A stretch of 64,000 bases of DNA. Origin: Candidatus Helarchaeota archaeon. Its GTDB lineage: Archaea > Asgardarchaeota > Lokiarchaeia > Helarchaeales > RDOG01. The stretch is taken from assembly GCA_019058315.1 (NCBI GenBank), contig JAHPZH010000003.1:556451-620450 (forward strand), written 5' to 3'. Position numbers and translations under genes: made by a program. Below, in pieces: positions 1-64,000 of the stretch; position 1 is the stretch's first letter, and each line of letters starts with the position of its first letter. The notes beneath the pieces were generated by a model. That model made no database searches, was not told the origin of the DNA, and saw only the letters and a list, made by a program, of their open reading frames with translations.

Positions 1-1470
1 TACAGAACGGCTATGAGGAATTCTATCAATAATAGTTATATCACTTTCTTTTTTGCGATAATTATTGATTTTAATTTCATATCCATATTCATTAGTTAAT
101 TTACCTTTCATTATACCTTTCTTTCCAACTTCCCTTTTAGTCAACTTTTTCTCTACTTTCATTTCATAGGAACGCCTAGCCCCTAATTTGAACTCTTCTC
201 CAGGAGAGATTACTTTAATACTAGTTTCACCTACGAAATCACCATCGACGTAGCACTTACATTTGCCAGGTAATAGAGTGGAATCTCCATTTTTGATCTT
301 TTCTTGTGCCACTAGTTGTTGATCTATTGAATTCCAATAGAATAGTCTAGTCGATGTCACTTCAATTTCTTGAAGTAAAACAGGATGTTTAGATCCATCT
401 GCTTTAATATCCATCTTTTTAGCGATCTTGTAATGTTGTACTCCAAAACTATCTTCAGAAAATGCAGCTTGTTCTATTTTCATTTCAACGGGTTCCGGTT
501 CTGGTTCGGCTAGCTCAGTAGTCAGATCATCCATTTTTGCTGGTTCTCTTTTCATTTTTTTACTAACTTTAGCCATTGCACGTCCAGTAGCTGGACCACC
601 CGCATAATAGTCATAAGGTTGATATTCTTGGATATACCAAGGCGCAGGTTCTATAATTCTTACCGGTTTAAATGTTGCTGTGGAAATCTCCAAATCTATA
701 TCTTCCCAATCTTCTAATGTTTTATTAACAACATCTGCTCGATAATTAATCATCGTTTCAGTTTCACTAATTAACACATCATAACTTGGCGTCCAAGAAG
801 CACCTCGAATTTGATACATAATGTTTAATTGGAAAGCTCCCGCACTTTCTGCTTCTATAGTAACTAGAACATCGTAATATTCTTCAACTCTTTGAGCTTG
901 ACCACCAAGTTTTTGAATTTCATAATTCACTTTATCAATTTCTATTGAATTTTTTTCAATTGTTTCATCCAATTCAGCCATTTTTCTTTGCATTTCCAAA
1001 ATATTTTCAGTTGAATATGTATGCATATCTTTTAGATTTTGTAGTTCTGACTCCCCTGCAGCGAAGAATTTCGGAAATTCTGCTGTGAAATTATTTACAA
1101 TATTCTTGAAATTCTCTTGATTAATGGATAGATGGTTTTTTTCTTCATTTAATGCTGTCCTATCTTTTTGAAGTTGCTTTAATTTATCTTGTAATTCATC
1201 TAACTCTTTTAATCCTGTTACTTCTTTATAAACATAGTTTACTTCAACGTCTACTAATGTTGCTGTTATACCTTTTCCGGATCCCCTTACACGGACACTA
1301 TCTTTTTCTAAAAATTTTGAAATTTGACCGACTTTTAGTATATTTATGCCTTTATCTATAGAAATCTCCTCGCTCATACGAGTAACTCTTGCACCATCAA
1401 GGAAAACGACAGCACCTATGATATCAGTCTTAATCTCTTGACTATCATCCTTTACTTGATTTTCTGCCAT
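1..1470 (-). CDS. DUF4140/DUF4139 (MuiA-like) protein, 3' end outside the window
   Basis: Not in the ORF track; translated by hand from ATG at 1470: MAENQVKDD...VVFLDGARVTR...DSVRVRG...ASWTPSYD...NKTLEDWEDIDLEIST...LLPGKCKCYVDGDFVGET...IIDRIPHS. These motifs are typical of the family. The frame is open to base 1. Confidence 0.85.
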   Translation of the reverse strand, partial: MAENQVKDDSQEIKTDIIGAVVFLDGARVTRMSEEISIDKGINILKVGQISKFLEKDSVRVRGSGKGITATLVDVEVNYVYKEVTGLKELDELQDKLKQLQKDRTALNEEKNHLSINQENFKNIVNNFTAEFPKFFAAGESELQNLKDMHTYSTENILEMQRKMAELDETIEKNSIEIDKVNYEIQKLGGQAQRVEEYYDVLVTIEAESAGAFQLNIMYQIRGASWTPSYDVLISETETMINYRADVVNKTLEDWEDIDLEISTATFKPVRIIEPAPWYIQEYQPYDYYAGGPATGRAMAKVSKKMKREPAKMDDLTTELAEPEPEPVEMKIEQAAFSEDSFGVQHYKIAKKMDIKADGSKHPVLLQEIEVTSTRLFYWNSIDQQLVAQEKIKNGDSTLLPGKCKCYVDGDFVGETSIKVISPGEEFKLGARRSYEMKVEKKLTKREVGKKGIMKGKLTNEYGYEIKINNYRKKESDITIIDRIPHSRSV

Positions 1471-1612
1471 ATTTTTCACAATTAATAATTTTAATGAAAA
1501 TTTATTACCCTTTTAAAATAAATTTTCGTAATAAGGTAATTTAAAAATTGAATTTTTTAAAATAAAAAAAGATCATTTAGCTAAATCACACAATCTTTCA
1601 TGAGTTTTAATA

Positions 1613-2353
1613 ATGGAATTAAAATTACACATTAAAATAGCTTTTTTGATGATGTTATTCGGTGGAATCTTTTTTATAATTGCCTTTAATACTTTCTGGT
1701 CTGTGGCAGGGATATTAATATTGGCTGGAGGGTTCGGAATTTTTTTGATCTATTACGAAAAACCATGGATAGAGAAAAAATATCTAAAAAAGGGTTTAAT
1801 TTTTACATTATTTTTTGCTATCGTTTATGGAATTTTAGAATATGTCTTTTTCGATGCGACTTGGAATTATTGGTTTAAGATATCAGCTTGGTTTCCTAGT
1901 AAATATCTATATTGGGTATTTATGGCAGTATTAAATTTTTCTTTAGTCTTTGTTATATCTAGAAAGTCCATAGCTCTTGCTTTTTTATCAGTTCCTTTAT
2001 TTTCGGTTAATGAAGATTTATGGTACTGGATAACCAAATCAATCCATCACGGAATTTATGTATTTCCAGTTCCTAATTGGTTTGATCAAAGATTTCCAGT
2101 CTTTGGACTTGGAGAACCAATACCTTTTTTCCCTTTCTTTCCACGTTTCTACTTTATTTTATGGTCATTAATAGTTATATTATTAATTATCCAGTTTAAA
2201 GATTTAGAAAATAAAAATTTAATAATTTCTATATGTATTTTCTGCGTTTGCTCCTTTCTTTTGTTACTTTTAGTACCCCAATATTTTTCCAAAATGACAA
2301 GTGGACTATTTTATTTCTTTTATCATGTTCAGCACAAAATAATATTTTTATAA
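1613..2353 (+). CDS. Multi-pass membrane protein, function unknown
   Basis: 246 aa with about 7 hydrophobic segments and an EDLWYW motif. Confidence 0.7.
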   Translation: MELKLHIKIAFLMMLFGGIFFIIAFNTFWSVAGILILAGGFGIFLIYYEKPWIEKKYLKKGLIFTLFFAIVYGILEYVFFDATWNYWFKISAWFPSKYLYWVFMAVLNFSLVFVISRKSIALAFLSVPLFSVNEDLWYWITKSIHHGIYVFPVPNWFDQRFPVFGLGEPIPFFPFFPRFYFILWSLIVILLIIQFKDLENKNLIISICIFCVCSFLLLLLVPQYFSKMTSGLFYFFYHVQHKIIFL

Positions 2354-2602
2354 TATTTTTTGAAAAAAATTTAAAATTTTTAGATTAGCATTCGTCCTTT
2401 ATAAGATTTTCCCAATTTCATCAAATTTTAAAAATTTAAAATTTTATGAGGTATATAAAGGAGTAACTACTTTTAAATAGGACCTTGTCCTTTTAAGATA
2501 ACGATTAAAATTGAATTTCATGTCAATTTTGAAACAACTTGATAAAACTGCTTTTTTTTATTTTTCACTTAAATGTATAAAATATTTTATGTGATCTACT
2601 AG

Positions 2603-4147
2603 ATGAGACAAGTTCAAATCACTATACCAAATGAAAAGTTACGTGAGGTTCTTGATGCCCTATTAGAATATAATGTAAAGGGCATCCACACAATTTCTGG
2701 AGATACAGATAGTCTTATGATTTTCCGGATTCAGACCACAAGAGTTCCCGACGTTATAGAGAAACTAAATTCTATCGGAGTTGGGGTTGTAAGTGGTATT
2801 ATTGACATTTTAGAAGTTAAGGCTACTGTTCCTCCTTTGGAGTCTTTAACTGCAAAAGAAGAACAAAATATAAAATCAAAGGTTCCAGTTGAAGAATTAT
2901 ATCGAGAGTTAGTTTCCAATTCAGAATTGACATATAAATTTATAATGTTTTCACTTTTAGCAGCACTTTTAGCAGGATTTGGTTTAGTATATAATAATAG
3001 TGTAGTTATTATTGCTGCGATGGTCTTAGCCCCATTACTCGGTCCAATTTTAGCACTTTCATATGCTTTTGTTGTTAAAGATCGTAATTTGATAAAACTT
3101 GCTATGAAAGCTGAATGTATTGGTTTTATCATAGCTTTAACCTGTGGAATAATACTAGGTGTAATTTTTATAACAATTGTTCCCATGTTACGACCTTGGA
3201 TATTCCGACCATTTTTAGAAAGTAATTTATTTTCGCCATTACCATATGAATTATGGGTACCCAATGAAATTCTTGTTCGAGGAAAATGGGATTTTTTAAC
3301 TGTTAATATTGCTATTGCATTCATTATGGGAATTGCGGTTGGTTTTTCACTAACTGAGGGTATACAAGGTAATGTAGTTGGAATAGCAATTGGATCCTCA
3401 ATATTACCCCCCATTGTTAATGCAGGTATATGCTTTGCAATTTTTGAGTTTGGATTAGCTGTTGTTAGTTCAATAATTTTTCTGATCAACTTCTCAGTCA
3501 TTACTATAACGTCAATTGTCATTTTTGAAATAAAGAAAATACGCGCACCGATTAAAACTTACTTCCTTTGGCGTGGACCACGACTTCCTCAAGAAAAGGT
3601 TGAAGAAGAACCTCCAAGTGTCGTTTCCCGATTATTTGGGAGATTTAGGAGAAAACAACCAGTAGAAAAGAAAAAAGTGAAAAAGGTTCCCAGAAAAGAG
3701 AGAAAGAAAGATATAAAACCTACAAAAATAGAAGAACCAAAATTACATGAAGAAATTAAAACAGAAATTAAAGAAGTAGTTAAAGAAGCTATTAAAGAGG
3801 AGATTAAAAAAGATTCAGTAAAAGATGAAAAGGATAAAAAGAAGACCGAGAAATTGGAGAAAGATATGAAGAGAGAGATTCAGAAAGAAATTAAAAAAGC
3901 TGTAAAAGAAGCTATTAAAGAAGAAGTAAAAAAGAGTCCAGCAAAAGAAGAAAAAGAAGCACCAAAGTTAGAAAAAGATGAAATAAAGGAAGTTATCAAA
4001 GAAGCAATAAAAGAAGAAATTAAAAAGGATGCAGTCAAAGAAGAAAAAGAAGCTCCTAAATTGGAAAAAGAAGAGATTAAAGAAGTCATCAAAGAAGTTA
4101 TTAAGGAAGAAATTAAAAAAGACTCAAAAAAGGATAATAAAAAATAA
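2603..4147 (+). CDS. TIGR00341/DUF389 membrane protein with long charged repetitive C-terminal tail
   Basis: Motifs MRQVQITIP, GLVYNNSVVIIAAMVLAPLLGPI and VGIAIGSSILPPIVNAG; K/E-rich tail. Confidence 0.85.
   Translation: MRQVQITIPNEKLREVLDALLEYNVKGIHTISGDTDSLMIFRIQTTRVPDVIEKLNSIGVGVVSGIIDILEVKATVPPLESLTAKEEQNIKSKVPVEELYRELVSNSELTYKFIMFSLLAALLAGFGLVYNNSVVIIAAMVLAPLLGPILALSYAFVVKDRNLIKLAMKAECIGFIIALTCGIILGVIFITIVPMLRPWIFRPFLESNLFSPLPYELWVPNEILVRGKWDFLTVNIAIAFIMGIAVGFSLTEGIQGNVVGIAIGSSILPPIVNAGICFAIFEFGLAVVSSIIFLINFSVITITSIVIFEIKKIRAPIKTYFLWRGPRLPQEKVEEEPPSVVSRLFGRFRRKQPVEKKKVKKVPRKERKKDIKPTKIEEPKLHEEIKTEIKEVVKEAIKEEIKKDSVKDEKDKKKTEKLEKDMKREIQKEIKKAVKEAIKEEVKKSPAKEEKEAPKLEKDEIKEVIKEAIKEEIKKDAVKEEKEAPKLEKEEIKEVIKEVIKEEIKKDSKKDNKK
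3944..4129 (+). repeat. Two tandem 93-bp (31-aa) coding repeats, with more degenerate copies upstream
   Basis: Unit KEEKEAPKLEK(D/E)EIKEVIKE(A/V)IKEEIKKD starts at 3944 and again at 4037. Confidence 0.85.
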
Positions 4148-4296
4148 ATTGTTAATTTATTCAACTAATTAAAATATTTCAATATATTAAATGGAATTTA
4201 ATTTTAAATTTCTTTATTTGAAAATATTACTTCTAATTTTTGGAATTTTAAAAGTGGGATAATTTTATTAAACTTTTTTCAAAAAAAAAGAAGAGA

Positions 4297-5802
4297 TTAA
4301 AGTTTCCAACTATTGAATGTACCAACGTTATCGATGTAGGATACGCCAGGTCCTAAAGGACCTTGAATGGCTTGAACTGGTGCCGGATTATTCCAAGGAA
4401 CATGATTTTGACCAGCAGTAAATGCATTCATGAGTGTATTACCTTGAGTTCTTAATGATAACCAAAAATCATGAAAGAAAAAACTTCCTGCGAAATGAAA
4501 ATTAGTTGCCATGACCCAATACCAGGATAATCTATTCGGTGCTGAGGATCCAATTAAGATCCTATTTGGTGAAGAACTTAGAAATGGTTGTATAAAATTT
4601 CCTGCAAAACACATATCAGCCATTAAGATGAGCAGCTTACAGTTTATAGTATTTAAGAGATCATTCGTTAGTCTCTCAGTTACAAATCCTCCAGTATCGA
4701 AATGAAATGTTGCATTTCCTTTATCTATGGGTGTAGGGTCAAAGATATTACCCCCATGATCAATCATATAGATTAATACTTCATCCTTCGATTTAATTTT
4801 TGATGCGAAAGAACCAGGAATAGAGGCATTTAATTCCCTTATGAATCTTGATCTATTAACATCATTACCTACTACATCTATATAAGGAGCAGTATAGGTA
4901 TAATCATTAAGGAAAGGATTCCACACTCTTACATCGGTATCTCCAGCATTTATCATGAGAAATATATTTTCATCTTTCCAACTATTATTTCTAAGAGCCC
5001 AATAGGATTGAATTGCTTGTGCAGGAAAGCCATCTGTCTGTGTTTGATTAGCGCTTGAACCAGGGTTAGTGACATTTATGGTCAAATTCACCCTAAGAGT
5101 ATCAAAAAAAACCTCATTCATTCCTGGAACTGTTCCGGTTTCGCATCCAAAAACTAGTTTACAACCAGCGCCGGTTTGATTAGCATAAGATGGGCATTGA
5201 GAAAGTATTCTAGTATTTTGCCAAATACCTCCAGTGTTTATTTCGTATCCATCCCAAGTCCAACTACTAGGGTTTGGATCACTAACATTTGAAGTCCAAT
5301 TAAATCCGACATATACTTTAGAAGTTGGAGATGCAGAATTATTTTGTACCCAAATTGATAAACAATAGCCAAATTCTGGCCAACATATATCATTATCTAT
5401 CCAATTTTCCCATTGACCTTTATCGCCTATCATATCGGTCATAATATAAAGACAACCAGGGTCAATATCTGTATCATTCTTACCATTGAGAGTATCATAA
5501 TTAAAAGTGGGATTACCAGCAACGGTTACTTCATACCAATCAGGAGGACTTGGAGAAACATCAAGATCAGGATTAGGTGTAACACCAGGCGTTATATCCG
5601 ATTCATGAAAAGTGTGTGAGGAAGCAATAATTAATGCCCATTTTTCAGAAGCAGCAGTAGGACTTGGAACTAAAAGTATAACTCCGGGATTGATTGTCTC
5701 TGGTTTAAAGAGGCCTGGAATAAAGAAAAACCCGATAAAACCAGAAATTAGTAGAACTCCAGCTAGAACTCCGAAAGTTGCTTTTTTACTCATATTAATC
5801 AT
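4297..5802 (-). CDS. Membrane-anchored clan CD (C13 legumain/caspase-like) cysteine peptidase
   Basis: N-terminal TM segment; KWALIIA first strand; His motif LIYMIDHGG; Cys motif MADMCFAG. Confidence 0.75.
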   Translation of the reverse strand: MINMSKKATFGVLAGVLLISGFIGFFFIPGLFKPETINPGVILLVPSPTAASEKWALIIASSHTFHESDITPGVTPNPDLDVSPSPPDWYEVTVAGNPTFNYDTLNGKNDTDIDPGCLYIMTDMIGDKGQWENWIDNDICWPEFGYCLSIWVQNNSASPTSKVYVGFNWTSNVSDPNPSSWTWDGYEINTGGIWQNTRILSQCPSYANQTGAGCKLVFGCETGTVPGMNEVFFDTLRVNLTINVTNPGSSANQTQTDGFPAQAIQSYWALRNNSWKDENIFLMINAGDTDVRVWNPFLNDYTYTAPYIDVVGNDVNRSRFIRELNASIPGSFASKIKSKDEVLIYMIDHGGNIFDPTPIDKGNATFHFDTGGFVTERLTNDLLNTINCKLLILMADMCFAGNFIQPFLSSSPNRILIGSSAPNRLSWYWVMATNFHFAGSFFFHDFWLSLRTQGNTLMNAFTAGQNHVPWNNPAPVQAIQGPLGPGVSYIDNVGTFNSWKL

Positions 5803-5911
5803 CCTTGATAATTATTAGTATTAATTTAATATTAATTTGATATAAATATCTTGAGAGTTCTAGAAAATATTGTATTATCTGAAATTGGCTAATATATCGT
5901 GCATTAAAGAT

Positions 5912-6646
5912 TTATATTTGGTGTAGTGCTGCAAAAAAAGAGTCAGTTTTTTCTAAAAATTTGTGTACATCTCTTATAACATGATATAAATCTTTATTCC
6001 AAATATTAATGCTAGTATTTGAGAGTAATAATTCAGTTTCAGTAGCAAAATCTGGTTTAATATCTGCTGACTGTATTATATCAGATCCCATTATATTTGA
6101 ATACATACATTCAAAACAAGTTCCAGTTAAAAGTTCAAATTGAGTTTCAAATTTTTGAAGAAATTGGTTAATCTTGGCGTTCCACTCAACAGCTATATTA
6201 TATTTTTTATATCTATTATAAATTTTAAAAGCTTCATAGAATATCTTATATTTTAGTTTTTCTAAAGAATTTTTTATTTTATCTTTCATATATATTCTAA
6301 ATTGCCTAAATGGATAAACATCATGGTCCCAATTAGTCAAATCATACTTATTTTTAAATTCTTGAAGAATATATTTCACTACTGAAGTTACTTCCTCCCC
6401 ATCATCCTCGAAATCCACAGAGATTACACCGATAAGAGGAGGTAAATGGACAAAATATAATCGATTATTAAGCATACCCATATCTGTAATTAGTTCCTTA
6501 TCGGATTTCATAAGCTCTCGAATAAAATTTAAAATTGCTGCAAAAAAACCTGAAGCTAAATCGGGATCTATTTTAAGACTCCCAACGGTAATGTCTACTA
6601 ATGATATTCCATCTTTTTCTAATAAATAGAGATTATGTACTACCAT
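5912..6646 (-). CDS. Longin-like domain protein
   Basis: N-terminal pattern NLYLLEKDGISL...DPDLASGFFAAILNFIREL of Asgard longin folds. Confidence 0.7.
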   Translation of the reverse strand: MVVHNLYLLEKDGISLVDITVGSLKIDPDLASGFFAAILNFIRELMKSDKELITDMGMLNNRLYFVHLPPLIGVISVDFEDDGEEVTSVVKYILQEFKNKYDLTNWDHDVYPFRQFRIYMKDKIKNSLEKLKYKIFYEAFKIYNRYKKYNIAVEWNAKINQFLQKFETQFELLTGTCFECMYSNIMGSDIIQSADIKPDFATETELLLSNTSINIWNKDLYHVIRDVHKFLEKTDSFFAALHQI

Positions 6647-6916
6647 TTTCTACACGCATTTACAAGATCGAAATAATAGAATCCTTTGTTTTTACCTCTT
6701 CACTTTTGTATATTAAAACCACTATTAAAGTTTTTTTGATTTGAATCGAAATCTCGGAATATTGTATTAGTTATGTCAAAATTAAAGAGAATAATTGCTA
6801 AAAATCCAATTTAAATGAAGATCTATGTTGAAATTCGCAAGTTTATATAGTTTATTTTGAGAAAATTTTGATAAAAATAATAAGAACTATTTTCAGATAA
6901 AGCGGTTATTAAAATT

Positions 6917-8395
6917 TTAAGAAAGTGTTTTGTAATAATCTATCATATTTTTAAACAGGTTTGGAATAATATTTTTTTGTAAATAACCCGACATTGCAAA
7001 CCTGTGACCACCATATTGCATATCTGCATTTAATTCATTTTTGGTCTTTTTATATACTTTTTTAGCATCAGCAAATTCCATATCTTGATCTATCATTTCC
7101 CAAATTTTTTCATGTGCTCGAACACTGACTTTATATTGTGTTTCGTCCATTTTACAAGAGGATAGCACTATCTCAAGATTTGGATTTTGTTTCATAATCA
7201 CTCCTGCAACTACACCAACTTCGTCATAAAAAATATAATCGGTAAAATCAATCAGAACAACTTTTCCATCACAAGCTGTTTTAATAGGCAAAATTCCGTT
7301 ATTATAAGCGTTTAATGCCTCAGCAACTTCTTGATCTCCTATTTTATGCATTTCTTCAATCTCATTTTGAACATCCATAGGCACTTTTTGATCATTTAAT
7401 AAAGTCAGTGCTAAATCCCAATGGCCCAGTCTACAACAGTAATTAATACGATGGAGAATTTCTCTGGGATCTAAACTGAATCTTCCGTCTGCTGTTTTAG
7501 TACAATCCCAACCCCGCAAAGCTTCTAAGTCATATGTTGGTTTAATGACTTCTTTTTTCAAGAATTTCTTTACATCAACTTTAGCGATTGAAATAATACG
7601 GTTTATAATAATATTCAATATTTTTTGTTTTTCTTCTTTATTTAGATCTATTATTCTTCTCCAATAATCGCCATCTTTGGGTTGGATTGTGGAATTTATA
7701 ATATCGCGACAAAAATGATAATCCGAAAATCCAGGAATCCCAGATCTATTGATAGTAATATATACGGGATAAAGTCCCCTACCGAATAATGAAATATCTG
7801 TGGTTACCTTTACAGCCCCGCTTGTTTTTGCCATTTTTAATATTACTTCATTTATTTTCCCAATTTTTTTTTGAAATTGAAAATCAGAAATTGCTCCTGA
7901 TATTGCATAGGCTAGAATAACTTTTCCGATATTTTTTTCCCAAAATGAATTATCAAATAAATGTCTAATTAATGAGAATGCAGTTGTTGATCCCGACGCA
8001 TCAATTTCGTCATCTAATCCAAATTCTATACAATTAAGTTGTCTCTCACCATACATACCCGATTTATTTGGGTGATGGTCTGTAATCAAAAAATCAGAAA
8101 CATGTTTTTCAAGAATAGGAGCAAATGCTGATCCTATATCACATGTAAGAACGTATTTTGGAGAATTCTCTATTAACAAAGAATTTAGTTGATCAAGATC
8201 CGGAGAAAGTAGAATATAGGGTATAATTTTATGAAAACCTAATTCTCTTAATCCTTGTAATAATACACTAGTTGCTGAAATTCCATCCCCATCTCGATGA
8301 CCAATAATCATAATTTTAGATTTTCTGTTCCATGAATTTAGTCTTTCTGAAAGATTTTTTGCTTTTTCGAAGAAAGAGGACATATATGTCATCAA
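6917..8395 (-). CDS. Archaeal RecJ/Cdc45-like DHH phosphoesterase
   Basis: GHRDGDG, TCDIGS, TDHH and C-terminal DHHA1 motif GGHRFAMSG. Confidence 0.8.
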   Translation of the reverse strand: MMTYMSSFFEKAKNLSERLNSWNRKSKIMIIGHRDGDGISATSVLLQGLRELGFHKIIPYILLSPDLDQLNSLLIENSPKYVLTCDIGSAFAPILEKHVSDFLITDHHPNKSGMYGERQLNCIEFGLDDEIDASGSTTAFSLIRHLFDNSFWEKNIGKVILAYAISGAISDFQFQKKIGKINEVILKMAKTSGAVKVTTDISLFGRGLYPVYITINRSGIPGFSDYHFCRDIINSTIQPKDGDYWRRIIDLNKEEKQKILNIIINRIISIAKVDVKKFLKKEVIKPTYDLEALRGWDCTKTADGRFSLDPREILHRINYCCRLGHWDLALTLLNDQKVPMDVQNEIEEMHKIGDQEVAEALNAYNNGILPIKTACDGKVVLIDFTDYIFYDEVGVVAGVIMKQNPNLEIVLSSCKMDETQYKVSVRAHEKIWEMIDQDMEFADAKKVYKKTKNELNADMQYGGHRFAMSGYLQKNIIPNLFKNMIDYYKTLS

Positions 8396-8533
8396 TTTTT
8401 TTATCTAGTATTTTGTAAGTAATATTTCTTGGAATAAAAATTTTCTCTAATAGCCTTTTCTATAGAGATACTTATAGACCTCTATTAAAATAATATAGGC
8501 TCAAGAAGAAAAGTGATAAAATGGTAAATAAGC

Positions 8534-8821
8534 TCAATCAATCATTTTTATAATAAGCTTTTCACAAGCAGGTTCACAAATTTTTCTAACACCGCGTTCC
8601 CCTGGTTCGTAATGGCTTATTATTAAACCGGCATTCTCGAGAATTTTTACCTGTGCACTTATATTTGCTTCAGTCTGGTTTAGTGATTCGGCAATTCGTG
8701 AAATATCCAATTTTTTATCGCTTTTTAGTAATTTCAAGATATTCAAACGGGTTTTTGATGCTAAAGCTTTAAAAATTGGACTGGCTTCGCCATTGCTAAT
8801 TTCAATTTCCGGTTTTGGCAT
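8534..8821 (-). CDS. ArsR-family HTH regulator (probable start MPKPE at 8821; the track start is 8914)
   Basis: IFKALASKTRLNILKLL...ISRIAESLNQTEANISAQVKILENAGLI. Confidence 0.85.
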   Translation of the reverse strand: MPKPEIEISNGEASPIFKALASKTRLNILKLLKSDKKLDISRIAESLNQTEANISAQVKILENAGLIISHYEPGERGVRKICEPACEKLIIKMID

Positions 8822-8916
8822 TATAATTTCCCAAAAATTTGCAAACTGTTTTTCGGTATAGAAATATTCGCATTTATTAGAAATATTTTTTGAAATAAAA
8901 ATATTCGCATTCATTT

Positions 8917-9522
8917 TTAAACTAGTTTTTTAAACTTAAGAAAACATATCCCTTCCGAAATATCACTTTCTAATTTTTTGAAATTAAATTCATTTAGGAT
9001 ACCTTCGTAAATCTTAGAAATACATTCAATGTATTCCTTATTTAACGTTTTTCCAAAAATTCGTAATTCTATTTCCTTTGGATTATTGAGATTTGGTATT
9101 TTATTTAATTTAACTTCAGTACCATGCCAAAATATATCCTTGCTTACAATCTCAATTTTATTTAGCTCTTCTTCTGGAAATCTTACTTTAGAATAACTGG
9201 CAATCCATTTACCATAATTAAAATAAAGCTCAAGGATTCTTTCTTTCCCTTCAGTTTTAAATGCCCAATTGTGAACTAAATTACCTAATTTTAAAGGTAT
9301 AAATATCATATTAACATCTCTAGCAATCATGAGATTTTCATAATTATTTATAACTTCAGAGCATTTTCCAAGTTTTTCTTCATGACAATAAATGGTTGCC
9401 TCTAAAGCTTCGTTAATTAAGGAAAATAAGGTTACACCCTCTTTTTTTGCGATATTAGCCAGTTTCTCAGCTAATTCTTTATTAATTGCAATAGTTTTTC
9501 TCTCTTGAGTAATGGAAATCAC
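8917..9522 (-). CDS. Ribbon-helix-helix + V4R-like domain protein, paralog 1
   Basis: RKTIAINKELAEKLANIAKKEGVTLFSLINEALE fits an RHH; collinear with 9705..10334. Confidence 0.6.
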   Translation of the reverse strand: MISITQERKTIAINKELAEKLANIAKKEGVTLFSLINEALEATIYCHEEKLGKCSEVINNYENLMIARDVNMIFIPLKLGNLVHNWAFKTEGKERILELYFNYGKWIASYSKVRFPEEELNKIEIVSKDIFWHGTEVKLNKIPNLNNPKEIELRIFGKTLNKEYIECISKIYEGILNEFNFKKLESDISEGICFLKFKKLV

Positions 9523-9704
9523 CTCTCCTATTCTTTTAATAAGTAATTAAAAGATAGAGTATAGGATTGAAAGAATTTTTCCACCCACTATTAGTTACTT
9601 TTATTTTTATCCCTTAAAAACTTGAACTTTTTAATATTAAAAAGTAAAATAGTAAAAAACTAAAAAACAAAACTGTAAAAGATTAGAATTTTAAAAACTA
9701 GGAA

Positions 9705-10334
9705 TTATTCTATTTTTTTTAGGTTTAGGAGGCATATTCCTTGAGAAATTTCCTTTTTCGTCGTTTTATATTTGAATTCATGAAATATACCTTCGTAGGC
9801 ACTAACAATACACTCTAAATATTCAACTTCCAATTCTTGACCAAAAACCCGCAATTGAATTTCATCAGGATCTTCGTCATTTGGAATATATTTGATTTCA
9901 AACTCAGTATTAGTCCAATAGAGAGTTTTATTTACACTTTCAAAGATTTTTAATCGATTTTGTGGAAACCGAACTCTTGTATAATTAGCGATCCACTTGC
10001 CATATTGGTACCAGTTAGTTAGTAGTTCATCCCAGCCATCTGTTTGAAAAGCGAGTTTATTTACTAAATTTTCTAATTTTAGAGGAACGAGAATCATACC
10101 AATATCTTTTGCTAACATAAGATCTTGGTAATTTTTTATTAGATCAGATAATTTTCCAAGTTTAGTTTCATGAGCGAAAATTGCAGTTTCCAATATTTCA
10201 TTAATTAGCGAAAAAAGGGTCATGCCTTCTTTTTTAGCAATCTCCGCTAATTTTTCTGCATTTTCTTTATTAACTGCTATTGTTTTTCTCTCATGAGTCG
10301 TTCTGGTAGCCTCCGTTTTCCCTTCCACAAACAA
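9705..10334 (-). CDS. Ribbon-helix-helix + V4R-like domain protein, paralog 2
   Basis: RKTIAVNKENAEKLAEIAKKEGMTLFSLINEILE; shares YGKWIA.Y..VRFP and EY.ECI...YEGI with its neighbour. Confidence 0.6.
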   Translation of the reverse strand: MFVEGKTEATRTTHERKTIAVNKENAEKLAEIAKKEGMTLFSLINEILETAIFAHETKLGKLSDLIKNYQDLMLAKDIGMILVPLKLENLVNKLAFQTDGWDELLTNWYQYGKWIANYTRVRFPQNRLKIFESVNKTLYWTNTEFEIKYIPNDEDPDEIQLRVFGQELEVEYLECIVSAYEGIFHEFKYKTTKKEISQGICLLNLKKIE

Positions 10335-10604
10335 TTTTTTTATCTTATAAAAGAATTGATTTTAGTGTGTATATAAAAGAATATAAATTTATATATAAAA
10401 TTCGAGTTTTCAAAAAATTAAATATTTTAAATATTATGACTTTGAACTAAATAGAAAAAAAAATTAGGTGAATTTAGATAGTTAAACAATTTTTTAGTAG
10501 TAGTAAACTTGATGAATTTACTGTTTCAAATCATAAGGATCATTATTTAAGATTATTTAGATTAAATATATTTTTATATTATCTGAGATTTAAATGGTGG
10601 TATT

Positions 10605-11261
10605 TTGGGAACATATAACAGACATAATCAAATAATTTATCATTTAATAGTAGGATTGTGTAGTTTTTTAATAATTTTATCAAACTTTTTACCTTGGGAT
10701 ACTTATCTAACCATGAATTCACTTTTAATTTGGTATCTAAGCGGTATTTTTATTCCAATTGTAAAAACATTTTCTCCTTTAAATTGGGTCTGGAGTGATA
10801 TTGTTCCTTTTTTATCCTTTTTTCCTCTTTTTGGTGGATTATTGCTATTAATTGGATTAATTTTTTATTTATTAGAATATAAATATGGAAAAAGGCTTAT
10901 GGCGGGAGGAGCTATTATAGCTATTTTAATTTATGCACTATATATCCTACTTTTTTGGCTCATTCCTAAGATTATGGAAGCGGCGGGAGTTGGATATTTA
11001 ATATGGTTGGAAGAATATAGAATACCAAATGAATTTGGTGCTTATTTCTGTTTAATACCCGGAATTGCAGTGATTCCATTTCTTTTCTTAATAAAACTAC
11101 CAGAAATAAAAGAAGAGGAACCAATGGCTCTAAAAACACCAAAAATTGCAGTCCCATATAAAAAGACTAAACCAATTAAGGGTAAAAAATTCTGTTCAAA
11201 TTGCGGAGCTATAATAAAAGAAGATTCTGTTTTTTGTAATCAATGCGGAACGTATTTTTAG
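10605..11261 (+). CDS. Membrane protein with C-terminal zinc ribbon
   Basis: 4-5 TM segments; FCSNCG...FCNQCG. Confidence 0.75.
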   Translation: MGTYNRHNQIIYHLIVGLCSFLIILSNFLPWDTYLTMNSLLIWYLSGIFIPIVKTFSPLNWVWSDIVPFLSFFPLFGGLLLLIGLIFYLLEYKYGKRLMAGGAIIAILIYALYILLFWLIPKIMEAAGVGYLIWLEEYRIPNEFGAYFCLIPGIAVIPFLFLIKLPEIKEEEPMALKTPKIAVPYKKTKPIKGKKFCSNCGAIIKEDSVFCNQCGTYF

Positions 11262-11264
11262 AAT

Positions 11265-12212
11265 TCAGACTAATAAATTGTCCACTGCTAATTTTGTAGC
11301 AATTCTTCCAAATGCTTTGTTTACATTAGTCCCATCTTTCGCTGAAGTTAGCATGAAATTAAACCCCAGTGAATCTCCCAGTTTCTTAGCTTCCATCATC
11401 TTTACTTGTCTATCAGGAAGATCTATTTTGTTTCCTATTAATAAACATTTGATTTTCTGCTTTTTTAGATCTCCAAGTTCTGATTCAACATCCTTTACCC
11501 AATCTGTAATATTTTCGAATGTTTCTTTCCTTGAAACGTCAAAAACAAAAAGGATTGCTTGTGTACCCCTATAATAATTTTTCCTGACTTTTCGGAAATA
11601 TTTTTGTCCCGCAACATCAAAAATACTAAATTTTATTTCTACATTTTCAAATAAATTGTAAGATTTTGTCATTATATTGACGCCTATAGTAGATATATAA
11701 TCTGAATCAAATTTATGCTCTACAAATTGACGAACAAGACTGGTCTTTCCAACTGCTCCATCCCCAATCATGATTAATTTAAATGTAAATCGGGTTGGTT
11801 CTAATTTTTCTAATTCGGGTAATTCAACAGAAATATCACGTTTTTCCAGATCTAATATTTGAGCTGCTTTTTCAGCTACGATATATGAATATGGGAGAAT
11901 ATCCGATGATTCAGCATCCTCGGAAGCCAGGGTTACGAGTACGTTCTTTCCACACTGGGTAAATAGGAATAATCCTTGCTCAGTCTCTATTTGTGCTCCA
12001 TAATGTCCTGTAACGCTGAACTCTCTCTTGATCCGCTCGGAAGCCATGCCGAATGATGCAGAGACTGCACCTACTACGTCTTCGTCCATTGATTCATCCA
12101 TTTTACTACCAATAACGAGTCCTTCGGGGTCAATAATGGCTGCCGCGATTATTTCTTTACTATGAGACACATAATTTTTTAGCAACTCAGTAATTTTTTC
12201 TGGTGTACTCAT
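11265..12212 (-). CDS. Roadblock/LC7 - Rab-like small GTPase fusion
   Basis: Roadblock motif AAAIIDPEGLVIGS; G1 GDGAVGKT, G3 DVAGQ, G4 NKID, G5 SAK. Confidence 0.9.
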   Translation of the reverse strand: MSTPEKITELLKNYVSHSKEIIAAAIIDPEGLVIGSKMDESMDEDVVGAVSASFGMASERIKREFSVTGHYGAQIETEQGLFLFTQCGKNVLVTLASEDAESSDILPYSYIVAEKAAQILDLEKRDISVELPELEKLEPTRFTFKLIMIGDGAVGKTSLVRQFVEHKFDSDYISTIGVNIMTKSYNLFENVEIKFSIFDVAGQKYFRKVRKNYYRGTQAILFVFDVSRKETFENITDWVKDVESELGDLKKQKIKCLLIGNKIDLPDRQVKMMEAKKLGDSLGFNFMLTSAKDGTNVNKAFGRIATKLAVDNLLV

Positions 12213-12369
12213 TTTTGCAAACTCTCTTTTGCTAATTTTTATTTGTAGACATAATTATAATTTTTTTATTAAAAAAATTTCTTCTTTAATCGATATATAT
12301 ATTTAACACCAGAAAATATAATATATAAATTATTTTTCAAGAACAATTGACTTTTAGAGCGAAATTAAA

Positions 12370-13326
12370 ATGGAATCATTAAAAAATTCAATATTTCCTT
12401 CCAGAACATTACCTTATTTAGATATAGCTAGAACTTATCAAATTTCTACAAGATTCCTTAAGGAAGATGGAAATTATCAAGATTGGGTTAAAATAGGACC
12501 TCAAGAAACTTATGAATTCCCCGAGCTCAAAGGCCCCGCATGTATTAGAGTATTTTGGATAACTATATCCCCTTCTATGTATAATATTATGAAAGTAATG
12601 AGTTATAAAGATTTACGCATACTTCGACAAATAGCTATAAAAATTAGATATGACGGAGAATCAAAATCGTCAGTTAAGGTTCCGATTGGAAATTTTTTTG
12701 GTACTACTTTTGGTAAATATAAACATTATTGTTCAAAATACCTTGGAACAACAAGTGGTGGGTATCACAGTTTTTTTCCAATTCCATTTAGAAAATCTTG
12801 TAAATTTTTAGTAAAAAATTATTCCACTACCGAAACTATCAAATTATTCGGCCATATTGAATACCAAAAACTAACGTTTTTTCCAGATAATGTAGGATAC
12901 TTTCATGCAAAATTTGTTCAAAAACGTCCTAAAATAGGAGAGCCATTCGAAGTATTGTCTGTTGATGGAAAAGGAATATATGTAGGAACTAGTATGGGTA
13001 TGAGAGGAAGTAATTTAAATATACCATTGTTTTTCTTAGAAGGAAATATTGATATATGTGTAGATGGAGAGAAATGTTTCCATTATACAGGAACTGAGGA
13101 TTACTTTTTAAGTGGATGGTATTTTGTTACCGGCGAATTCCACGATGAATATCATGGATGCACCATAAAAAGTTGGAAAAAAGGAGGAATTGTATCTGCT
13201 TATAGGTTTCATGAACCACCAATAAGTTTTAATAAAAATTTTAAATTATTAGCACATCATGGTGAACGTGATGAGATAAGATCTAATTATCAGAGCGTCG
13301 CTTATTTTTATTTGGAGAGAAAATAA
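12370..13326 (+). CDS. DUF2961 / glycoside hydrolase family 172 protein
   Basis: GPACIRVFWIT, VPIGNFFG, FPIPFRKSC, FLEGNI, TGTEDYFLSGWY, AYRFH, HGE, YQSVAYFY. Confidence 0.85.
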   Translation: MESLKNSIFPSRTLPYLDIARTYQISTRFLKEDGNYQDWVKIGPQETYEFPELKGPACIRVFWITISPSMYNIMKVMSYKDLRILRQIAIKIRYDGESKSSVKVPIGNFFGTTFGKYKHYCSKYLGTTSGGYHSFFPIPFRKSCKFLVKNYSTTETIKLFGHIEYQKLTFFPDNVGYFHAKFVQKRPKIGEPFEVLSVDGKGIYVGTSMGMRGSNLNIPLFFLEGNIDICVDGEKCFHYTGTEDYFLSGWYFVTGEFHDEYHGCTIKSWKKGGIVSAYRFHEPPISFNKNFKLLAHHGERDEIRSNYQSVAYFYLERK

Positions 13327-13327
13327 T

Positions 13328-14545
13328 ATGAAAAGTATATATTTAGCACTAGGATCAGAAATAGATCCTGAAAAATATTTAATTTGTAAATTCTATTTCG
13401 AATCTCAACTATCGGATGAGGAAGCTGCCGAAAGTATTGCAGCAGAAAGCTCTATAGGTACTTGGACAGACGTCCAGACCATGAAAGAAGAAATTAAAAA
13501 TAGATTAGCTGCAAAAGTATTTAAACTTGAGAAAAATATCATGCATATCGCATATCCCCTTGAAATGTTTGAAATTTCAGTTCCGCAGCTTCTAGCTGAT
13601 ATTGCTGGAAACATTTTTGGCATTAAATTTGTTGATAATCTTCGTTTATTAGAAGTAAAATTTCCTTCAAAATATATTAAGTCGTTTAAAGGTCCTCGTT
13701 TTGGTATAGAAGGAGTTCGAAAACTGCTTAAAATCAAAGAAAGACCACTTGTTGGAACGATAATCAAACCAAAAATCGGTTTATCAGCAGATGAGCATGC
13801 ACGAGTTGCATATGAAGCATGGGTTGGTGGTTGTGATTTCGTAAAAGATGATGAGAATTTAACTAATCAAGGTTTTAATCCTTTTAAAGAACGAGTAGAG
13901 AAGACTTTAAAATCTTTGGATAAAGCTGAAACTAAAACGGGTGAAAAGAAAAATTATGCACCAAATATTTCTGCTCCTTACAGTGAAATGATTGAAAGAG
14001 CCCAATTTGTTAAAGATAATGGAGGAAAATGTATTATGATAGATATACTTACTTGTGGCTTTTCTGCTCTACAAAGCATTGGAGAAGAAAATTTTGGTAT
14101 GGTGATTCATGGTCATAGGACTATGCATGGAGCGATAACGAGAAATGAGAAACACGGAATTCATATGAATGTTTTAGCTCAATTATCTCGATTTTGTGGC
14201 ATAGATCAACTTCATATTGGGACAATTGTTGGTAAAATGTCAGGCGATAAAGAAGAAGTATTGAAAAATGTAGAAGCATGCATTTATAAATGTGGACTAA
14301 AATCTGCTTTTCCTGTTTGTTCTGGCGGACTGTATGCAGGTCATATACCGCCCCTCATGGAAATTCTAGGAAAAAATATAATAATACAAGCGGGAGGAGG
14401 AGTTCATGGTCATACTAAGGGAACATCGGCAGGAGCAACATCAATGAGACAAGCGGTAGATGCAGTAATGGATGGGATTCCAATTGAAGAATTTATTAAA
14501 ACTCATGAAGAATTAAGACTAGCCCTGAAGAAATGGAAGAGGTAA
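13328..14545 (+). CDS. rbcL: Form III ribulose-1,5-bisphosphate carboxylase large subunit
   Basis: ESSIGTW, GNIFG, KPKIGL, DFVKDDE, HGHRTMH, LHIGTIVGKM, SGG and QAGGG. The active-site set appears complete. Confidence 0.93.
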   Translation: MKSIYLALGSEIDPEKYLICKFYFESQLSDEEAAESIAAESSIGTWTDVQTMKEEIKNRLAAKVFKLEKNIMHIAYPLEMFEISVPQLLADIAGNIFGIKFVDNLRLLEVKFPSKYIKSFKGPRFGIEGVRKLLKIKERPLVGTIIKPKIGLSADEHARVAYEAWVGGCDFVKDDENLTNQGFNPFKERVEKTLKSLDKAETKTGEKKNYAPNISAPYSEMIERAQFVKDNGGKCIMIDILTCGFSALQSIGEENFGMVIHGHRTMHGAITRNEKHGIHMNVLAQLSRFCGIDQLHIGTIVGKMSGDKEEVLKNVEACIYKCGLKSAFPVCSGGLYAGHIPPLMEILGKNIIIQAGGGVHGHTKGTSAGATSMRQAVDAVMDGIPIEEFIKTHEELRLALKKWKR

Positions 14546-15987
14546 AACCTTTGTTATTTGGGGGAATTGATGTTGGAACAACAGGAGTAAAGGTAATAAT
14601 ATCTGATGATCAGGGAAATGTTATTTCTTCTATTTCACACGATTTTAAATTCCCTAAAGTTACACTTCCGGATGGTTATTCAGAACAAAATCCAAAAATT
14701 TGGTGGGATGAACTAAAATCAACCTTGAAATTAACTATAAGAGATTTAGAGGGGAAATTTTTATTTGCATCTGATATTAAAGCCATTTCTGTTGACTCTA
14801 CATCCGGAACGATTATTCCTATTGGTAGAAATTTTGAACCTCTCCACAATGCTCTAATGTATAATGATTCTAGAGCTGTTAAAGAAGCTAAACAAATCAA
14901 CGAAGTTAGTCGAGATTTTTATTTAAAATTTAAACCTTCTTTCGCTCTTTCTAAAATCCTCTGGTTTAGGGAAAATAAACCTAAAATATATTTAAACACT
15001 TATAAGTTTGTCCATGCAGCAGATTATCTAGTCGGTATGTTAACAGATAATTTTACAATTTCTGATAGTTCTAATAGTCTGAAGACGGGTTATGACATAA
15101 TTCAAAAACGATGGCCGCCTTTTCTTGAAGATTTAGAAATAGAAGTGGATAGATTACCAGAAATAGTCCAACCTGGTCAAAAAATTGGAGAGATTTCAAA
15201 GAAATGCGCAGAAGAAACAGGATTATCGACTGCAACGACTGTTGTTGCTGGAGTTACAGATAGTACAGCTGGTGTTATTGCATCAGGTGCAGTGAATCCA
15301 GGAGATATTTTTAATGTAATAGGAACAACTTTGGTGGAACGAGCAGTTACTAAGAAGTTAGTAATTGATAAGAAAGGTCGAATATATTGTCATCAATTAC
15401 CAACTGGAAATTTTCTTCCGGGTGGTGCAAGTAATGTAGGGGGAGAAGTTCTAAAAAAATATTTTCCAAATGATAATTTGAAAGTGATGGATAGGAAATC
15501 AACTGAATATAAGCCATCCAATTTAATTATATATCCTTTAGCTAGAAAAGGAGAACGATTACCTTTCATAAATCCGGCAGCAGAAAGTTTTGTTGTTGGA
15601 CAACCAAAGGATAAATATCACCTTTTTACAGGTTGTCTGGAAGCAGTGGCATATGTGGAAAGGTGGATACTCGAAATTCTTAAAGATTTAGGTGCAAAAC
15701 TTGGAACAACGGTATATTCAGCTGGTGGGGGGGCGTATTCTAATGAATGGTGTCAAATCAGAGCAGATGTATTAAATAGAATAATCAGAAGACCTATGAT
15801 TGTTGAAGCTGCAATGGGAACTGCAATATTAGCGTCCACATATACCTTTTATAAGGATTTAGGCAAAGCAACAAAAAATATGGTTCATTATAAAGATCAT
15901 TTTGAACCTATTCCAGAAATGAAGAAAAAATATGATATAATTTATGATAAATTTAGATCCGAATGCAATAAACGTAATTATACTTAA
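14533..15987 (+). CDS. FGGY-family sugar kinase resembling the D-ribulose kinase (SePSK/AtXK1-like) subgroup
   Basis: GIDVGTTGVK, VDSTSGT, ALMYNDSRA, GVTDST, GGASNVGG, GERLPF. Overlaps rbcL by 13 nt. Confidence 0.8.
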   Translation: MEEVKPLLFGGIDVGTTGVKVIISDDQGNVISSISHDFKFPKVTLPDGYSEQNPKIWWDELKSTLKLTIRDLEGKFLFASDIKAISVDSTSGTIIPIGRNFEPLHNALMYNDSRAVKEAKQINEVSRDFYLKFKPSFALSKILWFRENKPKIYLNTYKFVHAADYLVGMLTDNFTISDSSNSLKTGYDIIQKRWPPFLEDLEIEVDRLPEIVQPGQKIGEISKKCAEETGLSTATTVVAGVTDSTAGVIASGAVNPGDIFNVIGTTLVERAVTKKLVIDKKGRIYCHQLPTGNFLPGGASNVGGEVLKKYFPNDNLKVMDRKSTEYKPSNLIIYPLARKGERLPFINPAAESFVVGQPKDKYHLFTGCLEAVAYVERWILEILKDLGAKLGTTVYSAGGGAYSNEWCQIRADVLNRIIRRPMIVEAAMGTAILASTYTFYKDLGKATKNMVHYKDHFEPIPEMKKKYDIIYDKFRSECNKRNYT

Positions 15988-16135
15988 AATAATTTATGAC
16001 ATCATTCTTTTAGAATCGCAATTTTAAGTAAATTTTAATTAATTCTCTATTTTTAAAGTCAATTTCCTCAAAGATAAGATATTTATATAATTTGTCAATC
16101 CGTAGTCTCATACTTCAATTCACATAATCCATCAT

Positions 16136-18502
16136 ATGGAGACATATAAGTTGCCCAAAAAATTAAAATTTTTAATTATTATAGGTTTAATATTGCCATT
16201 TTTTCTATTATTTTGTTCTAATGGACCAAATTTCTATAATATTCCATTTCCTATACAAACTAATACTGCACCTAGTTTAATTAGTATGAGTTTTGAAAGG
16301 GATAATTACACAGGTTCATATAATGGCAATGCTTCGCTAATGTATACCGATTGGGGATTTGATTGGTCAACTTGGGTGGTAGACAATTACAGTGAAAATT
16401 TAATTGACCCAAATATAACCATAAATAATTATGTATATGATGTAAATTATATTGATGTCTATGCTTATTGGCTTTTTAATGGCTTTAGCAGTCATATAAT
16501 TGAAGATAATTTAACAGCAGAATCAAATGTTACTAGTTCTATTTCATTCGCACAAGGGTTTACATCACCCGAATTATTATCAATTGATGAATTATCACTA
16601 TATTTAAATTATAGCTTACCAGGTAGTGAGTTATATAGGTTTGAAGTTACAATATATGATGAAAATTTACAGGATATAATTGATTATAATGAAACTTGGG
16701 ATAATAGACAAAATGTGGCTGAATGGTATACATTTGGATTTTCTAATAATATTTTAGAGGCTGGAAAGAATTATAGCATAGTCCTCACTATATGGTTTGA
16801 TTCAAGTCAAAATTATAATTCAACTAATTTTTGGAAGACTGCTAATCACAGTGTTTCAGCAGATCAAGGCATTTCAATGGTTCATGATGGAAATATTTGG
16901 ACCCAATTACCAAATGATAATGAAACAGATTTTCTTTGTCAATTTAGTTATGTACAATTAATTGATCCTGCAGAAGTGGATTTAAAATTTATTATAGAAG
17001 ATCAAGTTTGTATTCCAAACTATCGCAAAGGTTTATATTCTGTTGGATATGAAGCATTTTATTCCTATAATTTTGTTACTCCACCAGACCATACTATTAA
17101 TATTACAGCAATTGCGAATCAATCTGTTAATTTCGCTTATATAGATATTTATCCAAGATATGTACATTTGATAAATATAACAGGAACGTTCAATACTAGT
17201 GGAAACCAAATCAATTGGAACATTCAGTATCCATATAGAGATATTAGTCTAGATCAAACATTAGATTTCTTTATGTTTGAAAACGATTGGACCTTAGAGC
17301 ATTTCTATAACCCGAGTAATGGGGAATTTGAAGATTTATTTTTTGGATCTATTAAATTATGGAATGATACATATAATGGTATAATTGATATTTGGGGATT
17401 TCCTCTTGAACAAGACATATTTACGGGAATCTACCAGTCGTCTAACTATTTTAATAGATTTTCCACAAAGATGAAACTAGCAAATGGTAGTTATATAGGT
17501 GTTGCATCCTTTCAAATAGATCAGACAATTAGGCTTGAGGCCAAATTAGTAGATTCGAATAATCAACCATTATCAGGTGGAATAGGACACATCGAATTGA
17601 TTTCTCCATTAGGGACAGTGGTTTATAATGGTACTGGTTTAAATGCAAATAATGGCACCATAAACAGTTCTGACATTCTACTTTCAAATATAGGTTCAGG
17701 GGTTTATACTATTAACTTTTTTTGGACAAATGGAAGAAAAGTTGCATACTCTTCAACCCTTATTGAAATAAGAAAAGCACCCTCTCCTCCTATTTTTTTC
17801 CCCACTAGTGAAGATAACCCTGAAACGTTAATCCTAATCATAGCTCTAATAATTGCTGCAGTAGCAACCCCAGTAGCTCTAGTAGTTCGAAGACAACTTC
17901 AATTAAGAGATTGGGAAAAATCTTGTCGTTATTTATTTATTTTATCTAAAAATGGAGTAAGTATGTATAGCCATTCGTTTGGAATTGAATTTCAAGACCC
18001 TTTATTGATTTCTGGTATGATCTCTGCAATTAGCTCGTTTATAATAGAAGTTACAGGTAGCAAAAAACCCCTTAGAACTATCGATCAAGAGGATAAGAAA
18101 ATTCTATTATCTCATGGACAATATACAATTTCTGCACTAGTTGCAGACAAGTCTCTTTCTGTAATGTATAAACATTTAGAAACCTTCCATGTAGAATTTG
18201 AAAAGACATATAGATCTTTAATTAAGGATTGGAATGGCGATACCACTATTTTCAAAGGTACCGAAAAAATTATTGACAAATACTTCCCTATGGATATGGA
18301 AGAAAAGATAATACGTGGTGTGAAAAGGAAACTCATTGAGTTCACGGAAAGAGTTACTACTATCACTGATCCACTGGACGTAATCTCGATCTTCCGTGAA
18401 ATAACTGAATTTAGTTCGAAATATCAAGTAATCATTAATAAACATTATTTAAAACAGTATGGTGAATTGCTAAAAATCGCCGAGGAAAAAATACAAAGTT
18501 AA
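16136..18502 (+). CDS. Receptor-like membrane protein: large extracellular region, TM segment, cytoplasmic longin-like domain
   Basis: N-terminal hydrophobic segment, many N-x-S/T sequons, TM LILIIALIIAAVATPVALVV, then YLFILSKNGVSMYS...DPLLISGMISAISSF. Confidence 0.75.
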   Translation: METYKLPKKLKFLIIIGLILPFFLLFCSNGPNFYNIPFPIQTNTAPSLISMSFERDNYTGSYNGNASLMYTDWGFDWSTWVVDNYSENLIDPNITINNYVYDVNYIDVYAYWLFNGFSSHIIEDNLTAESNVTSSISFAQGFTSPELLSIDELSLYLNYSLPGSELYRFEVTIYDENLQDIIDYNETWDNRQNVAEWYTFGFSNNILEAGKNYSIVLTIWFDSSQNYNSTNFWKTANHSVSADQGISMVHDGNIWTQLPNDNETDFLCQFSYVQLIDPAEVDLKFIIEDQVCIPNYRKGLYSVGYEAFYSYNFVTPPDHTINITAIANQSVNFAYIDIYPRYVHLINITGTFNTSGNQINWNIQYPYRDISLDQTLDFFMFENDWTLEHFYNPSNGEFEDLFFGSIKLWNDTYNGIIDIWGFPLEQDIFTGIYQSSNYFNRFSTKMKLANGSYIGVASFQIDQTIRLEAKLVDSNNQPLSGGIGHIELISPLGTVVYNGTGLNANNGTINSSDILLSNIGSGVYTINFFWTNGRKVAYSSTLIEIRKAPSPPIFFPTSEDNPETLILIIALIIAAVATPVALVVRRQLQLRDWEKSCRYLFILSKNGVSMYSHSFGIEFQDPLLISGMISAISSFIIEVTGSKKPLRTIDQEDKKILLSHGQYTISALVADKSLSVMYKHLETFHVEFEKTYRSLIKDWNGDTTIFKGTEKIIDKYFPMDMEEKIIRGVKRKLIEFTERVTTITDPLDVISIFREITEFSSKYQVIINKHYLKQYGELLKIAEEKIQS

Positions 18503-18675
18503 AAAGACTTAAATTTTATTTTTTTTCCTTTTTTCTCCATTTTAACTTATTTTTTTGAATATATTATATCTCAATTATATTCGTATTTTTGTAGGACGGC
18601 AATACTTATATTGTTAGTCTACATAATTATATCAGTATAAAAAAAATATGTAATTTGTATTTGTAAATTATTTAA

Positions 18676-19785
18676 GTGATATTTTTGAGTGTTAAGGAAG
18701 AGAAGCTCGGGGACCTACAAGTGGTGGAACCTATAAGTGAGAGAGGTTCTTTAGTTGAGGAGAAATTGTCGATAGATTCATCGAGAGTCAATTCATTAGA
18801 CACCATGCGGGGGTACTGCGTCTTAATGATGATTGCTTGGCATTATTATTTCTTCCTTAAAGTCGATTACCTAGAAACGAATTTTTTTATTTTTTGGATA
18901 ATGAATATTATTGTTTTACCTGGCAATCCAATGTTTGTAATCGTGATGGGCGCATCGTTAGTTTTATCCTTAGAGAGACGTAAACAAAAAGGTTATAACT
19001 CGCGAGATAATATTATTCATTTGATAAAGAGAGCAATACTTTTTTTTGTTGTTCATCATGTAATGGTTATTTCCTACCTTTTATATTTTGGGCCAGTGGT
19101 TTTTCAAGTTCGCGGATTATATCCAGGTTGGATTCCTGCTCTTGGAATTAATGCCATAATTTGTTTTTTCTTAATGTATTTACGAAAGATATATCGCTTT
19201 TTTGTTATAGTAGGGATAAACATTTCATCAATTATTAATCTAATACCATATATTGGTCTTGACTTCAATAGTCTATTTTATATGATATTCGGTACCATTT
19301 TAGGTGAGCTCATAGTGGAGGCTAGAAAAAAAGGTAATGTTTCTGCTTTTCAAAAAAGGATATTCATATTAGGGATAATTCTTTTTATATTGGGAATTCC
19401 ATGTGAATTATATATCAATAGCATATATGATCTATCTTTTCCCAATACTGATGTTTTGAATAAACCTTTTTTTGCAGTCTATTCAATAGGTATTTTCATA
19501 TTAACATTTGCAGTCTTATTTCGGATACAAGATTATAATAAAAATAAAAAGCGAATTTCACATCATTTAACACTTTTTAGTTCCTTGTCTCTAACTATAT
19601 TTTATTTTCATTATGCATTAGGAACAAACTTTTTTATGCCTTTCGGCTTTGGTAACTTTTTTTCTCTTTATTCATATGTATTATTTTTAATAGCTTTTTA
19701 TATAACCCTTTATTTAATCAGTGTACTCTGGTCCAGATCTAAAAATAAATATAGTTTAGAATGGTTTATTCGTAAATTTAGTTGA
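18676..19785 (+). CDS. DUF1624 / HGSNAT-like membrane acyltransferase
   Basis: RVNSLDTMRGYCVLMMIAWH, PMFVIVMGASL, SLTIFYFH, YSLEWFIRK. Confidence 0.75.
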   Translation: MIFLSVKEEKLGDLQVVEPISERGSLVEEKLSIDSSRVNSLDTMRGYCVLMMIAWHYYFFLKVDYLETNFFIFWIMNIIVLPGNPMFVIVMGASLVLSLERRKQKGYNSRDNIIHLIKRAILFFVVHHVMVISYLLYFGPVVFQVRGLYPGWIPALGINAIICFFLMYLRKIYRFFVIVGINISSIINLIPYIGLDFNSLFYMIFGTILGELIVEARKKGNVSAFQKRIFILGIILFILGIPCELYINSIYDLSFPNTDVLNKPFFAVYSIGIFILTFAVLFRIQDYNKNKKRISHHLTLFSSLSLTIFYFHYALGTNFFMPFGFGNFFSLYSYVLFLIAFYITLYLISVLWSRSKNKYSLEWFIRKFS

Positions 19786-19873
19786 ATTCTCTGATTTCTA
19801 AAAAATAATTTTTAAATAGAATTATAATCTGATATTTAACAAGATTTAATTGAATTTAAGAGTCGAACTTTAA

Positions 19874-20176
19874 ATGCCCACAAAAGATGAACTTAAACTC
19901 CAAAAAGAACGGATTAGATTAACTCAACAAGCAAAGAAAGTCTTTAATGTTCAAAAGGAAATCGAAAAATTAGAACATAGAATATTAAAATATCAAAACA
20001 AATTAGAAAAAGAGCAAAGGAAGGCACAAGACATCAAAGATAATATCTATATCTTGGAAGAAAAAATAAAATTACAACAAGATAGGATACTTACATCTGT
20101 TGAAGCTGAATCTATCCCGAAAAAGAGATTAAAAGGAAAAAAAGTTAAAAGGCTGCCTGCTCCAAAGGATGATTAA
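19874..20176 (+). CDS. Small coiled-coil protein
   Basis: 100 aa, K/E/Q-rich with heptad pattern. Confidence 0.65.
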   Translation: MPTKDELKLQKERIRLTQQAKKVFNVQKEIEKLEHRILKYQNKLEKEQRKAQDIKDNIYILEEKIKLQQDRILTSVEAESIPKKRLKGKKVKRLPAPKDD

Positions 20177-20181
20177 ATTAT

Positions 20182-20595
20182 TTATTTAGGTTCTTGTCTT
20201 ATTTTTCTATCATATTCATAATTCCAATCTAAATACAAAACCATATCAATTATTTTTGTAAAATCTTTAAAAACATCAATTTCTGTTAAATGGATTTTAT
20301 TTTCATACATTTTTACAAATGTACGTTGCAATGCTTTTACTTTTCTTCGAATTTCCACTTCATCGTCTTCTGTATCAATTGCAATTGCTACTACAATTTC
20401 GTCTCCTACAAAATAAAGGATTTTGATATCACCCATAACAATTGAATCTATATGTCTTTGAGTAAGCTTTTTCGAAAATGATTCAATTGCTGAAACAAAA
20501 CCAGCAAATAAAGTCTTATCTACATGGATACTACTGTAATTACGATCTAACAAACATATACCATCAATATTTAAAATCCAAACATTATGAATCAT
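20182..20595 (-). CDS. Stand-alone longin domain protein
   Basis: IHNVWILNIDGICLLDRNY...DKTLFAGFVSAIESFSKKL. Confidence 0.8.
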   Translation of the reverse strand: MIHNVWILNIDGICLLDRNYSSIHVDKTLFAGFVSAIESFSKKLTQRHIDSIVMGDIKILYFVGDEIVVAIAIDTEDDEVEIRRKVKALQRTFVKMYENKIHLTEIDVFKDFTKIIDMVLYLDWNYEYDRKIRQEPK

Positions 20596-20604
20596 GTTTT
20601 TTCC

Positions 20605-21180
20605 TCATTCTCCTGGAGTAAATTTATTTAATTTATCTTGTAAAATTATTGCTTTATTTTTAATAATGTCAAATGCCGAGCGGGTGAACATTGTTTCTAC
20701 GACCTCACCTGTCTTGGCAGATGTCTCAAAATAATGGACCTTATGTTGCTTTGCTAATTCTATGATTTCATCAGTTTCTACTGCCCTCATTTCAAATGCA
20801 TCCAAATCAATTTTATTCCCTACAATAACAAATGGGATTTTTGCCCCGACATATTCTTTAATATCATCAATCCACTCGTTCAAATCTGTAAAAGTGTTTT
20901 TTCTAGTTACATCGCAAACCATGATTGCCCCATCAGATCCCATGAGATATGTTGAGCGGATATCTCTCCATTTACTCTGACCACCTATGTCCCAAATGAG
21001 TAATTTAATTTCTAGATTCATTTTTGGAAAATTAATTTCTTTAATTAAAAAATCAGCACCAATAGTTCCCACATAATTGTCTTTAAAATAATCCTTCACA
21101 TACCTTAAAACTAAAGATGTTTTTCCGACTCCAGGTGATCCCAGTAAACAAACTTTGAAGGCTAATCTCATAGATCGCAC
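20605..21180 (-). CDS. Rab-like small GTPase
   Basis: GSPGVGKT, TIGADF, WDIGGQ, NKID, ETSAK; no C-terminal Cys. Confidence 0.92.
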   Translation of the reverse strand: MRSMRLAFKVCLLGSPGVGKTSLVLRYVKDYFKDNYVGTIGADFLIKEINFPKMNLEIKLLIWDIGGQSKWRDIRSTYLMGSDGAIMVCDVTRKNTFTDLNEWIDDIKEYVGAKIPFVIVGNKIDLDAFEMRAVETDEIIELAKQHKVHYFETSAKTGEVVETMFTRSAFDIIKNKAIILQDKLNKFTPGE

Positions 21181-21185
21181 AGTTC

Positions 21186-21728
21186 TTAATCGATTTTATA
21201 AATTTCAGTGTCTTTTTTATCATTTTTTTGTTTCAAGATCTTTTGTTCTTCTTTAATTTCAACTTTAGGAGGCAATTTAAAATTTTTAAAATCCGAGGTT
21301 ATTGAAGTATTTTTTTCAATTTGTTTCTTCCAATCAATTCTTTTTTTAATCAAAGGGTGAGTATTTAACAGATTTTCAACAGGATCTATAATTGTTCTAT
21401 CTTGAAATTTATTATTTTCTTCATTTATTTTCTTAAGACCAAGTGGTTTATCCTTTTGTTCGGATTTTAAGGAAGCTATTTCTCCAACATTACGGACAAT
21501 TCCTTTATCCTCTGGAGGCGCAGTTTGAACTTTAGAAATGAGATTCTCCCTATCATCTAATTGAGTTTTCCATCTTAATTTTTTTTCTAATTCGGAAGTA
21601 GGATTAAAAAAATTCAATTCCAGACCGACTTTCGTATTAGGAGAGAGATGAGAAACTACATTTGATCCAGAACAATTATTACAAATACCGTTTAAAGTAA
21701 TACTTCCACATCTTTTACAAAAATTCAT
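21186..21728 (-). CDS. Protein with N-terminal zinc ribbon
   Basis: FCKRCGS...ICNNC; 5 nt from the GTPase gene. Confidence 0.65.
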   Translation of the reverse strand: MNFCKRCGSITLNGICNNCSGSNVVSHLSPNTKVGLELNFFNPTSELEKKLRWKTQLDDRENLISKVQTAPPEDKGIVRNVGEIASLKSEQKDKPLGLKKINEENNKFQDRTIIDPVENLLNTHPLIKKRIDWKKQIEKNTSITSDFKNFKLPPKVEIKEEQKILKQKNDKKDTEIYKID

Positions 21729-21899
21729 TATAATTCACTATCATTAATTTATTGAATATTTATGAAGTTAAATAAATAAAATAACGTTCAAAATTTTTAT
21801 ACAATAAATATAAAAATTATTTCTTTATATTTTTAGTTTCTCATTCTAAGTTTTAAATTAATTGGTTGTCAAATAACTAAAATTATATATGGATTAGAT

Positions 21900-23039
21900 T
21901 TGAAGGGTAAAAATATGAAACCTGGAACATATTTTGTATTAGGAAACGAAGCTTGTGCAGAAGGAGCAATTTATGCGGGGTGCAATTTTTTTGGAGGATA
22001 TCCAATTACACCCGCAACTGAAATTGCAGAATATTTATCGATACGATTACCACAAGTCAATGGGTTTTTTTTACAGCTTGAAGATGAAATAGCTGCAATT
22101 TGTTCTATTATTGGAGCCTCTTGGGCTGGAGCTAAAGCAATGACGGCAACATCTGGTCCTGGGTTCAGTCTCATGCAAGAAGCTATCTCTTATGCTTATC
22201 ATACCGAAACTCCAGTTGTAATTGTCGAAGTTTCTAGAAGTGGACCGTCAACTGGTCAAGCTACGTACCCTTCTCAACAAGATTTTTATCAAGTTCGATA
22301 TGGTGCACATGGAGACTATGAAGCAGTTGTTTTAACTCCTTGGTCAGTTCAAGAAGCATTTGATTTTACAATAAAATCGTTTAATCTTGCGGAAACATAT
22401 CGAGTGCCAGTAATTCTAATGATGGATGGGGCGATCGGACATAGTAGAGAAAAATTGACCATTCCTGATCCAGCATCCTTAACTATTGTGAATCGAAAGA
22501 TAAAAATGGGGCATTGTGAACCATTTAAAGCAATAGATGACACATTAGTTCCCCCAATGCCATTATTTGGAAACGGATGCAACCTTTTGGTAACGGGTTC
22601 AGCTCATGAACCCTCTGGATTAAGAAATTATAATCCAAAAATCCATTCCCAAACAGTTCAGCGTATTTCTAAAAAGATTACACAAGCAACTAATAAAATT
22701 TGTGAAATTGAATCTCAATTTATAGAAGATGCAGAATATGTTATTTTGTCTTACGGAGCTTCCGCTAGATCTGCTTACGGAGCAGTTCAAAAACTTAGAA
22801 GTAAATATAAAGTTGGGTTTATAAGATTAAAAACCTTGTGGCCATTTCCGGACGAACTGCTTGAAAAGGAACTTGCTGGAAAAATTAAGTCAATTTTTGT
22901 CCCTGAAATGAATATAGGAAAAGCAGTTCGAGAAATTCAAAGAATTAATAAAACAGCTAAAATAGTTTCAATAAGTAAACTTGGTGGTTTAATTCCTTCC
23001 ATAGAAGATATAATAAAAAAATTTAAGAAAGAGGTTTAA
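21900..23039 (+). CDS. korA: 2-oxoacid:ferredoxin oxidoreductase, alpha subunit
   Basis: GNEACAEGA, GYPITPATEI, EDEIAA, TATSGPGFSLMQE, RSGPSTG, EMNIG. Confidence 0.9.
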   Translation: MKGKNMKPGTYFVLGNEACAEGAIYAGCNFFGGYPITPATEIAEYLSIRLPQVNGFFLQLEDEIAAICSIIGASWAGAKAMTATSGPGFSLMQEAISYAYHTETPVVIVEVSRSGPSTGQATYPSQQDFYQVRYGAHGDYEAVVLTPWSVQEAFDFTIKSFNLAETYRVPVILMMDGAIGHSREKLTIPDPASLTIVNRKIKMGHCEPFKAIDDTLVPPMPLFGNGCNLLVTGSAHEPSGLRNYNPKIHSQTVQRISKKITQATNKICEIESQFIEDAEYVILSYGASARSAYGAVQKLRSKYKVGFIRLKTLWPFPDELLEKELAGKIKSIFVPEMNIGKAVREIQRINKTAKIVSISKLGGLIPSIEDIIKKFKKEV

Positions 23040-23041
23040 AA

Positions 23042-23833
23042 ATGGATAATCCTTCATTAATCAAAAAATATATTCGATTTACAGAAACTACATTTTGTTC
23101 TGGATGTGGAAATGGAATAATATTGAATTGTTTTATTCGAGCAGTCGAAAATTTAAAATTAGATCCGAAAAGTATTCTTTGTGTTTCTGGAATTGGTTGT
23201 TCCTCTTGGATACCTAGCCCTTATTTAAAATTGGATACATTCCACACACTTCATGGAAGGGCTATTGCGTTTGCTACAGGTGCTAAAGTTTTTAATAAAG
23301 CTCTAAATGTTGTTGTATTTACGGGTGACGGAGATGGTGCTGGAATTGGTGGTAATCATCTAATTCATGCAGCTCGAAGAAACATAGATATGACTGTTCT
23401 CTTGGTAAACAATTCGATCTATGGAATGACAGGGGGACAGTACGCCCCAACTACACCCTATAATACCTATTCTTCTACTTCAGTTTATGGAAATCCAGAA
23501 GACCCATTTGATTTATGTAAACTTGTAGAAGCTGCTGGGGCTACCTATGTAGCAAGATGGATAACTAATTATCCAAGAAAACTTATAAAATCAATTGAAG
23601 AAGCACTTTCCCATAATGGTTTCTCTTTCATAGAAATACTAACGCAATGTCCTACTGAATTTGGACGAAAAAACAAATTGAATTCATCTGTTGAATATTT
23701 CAAATATTTAAAGGAAATTACTACTTTAAAAAAAGAAATGGGGAAGATTCCTCTCGGAATTTTTGTAAAAGAAAAAAGACCAGAATTTACACAGAAAATG
23801 GATTCATTAATTGAAAATTCAAAAAAAAGTTAA
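23042..23833 (+). CDS. korB: 2-oxoacid:ferredoxin oxidoreductase, beta subunit (TPP-binding)
   Basis: FCSGCG, SGIGCS, HTLHGR, GDGD...NNSIYGMTGGQ. Confidence 0.9.
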   Translation: MDNPSLIKKYIRFTETTFCSGCGNGIILNCFIRAVENLKLDPKSILCVSGIGCSSWIPSPYLKLDTFHTLHGRAIAFATGAKVFNKALNVVVFTGDGDGAGIGGNHLIHAARRNIDMTVLLVNNSIYGMTGGQYAPTTPYNTYSSTSVYGNPEDPFDLCKLVEAAGATYVARWITNYPRKLIKSIEEALSHNGFSFIEILTQCPTEFGRKNKLNSSVEYFKYLKEITTLKKEMGKIPLGIFVKEKRPEFTQKMDSLIENSKKS

Positions 23834-23972
23834 AATTACACTCAAATGCGGATAACAATGTTCTATCCTTGCAAACCCATTATTAACTTTCTCGGCAGAT
23901 TTTGAGTAAGTTATTTAAGTTCTAAAATAAATTTTTCACAGTTCGAGCAATAAATTTCGATAAATATATCCT

Positions 23973-25268
23973 TTATTTTAATAATACTATATAATGGTCG
24001 TCCAAATCTTTTAATTTTACAAAAATAGGTATACGTACGACCATTAGTATTGCTGATATTAGAAATATAATCCCAATCTTGAGATTACCAGTAAATGGCA
24101 ATAAACCCGCTACAATCATTCCCAAAAGCCTTCCTAGATTATTCATCGTAATAAATAATATAAATGAGGTTGCTGCAAAATCTTTTTCAGCTGAATTCAT
24201 TGCAATAGTTAGATAAAGAATAAAAGCAGCATTTGATATTAGTCCAACTATTATACCCGCGGTATAATAATATATAGGAACTAAATTGGGTGAAAAAAAA
24301 GTTAAAAGGTAAAGTATTAAATAATGTACGGCAAAAACTATAGCAAAATAAGTTATTGATTTAATAATCCCTCTTTTTACAAACAATTTTGTAGAAATTC
24401 CCCCCAAAATCGCAAAACAAACTGAAGGTACGAAATATAAAAGTTGGGTACTGATAGTTAAACCAGAAATTCGAAAGAAGGGGTCTAGAGTAAATTCGGT
24501 GAGTCCATTATCAATATTGAGAATAAAAAACATAATAATCAAAGTTGGGATATGTTTTGATCGAATATATTTTTTTAATTTATTCATTGAAAATCTGGAT
24601 TTAGCTTGATCATTTCCATTTTCGTCAAGAAATAATACAGGAACAATTAAACTTAAACAAATTATACCGGATAATAATAAACCAAATTTAAAATTTCCAC
24701 CAATAAAAATGTCAAATTGTAATTCTGGGGTTAGGTGTAACCCTAAATGAATAGTATTTACTTCAATTAAAAAAGAAATAGGAATTAATATAAAAATACC
24801 ACTCAAATTTGCAATGTAAAATGTAATATTTGCGTTCACTTTTTCTTTAATTTCCTCGAAAGTTTCAGTAACGAGAGCATCTATTGCCACATCCATAAAT
24901 GAAATTCCTAGTGATTGTAAAACCCATAAAATTAAAAACAGATGGAGAACTTCTATGGGGTCTGCAAAGCCTAATAAAGGTAAGGTTATTCCATTTAAAA
25001 TGAATCCAAAAATCATATATGGTTTTCTTCTGCCTTTTATAGCTTTGATCGGATAGTTGTCAGTTAAAACTGCGACTAAAGGTTTGAAAATAATCGGTAA
25101 TAAAGCTACACCAGCCAAAATTGCTATGGCGAGATCTGAAAGACCTTTATAATTTTTAAGATAAACTGGCAGGATAATAAATACTATAGAATATGTTATC
25201 CCTTCAACTAAGTAAATATTTGAATATAATGTATATTTATATCCTCGATTTTCAGTAATTTTTACCAT
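23973..25268 (-). CDS. MFS transporter (AmpG/BT1-like)
   Basis: About 12 TM segments; FKPLVAVLTD...GRRKPY; DVAIDAL. Confidence 0.85.
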   Translation of the reverse strand: MVKITENRGYKYTLYSNIYLVEGITYSIVFIILPVYLKNYKGLSDLAIAILAGVALLPIIFKPLVAVLTDNYPIKAIKGRRKPYMIFGFILNGITLPLLGFADPIEVLHLFLILWVLQSLGISFMDVAIDALVTETFEEIKEKVNANITFYIANLSGIFILIPISFLIEVNTIHLGLHLTPELQFDIFIGGNFKFGLLLSGIICLSLIVPVLFLDENGNDQAKSRFSMNKLKKYIRSKHIPTLIIMFFILNIDNGLTEFTLDPFFRISGLTISTQLLYFVPSVCFAILGGISTKLFVKRGIIKSITYFAIVFAVHYLILYLLTFFSPNLVPIYYYTAGIIVGLISNAAFILYLTIAMNSAEKDFAATSFILFITMNNLGRLLGMIVAGLLPFTGNLKIGIIFLISAILMVVRIPIFVKLKDLDDHYIVLLK

Positions 25269-25395
25269 TTTTTTTTCCTTTTCTATTTTTTGTCCAAATA
25301 GTCGAAAAATATTTTATTGATTACAGATTTAAAATATAAATTTAATTGAAGAAAAAAAATTTAATTTAATGAAAAGATTTCTATCACCCTGGTAC

Positions 25396-25806
25396 CTATC
25401 CTATTTCTTTCTTTTCAGCAGATTGGCGAGTCAAGAGTAGAATCTTATTGTTATACAAAACAGAGATCCTGCTATCCATTTTCAGATCGAGTTCTTTACG
25501 AATATCCTTTATCAAGTATATTTTAGCTCTTTCATCGATTTTTAAATCAGCAACTTTAAAAGGATTTCCTATGGATTCTTCAATTTCGTTTAGAAGTTCA
25601 AGATTTTTACTCTTAGATAATTCATTATCCAATTCTTTTGTTAAATCAACTTGTCCGTTTAAAATCATGGATTTTCGTATTTTTTCTAAAAGTTGGTTCT
25701 GTCTTTTTAATTGCTTAATAATGTTGTTAAAAATTACCAATGAAATTGATTTATCCAAAATAACACCCTTTTTAGCGATCTTCGTCTCCTTTTCTAATAT
25801 TGACAT
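25396..25806 (-). CDS. Protein with C-terminal AbrB/SpoVT-like DNA-binding domain
   Basis: KIDERAKIYLIKDIRKELDLKMDSRISV; overlaps the 3' end of the beta-propeller gene. Confidence 0.55.
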   Translation of the reverse strand: MSILEKETKIAKKGVILDKSISLVIFNNIIKQLKRQNQLLEKIRKSMILNGQVDLTKELDNELSKSKNLELLNEIEESIGNPFKVADLKIDERAKIYLIKDIRKELDLKMDSRISVLYNNKILLLTRQSAEKKEIG

Positions 25807-27067
25807 AAATTATGACTGTTGCTACACCGATACCGATGATAGTAAGCATGAATGGGTTGTTAGTTCGGTTTGCAGACCCCATTTCCAACCACAGAATCAG
25901 AGGTGTCGGGTCTGGGGGAGGTGTGACATTCACTGCTAATTTATGGAACCCAAGATATACAGTTCCGTTTTCATCTCCAGCGGCAAAGTATAGACCGTCA
26001 TCCGAAATTGCGACTGTGTTTATAGGTGTGGTCGCTGTATAATTCCACAAAACTTCATTATCGGAGGTATATGTGATGTTGTTAGCGTCATCTCCAGAAA
26101 TTATGTAACGAGCATTTCCAGAAATCTTTGCTGATTGGACAACTCCAGTATCGTAGTGCCACAGGTACGACCCGTAGCCATACACACGAGTTATATTATT
26201 GGTATTTCCAACAATTGTGTATATACCATAACCACCCGATGTGTCCACACAAGTTATCAATCCACCAGTATCGTAGCCCCACCAGTAATTACCAGGAGGT
26301 ATTGCCGTTAGGTCATAGGCATAAAGTATGCTACTACTGCTACTACCAGCAATTGCGAACATACCACTTTCCGCTATGGCTACAGAAGTAATTCCAACAG
26401 TATCATTATGGTCAATATACATTCCCCCACCCATACTTGTAAAGATGGTGAAATTATTATCATCGCCAGCTACAAAAGAAATACCAGTCGCTGACATTGC
26501 TACATCTCGCACACTTGAACCAGTTGAATAGTTCCACATGTAGTTTAAGATACCACCAACACTATTGAACAGTATGACTAGACCACCAAGGGTTCCAGCT
26601 ACGAAATAACCTCCATCGTTTGAAATTGCTACGGATGTAACATTTGTTCCAGTATCATAAGATCCTAAAAGTGTTCCATTACTGGCAAGTAGAGTTACAT
26701 TATCACCAGTATCTCCCGACACTATATATTGTCCATCTGAGGAGATTGCAACATCATTGACAATACCACCGCATGTATAGTTCCACAGATAACCATGACT
26801 GCTATTAAAGCAAGTAACGTTTTGATTTTGATCGCCTGAAACTATGTGGACTCCATCTGCGGACATATCCACCTTATTTATAGAGTCGCCTCTATAATCA
26901 GTCCACAATAAAGAGATATTCGCTGCCGAAATACCGATTTCGGGGTTGTTATGCTGTATCGAAGTACCCGATAACATATTTGTGTTCGATGTGGATATGA
27001 CACTTGCAAGGATCAACGAACCTATAAACAATTGAGAGCATATTAGAACAAATATCTTCTTTTTCAT
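25772..27067 (-). CDS. Surface WD40/PQQ-like beta-propeller protein with C-terminal TM anchor
   Basis: Signal-like N-terminus; repeated W.Y.T...V..VAIS.DG.Y.V.GD units. Confidence 0.85.
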   Translation of the reverse strand: MKKKIFVLICSQLFIGSLILASVISTSNTNMLSGTSIQHNNPEIGISAANISLLWTDYRGDSINKVDMSADGVHIVSGDQNQNVTCFNSSHGYLWNYTCGGIVNDVAISSDGQYIVSGDTGDNVTLLASNGTLLGSYDTGTNVTSVAISNDGGYFVAGTLGGLVILFNSVGGILNYMWNYSTGSSVRDVAMSATGISFVAGDDNNFTIFTSMGGGMYIDHNDTVGITSVAIAESGMFAIAGSSSSSILYAYDLTAIPPGNYWWGYDTGGLITCVDTSGGYGIYTIVGNTNNITRVYGYGSYLWHYDTGVVQSAKISGNARYIISGDDANNITYTSDNEVLWNYTATTPINTVAISDDGLYFAAGDENGTVYLGFHKLAVNVTPPPDPTPLILWLEMGSANRTNNPFMLTIIGIGVATVIIYVNIRKGDEDR

Positions 27068-28371
27068 TTTCCTTTCCTCACGTCTTTAGTGGTTTTGACC
27101 GATTGTTTTATTTCAAAAATGTAACTTAGACCGTATATTAAAATGAAAACTGCAAGTGGAAGGAATCCAGCGATGTAGAGATAATCGTATAATGTTTCCG
27201 TTCTCAACCCTTGAAAGAATGTCATGTAATTACTGGTCACACTTGCTACCCAGCTCTCAAAGAAATAGGTTTGCGAAACACGTATTCCGATAGTCAAATC
27301 AACGATTTTGGCATCCACATACATATATGCAAATAAGAATGCCATGATTCCCCATTCTACCATTAAAGCCCCAGATATTCGGGTAATCTTGTTAAACCTA
27401 TTAGTATTTTTTGTAGTAAATGACTTAAAACCGTAAATCACTGATATTGCAGCAATCAACAAAGTAGCCACCGCTAATGCAATGTATGGCAGAATCAAGC
27501 GAGTATTGTAAATGAAACTACCTAATGGACCCATTGCAAACCCTTCGAGACTCCAATAATATTTATTATACAAGTAGTTTTTTTCCAAATAATGTCCCGT
27601 AAGTAGTAATGCCACTACAAAGGATAATATGACGGACATTATTGAAAATATTTTATTACCATTGTTTCTTTGTATAAATCCCCCCGATAGAACAACTAAT
27701 CCAATGCCCATTAGTCCATAAAGTGCGATATATTGAATATAGCTCGATAATATTCGGGGTGCGAAATTTTCTACAGCAACTAAGAAGATCATGGGGACAG
27801 AAAATAGTAAACTTCCTATAGTCCCTAAAAGTAGTTTATAATTTTTTTGTTTGGATAATTGTAATTCGCTTGTACTGGACGTTTGTGACGTTAATTCTGG
27901 TCTGTTTTTCGATAGTATTTGTATCAGTGAAAGTATTATTCCGATTGCCAATGTGGTTGTTAAGGAAATGATAAGGTCGGAAATTTGGACCTTGAAAAGT
28001 CCGAGAAAAAGGACGTCATTTACAGGTCTTGTAGCTACGTAGTCGATAATAAATAATAATATGTATAACTCGACTCCTCCGATGATTCTGTCCCAATTGA
28101 TATTAGTTACCTCCAATTTGAGATCCACTACATATAAAAAAATCCAATTGTTTGTTATTTGGCTAATCCTTAACACAGGTTCGAAAATGTAAATATAAGC
28201 CATTATAAATCCAATGATACCAGTTATTGTTAAACAGATACCTGTCATTCCTAAAATTTTCTTTATTTCTGAAGCTTTGCGCCTCTTGTACTCTTGAAAT
28301 CTGTCTTCTTGTATTTTCCCTATTTTTGTTTCTTCTAATTGTTTTTTTTCTGATATTAACATATCAATCAA
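27064..28371 (-). CDS. Multi-pass membrane protein
   Basis: 435 aa with about 9 hydrophobic segments; ATGA overlap with the next gene. Confidence 0.75.
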   Translation of the reverse strand: MIDMLISEKKQLEETKIGKIQEDRFQEYKRRKASEIKKILGMTGICLTITGIIGFIMAYIYIFEPVLRISQITNNWIFLYVVDLKLEVTNINWDRIIGGVELYILLFIIDYVATRPVNDVLFLGLFKVQISDLIISLTTTLAIGIILSLIQILSKNRPELTSQTSSTSELQLSKQKNYKLLLGTIGSLLFSVPMIFLVAVENFAPRILSSYIQYIALYGLMGIGLVVLSGGFIQRNNGNKIFSIMSVILSFVVALLLTGHYLEKNYLYNKYYWSLEGFAMGPLGSFIYNTRLILPYIALAVATLLIAAISVIYGFKSFTTKNTNRFNKITRISGALMVEWGIMAFLFAYMYVDAKIVDLTIGIRVSQTYFFESWVASVTSNYMTFFQGLRTETLYDYLYIAGFLPLAVFILIYGLSYIFEIKQSVKTTKDVRKGK

Positions 28372-28550
28372 CCTTTTTTTTGGTTAACTTAGTAAAATCT
28401 AAAGTGTGGATCAATCATTTATAAAGGGAACATGAACAAGTATGCAGTCTAAAAATTGAGTTATCCATGTAAAAAAATGAATATAAGACAAGTATGGATT
28501 AACTTTTTAATGTCGATTTTTTACCCGCTATAAAAATGAATAATATTCAA

Positions 28551-28591
28551 TTTGAAAAAAGATTGGAGATTTTTGTCGATTTTTTTTCACA
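28551..28591 (-). promoter_or_regulatory. 41-bp upstream motif, copy A
   Basis: + strand tttgaaaaaagattggagatttttgtcgattttttttcaca; 39/41 identical to 34914..34954. Confidence 0.75.
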
Positions 28592-28787
28592 ATTGTTTAA
28601 ATATGACTATTAGCGTCCTTTTACCCTATGTATTTAGAATTAGCCACCATTGAAAATTTTTTATTAAAATAATTGCAGTTCAATCCAAATTTATATTTTA
28701 TTTTTTATTTTCTACCACATTCACAAGTTAAGAGTAAAGGAGACCTATTATGTGGAAGATCATATTTTACCCCTATCAATTAACGTT

Positions 28788-29615
28788 TCACGAAGCTAGA
28801 AGATTTTCCAATCCTTTCTTTCTAATTTCCCTTGGTGAAGGAACAGATAATTTTATTTTGAGTTTTGTGAAGAGTTTATTGATTTGCATAGAGTGAAATC
28901 CATCCTTTAATTTTTGATACTTCTTTTCGCTATAATGGTCGTGTTTACGCAGATAACTAAACAAATCCACTATTTGGAATTTCTTGTATTGTTTTTGATA
29001 AGTTAGGGTGAAATTTTCCCATAAAATTAATTTCTTTTTTTCGATTCTTTCAAATTCTTTTTTCACCAATTCAAGGAAATAATACCATTTGAGAGCGGCA
29101 ACGTAATTATCTTCTAGTAACGCATAGACGAATTTATAATAATTTGGTAATTTCATCTGAGTAGACGAATAATCAGGAATGTGTGAAAAGACAGTGGAGC
29201 TGGGGCAGCGTTTATCGCCAGTTACGGGGGGAAGCACTCCTTGTGGGTTTAATATTATGGGATAGGATCTACAAGTTAAGGGGCGTTGCTTATAAATTAT
29301 ACATTTGTCTGAAATATAAAATGGGCAATCATCACAAACTAGAATATATGTTACGGTAAAAATTGCTTTGAATTTTTTACTAAAATACCCCAGAAGCGGA
29401 AAAAACCTTATTTTTATAGAATGTTTTTTGGCAAGTTTAATAATATCCTCTCGTTCTAAAGCATTTACCATTAAACCTCGATCATGGACGGGATACTTGA
29501 CTGCTGAGGAATCTGCGTTAACCATGGGTGCTGGGAGGGGCAGATGAATGTTTTTTTTACTAATATCTTTACAGCACTTACCACAATGAGAACAGGAAAA
29601 TGGTTTTATAGTCAA
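28788..29615 (-). CDS. YkgJ-family (CxxCxxCC) cysteine-cluster protein
   Basis: CSHCGKCC...CPFY...CIIYKQRPLTCRSYP. Confidence 0.85.
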   Translation of the reverse strand: MTIKPFSCSHCGKCCKDISKKNIHLPLPAPMVNADSSAVKYPVHDRGLMVNALEREDIIKLAKKHSIKIRFFPLLGYFSKKFKAIFTVTYILVCDDCPFYISDKCIIYKQRPLTCRSYPIILNPQGVLPPVTGDKRCPSSTVFSHIPDYSSTQMKLPNYYKFVYALLEDNYVAALKWYYFLELVKKEFERIEKKKLILWENFTLTYQKQYKKFQIVDLFSYLRKHDHYSEKKYQKLKDGFHSMQINKLFTKLKIKLSVPSPREIRKKGLENLLAS

Positions 29616-29724
29616 TTAATTTTCCTCACTGGTTAAGATTTTTAATTCTTCCTCGAATTATTTTCTTATTTAATCTATTTCATTAATTCAATCATGAATT
29701 AAATCTTTTGTTGTTATTAAAATT

Positions 29725-29886
29725 TTATTTAATTTTAACAACTTCTGGCAACACTTTATATGTTAATCCGCACGAACACTTGAATGTATTACTATGATTC
29801 GTGCCGTATTGCTTGGAAACTCTACCACATGGACACGTTAATACCAGACTGTAATCAAAATAAAAGTATTCGATTTTATATGTCAT
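29725..29886 (-). CDS. Small zinc-finger protein (53 aa from ATG at 29886)
   Basis: CPCG...CSCG. The track's upstream extension to 29994 runs through the structured element and is doubtful. Confidence 0.6.
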   Translation of the reverse strand: MTYKIEYFYFDYSLVLTCPCGRVSKQYGTNHSNTFKCSCGLTYKVLPEVVKIK

Positions 29887-29954
29887 AAGGGAATGATTTT
29901 CGTTAAATTTAAAAAATTTTAAAGACCGAATGAAAAATGAAAATCCTCTTAGGT

Positions 29955-30025
29955 GAACCTTACCCCCTCTCCAAGAAGGGTTTAAGCAATACAAGGGGGT
30001 TATTACTTAAGAAGGGGCAAGGTTC
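29955..30025 (-). ncRNA. Putative structured RNA or cis-regulatory element
   Basis: 15-bp outer stem and 10-bp inner stem. All three non-Watson-Crick pairs are G-U on the minus strand only. Confidence 0.55.
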
Positions 30026-30159
30026 TTTGATATGGTCTTAAAATTACATAATATTCTTTTAATGAAATAAATTAAGGGGGGTCAATTTTGTGCGAAGTTA
30101 TAAAATTAAATAAATATAAAATTAAAAAACGTTGATCTTCACCCTCATTATTCAATTAT

Positions 30160-31020
30160 TTAGGGTATTGAATCTAATATAGCAATTCCTATTCTTGTAG
30201 TTATTGTTTTTCCAACAAATCTCTTAAAAAAATCAATCATCTTTTTTCCAGACAATTCTTTTTTAATATATTCATTAAACTTCTCTCTCGTCCAACCAAT
30301 TTCCTTTAAAAATTGAAAGTAGAAATCTAGAGAATTAAGGAACTTCATGTAATTCGATTTTTCAAAGTAATTTTCCCAGTATTCAATAAGACCTGATGTT
30401 ATTTCCGCTTTATTTTCAATAATAAATTTATGAAGTCGAGTTTCAATTCCAAGTTTGGAAAATAATTTCTTTATGAATTCACCTTCATTTTCTATTGGGA
30501 GACCTAAATGCTTTAAGCTTGTTAAATATTCATTATAATGATTAGAAAAACTTTTAAAATCGGGAATTCTTTCATATTTACTTTTTTCTATTGTTATTAT
30601 GATAAATCTTCCATAGGTCTTTTTTACTCGGACCATCTCTTTTAACGCGTCTAGTGGTCGTTCTATAAAATCCAGCAACCCAAATGATGTTATTACATCA
30701 AATTCGTTATCTTGAAATTGGATATTAAAGACATCCCCATATTGTAAATGAATATGTTCGGGTTTGCCCCAATGTTCTTGACCATATTTTATGAGATTTT
30801 GATCAATATCTATTCCGTAGATCTGGTTGTTTTCCCCATATATTTGGTAAATTAGCCTAGGGACTGTTCCAATCCCACATGCTACGTCCAATATTTTTTC
30901 TGACCTTTTTAAATTCGATACTTTCTTAAAAATATTCTTAAATCCTTGATTATCTATTATATCTCTCCTACCCATCTCGGTTAATTCTATAAAATTCCAA
31001 TTTATTTTCAGAACTGTCAT
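30160..31020 (-). CDS. Class I SAM-dependent methyltransferase
   Basis: ILDVACGIG, GIDID, FQDNEFDVI, ALKEMVRV. Confidence 0.9.
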   Translation of the reverse strand: MTVLKINWNFIELTEMGRRDIIDNQGFKNIFKKVSNLKRSEKILDVACGIGTVPRLIYQIYGENNQIYGIDIDQNLIKYGQEHWGKPEHIHLQYGDVFNIQFQDNEFDVITSFGLLDFIERPLDALKEMVRVKKTYGRFIIITIEKSKYERIPDFKSFSNHYNEYLTSLKHLGLPIENEGEFIKKLFSKLGIETRLHKFIIENKAEITSGLIEYWENYFEKSNYMKFLNSLDFYFQFLKEIGWTREKFNEYIKKELSGKKMIDFFKRFVGKTITTRIGIAILDSIP

Positions 31021-31106
31021 CTCCCTACTGGTTCAAGTTCTATGTGAATTTCTCCTTTTTCGTAATTAATTCAGGCAACTCTTTTTTTTAATGAACATAA
31101 TATAAA

Positions 31107-31244
31107 TTAGACTCTACAATCTAATATATCTTTTAACCATTCTAACTGTTCTCGGTTATTTACCCCTTTCAAAGAAAGAATAGATATTAGATCTTTCTCT
31201 TCAGGCTGTAAGTCATTTTTTTTGATATTTTTCATTCCATTCAT
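31107..31244 (-). CDS. Small ORF, 45 aa (MNGMKNIKKNDLQPEE...DILDCRV)
   Basis: Translated by hand; GAGGTG ribosome-binding-like site upstream. Confidence 0.4.
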   Translation of the reverse strand: MNGMKNIKKNDLQPEEKDLISILSLKGVNNREQLEWLKDILDCRV

Positions 31245-31389
31245 TCTATTCAACACCTCGTTTCTTTAATAGGAATCATGTTTGCGGGGTCTGATCCACA
31301 AGACACACACAATAAATATAGGAGGCTATGCGAACAAGATGATAATAATAATGAGGATAACAGACCTTTCCGCCCATAATTTTCCCATT

Positions 31390-31530
31390 TTATTGATCTT
31401 TATTGATTTTAACATATTTTTTAATAAAAAAAGAATGTAAATTAGAGTATTCTATATTCATCTTTGAAGCTCCACGTAATGCCAAGCAATTTGCAATCCT
31501 TGAAAGGCGAATTTTTTCAAATTCATCCAT
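31390..31530 (-). CDS. Small ORF, 46 aa (MDEFEKIRLSRIANCL...KINKDQ)
   Basis: Translated by hand; starts 5 nt after the methyltransferase stop, behind GAGGTGA. Confidence 0.4.
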   Translation of the reverse strand: MDEFEKIRLSRIANCLALRGASKMNIEYSNLHSFFIKKYVKINKDQ

Positions 31531-31535
31531 TCATA

Positions 31536-32348
31536 TCACCTCGGTTTTCTACCTGTAACACAGAATATTTGAAAATAATCAAATCTATCCTCTTTTTGTA
31601 AGAAATTAAACCATATCTCCCTATCTTGGTTAAATTTATCTAAACCTCCGAATATTTTATCTGCAATTGGTTCTATTTGTTGGTACATCAATGTCCAATA
31701 TTCAATTTCTTGTTGTGTTGCTGGACCTTTGCTTATGAAATTATCTATATGGACTTGAATATTCACTAATCCCAATTTAGAAAGTCTACTGTATAGCTCT
31801 CGGCCCATATGAATGTTACTTGGTTGGTTATTTTGAAGAATTTCAAGGTGATTTTTCAACTCTTTATTTAAAGGATAAATATTTGACATAAACCCATCGG
31901 AGGAAATAATTGCAATTAGACCTCCCGGTCTCGTTACTCTGAGCATCTCTTTCAATACTTTTTGTGGTCTAGGCACAGACATTAACAAATTTCTAGCAAA
32001 GGTTATGTGAAATGTATCGTCATGAACTTGAACTTTTGAAGCGTCCATTTTAGCAAACTGGACATTATGAATGCCTTCTTTTTTAGAAATTGATGCCGCT
32101 GTTTCAATGGCGGAAAATTTTATATCTATTCCAAAAACCATTCCTGGATTAGCCCTTCTAGCTAGATCTCTAGTACTAATTCCAGGGCCGCACCCAAAAT
32201 CCATAATATTCATTCCAGGTCGGATTTCGAGCATATCAAAATGGTTTTGAAAAATTTCATAATTCATCTCGTTAGTGAGCAACATCCGTTTAACTTCTAA
32301 ATCACCTTCGAACTCTTGATAAAGAGATGTTAGTTTTGTAACAATCAT
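31536..32348 (-). CDS. Class I SAM-dependent methyltransferase
   Basis: IMDFGCGPG, GIDI, VLKEMLRVTRPGG. Confidence 0.9.
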   Translation of the reverse strand: MIVTKLTSLYQEFEGDLEVKRMLLTNEMNYEIFQNHFDMLEIRPGMNIMDFGCGPGISTRDLARRANPGMVFGIDIKFSAIETAASISKKEGIHNVQFAKMDASKVQVHDDTFHITFARNLLMSVPRPQKVLKEMLRVTRPGGLIAIISSDGFMSNIYPLNKELKNHLEILQNNQPSNIHMGRELYSRLSKLGLVNIQVHIDNFISKGPATQQEIEYWTLMYQQIEPIADKIFGGLDKFNQDREIWFNFLQKEDRFDYFQIFCVTGRKPR

Positions 32349-32351
32349 ATT

Positions 32352-33344
32352 TTATGTCCCACCATTTAACTCCTTGGCAAATATTAAATGTTTTCTTAAC
32401 AGCTTACCCTTGCGTAAACACATGTCTAACATCTGTTGATTTCCGTCCCAGATATAGGTTCCTTCATAAGCAGGAATGTGCTTTTGATCCAATAGATCCA
32501 TGACCGCATTTTTCATCTTTGAAAAGATAAAACGACCTCTATATTCCTTTGAAACATCAGCTACATACCAATTTACATCTTGAATAGCATTTCCAGACCA
32601 AATATCATAAATATTGGGGATTAAAACAGCTAGACCTATTATTTTATCGTCACAAATAGCAAAAAATAAATAATCCAAAGCATTTATTGACTGGAAAAAT
32701 TGGGCGAAATTAATTACGAGATTTCTATCCAATTCAGTCATATCTGGCATGTTAGCCATGCAGCCATTATATAAAGTTGCGATTTCATCAGCTCGTTGAA
32801 CTATTTCGTCAAATGTAAGATTGATTAAAGAAATTTCTGAATCTTCTTTATCCGTCCATCGGATAAATGGGGCATTCCACTTTATACAATAATATTGCGT
32901 ATCATAATCATAACCACATTTTTGTAATCTTCTGCCTAACCAATATTCGTTTTCCGGTACTCCTATTAATTCAGGAACACCGAATCCATGTATTAATACT
33001 CCTTGACCACCGATCATTACTGGTTCATTACGGGGTCCTCTGATCAGACTAACTCCTTGAGATCCTAAGTATTCTTCAACTTCACCTAAGAGTAATTCGA
33101 AATGTTTTGTTCTATTTCCATAGATCCATCCAAAAGAACCCACCTTTCCCCCATAACTTTCATAATTCGGATCGGTAAAAGCCATGACACGGCCTAAATA
33201 ATCCCCATTTTCCTTTAAAGCAAATAATGCACCCTTTTTGTCATGGATATTTTCCAGAGCAGTTATAATCATATTTTCTAATTGAGGAAAAGAAAGGGGA
33301 TTTATTTCCAAAAAAGTCTGAGGATCGACTTCTATGACGTTCAT
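32352..33344 (-). CDS. YghO-like double-GNAT protein
   Basis: LGRVMAFTDP...GSFGW...LIRGP...N.YW...LQKCGY; second GNAT motif VSKEYRGR. Confidence 0.7.
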   Translation of the reverse strand: MNVIEVDPQTFLEINPLSFPQLENMIITALENIHDKKGALFALKENGDYLGRVMAFTDPNYESYGGKVGSFGWIYGNRTKHFELLLGEVEEYLGSQGVSLIRGPRNEPVMIGGQGVLIHGFGVPELIGVPENEYWLGRRLQKCGYDYDTQYYCIKWNAPFIRWTDKEDSEISLINLTFDEIVQRADEIATLYNGCMANMPDMTELDRNLVINFAQFFQSINALDYLFFAICDDKIIGLAVLIPNIYDIWSGNAIQDVNWYVADVSKEYRGRFIFSKMKNAVMDLLDQKHIPAYEGTYIWDGNQQMLDMCLRKGKLLRKHLIFAKELNGGT

Positions 33345-33350
33345 TCATAA

Positions 33351-34508
33351 TCAACTCATAAAATACCTTACTTGTCCATAATCCATTACTTCTGGAACAC
33401 CTTTTAGTCCTAAGTCATCTATGAAATGCTGTACCAAAGACCAAGATTTAGATGAGAATTCAACTCTCTTAGATATCATACCACCATTACCCCATCCTGG
33501 GATCCAGACCATCAATACGCGATCTTCATATCTTTCACCCACGGTGTCTAATATCGGAATGTAACCAGTTGGTTTGAAACCAGCTTGAAGAAAGATCTTT
33601 TGATGTGTTGGCTCATAAGCATTGATGTATCCCCCAAGATACTTGATATTCTTATCTTTCACTTTTTTTACGATTTTTAAAAGAAGAGCTCCAAAAATTT
33701 CTGGATTTTCACAATTATATTCTACTATCTCTGCACTTTCTGCTTTTGGAATAATTTCGATTTTGATATGATTTTGGCCACAACTTAAGGTTATGTAAAT
33801 ATAATATTCGTGAATATCCTCAAAAGTCCCTATTTTTATCCCATTTTTAGGAATTGGAATCTCATCAACTTCTGCAATGGTATATTCCTTGACTTGTCTA
33901 TACTGTTTTTGAACAGCTTTTAATACATTTACAATTTCCGGAAGAATGATTGGATTTTTTCTTCGTTTCTTGAAAGCATGAGAAAAAATCAAAGCTTCAT
34001 ATATTTCAGACTCTCTTGCACCTACGCCTGTATCAAGATCAGGTAAAAACCCGATCGGTTTAAAACCGTTTTTTTCCATGAGCCGCTGCATTTTAGCGTC
34101 ACCAGGAACCATTCTTGCTGTACCGTATAAAATCTTTACTCTGCCTTGTAATTCTTTCATTATTTGATGGAGCGTTGTCATTCCTATGCCGCTCATCGCA
34201 CCCCTACCTTGATAATTGGGATCGATAGCTGTGGCTAATGCATAGAGTGTACCTCTGTCAGGATCAAAATCTAAAACCCCACAACCAAATACTTTTTGTT
34301 CTTCATCTTCGAAGACTTTAAAAAATTTATTTGGATTATCAACCTGAGTTTTAATCCATTTGGGGTCGAGATATTCCTCTAATGGATAATTACCATCATA
34401 AATTCTATTATAAATTCTAACAATATGTTCAGCATCATCCTCCCTTAAATCTCTACATACGTATTTAGGGATGGATTTTACCTCCTTTGTTTTGGCTTCA
34501 GATGCCAT
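33351..34508 (-). CDS. Tandem GNAT acyltransferase-like protein (probable start MASEAK at 34508)
   Basis: AIDPNYQGRG, GFKPIGFLP and a repeated GFKPTGYIP; GGAGG upstream of ATG 34508. Confidence 0.75.
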   Translation of the reverse strand: MASEAKTKEVKSIPKYVCRDLREDDAEHIVRIYNRIYDGNYPLEEYLDPKWIKTQVDNPNKFFKVFEDEEQKVFGCGVLDFDPDRGTLYALATAIDPNYQGRGAMSGIGMTTLHQIMKELQGRVKILYGTARMVPGDAKMQRLMEKNGFKPIGFLPDLDTGVGARESEIYEALIFSHAFKKRRKNPIILPEIVNVLKAVQKQYRQVKEYTIAEVDEIPIPKNGIKIGTFEDIHEYYIYITLSCGQNHIKIEIIPKAESAEIVEYNCENPEIFGALLLKIVKKVKDKNIKYLGGYINAYEPTHQKIFLQAGFKPTGYIPILDTVGERYEDRVLMVWIPGWGNGGMISKRVEFSSKSWSLVQHFIDDLGLKGVPEVMDYGQVRYFMS

Positions 34509-34737
34509 TAAAATCGCCTCCTTTTTCCAAGACCACATTTAGCGAAGTTTTATCCAAGGGGCTACTTGATAAGTTTGGCTTTTTTGTGCGGTATTTTTTA
34601 ATAGTAGCCAATTCCTTTTCTGAATTTAACGTGGGGTATGAGCCCCTATGGGTTAGGGGCTCAAATTGTTCTTGTTCGCGATTTCTCACGTTAAGTTTCA
34701 TATTCGCATATGTCCTGGTTTTTTGTGTGTGTTGCAC
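34498..34737 (-). CDS. Small hydrophilic ORF (79 aa) heading the GNAT operon
   Basis: Lies between a TATA-like box (34780-34787) and the GNAT gene, overlapping its start. Confidence 0.4.
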   Translation of the reverse strand: MQHTQKTRTYANMKLNVRNREQEQFEPLTHRGSYPTLNSEKELATIKKYRTKKPNLSSSPLDKTSLNVVLEKGGDFNGI

Positions 34738-34796
34738 TGAATTTAATCAATGACTAGGACATTATAAGGCGAAAAAATCTATATAAAAGAAAAAAA

Positions 34797-34836
34797 TTGA
34801 AAAAAAATTGGAAAAAAACACGATCATATTTTCACA
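34797..34836 (-). promoter_or_regulatory. Upstream motif, degenerate copy C
   Basis: ttgaaaaaaaattgga-N20-caca, same spacing as the other copies. Confidence 0.6.
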
Positions 34837-34913
34837 AATGTTTCAAAATGTCCAAAAAATTGACAAGCCCTAGTTAAAATTCGAGACCGCGATTTAATAT
34901 GGCTTTTTTTTAC

Positions 34914-34954
34914 TTTGAAAAAAGATTGGAGTTTTTTGTCGTTTTTTTTTCACA
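34914..34954 (-). promoter_or_regulatory. 41-bp upstream motif, copy B
   Basis: + strand tttgaaaaaagattggagttttttgtcgtttttttttcaca. Confidence 0.75.
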
Positions 34955-35139
34955 TATTTCAAATTTTCGCAAATCAAGGAGATGAATTGGAATATAAAAT
35001 AAAATGATTTTTAAAAGAGCAGTTATTGAATTTAAGGAAATAAATGGATTAAGTTATATTTATGAATAAAATTAGAAATTATAATAATTTTTTTTTAATA
35101 ATTTTACCAGTTAATATTCATACTATTGATTTTTTGCCC

Positions 35140-36159
35140 TTATTTTATAGTTTGGACGGTAAGATCGTCCCATATCCAGTCCCCTTTTGTTGGATCATAT
35201 ACTTGATTAAGATTAAAACTATCAGAGATTTCACCAACAAGGGCCAGGATTGTATCAACTTCTAGAAAATTATCGCTTATATGATGGAAGAAAGGTATGT
35301 GAGGAGTTGGAGGTGTGAATAAACATAAAAGACCACTCCAACCACTATATGTAGGTTCGGGATAATATTTCTCGATTTGAAAGGGGTGACAATATAAAAA
35401 TAGTTCCATAAATGAATTAATCAATGTGAGGGCTCCAACTTTTTCAGGGATTTTTTCAGCAATATATAAAAATTTCCTTATAGAATTAATTGATAATATT
35501 CTCCTATATAGTATATCCTCCATTTTCTCTATTGCTGCATCATAATCTCTTCTTTGAGTTATGCCTAACTTTTTAATTATTTCCTTCCTTGAAACTCCTT
35601 GGAATTGATATTGTAATATTTGAAGCATGTTAAAATCGAAGTCTATAGATGAATGGTCTGGTATAGCGAGTTCTGGGAATTTCTCTTCCATAAGTAATGC
35701 TGTCCAACGGAACAATCTTTCTTCATGGGAAATTTCTGTCTTAAAATTCTTGAAGCTGTAACGTGGATGAGCTAATTCTTTAGCCTTATAAATCGTCACA
35801 TTCGGATTCATTTGAATAATTTTATCAATAAATTTGCTTTCAAATTTTAGCGGTATAACAAATTGAGATAAATCTTGTGTCGAAATTATGTAATATGGAG
35901 CAGTCTGAACTAGATATGGCGATTGATAACGATCTTTACCTAATACAAAAAAACGTGTTAATCCTAGTTTCTCATAAACAATATTTATTTCATTACTTAT
36001 TTTGTACTTTTTAAACAAAGTTTTCCTTTTATAATAATATAATTCCCGACTCCCATATCTTTTATGTAACTTCTCTGCTGGTGTATTATTTTGTAGAAAT
36101 TGTATTAATTCTTTTTCTTCTTCGCTTACATCTTCTGGAAATAGCCCATGAGTCTCCAT
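35140..36159 (-). CDS. Putative winged-HTH transcriptional regulator
   Basis: FDFNMLQILQYQFQGVSRKEIIKKLGITQRRDYDAAIEKM; a second HTH-like segment near the N-terminus. Confidence 0.5.
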   Translation of the reverse strand: METHGLFPEDVSEEEKELIQFLQNNTPAEKLHKRYGSRELYYYKRKTLFKKYKISNEINIVYEKLGLTRFFVLGKDRYQSPYLVQTAPYYIISTQDLSQFVIPLKFESKFIDKIIQMNPNVTIYKAKELAHPRYSFKNFKTEISHEERLFRWTALLMEEKFPELAIPDHSSIDFDFNMLQILQYQFQGVSRKEIIKKLGITQRRDYDAAIEKMEDILYRRILSINSIRKFLYIAEKIPEKVGALTLINSFMELFLYCHPFQIEKYYPEPTYSGWSGLLCLFTPPTPHIPFFHHISDNFLEVDTILALVGEISDSFNLNQVYDPTKGDWIWDDLTVQTIK

Positions 36160-36393
36160 CTTATATTCCGCTATTTATCAATTTTTAAAATATTATTATT
36201 ATAATTATGATCTAGAAATAAATTAGATGATACTCGTTTAAATAAATATTGATGAATTTTGCGTATTTTGTGTGATTCTATTTAGAAAAACAGAAATTTC
36301 ATAAAATTCTCTCTAATTTATACAGAAATTGGTTGTTAATTTTTTTAATTTAATTTATACCAAAAAATAGTCTATCTCTTCGATCATTGCATT

Positions 36394-36433
36394 TGTGAAA
36401 AAAATACAAAAAAAAAATCCAATTTTTTTCAGA
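36394..36433 (+). promoter_or_regulatory. Upstream motif, inverted copy D
   Basis: tgtg-N20-tccaatttttttcaga, the reverse complement of the A/B pattern. Confidence 0.65.
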
Positions 36434-36615
36434 AATCGAAGAGTTTGTAATACTGGCGCTATTAAAATCAAGGGAGTTTTAGGGAATTTTTTTCTGTCTT
36501 AGTTAAATAGAGAGAGTTTTGGGATCATAAACAATTCTTTATATATCAATGAAAAACCATTGAATATTTTGATGGCTTTTAACAAATTGTGCGGTGTAGG
36601 AAAAAATGATATTTA

Positions 36616-37938
36616 ATGAAAAAGAAGATAAATCGCATAATTATAAAGAATTTGAACAAGGTTAATGCCAGATATCTTACACCAGATAATAAATGGAATT
36701 TGATAGTTCCCCATCGAAACTTAAAAATCGATAATGATTTTGTAAAAATTAAATTTTCTAAAAAGATGGGTGTAGAATCAATAAACCTTTCTTATCCTTT
36801 TAAGATTAACAAACTTACAGCATATATTTTCGGATTAGTCTTAGGTTCTGCCGTAAAAAGAAAAGACCGGCTAACATTGAACGTGGATCCGCGACAAGTC
36901 CCCAAGCTTCTGAATTTCTGCAGACAGCTTAAAGTTGCCCCAGAATATAAGATAATTAAGAAAAGGTACAAGAACAGGTATAAAAATTTCTATAACAGAA
37001 TTTTTCAAAATGCTGTAGTCCATTTACCTTCACCAGTATACCAATATTTGAAAGCTCTAGGGCTTAATCTATATCAGCCTAAAATACCTTCTTATTTTAC
37101 CCCTAAATTTGACCACTATGTTATTTCGGGGTACCTGAATTCAAAAAAGGCATCTTTAATTCATCATTCAACAACTCCACTTCGCCAATTGATCCTAGTA
37201 AATGCAAAATCAAAACCTTATAAAAGAGATTTTGCCAAATCATTCATGCAACAAATATATCAGGATTTAAAATTCCATTCAATAAAAGCAAATATTAGAA
37301 ATTATAAATATCATTCAATAATAAAGATAAAAAGTCGTTCTATAACACATCTAATAAAGAAATATCATATTAGACGGCCCCAGATCCGTTACAGTGGAAA
37401 ATTCCTCGGTCTATTACATAAATACCCCCATCTCAAGACGACCATAAATCTATATGGACTTACTTCATTTCAACTTTCTGTATTAGAAATTGCGTTTTAT
37501 CACTTTTTTAATCGAAAAAATCGTGAAGTTGAATATACTAGGTTCGAAGAGATGTTTTCATGCAGTTCTAATAGAATTAGAAAATGTCTATATGAATTTC
37601 AAGCAATGGGATTACTACAATATTTTGCAAAGGGTAGAAAAGAATTTGTAAAACCTACTTTTCTATGTTTCAAGTATGCAGAAGACGTTATGAGGGAGAA
37701 ATTAACATCTTTAAAGGATGCTGTCGGTAAGGGAGAGGCATATATTTTTGTCTGTAAAGTTTGTGGAAAAGGTATAGATTACCTATCAGCTATGGAAGGA
37801 GGATCTTTCAGTTGTCCAAATTGTAGGTCAGAGCGACTGGAACAATATTCCGGGGAGAAAATAAAACGAAGCTTGAGTGCATATCACGGACAACTTTCAC
37901 AATTTAGAAATTCGTATGAGGTGATGTGTCGTGCTTAA
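36616..37938 (+). CDS. Degenerate LAGLIDADG-like domain fused to a TFE-alpha-like wHTH + zinc ribbon
   Basis: AYIFGLVLGSA and VISGYLNSKK helices; NRIRKCLYEFQAMGLLQY; FVCKVCG...AMEGGSFSCPNC...LEQY. Confidence 0.7.
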   Translation: MKKKINRIIIKNLNKVNARYLTPDNKWNLIVPHRNLKIDNDFVKIKFSKKMGVESINLSYPFKINKLTAYIFGLVLGSAVKRKDRLTLNVDPRQVPKLLNFCRQLKVAPEYKIIKKRYKNRYKNFYNRIFQNAVVHLPSPVYQYLKALGLNLYQPKIPSYFTPKFDHYVISGYLNSKKASLIHHSTTPLRQLILVNAKSKPYKRDFAKSFMQQIYQDLKFHSIKANIRNYKYHSIIKIKSRSITHLIKKYHIRRPQIRYSGKFLGLLHKYPHLKTTINLYGLTSFQLSVLEIAFYHFFNRKNREVEYTRFEEMFSCSSNRIRKCLYEFQAMGLLQYFAKGRKEFVKPTFLCFKYAEDVMREKLTSLKDAVGKGEAYIFVCKVCGKGIDYLSAMEGGSFSCPNCRSERLEQYSGEKIKRSLSAYHGQLSQFRNSYEVMCRA

Positions 37939-38410
37939 TATTTTTCAATTAAATAGTATCAAGATTGCTCGATTGAAGAAAGTGAGGAATCTGCTTAACA
38001 GCTCAGAAATTGACAAATTCAAAGATTCCTTTTCAGATCTATTTGGCAAAATTAAATCTGGAAATTATAACGGAAATAAATATTTCATTACAGAGGATGG
38101 AATCGTTTTTGGTTATTATTCAATGGCTCTTGCAGTTCTACAGAATTTCGGAGCACGAAGTGAAATTGTTCTTAAAGATAATCTTTGGCGGATAAAATCA
38201 AATGGAAAATGGTATCTCTTAAGTCAATATTTTGGTTTTTTATCAGAAGATTTATTGAATAAATCCAAAAAAATTCTTCGCCCTGAACGAAAACTGTATC
38301 TTCGATGGCCGTTCGAACAGGAAAAAGACTACATTGTAGTAACGAACGGAAAATATGCAATTATGATTCCACCCGCAAAAATTAACATTATAAGGGATAT
38401 GATTTTGTGA
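37931..38410 (+). CDS. Hypothetical protein
   Basis: 159 aa; GAGGTGA upstream; overlaps both neighbours. Confidence 0.65.
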   Translation: MLNIFQLNSIKIARLKKVRNLLNSSEIDKFKDSFSDLFGKIKSGNYNGNKYFITEDGIVFGYYSMALAVLQNFGARSEIVLKDNLWRIKSNGKWYLLSQYFGFLSEDLLNKSKKILRPERKLYLRWPFEQEKDYIVVTNGKYAIMIPPAKINIIRDMIL

Positions 38411-38628
38411 GCGATCCTTGTGAATGTAGTGTAGATGGTGTATGTGAATTCGTAATCAAAGATAATGTTAAATATTGTATTCTTTGTGGAAGAGTGGAGG
38501 AGATTATTCCACCGATGTGTGAGATTGTTGGGGAATGTCAATGGATTAATTTTGATAGTGTTGTGCTTTGTGCTCAATGTGGAAGAATAAAACCAAAAAG
38601 TGAAGGGGAAGTAAATGATCCAAAGTGA
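38407..38628 (+). CDS. Small Cys-rich protein with an internal duplication
   Basis: PCECSVDGVCEF...YCILCGR and MCEIVGECQW...LCAQCGR. Confidence 0.6.
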   Translation: MSDPCECSVDGVCEFVIKDNVKYCILCGRVEEIIPPMCEIVGECQWINFDSVVLCAQCGRIKPKSEGEVNDPK

Positions 38629-38818
38629 GCAAAAGATAAAATATAAATCCAATTCTATTACAGAAGAAGTTTTAGTAAAAGGATTTGAGGGAATTCGGTC
38701 GCTTTTATCTGATTGTTTTTCCTTAAATGACACGTTAGGCGATAGTCTCAGTATTCAAGTTTTACATAGTGTCTATAGAATGATAACTAATACGAAAAAA
38801 GAAAGAATCATTAATTGA
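38615..38818 (+). CDS. Small hypothetical protein
   Basis: 67 aa, coupled within the operon. Confidence 0.5.
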   Translation: MIQSEQKIKYKSNSITEEVLVKGFEGIRSLLSDCFSLNDTLGDSLSIQVLHSVYRMITNTKKERIIN

Positions 38819-38833
38819 TTTAGAGGGGAATGC

Positions 38834-39763
38834 ATGGAACAAACAAATTATATCATTTGTACTCATAACGATTTGGACGGTTTTTGCTGCGGTGCGATTT
38901 TATTGAGGCACTATCCTGAAGCAAAAGTCTTTTTCGCTACTCCTAATTCCCTATTCAAAACATTTTACCGAATTAAACATGCCTTGGTTGAAGAAATAAA
39001 GAACCATATGTTCATTTGTGATATAACATTAAATGGAAATACTGTTAATAGAATAAATCAAGCACTCCGCTATATCAGGAATGATTTTCATTTCGATTTT
39101 ACTTGGATAGACCATCATGATTGGCCTTTTGAAGAAAAATCATTGGGAAATTATGAAAAAATTTTAGACCTCACTCAAAAATCCGCCGCTTATTTGGTCC
39201 AGAAATATACAGATCCGGATAAAAATATTGATTTCGTGAACATGGCTGAAGGGATTGGGTCGATTAAAGATTATAAATATTGGAAAGTTGTAATAAGAAA
39301 TGTCTGCAAGACTTCTTTTGTTGATGAAAAGTTAGAACCAGTTTTACGTGCTTTTAGTAGGTTGGAACGAACTCCCGAAAGTGATGAGTTTTACCAAGAA
39401 ATAAAAGAACTTATTAGCGAAGATTTAAAGAAAATGGAAGTATTCAATACCAGAGAAGGGCGTAAATTTTCAGTATTGGATTTAAGGAAGATCCCTTACA
39501 AAGTGCAACTGTATAAAGAGGTCTTTAAGTTATCAACGTTTTATAATTGTGATTTTATTTGTGTGATATTTAAAAACGAAGAATTGTCCTGCTACAACAC
39601 AGATACTGTTTCCTTCAAATTTTTAAAAGATTTTGGGGCTGTGGGGCATTTAGAAAGAGGGGCAGTGCATATTCCAATTCCTTATGAAAAATCTGACACA
39701 TTCGGATTTCAAAGACCCTTGACAATTAAAGAATTCATTGAGGTCTTAAAGAAAAATTTATAG
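38834..39763 (+). CDS. DHH-family phosphoesterase
   Basis: THNDLDG, ICDI, WIDHH, C-terminal GH motif. Confidence 0.8.
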   Translation: MEQTNYIICTHNDLDGFCCGAILLRHYPEAKVFFATPNSLFKTFYRIKHALVEEIKNHMFICDITLNGNTVNRINQALRYIRNDFHFDFTWIDHHDWPFEEKSLGNYEKILDLTQKSAAYLVQKYTDPDKNIDFVNMAEGIGSIKDYKYWKVVIRNVCKTSFVDEKLEPVLRAFSRLERTPESDEFYQEIKELISEDLKKMEVFNTREGRKFSVLDLRKIPYKVQLYKEVFKLSTFYNCDFICVIFKNEELSCYNTDTVSFKFLKDFGAVGHLERGAVHIPIPYEKSDTFGFQRPLTIKEFIEVLKKNL

Positions 39764-39767
39764 GAGA

Positions 39768-39944
39768 ATGAAAATGGCATCGGATAACACGTTTATGAAG
39801 TTTCAATTCATGGTTAAAATACTTTGTGAAGATAGAGATCCATTAGAAGAGCTTAGAGAGGAAATTAAATCAATCTTGAATAGGTATAAATCTAAATATA
39901 AAGGTCGTTTAAAATCAGGGAATTTATCAGTGAGGAGAAAATAA
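39768..39944 (+). CDS. Small ORF, 58 aa (MKMASDNTFMKFQF...LSVRRK)
   Basis: Translated by hand; follows the DHH stop with AGGAG. Confidence 0.5.
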   Translation: MKMASDNTFMKFQFMVKILCEDRDPLEELREEIKSILNRYKSKYKGRLKSGNLSVRRK

Positions 39945-40078
39945 TGGTTGTAAAAAATAAAGAACATGATAGAGATCAAAAAATGGGGATTATTGAACGA
40001 ATAGCTTGTGATTTAGAAAATTTTTCGGCTAAAGTAGCTGATGAGATTATTCATCGATTGACTAAAAAGATTGACTAA
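39944..40078 (+). CDS. Small ORF, 44 aa (MVVKNKEHD...LTKKID)
   Basis: Translated by hand; TAATG stop/start overlap with GAGGAG upstream. Confidence 0.5.
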   Translation: MVVKNKEHDRDQKMGIIERIACDLENFSAKVADEIIHRLTKKID

Positions 40079-40113
40079 TATTAATTTAAGGGCTGTTCGT
40101 TCTATATCTATAT

Positions 40114-40872
40114 TTATAAATCCATTGGATATTTTTTATTATTAAACAGATTCAAATCAATGAGTCGATATCGTTTTTCATCTTTACGATTTAAGTCGTT
40201 CAAATATAAATTTAGAATTTGTAAATTTATGAAATGCCCCACACCTTCAATTTTTCTTATTAAATTTCCTTCCAAATGGAGCTCCCTTAGATTAGGAATA
40301 TTTTCTAGCCCCTCAATTTTCTTGATTTGGTTATCATCGAGGTTCAATATCTTTAATTGAGATAATTTATCTAGACCTTCAATTTTATCTATTTGATTGC
40401 CCCTTAGGTTTAATTCATGTAGACTAGATAGAACCTCAAGCCCCTCAATCTTCTTAATTTTATTTACTTCCAAATTTAAAACTCGCAATTTGGTCAGATG
40501 CTCCAATCCTTCCAATTTTTCAATTTTATTCCAAGAGAGATTTAACCGTCTTAACTGTTTTAAACCTTCCAGACCTTGAATTTTTTGAATTTTATTATGT
40601 TGTAGATATAAATCTGTCAATTTTGGAAGGTTTTCTAATCCATATATCTCTTTAATATTATTAAAGCTAAGTTTTAACTCCCTCAAATCGTAGAGGTGCT
40701 GCAAACATTCCATTTTTTTTATGTTATTATATCGTACATTCAATAATTGTAATTGGTGTAAATTTTCAAAATATTCCAGCTTTGAAATATAATTATGATC
40801 AATATAGAGGGACCTTAAATGAGCAAAATTGTCCAAAATATCGGGAATTTTTCTTAAGCCTTTCTCGGACAA
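40114..40872 (-). CDS. SDS22-like leucine-rich repeat protein
   Basis: About nine 22-aa units of LxxLxLxxNxIxKIEGLExL. Confidence 0.92.
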   Translation of the reverse strand: MSEKGLRKIPDILDNFAHLRSLYIDHNYISKLEYFENLHQLQLLNVRYNNIKKMECLQHLYDLRELKLSFNNIKEIYGLENLPKLTDLYLQHNKIQKIQGLEGLKQLRRLNLSWNKIEKLEGLEHLTKLRVLNLEVNKIKKIEGLEVLSSLHELNLRGNQIDKIEGLDKLSQLKILNLDDNQIKKIEGLENIPNLRELHLEGNLIRKIEGVGHFINLQILNLYLNDLNRKDEKRYRLIDLNLFNNKKYPMDL

Positions 40873-40998
40873 AGAAATCTCTATAATATATCTTTTATTA
40901 AATTTAACATCCCATTTACTAATCTTTACTTTCTTCTTTAGTTCAGAAAGAGCTTTTTTTTCCGAGAGATATTTTGTTACGATTATATGAAAAGCCCC

Positions 40999-41976
40999 CT
41001 ATCTGAAGTAATTGTCCATGGTTTGTTGCCTCATCTTAAAGTAGTCAAATGCTTTTTTCAAACGTTCAAGCCCTCTTTCAATGCGTTTTTGAGAAAATTT
41101 TCCATTCAAAAATCCTTTTAATATATGAAAATTTGGATAACGGAAATGGGGACCGAAATTAAATGATGGTGGATTTAGAAATTTTGACCGTAAAATAGTA
41201 AAATCAAATTCTAGTGGTATAAATTCTTCATTTATAGTTTCTAAATCATTGTATTTCTTTATTAATTTCAACGCTTTCTTTGGACCTATGCCTTTCACAC
41301 CTCCTTTATTTAAATCTGTTCCTATTAATAATGCTATATCAACTAATTGTTTATATGTAATCCCAAGATGAGTCAAATTATCCTTTAGTTTTATCAAAGT
41401 TAATGTATCATTTTCAAAATCCAGGTCTTTTATCATATTTTTAGATCCAAATAATAAGACATCATAATCATAAGAAACCACTCCAAAGGCATATTTTTCC
41501 CTCACAATGCGGCATGCTTGTGCTTCACCTTCGGAAGGGGCTCTTACAGCGGGTAATCCCATGAATTTTAAAAATTCAATACATTCAACAATTGCCTTAT
41601 CAAATAGAAAAGCATAATCGTTCAATGCTCTGGAATTATAATTACCATCTTGGATGCTATCGTGGTATTTTTTCCAAAGATATAACAATTTCATATTATG
41701 ATACGTGGGAACCTTCCTTTTTTCCTCCATAGGCATCCCATCGAATACATAGATTGGACGTAATTTTCGTTCCATTAAGTTTATTGTAAAGTAAAAAATT
41801 CCTATCAAGTGAGATATGGGTTCTTTTTGATTTTTTCTTAAATTTTTATCAATATGGGATATTTTAGAAATATATCGCACTAAAAAATTAGTCCCATCAA
41901 CAGCTACAGTCTTTCCTCTAATATCTTCAAATTCAACACTTTCTGTTTTTAAGATCGGTGTTAATTTACATCCCAT
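40999..41976 (-). CDS. fen: Flap endonuclease 1 (FEN1/XPG family), divergent paralog
   Basis: AVDG, VFDG, APSEGEAQA, SYDYD, IGTD, GIGPKKALKL; C-terminal PIP box QQTMDNYF. Confidence 0.88.
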   Translation of the reverse strand: MGCKLTPILKTESVEFEDIRGKTVAVDGTNFLVRYISKISHIDKNLRKNQKEPISHLIGIFYFTINLMERKLRPIYVFDGMPMEEKRKVPTYHNMKLLYLWKKYHDSIQDGNYNSRALNDYAFLFDKAIVECIEFLKFMGLPAVRAPSEGEAQACRIVREKYAFGVVSYDYDVLLFGSKNMIKDLDFENDTLTLIKLKDNLTHLGITYKQLVDIALLIGTDLNKGGVKGIGPKKALKLIKKYNDLETINEEFIPLEFDFTILRSKFLNPPSFNFGPHFRYPNFHILKGFLNGKFSQKRIERGLERLKKAFDYFKMRQQTMDNYFR

Positions 41977-42565
41977 TAAAATACCCCAATAGATTCTTTT
42001 TTCCTGGTTTCTTCAAAACAATTTCAAAAATCCCGGTTGTTCTATGGAATCCGTTATTCTGTATTAAAAGTGAGTTTAATTTCACATTCAAATAAAGCTG
42101 ATACAAAATTTCCCAATGTGTCCTGGATTGACTTTCCGTTTTTCTAATGAGATTAATCATGTTTTTTATCTCAGAATTGCTTGAAGAATATGCTATCTTT
42201 AATTTATTGACTTTCATCAGACGAATTTTTTTAGGAATATATCCTTCTCGAATTCCAAATCTTTTAGAACGATAATATAACTGCCTTAATTTCTCTTTTT
42301 TACAGAATATTAACTGACAATCGCTTATCTTACCCAAAATTAAATGAAGGAGTCGAAATTCTTCATCAATCCGTTCTATCATGAAGTTCTCTGGGAATGT
42401 TACAGGACGAGGACCTAATTTTTCAATTTCGCTGGTAATAAATTTAGTCTCATTTCCGTTATGATATACAAGATAATGTATCGAATCGCCATAGTTCTGT
42501 TTCTTTAACTTGGGATCTTCGCTTTTACCAATTTCAAAATCAAAAAATAATTGATTTATCATCAA
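41966..42565 (-). CDS. Stand-alone degenerate PolB-type 3'-5' exonuclease-like domain (tentative)
   Basis: ExoI-like LFFDFEI; EEFRLL...LYYRSKRFGI resembles the ExoII region without its N/D residues. Confidence 0.4.
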   Translation of the reverse strand: MMINQLFFDFEIGKSEDPKLKKQNYGDSIHYLVYHNGNETKFITSEIEKLGPRPVTFPENFMIERIDEEFRLLHLILGKISDCQLIFCKKEKLRQLYYRSKRFGIREGYIPKKIRLMKVNKLKIAYSSSNSEIKNMINLIRKTESQSRTHWEILYQLYLNVKLNSLLIQNNGFHRTTGIFEIVLKKPGKKNLLGYFNGM

Positions 42566-42678
42566 TTTTCACCGAAAGAAAGAACGTATTGGAGTGAATT
42601 TATAAGGTTTTCCCTCATCCAGAATTTTTGTCGGATATTCAAATAGATCTTTAAAGAAATCGAAATTTGTTTATACAA

Positions 42679-44286
42679 TTAGCTTTCAAATCCTCTTTCA
42701 CGTAATTGTCTTCGAAAGTCGTCTTCCGAAATTTCACCTTTCATTTTGGAATATTCAAGCAACTTTTGAACTCCTAATTCTGTAATTTTATAGGTGTTTC
42801 TTCTGGTCACTCCGAGGACTTCTTGACTCTGAATCAAAAAACGTAATTGTATGAGTTTATGGAGTAATACTCGCAAGACTTCATCCTCGATACCCGTAGC
42901 TGATTGAATTGAGCCATACATGATTTCATCGTATTCAGTAGCGATAGATAGAATGTTCTTAACATGTTCTGCATATTGATGGAAACTTCTTTCAATCGCA
43001 CTTCTTTCTGGGACAAATATAGGACCGAAATCCCAATCCGGATAAAACATTTTTAATCGCTCTTGAATTTCCTCGTCTTTTAGAACATGCGTTTCATCAA
43101 AATTCAGATAATCAAACATTATAGGAAAACAACTTTTTACATCGGGTCGATTAAGCAGGGCTTCACCTTCTTCCATAACTCGTAGATATTCATACTGATA
43201 TTGATATTTTCGTTTTTCAGAATAGGTCTCCGTGGTTCCCTCTTCTCGTGGTCGAAAGCTCAAATTCAATAAGGAACGTAATGCTTGGCTTTCTTCAAAA
43301 GAATGAGTTCTATGGACTATTATATTGAGAAAATTCGATAATATTTGTGGAATTATTAAAGAAGGATATTGAATCGAAGTGTGTATGCCAATATCATTAC
43401 GTCGTAATGTGCTCATCCAATTAAGCAGCGAGAAGTGAGGATCATCGTTTCTTCCAATATATAATTTCGGCTGTTCCATTCCAAAGATTAAATCTCCATC
43501 ATCTATTAGTATCATAAAATCTCTATAATTAAGAAATTTGGATAGTGTGATTATTTTGATCAATATTAGAAAAATCAAAAACCTGCGACTTCTCTTATCA
43601 TTTACATCAATTTCTATTAATGCAGGAGCATCTGATACAATTTCATAAATATTTTTCTTTGTATTAGCGATCATTCTTGTCGTTTCCCCGCTTAATAAAT
43701 TATCAATATATTTATAGACGGCATTAAATTCATTTCTTTCCTTATAGCTTATTTCAGGAGCCATAACTCCGTTCCAAAGCTCATCTGTAAAACTATTCAT
43801 TGCAGGACTATTACCATACATTTCATAGACATTTTTTAACATAGTCGAGATCGCAGCTACTATCTCATCACTGAAATTTACTGACAATCGTAACATTTCA
43901 ATAAAAAAGGGGATATAATTTTCAGCAGGTACCCCTTCAGTATCAAGTGGTCCGATAGAAATATCCTCTCCAAGACGAAATATCTTCATAGTAGGGATGA
44001 AGTCTGCAAGTCTTCGATAATTTTTATTGGAAGATATTATTATATAGGGGATATTTTTTTTCACAGATTCATAGACTATCTTGGCATTTGTTAAAAATCG
44101 TTCGAGTATGTTACTTCCAACTACGATAACTCCATTTCTCATATCATCTTCCCGTAGCCCGATGGGAAGTTCTTCATGTAAAAATTCAGTTTCTATTGTA
44201 TTTCCTAATGGACCTATCTCACTTTCTAAATTTGTAGGAACAATAAATTCCACCGGATATTGGTATGGCATCGATTTTACAGCCAT
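42679..44286 (-). CDS. HerA/FtsK/VirB4-superfamily ATPase-like domain with degenerate Walker motifs and C-terminal wHTH; probably the C-terminal part of a frameshift fusion
   Basis: PIGLREDDMRNGVIVVGSNILER, IPYIIISSNKNYRRL, ILIDDGD, LRRNDIGIHTSIQYPS..ILSN..IVHR; YKITELG. Confidence 0.7.
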   Translation of the reverse strand: MAVKSMPYQYPVEFIVPTNLESEIGPLGNTIETEFLHEELPIGLREDDMRNGVIVVGSNILERFLTNAKIVYESVKKNIPYIIISSNKNYRRLADFIPTMKIFRLGEDISIGPLDTEGVPAENYIPFFIEMLRLSVNFSDEIVAAISTMLKNVYEMYGNSPAMNSFTDELWNGVMAPEISYKERNEFNAVYKYIDNLLSGETTRMIANTKKNIYEIVSDAPALIEIDVNDKRSRRFLIFLILIKIITLSKFLNYRDFMILIDDGDLIFGMEQPKLYIGRNDDPHFSLLNWMSTLRRNDIGIHTSIQYPSLIIPQILSNFLNIIVHRTHSFEESQALRSLLNLSFRPREEGTTETYSEKRKYQYQYEYLRVMEEGEALLNRPDVKSCFPIMFDYLNFDETHVLKDEEIQERLKMFYPDWDFGPIFVPERSAIERSFHQYAEHVKNILSIATEYDEIMYGSIQSATGIEDEVLRVLLHKLIQLRFLIQSQEVLGVTRRNTYKITELGVQKLLEYSKMKGEISEDDFRRQLRERGFES

Positions 44287-44293
44287 CTTAGGA

Positions 44294-44337
44294 GCCTGGA
44301 GAAGATGATTGATCCCCTCCAGGCCTGTTAGAAAAAA
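44294..44337 (-). other. Putative programmed -1 ribosomal frameshift signal
   Basis: Slippery T TTT TTC (44337-44331), spacer TAACAG, hairpin GCCTGGAGGGGAT-CAATC-ATCTTCTCCAGGC. The -1 frame is open into ORF 42679..44286. Confidence 0.75.
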
Positions 44338-45233
44338 CGAAACTTCCCGCCGTCTGTTATCTGGACTCGTTTGGCAGCTAATAAATCCTTATCTTCAAGA
44401 AGTACTAATTTTGAATGTGGAAAATTGACCAGAAATGAGGATTCCAGCTTTTGAAGATTCAATTTCACATTTTCATAGACCTCTTGGATCGTTTCTGCTA
44501 CATTTGTCCCAATTTTTCTATTATCGGATGTCCCAAACACAATCCGTGCTTCCCAAACACCTTCCCTGTTTAAAAGAAATGAATTTAAACCATCTCCACC
44601 TAATGAATCCATAAATTTGCGCATATCTAACGTGACATTTTTCAAGCGTTTAACCTCTTTTTCATTAATTGGTGCTTGGACGTAATTCCAGAAGATAGGT
44701 ATTTTTTGACCGTAAATTGAGCGTATGAAATCATTGAATTTTCCGCTGATACTTATTGGTATTGTATCAATCTTAAAAAGCCCAAATGCCGCTATACGTC
44801 CCCGACTCTCAAAAAATAAGACATCTTTATGTAATTCTCCCGTATCCTTATCTCTATAGAAAAAACATTGTATATCATTCATGAAATCCACTGTTTCTAT
44901 AGCTGCTTTTGAAAGACTTGAAAATGCCCCCCTTATCCTGTAGGATATTTGAGGTTGTAGAAGTATTGAAAGTCCTGAAAAAACCACTATAGCAATTAGT
45001 GCTGATACAATCATATCTTGGATGAATGAAGTACATATTACCCATATGGATAAGGAAATTATCAATGTCCCTATCATTATAAATAAAATTCTTGATAAAC
45101 TAGGATGAATTATGCGATCTCCCGACCAGAAGTGTTGCGAACTCCTTAATTCTTCAGTTCTGCGTCTGTAAGCTTCATTTCTGCTTCGATTATTTCTATT
45201 ATAGATATTTCTATCATAACTTTCATCTAACAT
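44328..45233 (-). CDS. Two-TM membrane protein (probable start MLDESY at 45233); N-terminal part of the frameshift fusion
   Basis: Two adjacent TM helices followed by a soluble domain; stop codon directly follows the slippery site; AGGTGA upstream of ATG 45233. Confidence 0.7.
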   Translation of the reverse strand: MLDESYDRNIYNRNNRSRNEAYRRRTEELRSSQHFWSGDRIIHPSLSRILFIMIGTLIISLSIWVICTSFIQDMIVSALIAIVVFSGLSILLQPQISYRIRGAFSSLSKAAIETVDFMNDIQCFFYRDKDTGELHKDVLFFESRGRIAAFGLFKIDTIPISISGKFNDFIRSIYGQKIPIFWNYVQAPINEKEVKRLKNVTLDMRKFMDSLGGDGLNSFLLNREGVWEARIVFGTSDNRKIGTNVAETIQEVYENVKLNLQKLESSFLVNFPHSKLVLLEDKDLLAAKRVQITDGGKFRFF

Positions 45234-45238
45234 TCCTT

Positions 45239-45718
45239 TCACCTTTTGAAAACGTAAATTACACCTATGATTATATAATAAATAAAATAGGGCAAGAGAG
45301 ACCAATTATTACCCCAATTTGCAGGGTCCAAAAAATTTTCAACTATAAAGAAGATTGTGATTCCAAACCAGACCAAAGCCCAACCAAATGCAGCTTTCTG
45401 CCACGCATTTAGATCTACATCGGGATCATCTTGTATGTTTTTAGTGTGTCCAATCGCACCACCCCTTACCATATACATTGTTTCCGATATATTCCTTGCT
45501 TTTTCTAACAAAATTCGATTTCGCAAGTCTCTTTGTGTGTCCCTGACAGAATCTTTAATATTTTTTGTCACCATTTCTTCCGAAAACTGGTTAAATATTT
45601 TTCCAGAATCCTTTCCCTTGAATAAAAACGACTTTATAGCAAAAAAACTGATGATGGCTGCAAGTAATAAGGGCCATTGTGTTATGAATTCCAGATATCC
45701 TAAACTCATTCGTGTCAC
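45239..45718 (-). CDS. Three-TM membrane protein
   Basis: Hydrophobic segments at both ends; in the operon. Confidence 0.7.
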   Translation of the reverse strand: MTRMSLGYLEFITQWPLLLAAIISFFAIKSFLFKGKDSGKIFNQFSEEMVTKNIKDSVRDTQRDLRNRILLEKARNISETMYMVRGGAIGHTKNIQDDPDVDLNAWQKAAFGWALVWFGITIFFIVENFLDPANWGNNWSLLPYFIYYIIIGVIYVFKR

Positions 45719-45734
45719 CTACATTAATTTTAAC

Positions 45735-46085
45735 CTATAAATGAATCATTGTGAATAAGAGTAACAATGAACTACCGTCTTCAGGAGGAGGTTGAGTTGG
45801 CTGACCGTTGAATAGGAACCAGAGATACCAAAGAGTATACATTCCGATTTGACTCACTGATGTATTGAAAATTTCCATCCGATACCCAAAGATCTTGGTA
45901 AAAACTATCATGCAGACAGTAAATAGGACAAATCCAGCAAACATGTATTTGTTAAATTGCCTATTACCGATAAACATTAGAAATCCAATCATTGTAACTG
46001 CTGCAAGCAGGACTAACACTATTGTCATGAACCAAGTAGCGACTGCTTGTAAGGTTAAAGTTACATTTCCTAGAACATCAACCAT
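45735..46085 (-). CDS. Small hydrophobic protein, VirB2/TrbC/CedA1 pilin-like (tentative)
   Basis: Amphipathic helix, TM, short basic loop (GNRQFNK), TM. Confidence 0.45.
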   Translation of the reverse strand: MVDVLGNVTLTLQAVATWFMTIVLVLLAAVTMIGFLMFIGNRQFNKYMFAGFVLFTVCMIVFTKIFGYRMEIFNTSVSQIGMYTLWYLWFLFNGQPTQPPPEDGSSLLLLFTMIHL

Positions 46086-46150
46086 TTTTTCACTTTCTTC
46101 TTTTTGATTTTTTGAAAGATTCTGGTGGTATTAACTATTTAAAAAGATGA

Positions 46151-46558
46151 TCATCCATCTTGAAGGAGGATTTTTTCCAGTAATAAATCAATTTTTGACA
46201 TGGCAAAAATAGATTCAGCAAAAATGGTTATTTGTGCGAGTTGATCATTATATCCGAGATGCAAATAAAATTCCCCTGACTCATTTTTTAAATACCAGAT
46301 ATCTTCATCATTAGATACGGGTTGAAATCCTAAACCTAAAAGGTATTCCTTAAAATTATTTAGATCTTCGTCATCAGCAAATCTCAATATTCGTTTAGTT
46401 TTGTATCTATCCCTTAAAAAATACGGTTCTCTGATGATTGTATCCCTATCTGGTATCGGAAACATTATTTTATTGTATATTATAATCCCTATGACTATGA
46501 TAACTAAAAAAATCACCAAACCGATGATTGAACCTAACAATTCTGCGTAATTTTCCAT
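46151..46558 (-). CDS. Single-TM protein, first gene of the membrane/ATPase operon
   Basis: N-terminal TM segment plus small soluble domain. Confidence 0.7.
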   Translation of the reverse strand: MENYAELLGSIIGLVIFLVIIVIGIIIYNKIMFPIPDRDTIIREPYFLRDRYKTKRILRFADDEDLNNFKEYLLGLGFQPVSNDEDIWYLKNESGEFYLHLGYNDQLAQITIFAESIFAMSKIDLLLEKILLQDG

Positions 46559-46624
46559 TTTACAATCAGACTTATAAAGTCACTATAATGCTTTTTAAAA
46601 CTTATGTAAAAAAGGTGAATTTTC
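46559..46624. promoter_or_regulatory. Compact divergent promoter region
   Basis: 66 bp between divergent start codons, with TATA-like cttataaag and ctttttaaaa. Confidence 0.5.
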
Positions 46625-48859
46625 ATGGCTTTCGAATTGAAACGTTTTGGCTTGGATCAGAGGATAGTTGATATATTAATAGACCACAAAATTACAGAAC
46701 TGCGAGAAATTCAGAAAAAAGCTTTGAGATTGGGGCTCTTAAAAGGTCGAAAATTGCTTATCGTTGCACCTTCGGGATCTGGAAAAACCCTTATAGGAGA
46801 AATTGCTGCGGTTGATAGGATATTAAAACAAGGGACAAAAAGCGTCTTTTTAGTTCCTTTAAAAGCTATTGCTAATGAGAAATATGCTGAATTCACTGAA
46901 AAATATTCAAAATTAGGAATAAGTATTGCTTTGAGAACCGGGGATATCAAGGATGAACGATTGGATGTATTAAAATTCGACTTAATTATTTCGACATATG
47001 AACGATTCGATTCGTTGCTACGAACTGTTGTAGAAAAGGAGGAAAATTGGCTGGGGACAGTCGGCACAATTGTTATTGATGAAATTCATATATTAAATGA
47101 TTATTATCGAGGTCCAAGACTAGAGGGATTGATAAACAGGTTGCAACTTTATGCTTCAGATACTCAAATTATCGCACTTTCTGCAACCATTGCCAATCCC
47201 GAAGAACTTGCATTATGGTTAAATTGTAACCTAGTAAAAAGTGACCACCGACCAGTTCCCCTTGCATATGAAATTGTAGCGACTGCTGATAAAATTATTA
47301 CTATAAACAAATATGTGATTGAGACCTTGAAGCAAAATGGGCAGGTCCTCGTTTTTGCAAAGACTCGAAAGGAGGCCCAAGCATTAGCAAGGGGGCTTAC
47401 CACGGTGCTCCTTGAACATAAATTGTTAGATTCTGATGCACGTGTAAAACTAAATAACATATTTAAAAATGTGGAAATGACGCAGCGAGCAAAGTTGGAC
47501 CGGAGTCTTATAAGTGCATTGAGGTTTGGTGTTGCATATCATCATGCAGGGCTTGCATTATCTACAAGAAAGCTAGTTGAAGATAATTTTCGCGATCATT
47601 TGATTAAAGTAGTTTGTTGCACTACTACACTTGCTGCTGGGGTAAATCTCCCAGCAATGACTGTAATAGTTAAGGATTGCCAAGTAATTACCACTGATCC
47701 TAATCTAATTGTCGGTGATGATAGTCTCTATTGGCGAAATCAATTGGAACCCAATTTGCTTCACCAAATTTTAGGCAGGGCAGGAAGACCGGGCTATGAT
47801 GATGTAGGTATAGGTATTATTCTGACACCCACGAATGTCGACAAGAATAGGATTGAGCAATACTACTTTCATAGGCATAATGGAACTCTCTATCCTAAAT
47901 ATACAAATGTAAAAAGTAAATTAAACCAGAGAGAAGAACTCAAAGAGCAAGTATTAGTGAGAATACGTGAAAAAAAAGCTATGACTGCTCGACAAATATT
48001 AGATGACTTTCAAGGTTCTCTTTTATGGCACCAAATTCAATACGAAGATCCCTCAAAACCCATAGATCAATTGATAGAGATAGGTGCAATTTCCATCCAA
48101 AAAACTATTGAGGAACTTTCGGATGCGGAAATAAGGAAAAAAGCAAGGGCTATTCCAGATGGAGCGGTTCAAATCACGAAAGTCGATGAAAAAATACTTC
48201 AAGGGATTGTTTCTTCCAACATATCCCATACTTGCGCTCTATTTAGAGACTTTCCAAGCTGCACCTGTAGGGAGTTTAAGTTTAGGGAGACGACTGGTCA
48301 AATTACATTATGTAGACATTTGATAAAACTGATTGAGGTCGGATTAAAACATTACCCAAGCTTGACAAATGACTTGGCTTGTCTTTCCCTTCAAAAAGAA
48401 TTTATAATGGACTCCTTGGTAAAAGGGAATATGGTCAGATTAAGGGGGGATGAATATGTTCTTACTCCATTGGGTGATCTAATTGTCACAGCATATATTA
48501 AACCCCAAACAGCACCTGTAATAAGGGCCCATCTTGCGAGAATGACTTCAATTGCTGAAGTTTTAGAAGCTATTAGAGGAATATATACCGTTGAGATGCA
48601 TAAATATGTGGATTCAGACTTTGCTCAAATCATGTCCTATGTAATTGAACGTCCTCCAGGTGAAGATATAATGCCAAGGATTCTAGAGACATCTGAAAAA
48701 TATTTTAAAGGTCAGGGAGATATTGAGGAATTTATTTCCTTTACAAAATGGATATTAAGTGCGATAAAGAAGTTTGGGGAGCTATATGAAGTTGAGAATG
48801 CTGTTTATTATGCTGAAGAAATTGAAAGATTGTTAGAAATACCAAGAGAAGAAGAATAG
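46625..48859 (+). CDS. Ski2/Hel308-like SF2 helicase with inserted SWIM zinc finger
   Basis: APSGSGKT, VPLKAIANEK, DEIH, LSAT, HHAGL, TTTLAAGVNLPA, QILGRAGRPG; SWIM motif CTC...CRH. Confidence 0.9.
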   Translation: MAFELKRFGLDQRIVDILIDHKITELREIQKKALRLGLLKGRKLLIVAPSGSGKTLIGEIAAVDRILKQGTKSVFLVPLKAIANEKYAEFTEKYSKLGISIALRTGDIKDERLDVLKFDLIISTYERFDSLLRTVVEKEENWLGTVGTIVIDEIHILNDYYRGPRLEGLINRLQLYASDTQIIALSATIANPEELALWLNCNLVKSDHRPVPLAYEIVATADKIITINKYVIETLKQNGQVLVFAKTRKEAQALARGLTTVLLEHKLLDSDARVKLNNIFKNVEMTQRAKLDRSLISALRFGVAYHHAGLALSTRKLVEDNFRDHLIKVVCCTTTLAAGVNLPAMTVIVKDCQVITTDPNLIVGDDSLYWRNQLEPNLLHQILGRAGRPGYDDVGIGIILTPTNVDKNRIEQYYFHRHNGTLYPKYTNVKSKLNQREELKEQVLVRIREKKAMTARQILDDFQGSLLWHQIQYEDPSKPIDQLIEIGAISIQKTIEELSDAEIRKKARAIPDGAVQITKVDEKILQGIVSSNISHTCALFRDFPSCTCREFKFRETTGQITLCRHLIKLIEVGLKHYPSLTNDLACLSLQKEFIMDSLVKGNMVRLRGDEYVLTPLGDLIVTAYIKPQTAPVIRAHLARMTSIAEVLEAIRGIYTVEMHKYVDSDFAQIMSYVIERPPGEDIMPRILETSEKYFKGQGDIEEFISFTKWILSAIKKFGELYEVENAVYYAEEIERLLEIPREEE

Positions 48860-49027
48860 TTCTTTTTTATTTCTATATGTTTGTGGGTACAAACATACAA
48901 TGTTTTTGGATGAGTAAATAGCGCTTAACACCGTTCTGGACCATATAGTTAAATTCTTTTAGAGTTCAAACAAGGTCTTTATCTCTAATCGAATTTTCTA
49001 TTATAATATAAATCCCAAGTTTCGTAA

Positions 49028-49504
49028 TTAATGAAGTTTAAAACCACAATTAGCGCAATAGTCATCAAATACACTACAGGAATAACCACAGTTTGGACAT
49101 ATAATAAGATCATTGCTTACTTGCCCAAAACATGCTCTAATACTATCATCATTTAAATATCGAATAATAAGACTAAGTACCATTATCACAAGCATAACTA
49201 TTGGGAAAATAATACGGTTGTCTGGAATAGAAATAGGTATTAAAAATATAATGGAAGCTGTAAGAGCTATTGGATAATTAATAATTGCAATTATGGTTAA
49301 AATTCGACCCCACTCCTTTAAATTTAGCAGACTTGTACCCGCAGCAACGTTAAGGATGGATGTGCATAGATAAATTATTGACCCTATAAAAATTGAATAA
49401 CTTCGATGAAACATCGCATAATTAATTGAAGAAAAAATACCAAGAGTGCCAAGAATATTTAATATTATTCCCAACGCGGTTATTCCAGCGGGTTTTTGTA
49501 ACAA
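49028..49504 (-). CDS. Four-TM protein with C-terminal zinc ribbon
   Basis: KPAGIT, LKEWGR; CPNCG...CANCG. Confidence 0.75.
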   Translation of the reverse strand: MLQKPAGITALGIILNILGTLGIFSSINYAMFHRSYSIFIGSIIYLCTSILNVAAGTSLLNLKEWGRILTIIAIINYPIALTASIIFLIPISIPDNRIIFPIVMLVIMVLSLIIRYLNDDSIRACFGQVSNDLIICPNCGYSCSVFDDYCANCGFKLH

Positions 49505-49691
49505 AATAACTCCCTTATAAAGATAATTCAGATTTTAAATTCAATATTTACATCCCAATATATCTTATTTTTTTAATTTTTTATTATGCTATAAATAATT
49601 TTGTGTTTGTAGGTATAGATGAACAATGTTTTTAAGAAAATTTAGGGATTATTTTCTTGAATAGGTCACAAATAGGACATTTTTTAAAAAA

Positions 49692-51416
49692 TTAAAAAAG
49701 GTCTTTTTCCTTGATCTTTTTTCCATTCGTATTAGATATATTATCATTAGCCTCAATTTGTAAATTTGGTTCAAAGGGTAAATAGTTCACTAAACCATGA
49801 CTATCCATACTTTCAACATTTCCAGAAATTTTACGTTTGATAATTTCTGGAAAAATATTAACATCCAATGGCAGAATATGTGATTTACAATCTGTTGATA
49901 GCATATTTACCAGGTATTTTTTTCCCACAAAATACGTACATGCTTTCCAGTACCCTATTTCCTCTCCTAATTGGTAATTGTCCAGTTCTTGCCAAAACCC
50001 TTCAAATTCCTTACTTTCATCAGGATAAAGTAAGTGCATTATTTTTGATTTTCGCATATTAGTATCGGAATCCCCGTACCAACTGTTTAGTTGCATTAAT
50101 TTAAATTTAGCTTCATCTTTAACAATATCAGATTTAAAATTATTTATCAATCGAGTCAAATTACTCTTTATTCTTTTTTGTTCCTTATTTAATTCGGGTT
50201 CTGTAAAGGGATGTAGTCGTAGAATAAATACAAAATCGTCCACACTTTCGGAATTGTTCGTTATTCTATTCAAAAATGTAAAAAGACCAGATTCACTTGC
50301 ACTAGTTTCCAAAATTTGCGTCCTAACATTTCGATTTCCCGATCTTTGGATTGAAATTTTAGCTTGGGGAGTTTGTTGCCGACTTAAAAGATTCATTTTC
50401 AGCTGAAAAATAGATGATTTTTTCTTATTCATACCCGATTCTAAAATTACAGTTTCACCTTCTGGTGATGGATTTTTTTGAATTTTTGAACCTTCCAGCG
50501 GATCCCAGATTAGGTACGGTCCTTCGAGAATTTTCTCCATGGTATAATCATCCCAGATTGCGGAGGGCTCATAACCAAAGGTTCGCAAATAATCATATAG
50601 TTCATAAAACTTTTTTTTACACAATTCCATAGCTCTTTCATACAATCTATCTTTTTCCATTATTCCACAATAAAAGTGTAATTGATTTTTTATATAATGA
50701 ATTTCCAACGTGATTTCTATATCAGCTTTATAAAAAACTGTTAAAAGCTGGACTGGATCATATCCTCCTTTTATTTCCAAGTATTTCAACGCTCTAAAGA
50801 TACAAAAATATTTTAGAAATATATAGAACAATAACGATATTCCGGATATTATTGCACAAGTTGTTGCACTCCACGGAAATCCCGGAACATTTGTCAGTTC
50901 ATAAATTAGAAATAGGAACGTGCTGAATATCCATAATACAAAATTGATTAGCAATATTGCTTTTAATCTTTCATCCTCTTCTTTATAAACGTAAGCTTTG
51001 TATTCCTTGTCGTAGGCAAATGGGTGACCAGGATAAGGGGTGAAAAAAGAAAAAATTCTAAATTTATTTAATAATCCTGCCCGATTATACCAAGCATAAG
51101 CAAGAAATAGGGGGATGATTATTGTACTGAAAGCTAACCATTCCGAAATTGTCGAAAGATAGTAATATAGGCAAATATATAAATGCAAAACCATCCCAAA
51201 TAATGCAAGATTAGTTAGATCTGGGAGTTTCAATTGATCTTGAAAATATTGCGAGGCTATAATTAGACCCATCCAGGTCAAGATCAGTATTAAATACCCA
51301 GCCCAATTTCCTTCAATCGCTTCGACAGTTCCCAATGTAAAAAGACTGACTAGAAAATAGATCAGTCCTGCTATAACTGCTATAATGATAACGTATTTCC
51401 AATTAATTCCTAGCAT
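49692..51416 (-). CDS. Six-TM membrane protein with large soluble C-terminal region
   Basis: Hydrophobic N-terminal 200 aa; coupled to the RadB-like gene. Confidence 0.75.
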   Translation of the reverse strand: MLGINWKYVIIIAVIAGLIYFLVSLFTLGTVEAIEGNWAGYLILILTWMGLIIASQYFQDQLKLPDLTNLALFGMVLHLYICLYYYLSTISEWLAFSTIIIPLFLAYAWYNRAGLLNKFRIFSFFTPYPGHPFAYDKEYKAYVYKEEDERLKAILLINFVLWIFSTFLFLIYELTNVPGFPWSATTCAIISGISLLFYIFLKYFCIFRALKYLEIKGGYDPVQLLTVFYKADIEITLEIHYIKNQLHFYCGIMEKDRLYERAMELCKKKFYELYDYLRTFGYEPSAIWDDYTMEKILEGPYLIWDPLEGSKIQKNPSPEGETVILESGMNKKKSSIFQLKMNLLSRQQTPQAKISIQRSGNRNVRTQILETSASESGLFTFLNRITNNSESVDDFVFILRLHPFTEPELNKEQKRIKSNLTRLINNFKSDIVKDEAKFKLMQLNSWYGDSDTNMRKSKIMHLLYPDESKEFEGFWQELDNYQLGEEIGYWKACTYFVGKKYLVNMLSTDCKSHILPLDVNIFPEIIKRKISGNVESMDSHGLVNYLPFEPNLQIEANDNISNTNGKKIKEKDLF

Positions 51417-52123
51417 TTTTCAAACCTATATAACCCATAATCTCCTATTTGGAAAGTTAAGTCGACCAAGTCTTTTTTGTGGAAGACTTTCTTTATTATT
51501 ATTGATCTTTTATTTTCAATGGAGTCTTTTTTGAATTCTAGGACATATTTACAGAATTTATTCGCCAATTGTCCTACAGCAACCTTCAATTCAGGATTAA
51601 AACATGCCCTAGTTTGACCAATTAAAATTATATGGAGATCATATGTCAGAACAATCCCTGCAATTATTGGTAATTGTATATTAAATAAATCTCTTCTAGA
51701 TCTAAATTCTAGATTTTCTTTGCTATGTAAGCGATAATAATGTATGAAAGGGTCGAGGACAATAAGCTTAGTAGAGTAGTTAATATATTTTTCTAGATTT
51801 TTTATCAATTCCATATTTTCTTTATAACTCTGAGGTCTGAATAATTTAATTTTAGAAGCGATTGAGTTATCATCATGGTTCATTAGGATAAGTCGATTAA
51901 AATCAAATGAATTATTTGTGTCGATCCATATAACTTCAAATCCATTTTGAATCGTTTCAAGAGACAATTGCATAGCAAATATAGTTTTTCCAGTGCCACT
52001 ATCCCCATAGTAATGACTTATGGTATTGTATTGGAACCCACCATCTAATAAACCATCTAAGGAGGGATGCTTTGTTGAAATAAACCCATTATTACTTAAT
52101 CTAATTTTCATTTTATCACTCAA
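51410..52123 (-). CDS. RadB-like RecA-family protein
   Basis: ISTKHPSLDGLLDGG, GDSGTGKT, WIDTNNSF, IVLDP; no N-terminal HhH domain. Confidence 0.85.
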   Translation of the reverse strand: MSDKMKIRLSNNGFISTKHPSLDGLLDGGFQYNTISHYYGDSGTGKTIFAMQLSLETIQNGFEVIWIDTNNSFDFNRLILMNHDDNSIASKIKLFRPQSYKENMELIKNLEKYINYSTKLIVLDPFIHYYRLHSKENLEFRSRRDLFNIQLPIIAGIVLTYDLHIILIGQTRACFNPELKVAVGQLANKFCKYVLEFKKDSIENKRSIIIKKVFHKKDLVDLTFQIGDYGLYRFEKC

Positions 52124-52325
52124 ATGTCTGAAATCCTATATCTGGACTCATATTTCCCAATTTTAACTCTTGAATGTATTCTAATGCGGATTTAGCCTTC
52201 TCAAATGTCTTAATTCTTTCATATCGATTCTTTATACCGCACTTTCTGCAAGTTACACCTTTCTGGTTTGCCCTAATGAACGTTAATTCTTGACATTTAA
52301 GGCATTTTATTACAATATATGCCAT
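52116..52325 (-). CDS. Small zinc-ribbon protein (DUF1922-like)
   Basis: YIVIKCLKC...QKGVTCRKCG. Confidence 0.7.
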   Translation of the reverse strand: MAYIVIKCLKCQELTFIRANQKGVTCRKCGIKNRYERIKTFEKAKSALEYIQELKLGNMSPDIGFQTFE

Positions 52326-52493
52326 TGCTGTTTCCTTTTGTCGTATTTTTTTAAGAAAAAGAGGGTGAGAGTTTTTGATTTTAAAGTTTTCTATCTCAAT
52401 AAAATCTACTTGAGAAAAAATAAGGAATATAGCATGACCTTATATGAATTTCGAAAAAAAAATAAAAAAATAAGTTTTTCATAACATATTTTT

Positions 52494-53045
52494 TCACTGT
52501 ACCAATGATTGGATTACTAAAGTCATTCCGGAATTACCGCCAAAATATCCTGTACCACTATTAACACCAGCTTGTACTTGAATTAAATGAACACCCGGAG
52601 TAACATTGAAAATTATTTGTTGTAAAGATACTGACATATAAAGTGACCCATAACTGCTAACGTAGGGTGGATGTTGAGAAACACCATCTAAAGCAAACCT
52701 CAAATATACGTAATTTGGACCATCAGTCCTTGCGATACAATTAAGGCTTAAATATAAGGATATTTTATTAGTACCTTCTATTATAATAGTAGTGTTCATT
52801 TGAGTAATGTTTACACAATTCGGCCATGTATTAGTAGTAGTAAATTCACCATCAAATTGTGTATACCATGTATTTAGTACACCTTGTTGAGGAGTGGCAG
52901 CTTCTTCTCCACCGGCTATTTGCGATAGAATCAATATAGGATTTATTGGTTCTGGTTGTGTCATAGTGATATATCCAAAAGTTACTCCCGCAGCTCCAAT
53001 AACAATAGCTATAACAACAATGGCTTTTAATGTATTTTTCTCCAT
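52494..53045 (-). CDS. Membrane-anchored beta-sandwich surface protein
   Basis: N-terminal TM segment; beta-rich C-terminus (LRFALDG...PGVHLIQVQ). Confidence 0.65.
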   Translation of the reverse strand: MEKNTLKAIVVIAIVIGAAGVTFGYITMTQPEPINPILILSQIAGGEEAATPQQGVLNTWYTQFDGEFTTTNTWPNCVNITQMNTTIIIEGTNKISLYLSLNCIARTDGPNYVYLRFALDGVSQHPPYVSSYGSLYMSVSLQQIIFNVTPGVHLIQVQAGVNSGTGYFGGNSGMTLVIQSLVQ

Positions 53046-53190
53046 AATACTACCTCCAAAATTAAAAAGAAATCATGTATAGATTTATTTTTTTATATTT
53101 AAGCTTTTACCATTATCTCTAATTTTAGATATACACTATCACAACCTTTTTAAATTAAACCTCAGACCTGCTAATTTCAAGTGGTTTAAA

Positions 53191-54363
53191 ATGGCATTAG
53201 AATTAAAAAACATAAAAGGTCTGAGAACGATGGATCTAACGAATCTCAGGGAAAATGGGATAGTTGATATCAACTATCTCGCTTCAGCGACAATCCATGA
53301 ACTTGAAGCTATTGGTTTCGGTAAGGATAGGGCTCAAAGAATAATCGAGGAAGCTGGGAAAATACTAGATGAGTTTATGGGAGCCAAAGATGGGTTTCTC
53401 ATGGGGACTGACCTCATAAAACAGTATTCTAAAATGGAAAGGTTGTCAACGGGTAGCCCCTCATTTGATAAGATTCTTGGTGGTGGTTTTGAAACGCAAA
53501 AGGTGTATGAAGTTTATGGAAAAGAAAAGTCTGGAAAATCAAGATTATGTCATCAATTAGTGGTACGTGCTCATCTATCGAAAGAAAAAGGTGGGTTAGG
53601 ATCACCAGCAGCGGTTTATATTGATACAGAAGGGACGTTTAACATGAAAACTCTGAAAACGATGGCACAATATGTTGGTCTCGACCCTGAAATGGTATCA
53701 AAGAACTTGGCTTATTCAAAACCTCCAACGAGTGGGACTTTGAATTATATAATTTGGAAGCATTTACCAAAAATCATGGAACAGACGGGTGCCAGGATAG
53801 TAATTTTGGATTCCATCGCAACCCACTTTCGGGCAGAATATGGAATTGCAAGGCAATTACTTCCAGAAAGGCAGATGAGGGCAAATCAAGTCATCCATAA
53901 CTTGAAAAAAGCAGCTACAAAATTTAATGCTCTTATCGTCATGACTAATCAAGCAGTGGCCAATGTCTCGGGTTATGGGGCTCCTTACAATCATGCTATG
54001 GGATTAGTTGTTGGTCATGAATCTCAAGTTCGTATCAGGATTCAAAAAAAGTCAGGTCCCGAAAGAGAAATCATGATTGAAAAAGCGATAGATCTACCCG
54101 AAGATACTTGTAAATTAGATATGACAGAGTTTGGTTTTGAAGAACAAAAGGAAAAAAAGAAGAAGGGTAAAAAGAAAATTAAGGAGGAAGAAGAGTCAGA
54201 AGAACAAGAGGAAGAATCAACCGAAGAAGAAATTGTCGAAAATGAAGTGGAACCAGAACTCGAGTCAGATGTGAATGGTGAGAAAGAAACCACAGCCAAA
54301 GTGACCAAGACCAAAAAAGCAAAAAAAGCGAAAAAGAAAGCAACGAAATCAGAGAGTTCATAA
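53191..54363 (+). CDS. radA: RadA/Rad51-like recombinase, divergent paralog with charged C-terminal tail
   Basis: N-terminal HhH domain, LSTGSPSFDKILGGG, GKEKSGKS, YIDTEGTF, ILDS..HFRAEY, ERQ, TNQ. Confidence 0.85.
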   Translation: MALELKNIKGLRTMDLTNLRENGIVDINYLASATIHELEAIGFGKDRAQRIIEEAGKILDEFMGAKDGFLMGTDLIKQYSKMERLSTGSPSFDKILGGGFETQKVYEVYGKEKSGKSRLCHQLVVRAHLSKEKGGLGSPAAVYIDTEGTFNMKTLKTMAQYVGLDPEMVSKNLAYSKPPTSGTLNYIIWKHLPKIMEQTGARIVILDSIATHFRAEYGIARQLLPERQMRANQVIHNLKKAATKFNALIVMTNQAVANVSGYGAPYNHAMGLVVGHESQVRIRIQKKSGPEREIMIEKAIDLPEDTCKLDMTEFGFEEQKEKKKKGKKKIKEEEESEEQEEESTEEEIVENEVEPELESDVNGEKETTAKVTKTKKAKKAKKKATKSESS

Positions 54364-54365
54364 GT

Positions 54366-55127
54366 TTGTCAAGGACTAGACCTTTAATTATTCTTTTTTT
54401 AATCCCACTATTATTTTTTTCTCTAATCCCCGAATCTAAGGCGGAGTTATCCATCCCATTAATACGATTACCCTATCCAGATCTTACCTTATATTATCTA
54501 ATTGAGGGAGAAAGTATATTACAAAACGTAAATCCCTTACTTACCGTAAACTCGAGGCATAAATCATTCCTCCCAACTAGTATGTTACGTGTGACATTTC
54601 CAGACTATTATAATAAATCTAAAAAAGAGATGGTATATGAATTACGATATTTTGGATTTACAAATGGAGTAAATACTACTCTCAACGAATTAACCAGGGC
54701 CACAAAAGATGATCAATTTTGTCCGTTTTACCTTAAATATAGTGGAATTCCCAATATTATAGGTCTTGAATTTGACTGGATATATGAGTATGGGGGTGTT
54801 AAATATATTCAATGGAAAGATATTTGGTTAAAAACTACATTATATTACTTTAATTATCAAGATGGTGCCACAACATATTCATTTCGATTTTATTATGATT
54901 ACACAAGTCATGTTTTAATCCAATTAGAAGAAGAGACCACCACAAATTTAATCCAGACACAATACTTGAAATATACTTTGTTCATCGGAAATGTGTATGT
55001 AACCCAGCAATCTAATTTTACAGGAGAATGGGGGCAGATGGCAAATTATGTTATTGCTATTATAATTTCTTTGGTAGCCACGATATTTTTTGGATTGTTT
55101 TTAGTAAAGAAAAAAATGAAAAATTAG
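54366..55127 (+). CDS. Secreted protein with C-terminal TM anchor
   Basis: Signal-like N-terminus; C-terminal TM followed by KKKMK; 2 nt after the radA stop. Confidence 0.7.
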   Translation: MSRTRPLIILFLIPLLFFSLIPESKAELSIPLIRLPYPDLTLYYLIEGESILQNVNPLLTVNSRHKSFLPTSMLRVTFPDYYNKSKKEMVYELRYFGFTNGVNTTLNELTRATKDDQFCPFYLKYSGIPNIIGLEFDWIYEYGGVKYIQWKDIWLKTTLYYFNYQDGATTYSFRFYYDYTSHVLIQLEEETTTNLIQTQYLKYTLFIGNVYVTQQSNFTGEWGQMANYVIAIIISLVATIFFGLFLVKKKMKN

Positions 55128-55136
55128 GTGTATTAA

Positions 55137-55304
55137 ATGATAGAGTTAGAAAACTTAAGCATAGAAGATATAATCAAAAAAATAAAAACCTGCGAGTTTT
55201 TTAATGGGTTTAAAGATGTTAAAGTATATTGCAAATTGGAAAAAGGTTTAACATCAATTAAAAATTGTATATCTTGTATAAGCATTTTGGAGAGTCAAAA
55301 TTAA
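55137..55304 (+). CDS. Small Cys-containing ORF, 55 aa (MIELENLS...CEFF...YCKL...CISC...)
   Basis: Translated by hand; AGGTG upstream; four Cys. Confidence 0.55.
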   Translation: MIELENLSIEDIIKKIKTCEFFNGFKDVKVYCKLEKGLTSIKNCISCISILESQN

Positions 55305-55329
55305 GGTCGTTTAAAAATATACGGAGTTT

Positions 55330-56154
55330 TTGACAAGCATGTCTGAGAATATACTTTTTCATGAAAAAAAGCACGGTTTATGTGGTTTTATAACAAATAA
55401 AGAAATTCGGGTTCTTTTGGGAAAAGATTATGTAGAACGGAATTATGTAGAGGTCGAATCTGAGATTATGGTCACTGAAACTAAAATTATTATTACACCT
55501 AAAATGAAAAATTATGATTCAATTACTCTTCCAATCAATCAAATAGTCCATGTAGAAAAAAAAGGAGAGTTTGAAGTAGATAAATGTGATAAAAAATGCT
55601 TTTCTTGGATATTTTTACAAAATGGCGTTAATTATAAAATTACATTTAATAGGGGAGCCAATAATAAATCAGAAAAAACTTATGATATGGATTTGAATAA
55701 TGCTTTTTATGGCGCACTGAGGCTCCCTTTGAGGCAGATTCATCAAGAAAGACAAAGAAAAAAAAGAAATTTGTTACAGAAAAAAGAAAAAACAAAAATT
55801 AATTGGTTTAGAAGTAGGATTAAAAAGTACCTTATCCCCTATAATGAGATCACTTTTAAAAAAATTGCAGCAGACTTCGATCTGAACATAATTCTCGTGG
55901 AAGAGGAACTAAAAAAGATGATTGCGAATGATATAATTAAGGGGAAGTTAATTCCAAATGGAATCGTCTTTTCAAGTCAGACTCATAATCAGCAAGTTCA
56001 ACAATCATTCGTTATTAATGCCACACTACCATCTGGAACAATAGAAGTGGGATCGAGGGCGTCAATTTGTCCACAATGTAAGGCACCATTAAAACGTGAG
56101 CCTCCTTGTAAATGTGATTATTGTAGTTTTCTCATTTCAAGCCCAGACAGATGA
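55330..56154 (+). CDS. PH/GRAM-like + PCI-like wHTH + zinc-ribbon protein
   Basis: EIMVTETKIII...ITLPINQI; YNEITFKKIAADFDL...VEEELKKMIANDIIKGKL; CPQC...CDYC. Confidence 0.7.
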   Translation: MTSMSENILFHEKKHGLCGFITNKEIRVLLGKDYVERNYVEVESEIMVTETKIIITPKMKNYDSITLPINQIVHVEKKGEFEVDKCDKKCFSWIFLQNGVNYKITFNRGANNKSEKTYDMDLNNAFYGALRLPLRQIHQERQRKKRNLLQKKEKTKINWFRSRIKKYLIPYNEITFKKIAADFDLNIILVEEELKKMIANDIIKGKLIPNGIVFSSQTHNQQVQQSFVINATLPSGTIEVGSRASICPQCKAPLKREPPCKCDYCSFLISSPDR

Positions 56155-56378
56155 TTAGGATGACTATCGTAATAACAATAAATACAAGAAAATAGAATGA
56201 GGTTTAAATGACTCTATTATTTCAAGATATTAATAAATGACTTACCTATAAAAAAAAGTTTATAAATTAGTAAAATAAAATTTGCTTTAGATAATAAAAG
56301 GGGTGAAAAAGTACGTCATATACTGATAAGAATCTAACAATTGTTGGTTTAGGTGTTTATGAATTAGTTGTAGGGCTT

Positions 56379-56813
56379 GTGGTTGCGTTTATACCAACTT
56401 TTAAAATGGTTCGTTTGATAGGACTTATTGCACTTGGAGCTATGATAATTTTAATAGTGGGGATATTATTTATTCTAAGTGGCACCTTTTCTAGCAAAAA
56501 TATTGCAACAATCGCTTTTTTATTTGGTCTTATTAGTTGGATTATTTACATAGTTATAAGCATAATTGGGATAAACACAAACCTCAAGGCAATGGAAGAG
56601 AATTTGATTAATGCATTAATAATGAGTTATATGATCTTTAGACATTGGGAATTATTTTTCATGTTTTTAGGACCAACTAAAAGTATTCAAATGGGTTTAA
56701 TATTATCATGTATCCGTTTAGGGTTAACAATTTCTTTACCTGCCGTTGGAACTATTATATTAGTCATTTTAGTCAGAGAAGATAGATTATATGGTTTTTC
56801 AAGTTTTAGATAG
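56379..56813 (+). CDS. Membrane protein (reading frame extends upstream to about 56307)
   Basis: Three to four TM segments. Confidence 0.6.
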   Translation: MVAFIPTFKMVRLIGLIALGAMIILIVGILFILSGTFSSKNIATIAFLFGLISWIIYIVISIIGINTNLKAMEENLINALIMSYMIFRHWELFFMFLGPTKSIQMGLILSCIRLGLTISLPAVGTIILVILVREDRLYGFSSFR

Positions 56814-56973
56814 TTAATGGGAGAATTTACAAAATATTTAACCCACAATGGCAGAAAGATAGTTATTATATGTTAGTTTTTAGTCTCTATAATGAGACCT
56901 TAAAATGCGGGTTTTAAACTTTCCCATATCTTTTTTAACTGTGGAAGGGGATTTTAATTGTTAAGATCTTACC

Positions 56974-57375
56974 TCAATTTAAAATTTTTCCACAAAATTT
57001 ACAAACAGCTATTTCATTATTTAATAACTTTTGCCCTTGTTCTTTACTTATGGGGGCATGACAATGTGAACATTCCCATTTTGCTTTAGCTTCACTTACT
57101 TTTTTTTCTTCGGTTTTTACTTTTTTCCGTGGAATTTTATTTTTCTTTCCAATATATATCATAGTTTTATCAAATAATCGAAATTCAATTTCTCCATCTT
57201 GTATCATTTTCTTAATTATGGGTTTAATAAATTTAGCTTTATAATTCAACTTAGAAGCTATTTTAGGGATTGTTATTGTATTATACTGAGAGAGAAGTTT
57301 CTTTAATTTAATTTTAGCTTTCTCTTCTGCTTCTCTTAATTCTTTTTCTTTTTCTAATTTTCTAATTTTTTTCAT
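56974..57375 (-). CDS. PCI-like wHTH + zinc-ribbon protein
   Basis: YNTITIPKIASKLNY...IIKKMIQDGEI; CSHC...CKFCG. Confidence 0.65.
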   Translation of the reverse strand: MKKIRKLEKEKELREAEEKAKIKLKKLLSQYNTITIPKIASKLNYKAKFIKPIIKKMIQDGEIEFRLFDKTMIYIGKKNKIPRKKVKTEEKKVSEAKAKWECSHCHAPISKEQGQKLLNNEIAVCKFCGKILN

Positions 57376-57576
57376 TATATGTCACAATATAATTTTATCC
57401 ACTAAAGATTAAATTCTGATTATTAATGTCATTTGATCAAATCGATCCTCTCTTAATTCTTTTTAATTTTTTATATATTTTTATTTTACTAAATCGGTGA
57501 TTTTAAAAAAATTCGCTAATTTCTTCCTTCAAACACGCTTCCAGTTACCAACAAAACTCAATAATCAGTGTAATGT

Positions 57577-58074
57577 TCAAGCCCTTAACTTTTTATCTAC
57601 AATCCATTTTTCTATAATGAATGATTGTGATATCTCTTTTAAATGAGTAAAATTAGGAATTATGGTAGATTTAGGAAACCAGACTTTCGTTTTGGCATCT
57701 AATTCTAATAATAGACCTGCTTTAGTTTCAGCAATTATTTTTCCTTCAATTTTTGCAGTTTTTAAATTAAATACCTCTACAATCGTCTCAGGAATATCTG
57801 CTAATTGACCGCAGTATTTAACCATCCGTTCCTTTGCTTCGCTTAAAAATTCTCCAGATAAATTATTCCCCGAAAGTATCCATTTTGCACAATATGACAA
57901 GATACCAGCATCAGGTTTGTTAAAACCTACACCATTTCGATATCTACTTCGATTTATATATTTTTCATCATGTGTTTGGTTTTTATAAATGGCAACTATC
58001 GCCCATTCGAGAAAATTCTGATCGTTAAACAGTTTATATCTTAATTTTCTAATTATTTCATTTCTAGATCTCAT
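57577..58074 (-). CDS. Hypothetical protein with a phage-type NGVGFNKPDA helical domain and SH3-like C-terminus
   Basis: AIVAIYKNQTHDE...NGVGFNKPDA...KYCGQL; AETKAGLL...VWFPKS...WI. Confidence 0.55.
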   Translation of the reverse strand: MRSRNEIIRKLRYKLFNDQNFLEWAIVAIYKNQTHDEKYINRSRYRNGVGFNKPDAGILSYCAKWILSGNNLSGEFLSEAKERMVKYCGQLADIPETIVEVFNLKTAKIEGKIIAETKAGLLLELDAKTKVWFPKSTIIPNFTHLKEISQSFIIEKWIVDKKLRA

Positions 58075-58079
58075 TTAAA

Positions 58080-58751
58080 TCACGAATTAGTAACAGTGGC
58101 AACCTTATAACATCCGATTAATAGAATTAAAGCCATAAAATAAGTAGAAATGAAATAAAACCAATTTATTTCATATACTGAATAAGCATTCCAAGAACCC
58201 GCAAACCATGCAGGAATAAAAGCAATAACAAGAGACATTAATTCAAATAGGGACCGCTTAGCATTAGTGTTAAATGGAACAAAAATAGTCTTTAGGTCTG
58301 GAGGGCTAGGCAATGCTGTAAATGTAAGGGTAAATATTAAATAATATTTTATTGCTTCATGTAAATTCGGTAAATAATAAAGTATTAATCCTACAAAAAG
58401 TCCATTTATGATGGCAGGACCTACTGAAATAAGAAAACTACTTAAAAAACTTTCCGGTTCTTCACAATCTACATATCCTGCTGCACCTGGTACTTCAGGG
58501 TCACCAAAAGTAAAAAATTTGACTTTTCTTACAGGTGTGCCAGTTATTATGCAAAAAATGAAATGACCAAACTCATGTAGGGCAATCCCTGGAATACAGA
58601 TTACTAAAAAGAATTTTCCAAGATAAGATACATATCTTTTAAAAGCTTCAATCTTTAATATTGAATTTATAACTATCGAGGCGAAAACTACTGCTATTAT
58701 TACCGTAACACCGAAAGGGATAAAATCAGATATGCTTTGGATTATTTCCAT
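58080..58751 (-). CDS. Membrane zinc metalloprotease (M50-like/DUF3267)
   Basis: PGIALHEFGH, GYV, ISVGP, PSPPDL. Confidence 0.8.
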   Translation of the reverse strand: MEIIQSISDFIPFGVTVIIAVVFASIVINSILKIEAFKRYVSYLGKFFLVICIPGIALHEFGHFIFCIITGTPVRKVKFFTFGDPEVPGAAGYVDCEEPESFLSSFLISVGPAIINGLFVGLILYYLPNLHEAIKYYLIFTLTFTALPSPPDLKTIFVPFNTNAKRSLFELMSLVIAFIPAWFAGSWNAYSVYEINWFYFISTYFMALILLIGCYKVATVTNS

Positions 58752-59093
58752 TTATATCATCTTATTTTTCTTGAATTTTAGTCGAGTATTTGATTTTACT
58801 TTTAAGTTTTTTGTTAATTAGAAATCAAATATTTTACTAGATATTTACAATATCTATGGTTTATAATAATGATATTATACAAATATCGTCCCAGATTATC
58901 TATTTATTAGAAAAATATCTTCTCATAAATTTAAATGGTTTATAATTTTAGTAATTTTATGCAGATAATGCATAACTCAAATTAAATTGAATTTTTGACA
59001 ACCAATAATTTTATAAAGAAAAGCTTGAGCTTGGCTTTTTTCAAAACGAGAATACAACAAAAATTATTCAAAAATTGATTCGGACCGAATAAT

Positions 59094-61577
59094 TTGAAAC
59101 GAATAATATCGCAAAGGAAAAACAAAAAACAATTATTTTTTATTGGAGTGATAGGATTAGTCATTATTCTATATTTTTGTTTCGATGCAATACGACCTAT
59201 TAATGGTCTAAATTTTGTTCCAAATACTGGAAAACATACCCAACTCCCCATATTTTCTTCTGCTATTAAGAATGTAACAGAAGCAAATCTATCAATTCTT
59301 TATCCTGTAAATATTGACCGATATTATACCGAACCTCTAAATGGTTTTGGGTCAGGAACTGTTGAAAATCTACAAAATGAAACAGGGATAGTCACTACCG
59401 CTGAGACTTATCCTAGTTCGGACTATGGAAACATATCTGTCGAAGTTTCTTTTAATACAACTGGTCTGGATATCAGCTCCATGACATTATTTCGTGTCAA
59501 TTGGGAAGGAAGTATCGCATCTACTGCAAGTTCAGTAGTGGATACAAAATTAAATGTATATATAGACAATCAAGGTGGCTGGGAAATGCTGCACAATGCA
59601 ACAAATACGGGTGGTAGTTTAATTGAACGTAAAATTGGATGGTGGGAGCATGCTATTCCATCAAATTTTCAAAATTATATTAGCGGAAATACTATTAAAC
59701 TAAAATTCGAGGCTGTCCAAAATTTAACAGCGACAGAAAATAATTGGTATTTTTATTTATTTCTTCATTGGTCAAATATTGTATTTGGAAAGGATATCGA
59801 ATTCACAAGATTAAATGCTACAGCCATCGAATTAATCTATAATGATACCAATTATGAACAAATTGGAAATATAACCAGTCTAGAAAATGATGAGGATAGT
59901 GATGTCCTATCTATAAAAATAAATGAGACATTGGTAGCTGGAAGGAACAATATTACCTTTGATGTCGTATTTGATTTACTTAATTATTCTTTGGATGACA
60001 TTTATGGTTTTACTTACTACCATGATGATTGGTTTTCATTCAATGGTGGGATTGAACCTCCACAATTGGGAACTATTAGTATTCAGAATACCTCCTCAGG
60101 TCAATTATTCCCAATTCAATATTTACGGGACTCCCATATTTCTTATACTAATTTATATCCAAAACAAGGCTTTGCAGCATACACATTTACAGACGCTGGG
60201 TGGTGGAATCCATCGGGATTACGGTTACGATATTACCGAAATATAACTGGGATTACTAATTGGGCTAAAATTGAAATCGATCTTGGATATATTGAACTTG
60301 CTAGAAGAACAAGTCCTATATTTTCCGTCTATGTAGAGAATAATACAAGGTATATTGATGAAATTGAACATATCCAAATTTTTGTTCAAAATTATAGGAG
60401 TAACGTGACTGATATTCAAGTTATTAGTTCGGAAGGAAATTCTTTTGTTAATGACTCAGAAGGAAATTACACATTTGAGATTACAAGGACAACATCAGGA
60501 TGGTATAACTTCTCAGTTCAAATTATAGATAATGAAGAGCATTTAGTCACTAAGGGTCTCTACAAAATTTGGTTTAATGGACGACCAGTTAATATCGACA
60601 TAACCTTATCTCCAATCCCTCAAGAAATTAACTGCCTACTTGTATTTACAGACAGTATTTATGGAGCTCCCGTAGCTAACAAAGCCTTTGATCTATGGAT
60701 TTATAGATATGGGGAGACTATCCCCTATGCTAGTTATCCCGGACTGACTACTAATGCTTCGGGGATGTTTTTTGATAGTTATAGTGTTCTTCCATACCTT
60801 GATCAAAGTTATACGTTTAATGTAACGACTTATGCAGATGCTAGCTATAGTCGTTGCTCGGTAACAAGTTCTATAACTTGTTCATATGCCCCCCCAAGGT
60901 TTACAATAACAGATGTCGTTTATAATTCTCAATATTCTGGAGAAACGGTTACTATACATTACACTTTGGAAGACTGGACCGTAAATATTGTAAGTGCTAA
61001 TCTCAAGGAAAATGGAAATTTCATAACAAGCATCCCTATCTCTCCCGGATTAAATCAAGTTTCTTTCACTACAATAAGCGGTAATAATAATTACACACTA
61101 TGGGCCGTAAATTCTAGAGGACAAGTGGGTGAATCCGAGATTGTGAATCTAAATTTATTTCTAAAACCGATAAAATTGGATATATTAACTTTTTACTTGG
61201 ACGATTTCTTCTATTTCTTTATAGACGTGAAGGATAATGAAACGGGTTCAAGTCTTGATGGTGTTCCGGTCCGAGTTTCAGTGTATGATAGCGGATTTCT
61301 ATTATTTTCAGGTCAAGTTGAAACTCATTCTATAATCGTTGGGGGCTTTCCCTTTGATGGGGGATTAGACCACCATTTCTTGTTCAGGGCTGAAGTCGTA
61401 GAAGATAATTTCGAAAATCGTCAAAAAGAATCACAATTACCATTTCAAGCATATCCTATATTGGAATTATTGACCTTTGGATTAATAACTCCAGCGATTG
61501 TAGGAGTAATTATATTTCCCCGATTAATAAGTAAAAGACGGAGATTTAGGCATAACGGACGTTATCGCCAAAGTTAA
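59094..61577 (+). CDS. Large surface glycoprotein with Ig-like beta domains and C-terminal TM anchor
   Basis: N-terminal hydrophobic segment, many N-x-S/T sequons, C-terminal TM followed by a basic tail. Confidence 0.8.
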   Translation: MKRIISQRKNKKQLFFIGVIGLVIILYFCFDAIRPINGLNFVPNTGKHTQLPIFSSAIKNVTEANLSILYPVNIDRYYTEPLNGFGSGTVENLQNETGIVTTAETYPSSDYGNISVEVSFNTTGLDISSMTLFRVNWEGSIASTASSVVDTKLNVYIDNQGGWEMLHNATNTGGSLIERKIGWWEHAIPSNFQNYISGNTIKLKFEAVQNLTATENNWYFYLFLHWSNIVFGKDIEFTRLNATAIELIYNDTNYEQIGNITSLENDEDSDVLSIKINETLVAGRNNITFDVVFDLLNYSLDDIYGFTYYHDDWFSFNGGIEPPQLGTISIQNTSSGQLFPIQYLRDSHISYTNLYPKQGFAAYTFTDAGWWNPSGLRLRYYRNITGITNWAKIEIDLGYIELARRTSPIFSVYVENNTRYIDEIEHIQIFVQNYRSNVTDIQVISSEGNSFVNDSEGNYTFEITRTTSGWYNFSVQIIDNEEHLVTKGLYKIWFNGRPVNIDITLSPIPQEINCLLVFTDSIYGAPVANKAFDLWIYRYGETIPYASYPGLTTNASGMFFDSYSVLPYLDQSYTFNVTTYADASYSRCSVTSSITCSYAPPRFTITDVVYNSQYSGETVTIHYTLEDWTVNIVSANLKENGNFITSIPISPGLNQVSFTTISGNNNYTLWAVNSRGQVGESEIVNLNLFLKPIKLDILTFYLDDFFYFFIDVKDNETGSSLDGVPVRVSVYDSGFLLFSGQVETHSIIVGGFPFDGGLDHHFLFRAEVVEDNFENRQKESQLPFQAYPILELLTFGLITPAIVGVIIFPRLISKRRRFRHNGRYRQS

Positions 61578-61597
61578 ATTTATGGAGTATTTATAAA

Positions 61598-61861
61598 ATG
61601 AATATAATTTTTGCACTAATTGAAATAGTCCGGACAATAACATTCTTTTTCACATGTGGTGTGGCAATGATATTTTGTTATAATATTTTAAGCTATATTT
61701 TTGGGCTTGATTCTCCTGGAAAATCCATGAAGGCGTTGGGCATCAGTTTTCTGTTAATTATATTATTATTAACTCTAGATAACACGGTCTATTCGATTTA
61801 TCATGTGCATATTATAAATACGAAAATAGCTTTGGGGGCGACTCCAGATCCGATATTTTGA
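61598..61861 (+). CDS. Small two-TM protein, pilin-like (CedA1/VirB2-type, tentative), paralog 1
   Basis: Helix, TM, GLDSPGKSMKAL loop, TM; collinear with the next ORF. Confidence 0.5.
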   Translation: MNIIFALIEIVRTITFFFTCGVAMIFCYNILSYIFGLDSPGKSMKALGISFLLIILLLTLDNTVYSIYHVHIINTKIALGATPDPIF

Positions 61862-61870
61862 GGTGTCAAT

Positions 61871-62110
61871 ATGATCTTTACTGTAATATTAGGAATTGTA
61901 CAAAATTTAGTTTTTATAGCTATAATGATTGATATAATATTGATAATCTGGAATTTGTTAGGATGGCAACTAGGAATTTATGGTTCTGGAGGGTCGAAAA
62001 GAGCCTTAATGATTACCATAGGCATTCTTATAGGAATTTTCTACCTAGATGCTATATTGTTCGATATTTTCAAAGTTCATATTGTCTCATTCCCAGTTTT
62101 TATAATTTAA
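61871..62110 (+). CDS. Small two-TM protein, pilin-like (CedA1/VirB2-type, tentative), paralog 2
   Basis: WNLLGWQLG...GGSKRAL; shares LD...(Y/F).I(Y/F).VHI with paralog 1; GAGGTG upstream. Confidence 0.5.
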   Translation: MIFTVILGIVQNLVFIAIMIDIILIIWNLLGWQLGIYGSGGSKRALMITIGILIGIFYLDAILFDIFKVHIVSFPVFII

Positions 62111-62128
62111 TTTTATGGAGAGAAGATA

Positions 62129-64000
62129 ATGGCAAGTCATAGTATAGCAGAAGATGTTGAAGCACAAGATATGATAAAAGAAGTAAAGCCGAATATGACT
62201 AGAATTGAAAAATTAAATGCTTTTGCAAAGGAATTAATAATTCGTAAAGGTTACATCCCTCTAAATAGCGAATATTTTACGTCCCTACGCCACACAAAAT
62301 TATATTATCGACCTATTTATTTCTATCCCGCACCAGGAGAAAAAATCTGTGTTATTGATATATTGCTCCCCCATGGTACTTTAAAGGATAAAAGCCAACT
62401 TATTACTCAATTAGAATTGCTCAATAAAGAATGTAAGGAAATCCGTTCGATTTTATTGCAAGAATATCAGAATTGCCCAAAAGTATTTAATGATCAACAA
62501 TTCGGTTATGACGAATTTGGATTTATTCCTAAGAGATCTAAATTAGTTCCCTTATATGGTGAGTCATTACAAGTAGTATTTTCGGTAAAACCCATCATTT
62601 TAACAATTAAAGGCAAACCAGAATATGATATTCAGAGAGATTCGAGAGTAGATATTGTTCCAATTGAAAAAATTCAATGGTATTTAAATCAGTGGAGAAA
62701 TGAGGTAGTTGAACTAGCTAAAAAGGCATATAATATTAAGAAATTTAAACACTTTGAAGCACAAGACACTTTTGAAAAGTGGACATTGTTATTCTTGATG
62801 TTATATATGATACCCGTTGAATTAAACAACTTTCTCCAGTGGAATCTATGGTTTCTATCATTTTATTTCTTTCTTGCTGTTGCACTTTCAGTGGGTATTT
62901 CTAATTTTCCTCATAATTATCTTAGATATAAAAAATTCTCTAAATTATGCCGGGAAGAAATAATATCCTCTAAATGGGTAGATCAAAGCAGTTTTTTGAA
63001 ACCATTCCTCACTCGTTCAAAACAGCTATTGGTCCAACCCCTGGAAAATAAGCAAGGTGTAAATCAAAAGGTATATTCACAAAATAGAGATGAGATTAAA
63101 CCACTATTCTCAAAATCTCCTACCACAAATTCGATGAATACTATAGGAACAACAGTTAAGACATCAAGACCGGTAGAGAGCAGGGGGGAGATTAGAGAAG
63201 ATACCAATACTAAAGTTGTCCCGGAGGAATTAGTGCCAGACACTCCTTTAATAAAACCTTCTGGACCAAGAGGCATTAAAACCTTATTACTGAGGAAGTC
63301 GAAATCTAATGTCAATATTGAAATTTACAAGGAACAACTTGGTGATCTTTATTCTAAATTAAAAACAACTACAGACTTTGAAGTTTTTAGAATTACAGCA
63401 TTGAGAATTATCACCTTAATTCTTACTTGCGAATGGTTTAAGCGGACTGGCACTCCTCCTGTAAATATCAGGATTAGAGAGGTCTCAAATGATAGGATTG
63501 ACCACTTTCGACAAGCCGAAAACTTACTAACTCAATTTCTAGAACGGCTCCCTGATGCTATTAATATTGATGAGGTGTACCGCTTTGCTACTATAATAAA
63601 TATGGGTCAGATGAATCAAAAAATGATAGATCATGTTGAATGGAAGATAGAGGATTGGCTTTTAGATTATAAGCTTTTACCAGCTAATAAAATGAAAGTT
63701 TTACAAGCTAACCATTCTAAAATAACATCAGCTCCCGAAAGGATTGTGAGAAATTACACTGATAAGGTGGATTCAACTTTATCTAAGTTTAAAACTATAG
63801 ATTTGGAACGAAAAATGTCCCCTAAGCAGGAGGATAAGCCGGAGATTCCCGAAAAACCAAAGATTACCAATAAACCAAATACAGAGAAACTTCCAGAAAG
63901 GCGAATTGAAAGGAGACCTTTTACCTCACCAACCAGAAAAGAACAGTCAAATATTGTGGAAGAAGAAAAAAGCCTTGATACTATTATAAATGAAGCAAAA
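62129..64000 (+). CDS. Large hypothetical protein with two central TM segments, 3' end outside the window
   Basis: Not in the ORF track; translated by hand from ATG at 62129 (MASHSIAEDVEAQ...) and open to the window end (...LDTIINEAK); GGAG upstream. Confidence 0.75.
   Translation, partial: MASHSIAEDVEAQDMIKEVKPNMTRIEKLNAFAKELIIRKGYIPLNSEYFTSLRHTKLYYRPIYFYPAPGEKICVIDILLPHGTLKDKSQLITQLELLNKECKEIRSILLQEYQNCPKVFNDQQFGYDEFGFIPKRSKLVPLYGESLQVVFSVKPIILTIKGKPEYDIQRDSRVDIVPIEKIQWYLNQWRNEVVELAKKAYNIKKFKHFEAQDTFEKWTLLFLMLYMIPVELNNFLQWNLWFLSFYFFLAVALSVGISNFPHNYLRYKKFSKLCREEIISSKWVDQSSFLKPFLTRSKQLLVQPLENKQGVNQKVYSQNRDEIKPLFSKSPTTNSMNTIGTTVKTSRPVESRGEIREDTNTKVVPEELVPDTPLIKPSGPRGIKTLLLRKSKSNVNIEIYKEQLGDLYSKLKTTTDFEVFRITALRIITLILTCEWFKRTGTPPVNIRIREVSNDRIDHFRQAENLLTQFLERLPDAINIDEVYRFATIINMGQMNQKMIDHVEWKIEDWLLDYKLLPANKMKVLQANHSKITSAPERIVRNYTDKVDSTLSKFKTIDLERKMSPKQEDKPEIPEKPKITNKPNTEKLPERRIERRPFTSPTRKEQSNIVEEEKSLDTIINEAK

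What the first reader, a model, noticed from the sequence alone, without database searches (positions are those of the whole stretch)
12370..15987. GH172 - form III RuBisCO - ribulose-kinase-like operon: possible sugar-fed route to RuBP
Seen: three genes coupled by a 1-nt gap and a 13-nt overlap, with RuBisCO catalytic motifs intact. No AMP phosphorylase, ribose-1,5-bisphosphate isomerase or PRK gene is in the window. Established: archaeal form III RuBisCO normally serves nucleoside salvage or the RHP pathway; characterised GH172 enzymes act on alpha-D-arabinofuranosides and alpha-D-fructofuranosides; SePSK/AtXK1-type FGGY kinases phosphorylate D-ribulose at C5. Inference: D-arabinose released from glycans goes to D-ribulose, Ru5P and RuBP. 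Alternatively the kinase converts ribulose-1-P directly to RuBP. Either would be a carboxylating pentose catabolism.
Basis: partly seen in the sequence, partly recalled or inferred. Interest (0 to 1): 0.7.

Follow-up and report, generated by a model that had tools for sequence, protein, structure and literature searches.

The report
RuBisCO operon with sugar kinase
An Asgard archaeon keeps its only true RuBisCO in a conserved three-gene operon with a cytoplasmic sugar-cleaving enzyme and a little-studied sugar kinase, which suggests an undescribed way of burning five-carbon sugars through RuBisCO, although the usual nucleotide-based supply route is also encoded.

Summary
GH172 (12370-13326), form III RuBisCO (13328-14545) and a SePSK/AtXK-1-type FGGY kinase (14533-15987) lie head to tail on the + strand.

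The trio is conserved. At least six contigs from Helarchaeota-type MAGs carry close relatives (69-93% identity). Two of them have three consecutive GenBank accessions for the three genes.

A RuBisCO-to-kinase pair also occurs in an unrelated archaeal lineage (L073/L080), and in a different order in G274. In the kinase tree these are separate origins.

This context is the exception. In the window's own order and in about ten other Asgard loci, RuBisCO sits beside ribose-1,5-bisphosphate isomerase.

The genome has no PRK, no transaldolase and no convincing transketolase. It does encode AMP phosphorylase and the isomerase elsewhere, so the standard route to RuBP exists.

The wider kinase family also pairs with FucA-like aldolases and a phosphopentomutase-type mutase. 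All these partners make or use sugar 1-phosphates.

The link to RuBisCO is real, but C5 phosphorylation of ribulose is not established and no direct step to RuBP is shown.

This scan noted RuBisCO-kinase pairings before on other archaeal DNA. I found no paper describing the link. Interest is 0.68.

The parts
12213..12369 (+). AT-rich intergenic region with TATA-like boxes between the divergent Roadblock-Ras GTPase gene and GH172; putative operon promoter
   Evidence: Read directly from the sequence. The promoter assignment is an inference.
12370..13326 (+). GH172 (DUF2961) glycoside hydrolase, 318 aa, no signal peptide
   Evidence: PF11175 at 188 bits over the full profile. Equivalents of alphaFFase1 E270, E291, D292 and W298 are conserved. 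The N-terminus is hydrophilic.
13328..14545 (+). Form III RuBisCO large subunit, 405 aa, the only bona fide RuBisCO in the genome
   Evidence: TIGR03326 at 516 bits, above the 497 cutoff. All catalytic motifs are intact. The second family member in the genome is a form IV RuBisCO-like protein. A GGAG motif lies about 10 nt before the ATG.
14533..15987 (+). SePSK/AtXK-1-type FGGY carbohydrate kinase ('FGGYa'), 484 aa; alternative TTG start at 14551
   Evidence: FGGY_N and FGGY_C domains. Nearest PDB entries are 5HTN at 176 bits and 5HTR at 168 bits, against 103 bits for E. coli XylB. Equivalents of SePSK D8, T11, S72, K163, D221 and S222 are conserved.
15988..16135 (+). Spacer with oligo-T tracts, then a TATA-like box before the next gene; putative end of the transcription unit
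   Evidence: Read directly from the sequence. The terminator assignment is an inference.

Best explanation
The three genes form one operon that feeds sugar-derived pentose carbon into RuBisCO. This archaeon has no phosphoribulokinase and no non-oxidative pentose phosphate pathway, so RuBisCO is its only evident way to turn C5 into C3. Proposed steps: (1) The cytoplasmic GH172 hydrolyses an imported alpha-D-arabinofuranoside- or fructofuranoside-type glycoside. Its catalytic residues are shown; the substrate is inferred from the family. (2) The released pentose is isomerised or activated by enzymes encoded elsewhere. A distant FucI-family isomerase is one candidate (inferred). (3) The SePSK-type kinase phosphorylates the terminal C5 hydroxyl of D-ribulose or, as its gene partners suggest, of a pentose or pentulose 1-phosphate. 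Conservation of the pocket is shown; the substrate and product are inferred. (4) RuBP is then reached in one of two ways. The short way goes directly from Ru1P, or from a pentose-1,5-bisphosphate through the genome's R15P isomerase. The long way runs Ru5P, R5P, PRPP, AMP, R15P, RuBP through enzymes the genome encodes (inferred). (5) RuBisCO carboxylates RuBP to two 3-phosphoglycerate. An intact active site is shown.
For: The trio is conserved in at least six contigs at 69-93% protein identity. Two contigs have three consecutive GenBank accessions, and one 2,439-bp contig can only fit GH172 and RuBisCO if they are adjacent. A RuBisCO-family gene overlaps an FGGYa ortholog by 4 nt in an unrelated archaeal lineage, L073/L080. 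G274 has FGGYb-FGGYa-aldolase-RuBisCO between GH1 and GH3 genes. In the kinase tree these are separate origins. The usual Asgard context is RuBisCO beside the R15P isomerase, with or without AMP phosphorylase, including in the window's own order, so this context is derived. The genome has no PRK, no transaldolase and only a 22-bit transketolase-like hit. It has one true RuBisCO. The kinase pocket matches SePSK, in which the catalytic Asp contacts O4/O5 of bound D-ribulose. Other FGGYa partners are FucA-like aldolases, an orthologous PGM/PMM-type mutase in four loci and a GalK-like kinase in L080.
Against: AMP phosphorylase (504 bits; passes TIGR02645) and the R15P isomerase ortholog are encoded elsewhere, so RuBP supply needs no new route. 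No enzyme for Ru5P-to-RuBP is present, and none for Ru1P-to-RuBP is demonstrated. GH172 is absent from the other RuBisCO-kinase lineages. About ten other FGGYa orthologs have no RuBisCO nearby. No FGGY kinase is known to take a phosphorylated sugar (my own knowledge). The isomerase candidate is only a distant FucI relative (131 bits against a 775 cutoff). Background synteny among the trio-clade MAGs could not be measured, because their contigs could not be fetched.
Confidence: 0.5

Rival explanations
1. The kinase is specifically a pentose or pentulose 1-phosphate 5-kinase (R1P to R15P, Ru1P to RuBP, or arabinose-1-P to arabinose-1,5-P2). It would be a non-homologous replacement for the known R1P kinases of the pentose bisphosphate pathway, giving a route to RuBP that needs neither PRK nor nucleotides. 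This is the sharper sub-case of the best explanation.
For: Every recurrent partner of FGGYa makes or uses a sugar 1-phosphate or 1,5-bisphosphate: RuBisCO, FucA-like aldolase of the kind shown to be Ru1P aldolase in haloarchaea, PGM/PMM-type mutase of the group that supplies R1P from R5P, and a GalK-like anomeric kinase in L080. Sato et al. state that R1P kinases cannot be recognised from sequence and may hide among unassigned archaeal sugar kinases. The main pocket residues are invariant across all partner contexts. SePSK's real substrate is unknown.
Against: There is no precedent for a phosphorylated substrate in the FGGY family (my own knowledge). No phosphate-binding feature of the pocket could be examined, because no coordinates were available. 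SePSK responds to free D-ribulose. The mutase's substrate is unassigned (353 bits against a 439 cutoff).
Confidence: 0.22
2. RuBisCO works only in the standard AMP/nucleoside salvage pathway. GH172 and the kinase serve an unrelated sugar pathway, for example D-ribulose to Ru5P for biosynthesis, and sit beside RuBisCO through rearrangement or loose co-regulation of carbohydrate genes.
For: AMP phosphorylase and the R15P isomerase ortholog are present. RuBisCO with R15P isomerase is the dominant Asgard arrangement. Most FGGYa orthologs are not next to RuBisCO. FGGYb lies next to RuBisCO in only 2 of 55 genomes, which shows that sporadic adjacency does occur.
Against: The genes are tightly packed, with a 1-nt gap and an overlap or a 5-nt gap. 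Gene order is kept down to about 70% identity. RuBisCO-FGGYa linkage arose independently, with a 4-nt overlap, in a separate lineage. Without transketolase and transaldolase, Ru5P has no other catabolic exit.
Confidence: 0.22
3. The kinase is a metabolite-salvage enzyme for RuBisCO chemistry. It would re-phosphorylate ribulose or xylulose species released by phosphatases from RuBP or from misfire products, which would match the presence of SePSK/AtXK-1 in cyanobacteria and chloroplasts.
For: The characterised family members come from RuBisCO-containing phototrophs and have no assigned physiological role. The family is repeatedly linked to RuBisCO.
Against: This does not explain GH172, the aldolase or the mutase partners. 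Many family members occur in bacteria labelled Thermoanaerobacter, Armatimonadota or Planctomycetes, which are not expected to have RuBisCO (my own knowledge, not tested).
Confidence: 0.06

Closest known systems
Archaeal AMP / pentose bisphosphate pathway (Thermococcus kodakarensis: AMP phosphorylase, R1P kinase, R15P isomerase, form III RuBisCO)
   Same: It uses a form III RuBisCO as a catabolic C5-to-C3 enzyme in an organism without PRK or a non-oxidative pentose phosphate pathway. The genome encodes AMP phosphorylase and an R15P isomerase ortholog.
   Different: Here RuBisCO is uncoupled from the isomerase and is co-operonic with a glycosidase and an FGGY kinase. The implied carbon source is a sugar or glycoside rather than a nucleotide. 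The kinase is not related to the known R1P kinases, and FGGY is never mentioned in PMC9700705.
Non-carboxylating pentose bisphosphate pathway of haloarchaea (R1P kinase, R15P isomerase, RuBP 5-phosphatase, Ru1P aldolase; PMC9700705)
   Same: A FucA-annotated class II aldolase acts on ribulose-1-phosphate. FGGYa orthologs in G123, G124 and G274 are followed by FucA-like aldolases.
   Different: The Asgard aldolases score only about 105 bits on the haloarchaeal Ru1P aldolase model, against a cutoff of 300. No RuBP phosphatase is linked. In the window the partner is RuBisCO, not an aldolase.
SePSK (Synechococcus elongatus, PDB 5HTN) and AtXK-1 (Arabidopsis, 5HTR) FGGY kinases
   Same: They are the nearest solved relatives. 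The catalytic and D-ribulose-contacting residues are conserved.
   Different: The similarity is distant (176 bits). The physiological substrate and product of SePSK are themselves unknown. The hosts of SePSK and AtXK-1 have PRK, whereas this archaeon does not.
Escherichia coli D-arabinose route through the fucose enzymes (FucI, FucK, FucA: D-arabinose to D-ribulose to D-ribulose-1-P to DHAP plus glycolaldehyde; recalled from memory)
   Same: It combines an FGGY kinase with a class II aldolase acting on D-ribulose derivatives. A FucI-family gene exists in the genome.
   Different: The window's kinase is not FucK-like (68 bits against a 471 cutoff). The FucI-like gene is distant and unlinked. 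RuBisCO takes the place of the aldolase in the operon.
GH172 alpha-D-arabinofuranosidases and alpha-D-fructofuranosidase (alphaFFase1 7V1V; ExoMA 8IC8; Dysgonomonas GH172)
   Same: The Pfam match covers the full profile, and the catalytic Glu pair and -1 subsite residues are conserved.
   Different: The protein is shorter (318 aa against 374-460) and only weakly similar (62-72 bits). It is cytoplasmic and archaeal. No GH172 has been reported next to RuBisCO in the papers I found.

Membership tests
Form III RuBisCO | RuBisCO large-subunit N- and C-terminal domains, scoring above the curated type III model cutoff | tested here: met
   PF02788 and PF00016 are present. TIGR03326 scores 516 bits against a cutoff of 497.45.
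Form III RuBisCO | Complete catalytic and RuBP-binding residue set (E60, T65, W66, N123, K175, K177, K201, D203, E204, H294, R295, H327, K334, S379, G381, G403, G404) | tested here: met
   All motifs are intact in the alignment to 2CWX and to relatives.
Form III RuBisCO | RuBP carboxylase activity | not testable with these tools
   This needs an enzyme assay.
GH172 glycoside hydrolase | DUF2961 domain over its full length | tested here: met
   PF11175 matches profile positions 1-234 of 235 at 188 bits.
GH172 glycoside hydrolase | Catalytic nucleophile and acid/base glutamates (E291 and E270 of alphaFFase1) | tested here: met
   The LEGN and GTEDYF motifs align to positions 270 and 291-294. The residue roles come from PMC8605356.
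GH172 glycoside hydrolase | Hydrolysis of alpha-D-arabinofuranosides or alpha-D-fructofuranosides | not testable with these tools
   This needs an assay on pNP-alpha-D-Araf and related substrates.
SePSK/AtXK-1-type FGGY kinase | FGGY N and C domains, with SePSK and AtXK-1 as nearest characterised relatives | tested here: met
   176 and 168 bits, against 103 bits for XylB.
SePSK/AtXK-1-type FGGY kinase | Conserved catalytic and sugar-contact residues (D8, T11, S72, K163, D221) | tested here: met
   D13, T16, S91, K184 and D243 are conserved in the window. S91 and K184 are invariant, and D13 and D243 nearly so, across 133 family members.
SePSK/AtXK-1-type FGGY kinase | D-ribulose kinase activity and the position phosphorylated | not testable with these tools
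   The product is not established even for SePSK.
Archaeal AMP / pentose bisphosphate pathway | AMP (NMP) phosphorylase present | tested here: inconclusive
   The gene at C11:375219-376472 scores 504 bits on TIGR03327, below the 535 cutoff, because it lacks the N-terminal 83 profile positions. It passes TIGR02645 (470 against 435) and NF003338.
Archaeal AMP / pentose bisphosphate pathway | Ribose-1,5-bisphosphate isomerase present | tested here: inconclusive
   The gene at C3:1118876-1119814 has TIGR00511 as its best hit at 267 bits, below the 314 cutoff. It is 40-60% identical to the isomerases beside RuBisCO in 13 other Asgard loci.
Archaeal AMP / pentose bisphosphate pathway | RuBisCO clustered with R15P isomerase and/or AMP phosphorylase, as is usual in Asgard relatives | tested here: not met
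   In the window, RuBisCO is flanked by GH172 and FGGY. The isomerase and the phosphorylase are on another contig or about 195 kb away.
Calvin cycle / RHP pathway | Phosphoribulokinase (PF00485) | tested here: not met
   There are no hits in the 94%-complete genome.
Non-oxidative pentose phosphate pathway | Transketolase and transaldolase | tested here: not met
   PF00923 gives no hit. PF00456 gives only a 21.7-bit partial hit.

The most novel reading that the evidence does not exclude
The SePSK/AtXK-1-type FGGY kinases are pentose (or pentulose) 1-phosphate 5-kinases. In this operon the kinase makes RuBP, or its immediate precursor R15P or arabinose-1,5-P2, from sugar-derived pentose 1-phosphate. 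That would be a route into RuBisCO that needs neither PRK nor nucleotides. It would also assign a function to an orphan kinase family found in archaea, bacteria, cyanobacteria and chloroplasts.
Probability: 0.2. Interest if true: 0.85.

Novelty: new variant of a known kind. Interest (0 to 1): 0.68.

Why it matters
Form III RuBisCO in archaea is understood as the end of nucleotide or nucleoside salvage. A conserved operon joining it to a glycosidase and a sugar kinase, in an organism with no phosphoribulokinase and no transketolase/transaldolase route, suggests that free sugars can also be burnt through CO2-dependent cleavage of RuBP.

If the kinase proves to act on a pentose 1-phosphate, two open questions would be answered together. 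One is the unidentified R1P-kinase-type step that Sato et al. flag as unrecognisable from sequence. The other is the physiological role of the SePSK/AtXK-1 family in cyanobacteria and plants.

It would also bear on carbon budgets for Asgard archaea in sediments, where RuBisCO genes are routinely read as nucleotide salvage only.

Tried and rejected
- **Exact trio in GTDB Asgard representatives.** It was absent from all 29 other RuBisCO loci. That first looked like non-conservation, but the large protein collection overturned it.
- **Two-kinase idea** (rhamnulokinase-like FGGYb at C1 plus FGGYa at C5 making RuBP from ribulose). This was weakened. FGGYb occurs in 55 of 400 genomes and is unlinked to RuBisCO in 29 of 30 loci.
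- **HAD phosphatase next to FGGYb as a RuBP or XuBP phosphatase.** G128's HAD is ThrH, and G000's is generic. Dropped.
- **Second GH172 near an e2b2 gene on C3, as a GH172-isomerase link.** The locus is a sulfatase, esterase and GH172 glycan cluster. The e2b2 gene lies beyond an opposite-strand esterase gene and is of ambiguous type. Dropped.
- **NCBIfam model for the haloarchaeal R1P kinase.** I guessed at neighbouring accessions and hit unrelated models. No result.
- **Single-protein scan of genome contigs.** It returned only one distant hit.
- **Metagenome scan.** It did not return the close relatives' contigs.
- **The look-up of encoding contigs.** Adjacency in the close relatives therefore rests on contig lengths and consecutive accession numbers, not on DNA I could read.
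- **Literature.** I found no paper linking form III RuBisCO to an FGGY kinase or to GH172.
Full report
**What is there.** On the + strand of the window lie three ORFs: 12370-13326 (318 aa), 13328-14545 (405 aa) and 14533-15987 (484 aa).
- The first is a GH172/DUF2961 protein. PF11175 scores 188 bits and covers the whole profile.
- The second is a RuBisCO large subunit. It passes the curated type III model (TIGR03326, 516 bits against a cutoff of 497).
- The third has both FGGY kinase domains and reaches no curated equivalog. Its best match is XylB at 223 bits against a cutoff of 380.

The upstream gene is a divergent Roadblock-Ras GTPase fusion, and the GC content is about 31%. An earlier scan note calls the genome Helarchaeota-type, and close homologues are labelled Helarchaeota or Promethearchaeota. 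The genome is 5.79 Mb in 12 contigs and 94% complete.

**Gene junctions.** The GH172 stop and the RuBisCO start are 1 nt apart, and a GGAG motif lies about 10 nt upstream. The kinase ATG at 14533 overlaps RuBisCO by 13 nt. Shorter homologues begin at MLFGG, which matches a TTG at 14551, 5 nt after the RuBisCO stop. The 157-nt region upstream of GH172 is AT-rich with TATA-like boxes. Oligo-T tracts follow the kinase, and a separate TATA-like box precedes the next gene. This fits one transcription unit, although that remains an inference.

**The proteins look functional.**
- RuBisCO keeps every catalytic and RuBP-binding motif when aligned to the Pyrococcus horikoshii enzyme and to relatives.
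- GH172 keeps the equivalents of the alphaFFase1 acid/base E270, nucleophile E291, D292 and W298. W267 and Y187 are replaced by Phe, and the Y187F mutant keeps 90% activity in the published work. Its N-terminus is hydrophilic, so the enzyme is cytoplasmic.
- The kinase's nearest solved relatives are SePSK (5HTN, 176 bits) and AtXK-1 (5HTR, 168 bits), well ahead of E. coli XylB at 103 bits. The equivalents of SePSK D8, T11, S72, K163, D221 and S222 are all present.

**What is known about that kinase family.** The SePSK paper shows only that D-ribulose stimulates ATP turnover in an ADP-Glo assay. The product is never identified, AtXK-1 hardly responds, and the authors call the real substrates unknown. 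In the crystal the catalytic Asp contacts O4 and O5 of the bound ribulose, which points to C5 as the target. I found no later functional study.

**Genome inventory.**
- PRK (PF00485): no hit.
- Transaldolase: no hit. Transketolase: only a 21.7-bit partial hit.
- RuBisCO family: two genes. The second (C3:652623-653939) is a form IV RuBisCO-like protein of MtnW type.
- AMP phosphorylase: C11:375219-376472. It scores 504 bits on TIGR03327, just under the cutoff because the N-terminal domain is missing, and it passes TIGR02645 and NF003338.
- e2b2-family genes: three. C7:220663 is MtnA. C3:779380 is ambiguous. C3:1118876 has R15P isomerase as its best hit (267 bits against a 314 cutoff) and is 40-60% identical to the isomerases beside RuBisCO in other Asgard genomes.

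So the standard AMP route to RuBP is most probably available, unlinked from RuBisCO. A distant FucI-family gene also exists on C2.

**Is the trio conserved?** Among 400 Asgard genomes, 348 have a RuBisCO match. None of the 29 best other loci has the trio. About ten of them have the R15P isomerase ortholog beside RuBisCO, and two of those also have AMP phosphorylase. In the window's own order (G123, G126, G127) RuBisCO also sits directly beside that isomerase.

The large protein collection changed the picture. Each of the three proteins has seven close relatives (69-93% identity) from Helarchaeota- or Promethearchaeota-labelled MAGs, and these share contigs.
- Contigs of 27,002, 19,448, 63,725 and 8,160 bp carry all three genes.
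- Contigs of 8,108 and 13,816 bp carry at least GH172 and the kinase, and the 8,108-bp contig also carries RuBisCO.
- A 2,439-bp contig carries GH172 and RuBisCO, which together occupy 2,172 bp.

GenBank accessions are consecutive: NVM02172/73/74 and MFX1449273/72/71 for GH172, RuBisCO and kinase, and MHA1378226/27 for GH172 and RuBisCO. On the 8.1-kb contig, MFX0134215, 213 and 212 leave one accession number unaccounted for between GH172 and RuBisCO.

**Does the link recur outside that clade?** Yes, for RuBisCO and the kinase.
- Two metagenome contigs, L073 and L080, have a RuBisCO-family gene whose stop overlaps the start of an FGGYa ortholog by 4 nt. Their kinases are nearly identical, so they count as one lineage. 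L080 is archaeal, because it carries GatD/GatE. It also has a GalK-like GHMP kinase 780 bp upstream. That RuBisCO-family protein keeps all residues except K177, which is Asn, and it scores below the type III cutoff.
- In G274, from another family, the order is GH1, URO-D-like, sugar-epimerase-like TIM barrel, DeoR, FGGYb, FGGYa, FucA-like aldolase, RuBisCO, GH3.
- In G128, the GTDB sister genus, RuBisCO is followed by FGGYb in three frame-shifted pieces.

In the kinase tree the trio clade (100% SH-aLRT support) is sister (97%) to the Asgard aldolase-linked clade (G123, G124, G127, G274). L073/L080 branches elsewhere, so the linkage to RuBisCO arose more than once. In the RuBisCO tree the trio clade plus the G128 group form their own clade (99%), distinct from the isomerase-linked RuBisCOs of the same order.

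**What else does this kinase family travel with?**
- In G123, G124 and G274 it is followed by a FucA-like class II aldolase.
- In four metagenome loci (L071, L072, L075, L078; GC 36-48%) it is followed, with overlap, by mutually orthologous PGM/PMM-type mutases (39-59% identical). These are related to the archaeal GlmM/PgmG group.

RuBisCO, FucA-type aldolase (the Ru1P aldolase of haloarchaea), a phosphopentomutase-type mutase and a GalK-like anomeric kinase all make or use sugar 1-phosphates or 1,5-bisphosphates. Sato et al. state that R1P kinases cannot be recognised from sequence and may hide among unassigned archaeal sugar kinases. FGGY never appears in that paper. The main pocket residues (S91, K184, D243 in window numbering) are invariant or nearly so in 133 family members, whatever the partner. 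This is the basis for the sharper hypothesis that the family phosphorylates C5 of a pentose or pentulose 1-phosphate.

**What was weakened.** FGGYb is rhamnulokinase-like (about 500 bits against a 528 cutoff). It occurs in 55 of 400 genomes and is unlinked to RuBisCO in 29 of 30 loci. A C1-plus-C5 two-kinase route is therefore not favoured. The HAD lead and the second GH172/e2b2 lead did not hold.

**Reading.** I favour, at about 0.5, an operon that channels glycoside-derived pentose into RuBisCO, in a cell where RuBisCO is the only evident C5-to-C3 exit. Within that reading, either the kinase makes Ru5P, which reaches RuBP the long way (R5P, PRPP, AMP, R15P), or it acts on a 1-phosphate and reaches RuBP or R15P directly. 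The second is the novel case, at about 0.2. The main rival, at about 0.22, is that RuBisCO serves AMP salvage only and the neighbours are unrelated sugar genes. A metabolite-salvage role for the kinase is a minor rival.

**Novelty.** I found no paper that links form III RuBisCO with an FGGY kinase or with GH172. Two earlier AI notes of this scan, on other genomes, report intact archaeal RuBisCOs paired with sugar kinases. They agree with this report but are not independent evidence. I class the finding as a new variant of a known kind: RuBisCO-dependent pentose catabolism with a new, sugar-fed input module.

Noticed in passing
L071:2150-3619, L072:3595-5031, L075:11477-12832, L078:1237-2577: In four metagenome loci the SePSK-type kinase ortholog is followed directly, with overlap, by mutually orthologous PGM/PMM-family mutases (39-59% identical). 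This kinase-mutase pair is of unknown function.
   Followed up: partly
L080:5947-7155 and L073:3-785: A RuBisCO-family protein keeps all active-site residues except K177 (Asn) and scores below the type III cutoff. It overlaps an FGGYa kinase gene by 4 nt on an archaeal contig that also carries a GalK-like GHMP kinase and an AdoHcy hydrolase.
   Followed up: partly
L051:7727-10408 (G128): The sister genus has RuBisCO followed by a rhamnulokinase-like FGGY gene split over three reading frames. A TAA lies within the region that aligns to the N-terminal part of the window's RuBisCO. This is either decay or assembly error.
   Followed up: no
L052:1-11617 (G274): RuBisCO is embedded in a sugar-utilisation island: GH1, URO-D/MtaA-like, epimerase-like TIM barrel, DeoR, two FGGY kinases, FucA-like aldolase, RuBisCO, GH3. 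URO-D/MtaA-like or MTTB-like genes also lie near the kinase in L075 and L076.
   Followed up: partly
window 11265-12212 (-): A Roadblock/LC7 domain is fused to a Ras/Rab-like small GTPase, divergent from the operon. A second Ras-like GTPase lies next to FGGYb at G000:C11:641235-642137.
   Followed up: no
window 16136-18502 (+): A 788-aa ORF directly downstream of the operon has no Pfam or NCBIfam match.
   Followed up: no
window 18676-19785 (+) and G000:C3:773125-774237: HGSNAT/DUF418-type membrane acyltransferase genes lie near two of the genome's five GH172 genes. The C3 copy is in a cluster with a sulfatase and a carboxylesterase.
   Followed up: no
G000:C11:549901-552113 (4.3 kb before the window start): Another FGGY kinase (best match autoinducer-2 kinase, 336 bits against a 528 cutoff) is paired with a class II aldolase on the minus strand.
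   Followed up: no
G000:C3:652623-653939: A form IV RuBisCO-like protein (MtnW-like, 365 bits against a 409 cutoff). The genome also has a clear MtnA at C7:220663-221709.
   Followed up: no

Follow-up and report, generated by a model that had tools for sequence, protein, structure and literature searches.

Known systems for DNA import and recombination

Crenarchaea import DNA through the Ced (CedA/A1/A2/B) and Ted (TedA/B/C) systems, which are domesticated type IV secretion systems (T4SSs), and Ted loci also bear repair genes such as HerA and Rad50 (PMC9905601). For the VirB3-VirB4 proteins of bacterial T4SSs, the references used here are TrwM/TrwK of R388 and the VirB4 of Thermoanaerobacter (PDB 4ag5, 7o42, 8rtd). 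To our knowledge, all described T4SS, Ced, and Ted systems have an active ATPase as their hallmark. Among recombination proteins, the SWIM-domain proteins Shu2/SWS1 are partners of Rad51 paralogs, and we know of no membrane coupling of eukaryotic HELQ/RAD51-paralog proteins comparable to that of the Asgard module described below. HELQ binds the BCDX2 paralog complex (PMC13623763).

The DNA studied comes from a Candidatus Helarchaeota archaeon (GCA_019058315.1, contig JAHPZH010000003.1, positions 556,451 to 620,450, forward strand). This whole stretch of 64,000 nucleotides is referred to as the window, and the region of interest spans its positions 40999-64000. Gene families were assigned with Pfam, NCBIfam, and PADLOC, transmembrane (TM) helices via hydropathy, and structures via AlphaFold2 and Foldseek; distribution was surveyed in a sample of 301 Asgard genomes. 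An earlier note had described a cluster of DNA enzymes and membrane genes, and this observation is confirmed as a whole, with the genes lying where they had been placed. Its interpretation as a DNA uptake or exchange machine, or an integrated conjugative element, is partly supported: the paralogs, the VirB4-like folds, and the conserved clustering stand, and the conjugative element is not supported. The locus is shown here to be not a mobile island but a module of chromosomal genes that is conserved across the Asgard archaea.

Comparison with described systems

The locus shares with Ced and Ted a chromosomal rather than plasmid-borne location, a membrane-anchored VirB4-family protein encoded with small two-TM proteins in one operon, a genomic association with DNA repair genes, and a proposed role, inferred here, in DNA exchange for recombination. 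Unlike these systems, its VirB4 homolog lacks Walker A throughout the family and carries a C-terminal winged helix, the cluster yielded neither a CedA/TedA-like 6-7-TM pore nor a CedA1/TedC-like pilin, and dedicated Hel308, RadA, RadB, FEN1, and XPD paralogs are present. The bacterial VirB3-VirB4 proteins have in common with the Asgard protein two TM helices, the VirB4 N-terminal domain, a RecA-like C-terminal domain, and a similar fused length of about 800 aa, with fold matches for both halves; the Asgard protein differs in its missing P-loop, its added winged helix, and the absence of a Pfam/NCBIfam match, and VirB6, B8, B9, B10, VirD4, and relaxase were not found for the cluster. FtsK/SpoIIIE share the N-terminal membrane anchor, the FtsK/HerA-superfamily ATPase domain, and the C-terminal winged-helix DNA-binding domain, but the Asgard protein has a dead ATPase site and a VirB4-like soluble domain at its N-terminus, and its fold matches favour VirB4, HerA, and TrwB. 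The module also resembles archaeal Hel308 (Hjm) and eukaryotic HELQ in the genetic link between its Hel308-type helicase and paralogs of the Rad51 family. The SWIM zinc finger occurs in a functional neighbourhood that may parallel that of Shu2/SWS1, but here it sits inside the helicase.

The features of the region are as follows.

40999..41976, minus strand: FEN1-like flap endonuclease paralog, 325 aa (Pfam XPG_N and XPG_I)
41966..42565, minus strand: 199-aa protein, no family assignment (conserved neighbour)
42679..44286, minus strand: VirB4/HerA-fold pseudo-ATPase, 535 aa, C-terminal winged helix (AlphaFold2 and Foldseek)
44293..44337, minus strand: candidate -1 frameshift signal (sequence reading, relatives, hairpin energy)
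44328..45233, minus strand: 301-aa protein, two TM helices, soluble domain resembling the VirB4 N-terminal domain (AlphaFold2 and Foldseek)
45239..45718, minus strand: membrane protein, 159 aa, about three TM helices (hydropathy; homologs at the same position in clusters L012 and L013)
45735..46085, minus strand: two-TM protein, 116 aa, pilin-sized (hydropathy)
46151..46558, minus strand: single-TM protein, 135 aa, first gene of the membrane operon (hydropathy)
46625..48859, plus strand: SWIM-Hel308-like SF2 helicase, 744 aa (Pfam/NCBIfam, tree)
49028..49504, minus strand: 158-aa protein, about five TM helices, zinc ribbon at the C-terminus (hydropathy; weak Zn_Ribbon_1 and DZR matches)
49692..51416, minus strand: 574-aa protein, about five TM helices at the N-terminus, large soluble part (hydropathy)
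51410..52123, minus strand: RadB-like paralog, 237 aa (recomb_radB profile, tree)
52116..52325, minus strand: DUF5817 protein, 69 aa, upstream of the RadB-like gene (Pfam E 3.7e-7; arrangement shared with L012)
53191..54363, plus strand: RadA-like paralog, 390 aa, with HhH domain, Rad51 core, and charged tail (Pfam Rad51)
54366..55127, plus strand: 253-aa protein, N-terminal signal or anchor and C-terminal TM helix (hydropathy)
55330..56154, plus strand: PCI/winged-helix protein, 274 aa, C-terminal zinc ribbon (Pfam PCI E 8.5e-9)
58080..58751, minus strand: six-TM protein, 223 aa, HEFGH motif, M50-like (weak Peptidase_M50 match)
59094..61577, plus strand: surface glycoprotein-like protein, 827 aa (hydropathy, sequon count)
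61598..62110, plus strand: twin small proteins with two TM helices each, 87 and 79 aa (hydropathy)

A split VirB4-like protein without Walker A

At the centre of the module, we show a VirB3/VirB4-like membrane protein derived from a type IV secretion ATPase, here split into 301 aa and 535 aa. In Foldseek, the AlphaFold2 model of the 535-aa protein (pLDDT 88.8) matches the C-terminal domain of VirB4 (PDB 4ag5/4ag6; E 1e-10, target-normalised TM-score 0.72-0.75), with further matches to HerA, DndH, and TrwB. At the sequence level it has no family match in Pfam or NCBIfam; the Pfam scan gave a weak HTH_34 match at residues 445-514. The Walker A loop (GK[ST]) is missing here and in essentially the whole family, being confined to the weakest matches of the family search, which are true ATPases; a Walker B-like hhhhD[DE]GD motif is retained among close relatives. 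Since Walker A is absent from the family, this VirB4 homolog cannot be the motor. No active VirB4-type ATPase was found in this cluster or in the other clusters examined, and active HerA/VirB4-like ATPases lie elsewhere in the genome (on contig C4 and at C6:89673-93617).

The reading frame of the upstream 301-aa protein is open to 45305, with the ATG at 45233 as the likely start. Its model (pLDDT 83) finds the TrwK/VirB4 N-terminal domain as best Foldseek matches (E 3e-3, probability 0.94-1.0), and VIA-align gives Z 5.9 over 152 residues. This two-TM protein is the membrane anchor of the VirB4-like pair; the membrane-anchored HerA/VirB4-like protein described earlier thus holds for the fold but not for an anchor within the 535-aa protein itself. 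In many Asgard genomes both halves form a single protein of ~800 aa, and fused forms of ~770-850 aa predominate among 124 representatives of the pseudo-ATPase family.

Where the two genes meet, a slippery heptamer, T_TTT_TTC (44337-44331), ends at the stop codon of the 301-aa gene (44330-44328), which is followed by a 5-nt spacer and a 14-bp hairpin (44325-44293; -28.9 kcal/mol, z -4.4). The identical heptamer and stop occur in L012 and L013, and the -1 frame linker between the halves is conserved as protein, with an in-frame fusion in the relative P0005. Together, this conserved slippery sequence and the hairpin point to a -1 frameshift that may fuse the two VirB4 halves.

Recombination enzymes as additional paralogs

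The FEN1-like, Hel308-like, RadB-like, and RadA-like genes noted earlier were borne out by Pfam and NCBIfam, each with a profile score below the cut-off given here. The FEN1-like protein (fen_arch 250 bits, cut-off 352) falls outside the canonical clade (canonical clade support 100/99), and a second FEN1 with a better score lies at C5:535335. In the alignment it keeps all seven acidic active-site positions and a PIP-like C-terminal motif, and lacks a 12-aa insertion of canonical FEN1. The helicase (340 bits vs a cut-off of 887, the match being limited to residues 1-474) has a Hel308-type core, a divergent ratchet domain, no C-terminal HhH domain, and a SWIM-type CxC-x(n)-CxH zinc finger at residues 546-565 that is invariant across cluster-linked helicases and absent in canonical Hel308. 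The tree places it outside the canonical clade (100/100), whose member in this genome is at C6:130297. The RadB-like protein (recomb_radB 107 bits, cut-off 172) belongs to a clade composed solely of cluster-linked copies (97/93), sister to canonical RadB. The RadA-like protein scores 219 bits against a cut-off of 259 and 168.7 bits for Pfam Rad51 (170 bits genome-wide vs 270-333 for three other copies), and lies outside the canonical RadA clade (97/97).

Each of these four enzymes has a canonical copy elsewhere in the genome, consistent with the separate housekeeping radA, fen1, and hel308 that had been anticipated. Judged by scores and by trees, which set cluster-linked copies apart from canonical ones, the cluster copies are extra paralogs, not housekeeping genes. 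They look active, given the invariant acidic residues of the FEN-like protein and an intact Walker A in the helicase, RadA-like, and RadB-like proteins. PDB sequence searches gave no special affinity of the FEN-like and RadB-like proteins to eukaryotic GEN1, EXO1, or RAD51B/C.

Membrane, surface, and other proteins

Physical coupling between DNA enzymes and membrane genes, as previously reported, is present at three points: the RadB-like gene shares 7 nt with the 574-aa gene and the two are translationally coupled, the 253-aa gene starts 2 nt past the RadA-like gene, and the helicase and the membrane operon diverge 66 bp apart. The several multi-TM proteins were recovered by hydropathy (158, 574, 144, and 223 aa). 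The 574-aa protein has no Pfam family match, and its homologs adjoin the RadB-like gene in L012 and L013; the 253-aa protein has no counterpart in the other clusters compared. Three pilin-sized proteins (116, 87, and 79 aa) do have two TM helices, but sequence searches showed no VirB2/CedA1 likeness: the 116-aa protein, with 57-60% identical homologs in L012 and L013, has no Atlas or PDB sequence match, and the 87- and 79-aa proteins, with a 92-aa counterpart in the corresponding position of the same-order genome G240, have no PDB sequence match. T4SS-like folds were found for the ATPase-like protein and its upstream partner, and sequence searches of the small membrane proteins yielded no VirB6-like 6-7-TM pore or VirB2-like pilin. 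No conservation of these small proteins was detectable between Helarchaeota and family f10. Homologs of the 135-aa protein occur in L012 and in L013, where it is fused to a PCI-like part, and homologs of the PCI protein lie within the same clusters (L012 6154-7485, L013 3987-4766; BLASTP).

The large surface protein is as described before, with 827 aa, an N-terminal anchor, a C-terminal TM helix, and 24 N-glycosylation sequons; its Atlas matches are weak leads to beta-sandwich surface proteins and nothing stronger, and in G240 its homolog comes after the fused pseudo-ATPase. Large glycoprotein-like proteins adjoin the pseudo-ATPase in five lineages; they fall into two sequence families, plus a 1081-aa protein (L043) to which none of the others is clearly related. 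An envelope function is therefore favoured. Two proposed activities were not corroborated. The supposed membrane metalloprotease (223 aa) has the HEFGH motif, yet its Peptidase_M50 match is below threshold (E 0.007); its homologs adjoin a ~1300-aa pseudo-ATPase form in two f4 genomes (BLASTP, L038, L040). The 199-aa protein, read as an exonuclease-like domain, has no family match in Pfam, NCBIfam, or PADLOC and is conserved after the pseudo-ATPase only in Helarchaeota relatives (same position in L012 and L013).

Conservation across Asgard archaea

The pseudo-ATPase occurs in 118 of the 301 sampled genomes, as a single-copy module, and at least 78 of these 118 carry the SWIM-helicase on the same contig within 17 kb of it. 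Full gene order is kept in Helarchaeota relatives; families f10, f29, f12, f15, and f22 combine the pseudo-ATPase with differing subsets of the SWIM-helicase, RadA-like, RadB-like, FEN-like, and XPD-like genes, with family-specific conserved spacing. In f10 and f29 these genes share a single operon, and the start of the helicase gene overlaps the stop codon of the pseudo-ATPase gene. The clustering is conserved across Asgard families and is not chance, because this gene set is found again around the pseudo-ATPase of distant families. The module is absent from many complete genomes (present in 47 of 90 high-quality genomes by the window query, and in 19 of 23 high-quality f10 genomes by the f10 query), and its proteins evolve fast, with 33-46% identity inside one family. 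Beyond the window end it runs on with an XPD-like helicase and a second RadA-like gene, and its downstream neighbours include RadA-like, DHH, and SSB-like genes. The intact ATPase or integrase suspected there was not found among the ORFs scanned in 20 kb downstream; more repair paralogs were present instead.

Possible functions and alternatives

The best explanation, which we hold tentatively, is a conserved VirB4-derived module that may serve DNA import or exchange between cells followed by homologous recombination, as in Ced/Ted. The VirB4-like protein, presumably no longer hydrolysing ATP, would form a ring or dock at the membrane, alongside the small membrane proteins and the large surface glycoproteins, with its winged helix holding the DNA. 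The SWIM-Hel308 helicase, plus XPD where present, would be the motor that moves or unwinds DNA at the dock; the RadA-like and RadB-like proteins would load onto the single strand, the latter linked to a membrane protein through gene overlap, and the FEN1-like nuclease would trim flaps once strands are exchanged. The role would be analogous to that of Ced/Ted, but with motor function shifted from VirB4 to helicases. The PIP motif of the FEN-like protein and the repair-type enzyme set equally fit purely intracellular repair, which speaks against DNA transfer, as do the lack of an active VirB4-type ATPase, pore, or pilin among the genes found and the absence of the module from many genomes.

Rather unlikely, but the nearest alternative, is a membrane-tethered repair or chromosome-processing complex without intercellular transfer, in which the pseudo-ATPase holds the chromosome at the membrane or division site and the enzymes repair breaks or clear recombination intermediates. 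The FtsK layout (TM anchor, FtsK/HerA-superfamily fold, terminal winged helix), enzymes that are all of repair or recombination types with intact motifs, the PIP-like tail, the downstream RadA-like, DHH, and SSB-like genes, and sequence searches that found no pilin or pore agree with it; VirB4, N-terminal domain included, nevertheless beats FtsK as best fold match, canonical repair copies are present in the same genomes, and an internal complex would not need the recurrent surface glycoprotein-like and small two-TM proteins. Improbable is an anti-virus or anti-plasmid defence, with the pseudo-ATPase sensing or capturing incoming DNA for destruction by the helicase and the FEN-like nuclease. 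PADLOC matches the helicase to models of Hachiman HamB and of other defence helicases (E 1.8e-44), but the helicase is the sole PADLOC match in the cluster, any Hel308-type core would match HamB, and no HamA-like partner was found. HerA-fold defence proteins (e.g. SIR2-HerA, DUF4297-HerA) among the fold matches, the patchy distribution, and the fast evolution would suit defence, yet gene order is kept over whole families in single copy, unlike shuffled defence islands, and RadA/RadB-type recombinases and a PIP-bearing FEN are atypical effectors.

An integrated conjugative or other mobile element carrying its own recombination genes is very improbable. A VirB4-like protein with small TM proteins is present and active HerA/VirB4-like ATPases exist elsewhere in the genome, but no integrase, relaxase, coupling protein, or active VirB4 was found among the scanned ORFs of the region and 20 kb downstream, no tRNA or att-like flanking repeat was found at the region, G+C is as elsewhere in the window, and the ATPase is dead in the whole family of a module that is widespread, occurs once per genome, and has conserved spacing. 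Least probable of all is a chance association of housekeeping repair genes with unrelated membrane genes: repair genes often cluster in archaea, but the cluster enzymes are distinct from the housekeeping copies, distant families show the linkage again, and DNA enzymes and membrane genes are coupled through start and stop codons that overlap. The combination of a VirB4-descended membrane protein with private recombination enzymes suggests a dedicated machine handling DNA at the cell membrane.

Gene content and extent of the cluster

The window corresponds to C11:556451-620450 of a 12-contig, 5.79-Mb genome with a G+C content of about 31%. The earlier note had described DNA enzymes physically coupled to membrane genes, and this description held: domain matches were obtained for the FEN1-like, Hel308-like, RadB-like and RadA-like genes, and the membrane proteins, gene overlaps and gaps were as claimed, according to hydropathy and gene coordinates. 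Two of its labels required revision, as the 199-aa "exonuclease-like" protein is without any family match, and the "metalloprotease" carries an HEFGH motif with an M50 match below threshold. PCI-domain and LRR proteins also lie near the cluster (Pfam). A "Candidatus Helarchaeota" MAG supplies the closest named relative of a cluster protein, and the genome is probably that of an Asgard archaeon of the Helarchaeales group.

Features of the cluster (window positions)
40114-40872 (-): leucine-rich-repeat protein adjoining the FEN-like gene (LRR_4, E 1.3e-35)
40999-41976: FEN-like protein
42679-44286 (-): 535-aa protein of VirB4/HerA fold, termed here the pseudo-ATPase
44328-45233 (-): 301-aa two-TM protein, the upstream partner
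55330-56154 and 56974-57375: PCI-domain proteins, both ending in Cys-rich zinc ribbons; the former has a homolog inside the cluster of one Helarchaeota relative (L012), and its homolog in another (L013) is fused to the 135-aa membrane protein
62129 and, just past the window end, L011 16-3204: 1334-aa protein, starting at 62129, and a RagA/Gtr1-like GTPase 6 nt after it (Pfam Gtr1_RagA, E 1.6e-14)

In the 20 kb following the window (L011), an XPD-like helicase is the best match of the XPD encoded in the operon of Asgard family f10, and is accompanied by a DEAD/ResIII helicase, a second RadA-like gene, a DHH protein and an SSB-like OB-fold protein. Among these genes, only the XPD and RadA-like ones were found again in the other clusters examined. 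The downstream DHH, SSB-like, RagA-like and 1334-aa genes have no counterpart in those clusters and are therefore not counted as core parts. Homologs of the PCI/winged-helix protein, of the M50-like 6-TM protein, and of the 827-aa surface protein and the twin two-TM genes that go with it are located within or beside the relatives' clusters.

A VirB4-like fold lacking the P-loop

The 535-aa protein retrieved nothing from the PDB by phmmer, and neither it nor nine relatives matched CagE_TrbE_VirB, DUF87 or AAA_10 in Pfam, NCBIfam or PADLOC; the sole support at sequence level came from language-model features, which pointed to DUF87/HerA/CedB clusters. Relatives that were looked up are all named "hypothetical protein". 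An exhaustive phmmer search defined a family of 124 cluster representatives, 33 of which were aligned (alignment A2), and the AlphaFold2 model built with this alignment (pLDDT 88.8, pTM 0.85) matched the VirB4 C-terminal RecA-like fold of PDB 4ag5/4ag6 by Foldseek (E 1e-10; target-normalised TM-score 0.72-0.75; rmsd 3.9-4.6 over about 420 columns), with HerA, DndH and TrwB ranking after VirB4. Both Pfam and the AlphaFold2 model place a winged helix in the C-terminal ~100 residues. The protein is VirB4-derived and P-loop-less, bears this winged helix, and has its membrane anchor in the two-TM upstream partner.

None of the four close homologs retains the Walker A lysine or serine/threonine; their P-loop position reads G-[ST]-x-x-L-E. 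Of the 124 representatives listed, only a few of the weakest matches, which are true ATPases, have GK[ST] at this position. Because Walker A is missing both from the close homologs and from nearly all representatives, the pseudo-ATPase family is old and stable.

Elsewhere in the genome, active HerA/VirB4-type ATPases bearing Walker A are encoded at C4:172-2283 (L023), where a 2.5-kb contig carries a 703-aa DUF87 protein beside a two-TM protein of 71 aa, and at C6:89673-93617, which encodes a 1314-aa protein with seven N-terminal TM helices. A form of the pseudo-ATPase of ~1270 aa also exists (P0033-P0037 and relatives, family f4), in which the module of two TM helices plus N-terminal domain seemingly occurs twice in tandem before the ATPase-fold part, with TM pairs near residues 55-90 and 285-335.

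The upstream partner and a candidate -1 frameshift

Most relatives of the pseudo-ATPase are 770-850 aa long, with similarity to the 535-aa protein beginning near residue 300, and BLASTP identified the extra N-terminal part of these long relatives as a homolog of the 301-aa gene (Asgard loci L045 and L046). In its predicted structure (pLDDT 83), the 301-aa protein has a pair of long TM helices plus an alpha/beta domain; the top Foldseek match of that domain is the TrwK/VirB4 N-terminal domain of the R388 T4SS. This match is weak (E 3e-3, probability 0.94-1.0), and the VIA-align comparison with the VirB4 N-terminal domain gave Z 5.9 over 152 residues, while unrelated alpha/beta folds reach Z 7.4. 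Taken together, these findings suggest that the 301-aa and 535-aa proteins are a split VirB3/VirB4-like protein, with a weak match for its N-terminal part.

The two ORFs stand in a -1 frame relation in three independent assemblies, namely the window and the two Helarchaeota relatives. Right before the stop codon of the 301-aa gene is a T_TTT_TTC heptamer, and a 5-nt spacer separates it from a stable hairpin, an arrangement kept in 3/3 assemblies.

Positions of the candidate -1 frameshift signal (heptamer, spacer and hairpin)
Window: 44293-44337 (-)
L012: 9950-10022
L013: 7068-7142

The -1 frame peptide upstream of the annotated ATG is conserved as protein, and in P0005, one of the relatives, the two parts are joined in frame at exactly this point. 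Since the heptamer, spacer and hairpin are conserved, along with the -1 peptide, and an in-frame fusion exists in P0005, it is likely that programmed -1 frameshifting would yield a full-length VirB3/VirB4-like protein.

Diverged enzyme paralogs beside canonical copies

The FEN1-like, Hel308-like, RadB-like and RadA-like genes all score under the curated equivalog cut-offs, which was the earliest indication of extra copies that have diverged. Genome-wide searches bore out the presence of separate housekeeping radA, fen and hel308 copies, on which the earlier note had made its proposal depend: the Rad51 family has 12 loci in the genome, three of them at 270-333 bits versus 170 for the window RadA-like gene; a canonical FEN1 on contig C5 scores better than the window copy; and a canonical Hel308 with all five domains lies on C6. 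In each of five other Asgard genomes searched, the cluster-linked helicase is accompanied by a second Hel308-type copy elsewhere. Three of these (G075, G038 and G112) have their canonical FEN1 and RadA elsewhere, and diverged versions of both lie next to the pseudo-ATPase. In G007, both FEN1 copies are on a contig other than that of the pseudo-ATPase. In G043, the search recovered only a single FEN1, which lies about 20 kb from the pseudo-ATPase, and the best RadA-type copy is cluster-proximal. Phylogenetic trees separated canonical from cluster-linked copies with good support, although long branches make the exact places of the fast-evolving copies unsure.

Maximum-likelihood trees of canonical and cluster-linked copies
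FEN1: canonical clade support 100/99; cluster-linked copies all outside
Hel308: canonical clade support 100/100; cluster-linked copies all outside
RadA: canonical clade support 97/97; cluster-linked copies outside, with no resolved position
RadB: canonical clade support 97/89; cluster-linked copies (6/6) in their own sister clade, 97/93

The window helicase reaches 340 bits against the Hel308 equivalog (cut-off 887), with residues 1-474 alone aligned. Its domain 4 scores just 14.7 bits and the HhH domain is missing, in contrast to the C6 copy, in which both are present; a diverged ratchet domain is retained. A SWIM-type CxC-x(n)-CxH motif is invariant in cluster-linked helicases and occurs in no canonical Hel308. 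An identity as canonical five-domain Hel308/Hjm was ruled out by score, the missing HhH, tree placement and the extra SWIM finger. The RadB-like protein scores 107 bits (TIGR02237 cut-off 172), and the FEN-like protein, which has XPG_N/XPG_I domains and 7/7 acidic columns, scores 250 bits against a cut-off of 352. Judging from their motifs, which are intact, the helicase, recombinase and nuclease paralogs of the cluster are probably functional enzymes.

Several further features of these proteins were observed. All cluster-linked FEN-like proteins (alignment A7) are without the 12-residue insertion of canonical FEN1, and most carry at the C-terminus a PIP-like motif, which reads QxxMxxYF in the window copy. 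A eukaryote-specific affinity was rejected: archaeal FEN1 and RadB are the nearest matches of the FEN-like and RadB-like proteins, and neither shows a special relationship with GEN1, EXO1 or RAD51 paralogs. Around the window RadA-like gene, the Rad51-family set of the genome shows an expansion specific to the lineage, and C2:14029 and C11:761081 form a nearly identical long-branch pair. Two RadA clades have been described in some Asgard archaea, with gene context not given (preprint 10.1101/2025.05.23.655837), and a review of Hel308/HELQ says of Asgard archaea merely that Hel308 occurs (PMC13623763). The literature searched offered nothing relevant on the cluster, SWIM-Hel308 or Ced/VirB4 in Asgard archaea, which is not proof of absence.

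Conservation across Asgard archaea

The "island" of the earlier note is a real locus, but it is a conserved Asgard module and not restricted to one genome. The clustering itself is conserved, with the same linkage in distant Asgard families and subsets in several. The whole arrangement is kept on two Helarchaeota contigs, the cluster genes form one tight operon in f10 and f29, and subsets occur in f12, f15, f22 and a same-order genome. At L039, a locus of f10, the start of the SWIM-helicase gene overlaps the stop of the preceding pseudo-ATPase gene.

Gene order in the f10 locus L039
1-4: RadA-like, XPD-like helicase, small TM proteins, fused pseudo-ATPase
5-10: SWIM-helicase, TM protein, RadB-like, 6-TM protein, another Rad51-like, FEN-like

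The pseudo-ATPase was detected in 118 of the 301 sampled Asgard genomes (47 of 90 high-quality ones). In at least 78 of these 118, the SWIM-helicase is on the same contig and no more than 17 kb away, as judged by comparing coordinates by hand; in most of the remainder, the genes are split over contigs of fragmented assemblies. The distance between the two genes is typical of the family: f10 loci have about 1.4-2.5 kb between them, f4 loci 7-9 kb and f22 loci about 10 kb. With an f10 query, the pseudo-ATPase was found, almost always as a single copy, in 52/81 f10 genomes, 19/23 high-quality ones and 15/16 genera. The pseudo-ATPase is co-inherited and operon-coupled with intact helicase, recombinase and nuclease paralogs.

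Large glycoprotein-like membrane proteins stand beside the pseudo-ATPase in five lineages, and comprise two sequence families plus a 1081-aa protein at locus L043 without a clear relative among them. The Helarchaeota accessory proteins (574, 199, 135, 116 and 159 aa, among others) showed no similarity to those of the f10 operon by hhalign with shallow profiles.

Comparison with Ced and Ted systems

By hydropathy, the 116-, 87- and 79-aa proteins have the size of VirB2-like pilins and two TM helices. An Atlas feature search gave no usable match for the 116-aa protein, and PDB profile searches with the 116-aa and 87/79-aa proteins returned chance-level matches only; Ced and Ted pilins themselves have no sequence similarity to each other (PMC9905601). 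Hydropathy detected no 6-7-TM protein of the CedA/TedA kind in the core operon, and the multi-TM proteins near it are a 158-aa 5-TM, a 574-aa 5-TM and a 223-aa 6-TM M50-like protein. For the 827-aa protein, the Atlas search provided only weak leads to beta-sandwich surface proteins; a fusexin-like identity was among the readings considered for it. Neither the window cluster nor the other clusters examined contain an active CedB/TedB-type ATPase: the VirB4-like ATPase of Ced and Ted is active, whereas here the VirB4 fold is kept and the P-loop lost.

Possible roles of the module

We rate the module as a variant of T4SS-derived DNA-handling systems whose mechanism is unproven. The dead VirB4 could provide DNA with a dock or ring at the membrane, with the SWIM-Hel308 helicase, plus XPD where present, acting as the motor, and strand exchange might then be completed by the RadA-like and RadB-like proteins together with the FEN-like nuclease. 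Among the roles considered, DNA import or exchange is favoured, at somewhat below an even chance, because the VirB4-like protein descends from a T4SS and because surface proteins and small two-TM proteins recur in the clusters; such a role would resemble that of Ced and Ted (PMC9905601). Nearly as likely, though doubtful in its own right, is a purely internal, FtsK-like role in tethered repair.

Other readings carry less weight. A defence role is improbable; PADLOC matches to the cluster were generic helicase ones only, and a defence identity was set aside. The "integrated conjugative element" suggested by the earlier note found no backing, as no integrase, relaxase or coupling protein was present among the ORFs scanned (37931-64000 plus 20 kb downstream); attachment sites were also sought, with no tRNA or flanking direct repeats detected, and G+C is unshifted, so that a mobile element appears very improbable.

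As a tentative overall picture, possible rather than probable, the module may be an ancient, vertically inherited Asgard apparatus for exchange of chromosomal DNA between cells, comprising a T4SS remnant with a non-catalytic VirB4 DNA dock, driven by SWIM-Hel308 and wired to its own RadA/RadB/FEN/XPD set, in which Helarchaeota would produce the full-length VirB3/VirB4-like protein via programmed -1 frameshifting.

Implications

The analysis offers a widely conserved set of candidates, made up of an unannotated P-loop-less VirB4 family, Hel308 helicases bearing a SWIM finger, and RadB-like and FEN-like lineages specific to the cluster; since all of them have canonical counterparts within the same genome, function-specific roles are testable. 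The module accounts for part of the high number of Rad51-family paralogs in Asgard genomes, and its frameshift signal is a rare archaeal candidate for programmed -1 frameshifting. The sequences further suggest that a T4SS ATPase may be able to survive as a catalytically dead scaffold. The mode of DNA exchange and recombination in Asgard archaea is relevant to how eukaryotic sex and genome dynamics arose.

Follow-up and report, generated by a model that had tools for sequence, protein, structure and literature searches.

Two adjacent open reading frames (ORFs) on the minus strand of the window, the whole 64,000-nucleotide stretch of Candidatus Helarchaeota archaeon DNA analysed here, are probably a single gene decoded by a programmed -1 ribosomal frameshift. 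We hold this reading, which comes from sequence comparison, to be likely because the junction carries a conserved signal that is tied to the split form of the gene, because the coding sequence is under selection, and because the two ORFs are colinear with fused orthologues.

Reading frames and signal at the junction

The features of the locus are as follows, in the order in which a ribosome would meet them.

44328..45233, minus strand: upstream 0-frame ORF of 301 aa, from ATG 45233 to TAA 44330-44328 (from the ORF and orthologue lengths)
44331..44337, minus strand: slippery heptamer U UUU UUC in X XXY YYZ phase, 0-frame codons UUU UUC (from the sequence)
44328..44330, minus strand: 0-frame stop UAA, directly 3' of the heptamer (from the sequence)
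44287..44331, minus strand: linker LTGLEGINHLLQAPK, encoded in the -1 frame only, 5' of the first start codon there (from translation)
44294..44324, minus strand: downstream hairpin, a candidate stimulator, with a 13-bp stem (2 G-U) and a 5-nt loop (from folding)
42679..44286, minus strand: downstream ORF as annotated, 535 aa, in the -1 frame relative to the upstream ORF (from the ORF list)

The 0-frame codons at the junction are CGT (44339-37), TTT (44336-34), TTC (44333-31) and TAA (44330-28), and the heptamer is separated from the stem by the 6-nt spacer TAACAG (44330-44325), a distance inside the 5-9 nt range of the canonical -1 signal. The hairpin consists of a 5' arm GCCTGGAGGGGAT (44324-44312), the loop CAATC (44311-44307) and a 3' arm ATCTTCTCCAGGC (44306-44294), with a folding energy of -23.5 kcal/mol as compared with -10.4 in shuffled sequences (z = -4.7). 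Across the junction the -1 frame reads FFLTGLEGINHLLQAPKMAVKSM and runs on into the 535-aa ORF. An earlier sequence-only reading of this DNA had described the phase of the heptamer, the adjacent stop, the 6-nt spacer and the 13-bp stem with two G-U pairs exactly as we find them, as well as the continuation of FFLTGLEGINHLLQAPKMAVKSM into the downstream ORF and a fusion of about 851 aa from ATG 45233.

Within the whole 5.79-Mb genome, an X XXY YYZ heptamer followed by a stop and flanked by 150 or more open codons on either side, in frame 0 upstream and in frame -1 downstream, occurs at nine sites. A strong stem accompanies one of these, the site at 44331-44337, and the other eight gave folding values of -0.9 to -6.7; upon inspection, those eight were dismissed as ordinary adjacent genes with start codons close by.

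The upstream frame is open from 44328 to 45305, and its likely start is ATG 45233, which is backed by orthologue lengths of 299-300 aa and has a Shine-Dalgarno-like GGTGA 5 nt upstream. Transmembrane helices and an alpha/beta domain are predicted in its product, in agreement with the original description of a membrane protein, and the ORF is homologous to the N-terminal third of the fused orthologues. If made as a frameshift product, the downstream ORF would be read from 44331, giving a conceptual protein of 851 aa that runs ...RFF-LTGLEGINHLLQAPKMAVKS... at the junction and has the predicted junction peptide FFLTGLEGINHLLQAPK.

Conservation among split, fused and two-gene orthologues

Comparison with 20 distinct split orthologues, which span at least five Asgard families, revealed T TTT TT[C/T] at the identical alignment column in every one, with TAA or TGA directly after it, also in 20 of 20. 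Whether it specifies R, A, S, H or N, the codon before the heptamer ends in T (NNT) throughout, and TTT invariably serves as the first Phe codon despite dS values above 1.3 between clade members. A strong hairpin (-15 to -25 kcal/mol, z of -1.5 to -4.7) was found in 16 of the 20, starting 3-7 nt past the heptamer and differing in sequence and register between clades. The remaining split orthologues (L039-41 and L043), four near-identical genomes of one genus, keep the heptamer and stop, but their stem is weak, at -7 to -11 kcal/mol with z near 0. The comparison of orthologues for the heptamer and stem, which the sequence-only reading had proposed as a check, thus came out in its favour.

The same reading had also raised the prospect of a covarying stem, and here the outcome was mixed. 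Between the window and its clade member L013 we noted one compensatory pair change, from C-G to U-A, whereas the consensus that RNAalifold derived from 11 split junctions was weak, at -5.9 kcal/mol with a covariation term of -0.05. The weakness of this global consensus is due to the clades pairing in different registers, and for both reasons no family-wide column covariation is claimed. As the stem overlaps conserved codons, its conservation could be partly due to coding.

Naturally fused genes, whose existence had been another proposed check, do occur: single-ORF orthologues are colinear with the window ORFs across the junction, and all of them are without the stop and without a strong stem. 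An in-phase heptamer is absent from L003, L004, L005, L015, L032 and L033. In L015, at 63-65% identity to the window protein, the frame is continuous and stop and stem are gone, with CGTTTTCTTCTG in place of the heptamer; L028 keeps TTT TTC in phase, again with no stop and no stem. An apparent 519-aa protein in L028 was rejected as a distinct form, since the contig ends within what is really a fused gene. One clade has a true two-gene split (L030/L048 and L031/L051), with a GGAGG-type Shine-Dalgarno sequence and an ATG overlapping the upstream ORF. Among 10 fused or two-gene forms, folding energies were -3 to -13.5 kcal/mol and z ranged from +0.8 to -1.6, with no strong stem. A GC-content artefact was rejected as the source of the stems in split genes, given that the GC-matched fused L032 (GC 0.58), which groups with a GC-rich split clade, has a z of +0.6.

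Alternative explanations, decoding and the encoded protein

A rival explanation is that of two separate genes, the downstream one started at AUG 44286 or by termination-reinitiation, with the heptamer and stem as coding by-products. Real two-gene forms at the same junction, with their own Shine-Dalgarno sequence and ATG, lend it some weight, and their existence means that the downstream part can function as a separate polypeptide; further points in its favour are the junction start codons of some relatives (UGAUG/UAAUG overlaps in L013 and L014, a UUGA overlap in the T8 forms) and a Met that is common at the PKM position. In the window itself, however, neither ATG nor GTG nor TTG occurs in the -1 frame ahead of ATG 44286-44284, so that the first start codon there lies 42 nt past the stop, 17 codons past the heptamer and beyond the hairpin. 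No Shine-Dalgarno-like motif is present upstream of this ATG; in three other genes of the operon, (G)GTGA precedes the start by 4-7 nt. The start codon at or overlapping the upstream stop that marks translational coupling is likewise absent from the window. Moreover, the 15 linker codons ahead of ATG 44286 are conserved as protein with the single-ORF orthologues of 815-850 aa: over the 16 residues of the linker and following Met, 9 and 10 are identical to fused L003 and L005, respectively, whose overall identity to the window protein is just 29-34%. Relatives L002 and L022 lack the Met at the PKM position, and in clade f19 the -1 frame has already passed through the conserved PAEFIVPT motif (codon 27) before it reaches its first ATG, codon 51. 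Two separate genes would also leave unexplained why U UUU UUY never varies, even at the wobble T that belongs to a variable codon, and why strong stems are confined to split forms that have no Shine-Dalgarno sequence and ATG of their own. We therefore regard this explanation as unlikely.

Two others place the cause in the T run itself. At the T6 run, which is T8 in some relatives, RNA polymerase might insert an extra U, making part of the mRNA single-ORF, and this would yield a closely similar fused protein from a homopolymer that is indeed at the site. Productive transcriptional slippage needs runs of about 8-9 or more, however, and in most orthologues a C ends the run after just six Ts; nor would it account for the phase in which the run is conserved, the stop directly behind it or the downstream hairpin, all of which makes polymerase slippage quite improbable. 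Least probable of all, and hardly credible in our estimate, is a single-base deletion at the T run, real or a homopolymer sequencing error, that broke a fused gene. Such runs are indel hot spots, a single base separates the window from a fused orthologue (L028 TTTTTTC-ATT as against TTTTTTC-TA), and the genome, in 12 contigs, may derive from long reads. Sequencing error was nevertheless rejected, as independent contigs show the same T6 and the orthologues share the state. In this check on assembled contigs, the six Ts (rather than the seven that an error would imply) appeared without an indel both at depth 17 in Logan contigs from what is probably the source run and in a 2019 marine-sediment contig of independent origin, which aligns at 97% identity with 0 gaps. 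The split frame structure, common to 20 orthologues, recurs in JGI, NCBI, ENA and Logan assemblies and is present in the closed one-contig genome G157. A pseudogene was rejected too, as neither half is disrupted and purifying selection acts on both, with dN/dS of 0.07-0.32 and saturated dS (above 1.3); for the intact downstream ORF, dN/dS is 0.08-0.09 within the window clade.

Under programmed -1 frameshifting, ribosomes translating the 301-codon membrane-anchor ORF would meet U UUU UUC with UAA immediately 3', while the 13-bp GC-rich hairpin, 6 nt downstream, would sit at the mRNA entrance. One fraction would terminate, releasing a 301-aa N-terminal protein. The other would slip back by one base, the P-site tRNA-Phe re-pairing from UUU to UUU and the A-site tRNA-Phe from UUC to UUU; alternatively, a lone P-site tRNA-Phe may slip while the stop occupies the A site. 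After the slip, decoding would resume at CUA ACA GGC... and produce an 851-aa protein comprising the anchor, a HerA/VirB4-like P-loop domain and a winged helix. The occurrence of this slippage and its efficiency are inferred, as is its role, which would be to hold the short and long products at a set ratio; the sequence-only reading had placed such a ratio in a putative transport complex.

The HerA/VirB4 assignment is supported by structure. An AlphaFold2 (AF2) model of the fused orthologue L003, used here in place of the window protein (pLDDT 85), matched HerA (4d2i, E 2.5e-13), TrwK/VirB4 (8rtd and 7o42) and the VirB4 C-terminal domain (4ag5, TM 0.71 by target) in Foldseek, and in this model the RecA-like P-loop core has HerA/VirB4 topology. 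The family thus shares the fold of the HerA/VirB4 (TrwK) ATPases of the FtsK-HerA superfamily, as judged on the L003 model, and departs from them in its N-terminal membrane anchor and in a downstream part that joins the P-loop fold, with a degenerate Walker A, to a C-terminal winged helix. Instead of GxxGxGK[ST], the window has VVGSNILERF at the Walker A position; GK[ST] is replaced throughout the subfamily of about 800-aa proteins, and the Walker A lysine is absent in all 38 aligned members. The label HerA/VirB4-like, which the sequence-only reading gave to this domain, stands at the level of fold and superfamily; its 'ATPase-like' needs the qualifier of the missing lysine, and the P-loop domain is probably catalytically inactive.

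Sequence-based searches were less informative. Pfam, NCBIfam and PADLOC returned nothing significant for both ORFs and the small neighbouring ORFs, with sub-threshold matches only, and the downstream ORF gave a weak HTH_34 match. The PDB sequence-profile search reached E values of 0.03-0.3 at best (0.1-0.3 for TdpA and YjgR). A family profile search placed the Pfam domains DUF87, HerA_C and TraG P-loop in distant members, and DUF87 and HerA_C had no match in P0002 or its close relatives. No T4SS or NurA partner genes were seen. The neighbourhood of the window gene is conserved and includes a Hel308-like helicase, as for a chromosomal, non-mobile cellular gene, and the proposed complex is encoded beside this helicase and, in the window clade, near FEN1. 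Taken together, the three architectures suggest that an uncharacterised complex can be tuned through its ratio of free anchor to anchor plus HerA-like domain.

Relation to known frameshift systems

On balance, though with less assurance than for the frameshift in the window, we favour an old Asgard recoding site, at which one alignment column alternates between a fused ORF, a -1 frameshift and a two-gene split, the frameshift having long been kept in several classes. If this is true, a slippery site and hairpin such as eukaryotic viruses use would act on Asgard ribosomes, the phenomenon being placed in the archaeal lineage closest to eukaryotes; no other cellular -1 frameshift known in Archaea would be as widely conserved, and the gain and loss of frameshift sites could be studied in a natural system, with the fused and two-gene forms of the same gene as built-in natural controls. 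It would also mean that annotations, which call two genes or an internal-Met start for the second, have missed a product of 815-850 aa.

In the IS3-family OrfA/OrfAB genes and in retroviral gag-pol, frame 0 gives a short product and a -1 shift at a heptamer with spacer and structure gives a long fusion. The product logic proposed for the window gene is the same, with the signal setting the ratio of short to long. Unlike these cases, the window gene is chromosomal and non-mobile, and its stimulator is apparently a simple hairpin.

Nothing relevant came up when we searched the literature for frameshifting in archaeal VirB4, in Helarchaeota or in Asgard archaea at large. For Archaea as a whole, a 2021 review lists a single gene with demonstrated programmed -1 frameshifting, fucA1 (PMC8211752), consistent with the sequence-only reading that few archaeal cases are known; to this must be added a conserved -1 frameshift predicted in the Mg-chelatase (chlD-like) genes of Methanococcales, including Methanocaldococcus and Methanococcus (PMC3711429). 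The Mg-chelatase cluster resembles the window site as a conserved, computationally detected archaeal -1 transition with fused homologues elsewhere. It differs in its poly-A runs, whose length is tracked by the efficiency in E. coli cassettes, and in its protein family, and no Asgard members are reported there (PMC3711429).

The alpha-L-fucosidase gene fucA1 of Saccharolobus solfataricus (PMC1616953, PMC8211752) is, like the window gene, an archaeal cellular gene of two ORFs in -1 relation with an X XXY YYZ heptamer and a putative downstream stem-loop, and its full-length product is colinear with uninterrupted homologues. Its heptamer is A-rich and flanked by rare codons, and its ORFs overlap by 40 bp, whereas the window has U UUU UUC and a direct stop. 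The interrupted fucA1 has been reported only in S. solfataricus P2 and 98/2, other homologues being full length (PMC8211752). By contrast, the window site, predicted from sequence, persists in at least five Asgard families whose proteins are about 25-30% identical, and its presence in at least 20 genomes makes for a much stronger comparative case than that of fucA1.

The junction and its slippery signal

In the window, the junction between the upstream membrane-protein ORF and P0002, the 535-aa downstream ORF with the HerA/VirB4-like domain (42679..44286, minus strand), reads ...GGG AAG TTT CGT TTT TTC TAA CAG GCC TGG... and contains the following features:

44328..45305 as listed, minus strand: upstream ORF, most likely starting at ATG 45233 to give 301 aa
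44337-44331, minus strand: slippery heptamer U UUU UUC (X XXY YYZ, phase correct); the upstream ORF ends UUU UUC UAA
44324-44312 with 44306-44294, minus strand: hairpin stem of 13 bp with 2 G-U pairs and a 5-nt loop, beginning 6 nt past the heptamer

The sequence-only reading had described a correctly phased heptamer directly before a stop, a 6-nt spacer and a 13-bp hairpin, and each was recovered: UAA lies immediately 3′ of the heptamer, and the hairpin scored -23.5 kcal/mol versus -10.4 for shuffles (z = -4.7). The start at ATG 45233 agrees with orthologue lengths of 299-300 aa and has a GGTGA motif 5 nt ahead of it. The -1 frame reads FFLTGLEGINHLLQAPKMAVKSM and continues into the 535-aa ORF; the conceptual frameshift product is 851 aa, matching the earlier estimate, and is colinear with single ORFs of 815-850 aa in orthologue loci (L003, L004, L005, L017, L028, L032, L033) and many representatives, which are the naturally fused genes that the reading had proposed to look for. 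Heptamer-plus-stop sites with at least 150 open codons on each side in the required frames number nine across the entire 5.79-Mb genome; only the window site has a strong stem, the others being ordinary adjacent genes with starts nearby.

The proposed check of six versus seven Ts was made on assembled contigs, not raw reads. Logan contigs from the probable source run (depth 17) were identical over the proposed frameshift site, and an independent marine-sediment study from 2019 supplied a contig with 97% identity over 44128-44594 (15 substitutions, 0 gaps). Sequencing error at the T run is rejected.

Conservation of the split form

The window comes from an Asgard archaeon of Helarchaeota type, the name that its close relatives bear in NCBI. 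A survey of relatives, of contigs from metagenomes and genomes, of protein representatives and of 400 genomes in the phylum yielded 20 distinct junctions split at one alignment column, all in the -1 relation, spanning at least five families: f1, f3, f19 (3 genomes), f21 (6, one closed) and further metagenome lineages. The expected conserved heptamer held throughout, as T TTT TT[C/T] T[A/G]A occurs in 20/20, TTT encodes the first Phe in every case, and the codon ahead of the heptamer (CGT, GCT, AGT, CAT or AAT) has T as its third base irrespective of the residue encoded. Within clades dS is saturated (1.3-2.9) and dN/dS is 0.07-0.32 for both halves, so selection maintains the signal and neither half is decaying; a pseudogene is likewise rejected.

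Three close homologues were retrieved at 65-73% identity (L013, JGI; L014, NCBI MAG; L015, Logan). L013 and L014 carry CGT TTT TTC TGA/TAA plus the stem, with a compensatory C-G to U-A change in L013 relative to the window, while L015 is in frame at the site (CGT TTT CTT CTG), lacks the stop, and has a stem down to -9.9 kcal/mol (z -0.4 to -0.7). The 4.3-kb L015 contig also has an extra -1 frame break (2280-2290, GAA GGG / GTA TGG) without a slippery motif, some 75 codons ahead of the canonical site; misassembly, or a mutation private to L015 in a G run, is the probable cause.

Conservation of the stem, also anticipated, was borne out only in part. A hairpin of -15 to -25 kcal/mol lies 3-7 nt past the heptamer in 16 of the 20 split junctions (z -1.5 to -4.7), with sequences and registers that vary by clade: GCCUGGAG/CUCCAGGC arms in the window clade, GCACC...GGUGC in a GC-rich clade, GGCGGAAUC/GAUUCCGCC in f19 and GGUUGGAG-GCGA-CUCCAACC in part of f21. 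Fused and two-gene forms (n=10) gave -3.3 to -13.5 kcal/mol (z +0.8 to -1.6); fused L032 (GC 0.58), placed by the tree with the GC-rich split clade, gave z +0.6. The other four split junctions, from near-identical f21 genomes of genus g58 (L039, L040, L041, L043; junction ~1504-1560), retain CAT TTT TTC TAA despite a weak stem (-7 to -11 kcal/mol, z about 0), and in the same genus L042 and L044 form a perfect stem of 8-9 bp capped by a tetraloop. One consensus structure over all clades is poor, so the evidence is repeated stability, not column-wise covariation beyond the single L013 pair.

Alternatives to frameshifting and the history of the site

Initiation of the downstream protein as its own gene is real in one clade, where in L030/L048 and L031/L051 a GGAGG-type SD accompanies an ATG that overlaps the upstream ORF by ~31 nt; heptamer and strong stem are both absent there. 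These two-gene loci (L030:2470-2540, L031:2480-2540, L048, L051) break at the column shared by the other split forms, likewise in a -1 relation, and adjoin NifH-like and Oxidored_nitro genes. UGAUG/UAAUG overlaps in L013 and L014, and UUGA in relatives with a longer T run (T8 forms), mean that coupling may act there in addition to, or instead of, slippage. The window has neither arrangement: the (G)GTGA motif present at three other operon genes is missing ahead of ATG 44286, and from the preceding stop up to, but not including, that ATG the -1 frame contains no ATG, GTG or TTG. RNA polymerase slippage is unlikely on only six Ts, and transcriptional slippage would leave the heptamer phase, the stop and the hairpin unexplained.

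The comparative evidence supports a programmed -1 frameshift at the window junction, and the linker appears to be coding. Over its 15 codons taken together with the Met at 44286 (16 residues), identity is 9/16 to L003 and 10/16 to L005, fused orthologues with 29-34% overall identity to the window protein, and split-form substitutions at the junction fall mainly at -1-frame third positions. In f19, the -1 frame has its first ATG at codon 51, past PAEFIVPT (codon 27), the motif most conserved in the family; in L046 of f19, GTG and TTG are likewise absent ahead of this motif. In that clade only a change of frame could produce this conserved N-terminal stretch of the downstream part.

On a quickly built downstream-domain tree with some long branches, the split-with-signal state occurs in at least three or four clades with fused forms in between, and the two-gene forms make one clade. 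This pattern fits either an old site that one-base insertions have mended several times (L028 has TTTTTTC-ATT where the window has TTTTTTC-TA) or several separate gains at a T run prone to indels.

The encoded protein, its neighbours and archaeal precedents

Neither ORF had a significant family match in Pfam, NCBIfam or PADLOC; P0002 had a sub-threshold HTH_34 match. A family profile search gave 873 representatives, the distant ones with DUF87, HerA_C and TraG P-loop matches. The AF2 model of fused L003 (pLDDT 85) has three N-terminal helices of transmembrane length, in keeping with the membrane protein first proposed, then an alpha/beta domain, a P-loop core and a C-terminal winged helix; its top Foldseek matches, HerA (4d2i), TrwK/VirB4 (8rtd, 7o42) and VirB4 CTD (4ag5), agree with the HerA/VirB4-like assignment. 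The junction, at residues 283-285 of this model, is right behind a low-confidence loop (273-278), which suggests a domain boundary. At the Walker A position (P0002 residues ~52-66) the window reads VVGSNILERF; the GK[ST] lysine is missing in 38/38 aligned members of the ~800-aa subfamily and an Arg (E/Q-R-F) is conserved instead, pointing to a domain that is probably a pseudo-ATPase family-wide rather than an active ATPase. Beside fused L033 (4047-5544), the next downstream gene encodes >790 aa with a weak HerA_C match, which makes it a candidate second HerA-like gene. Family f4, of the same class, encodes a related subfamily (e.g. L006-L012, L053-L063) as single ORFs of 1230-1340 aa, homologous from near residue 500 and thus with a much longer N-terminal part.

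The neighbourhood (window 40999-48859; L013, L014, L030, L031) is conserved, with a Hel308-like DEAD/Helicase_C helicase, two or three small ORFs (135, 116 and 159 aa in the window, without family match), the split gene and a 185-199-aa ORF. The helicase gene is a neighbour of the split gene in several clades, and FEN1 (XPG_N/XPG_I) is one in the window clade. Just downstream of FEN1, 40114-40872 (minus strand) encodes a 252-aa protein of nearly all leucine-rich repeats (LRR_4 E 1e-35).

Our literature search turned up nothing published on frameshifting in Asgard archaea or in VirB4/HerA-like genes of archaea. The proposed mechanism would be canonical. That few archaeal cases are known holds in that fucA1 is the one -1 case reported in Archaea (PMC8211752), to which must be added a cluster of Mg-chelatase genes, those of Methanococcales among them, with a reported conserved -1 frameshift (PMC3711429). 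The present site is therefore not the first conserved archaeal case; it stands out for its Asgard lineage and the breadth of its conservation.
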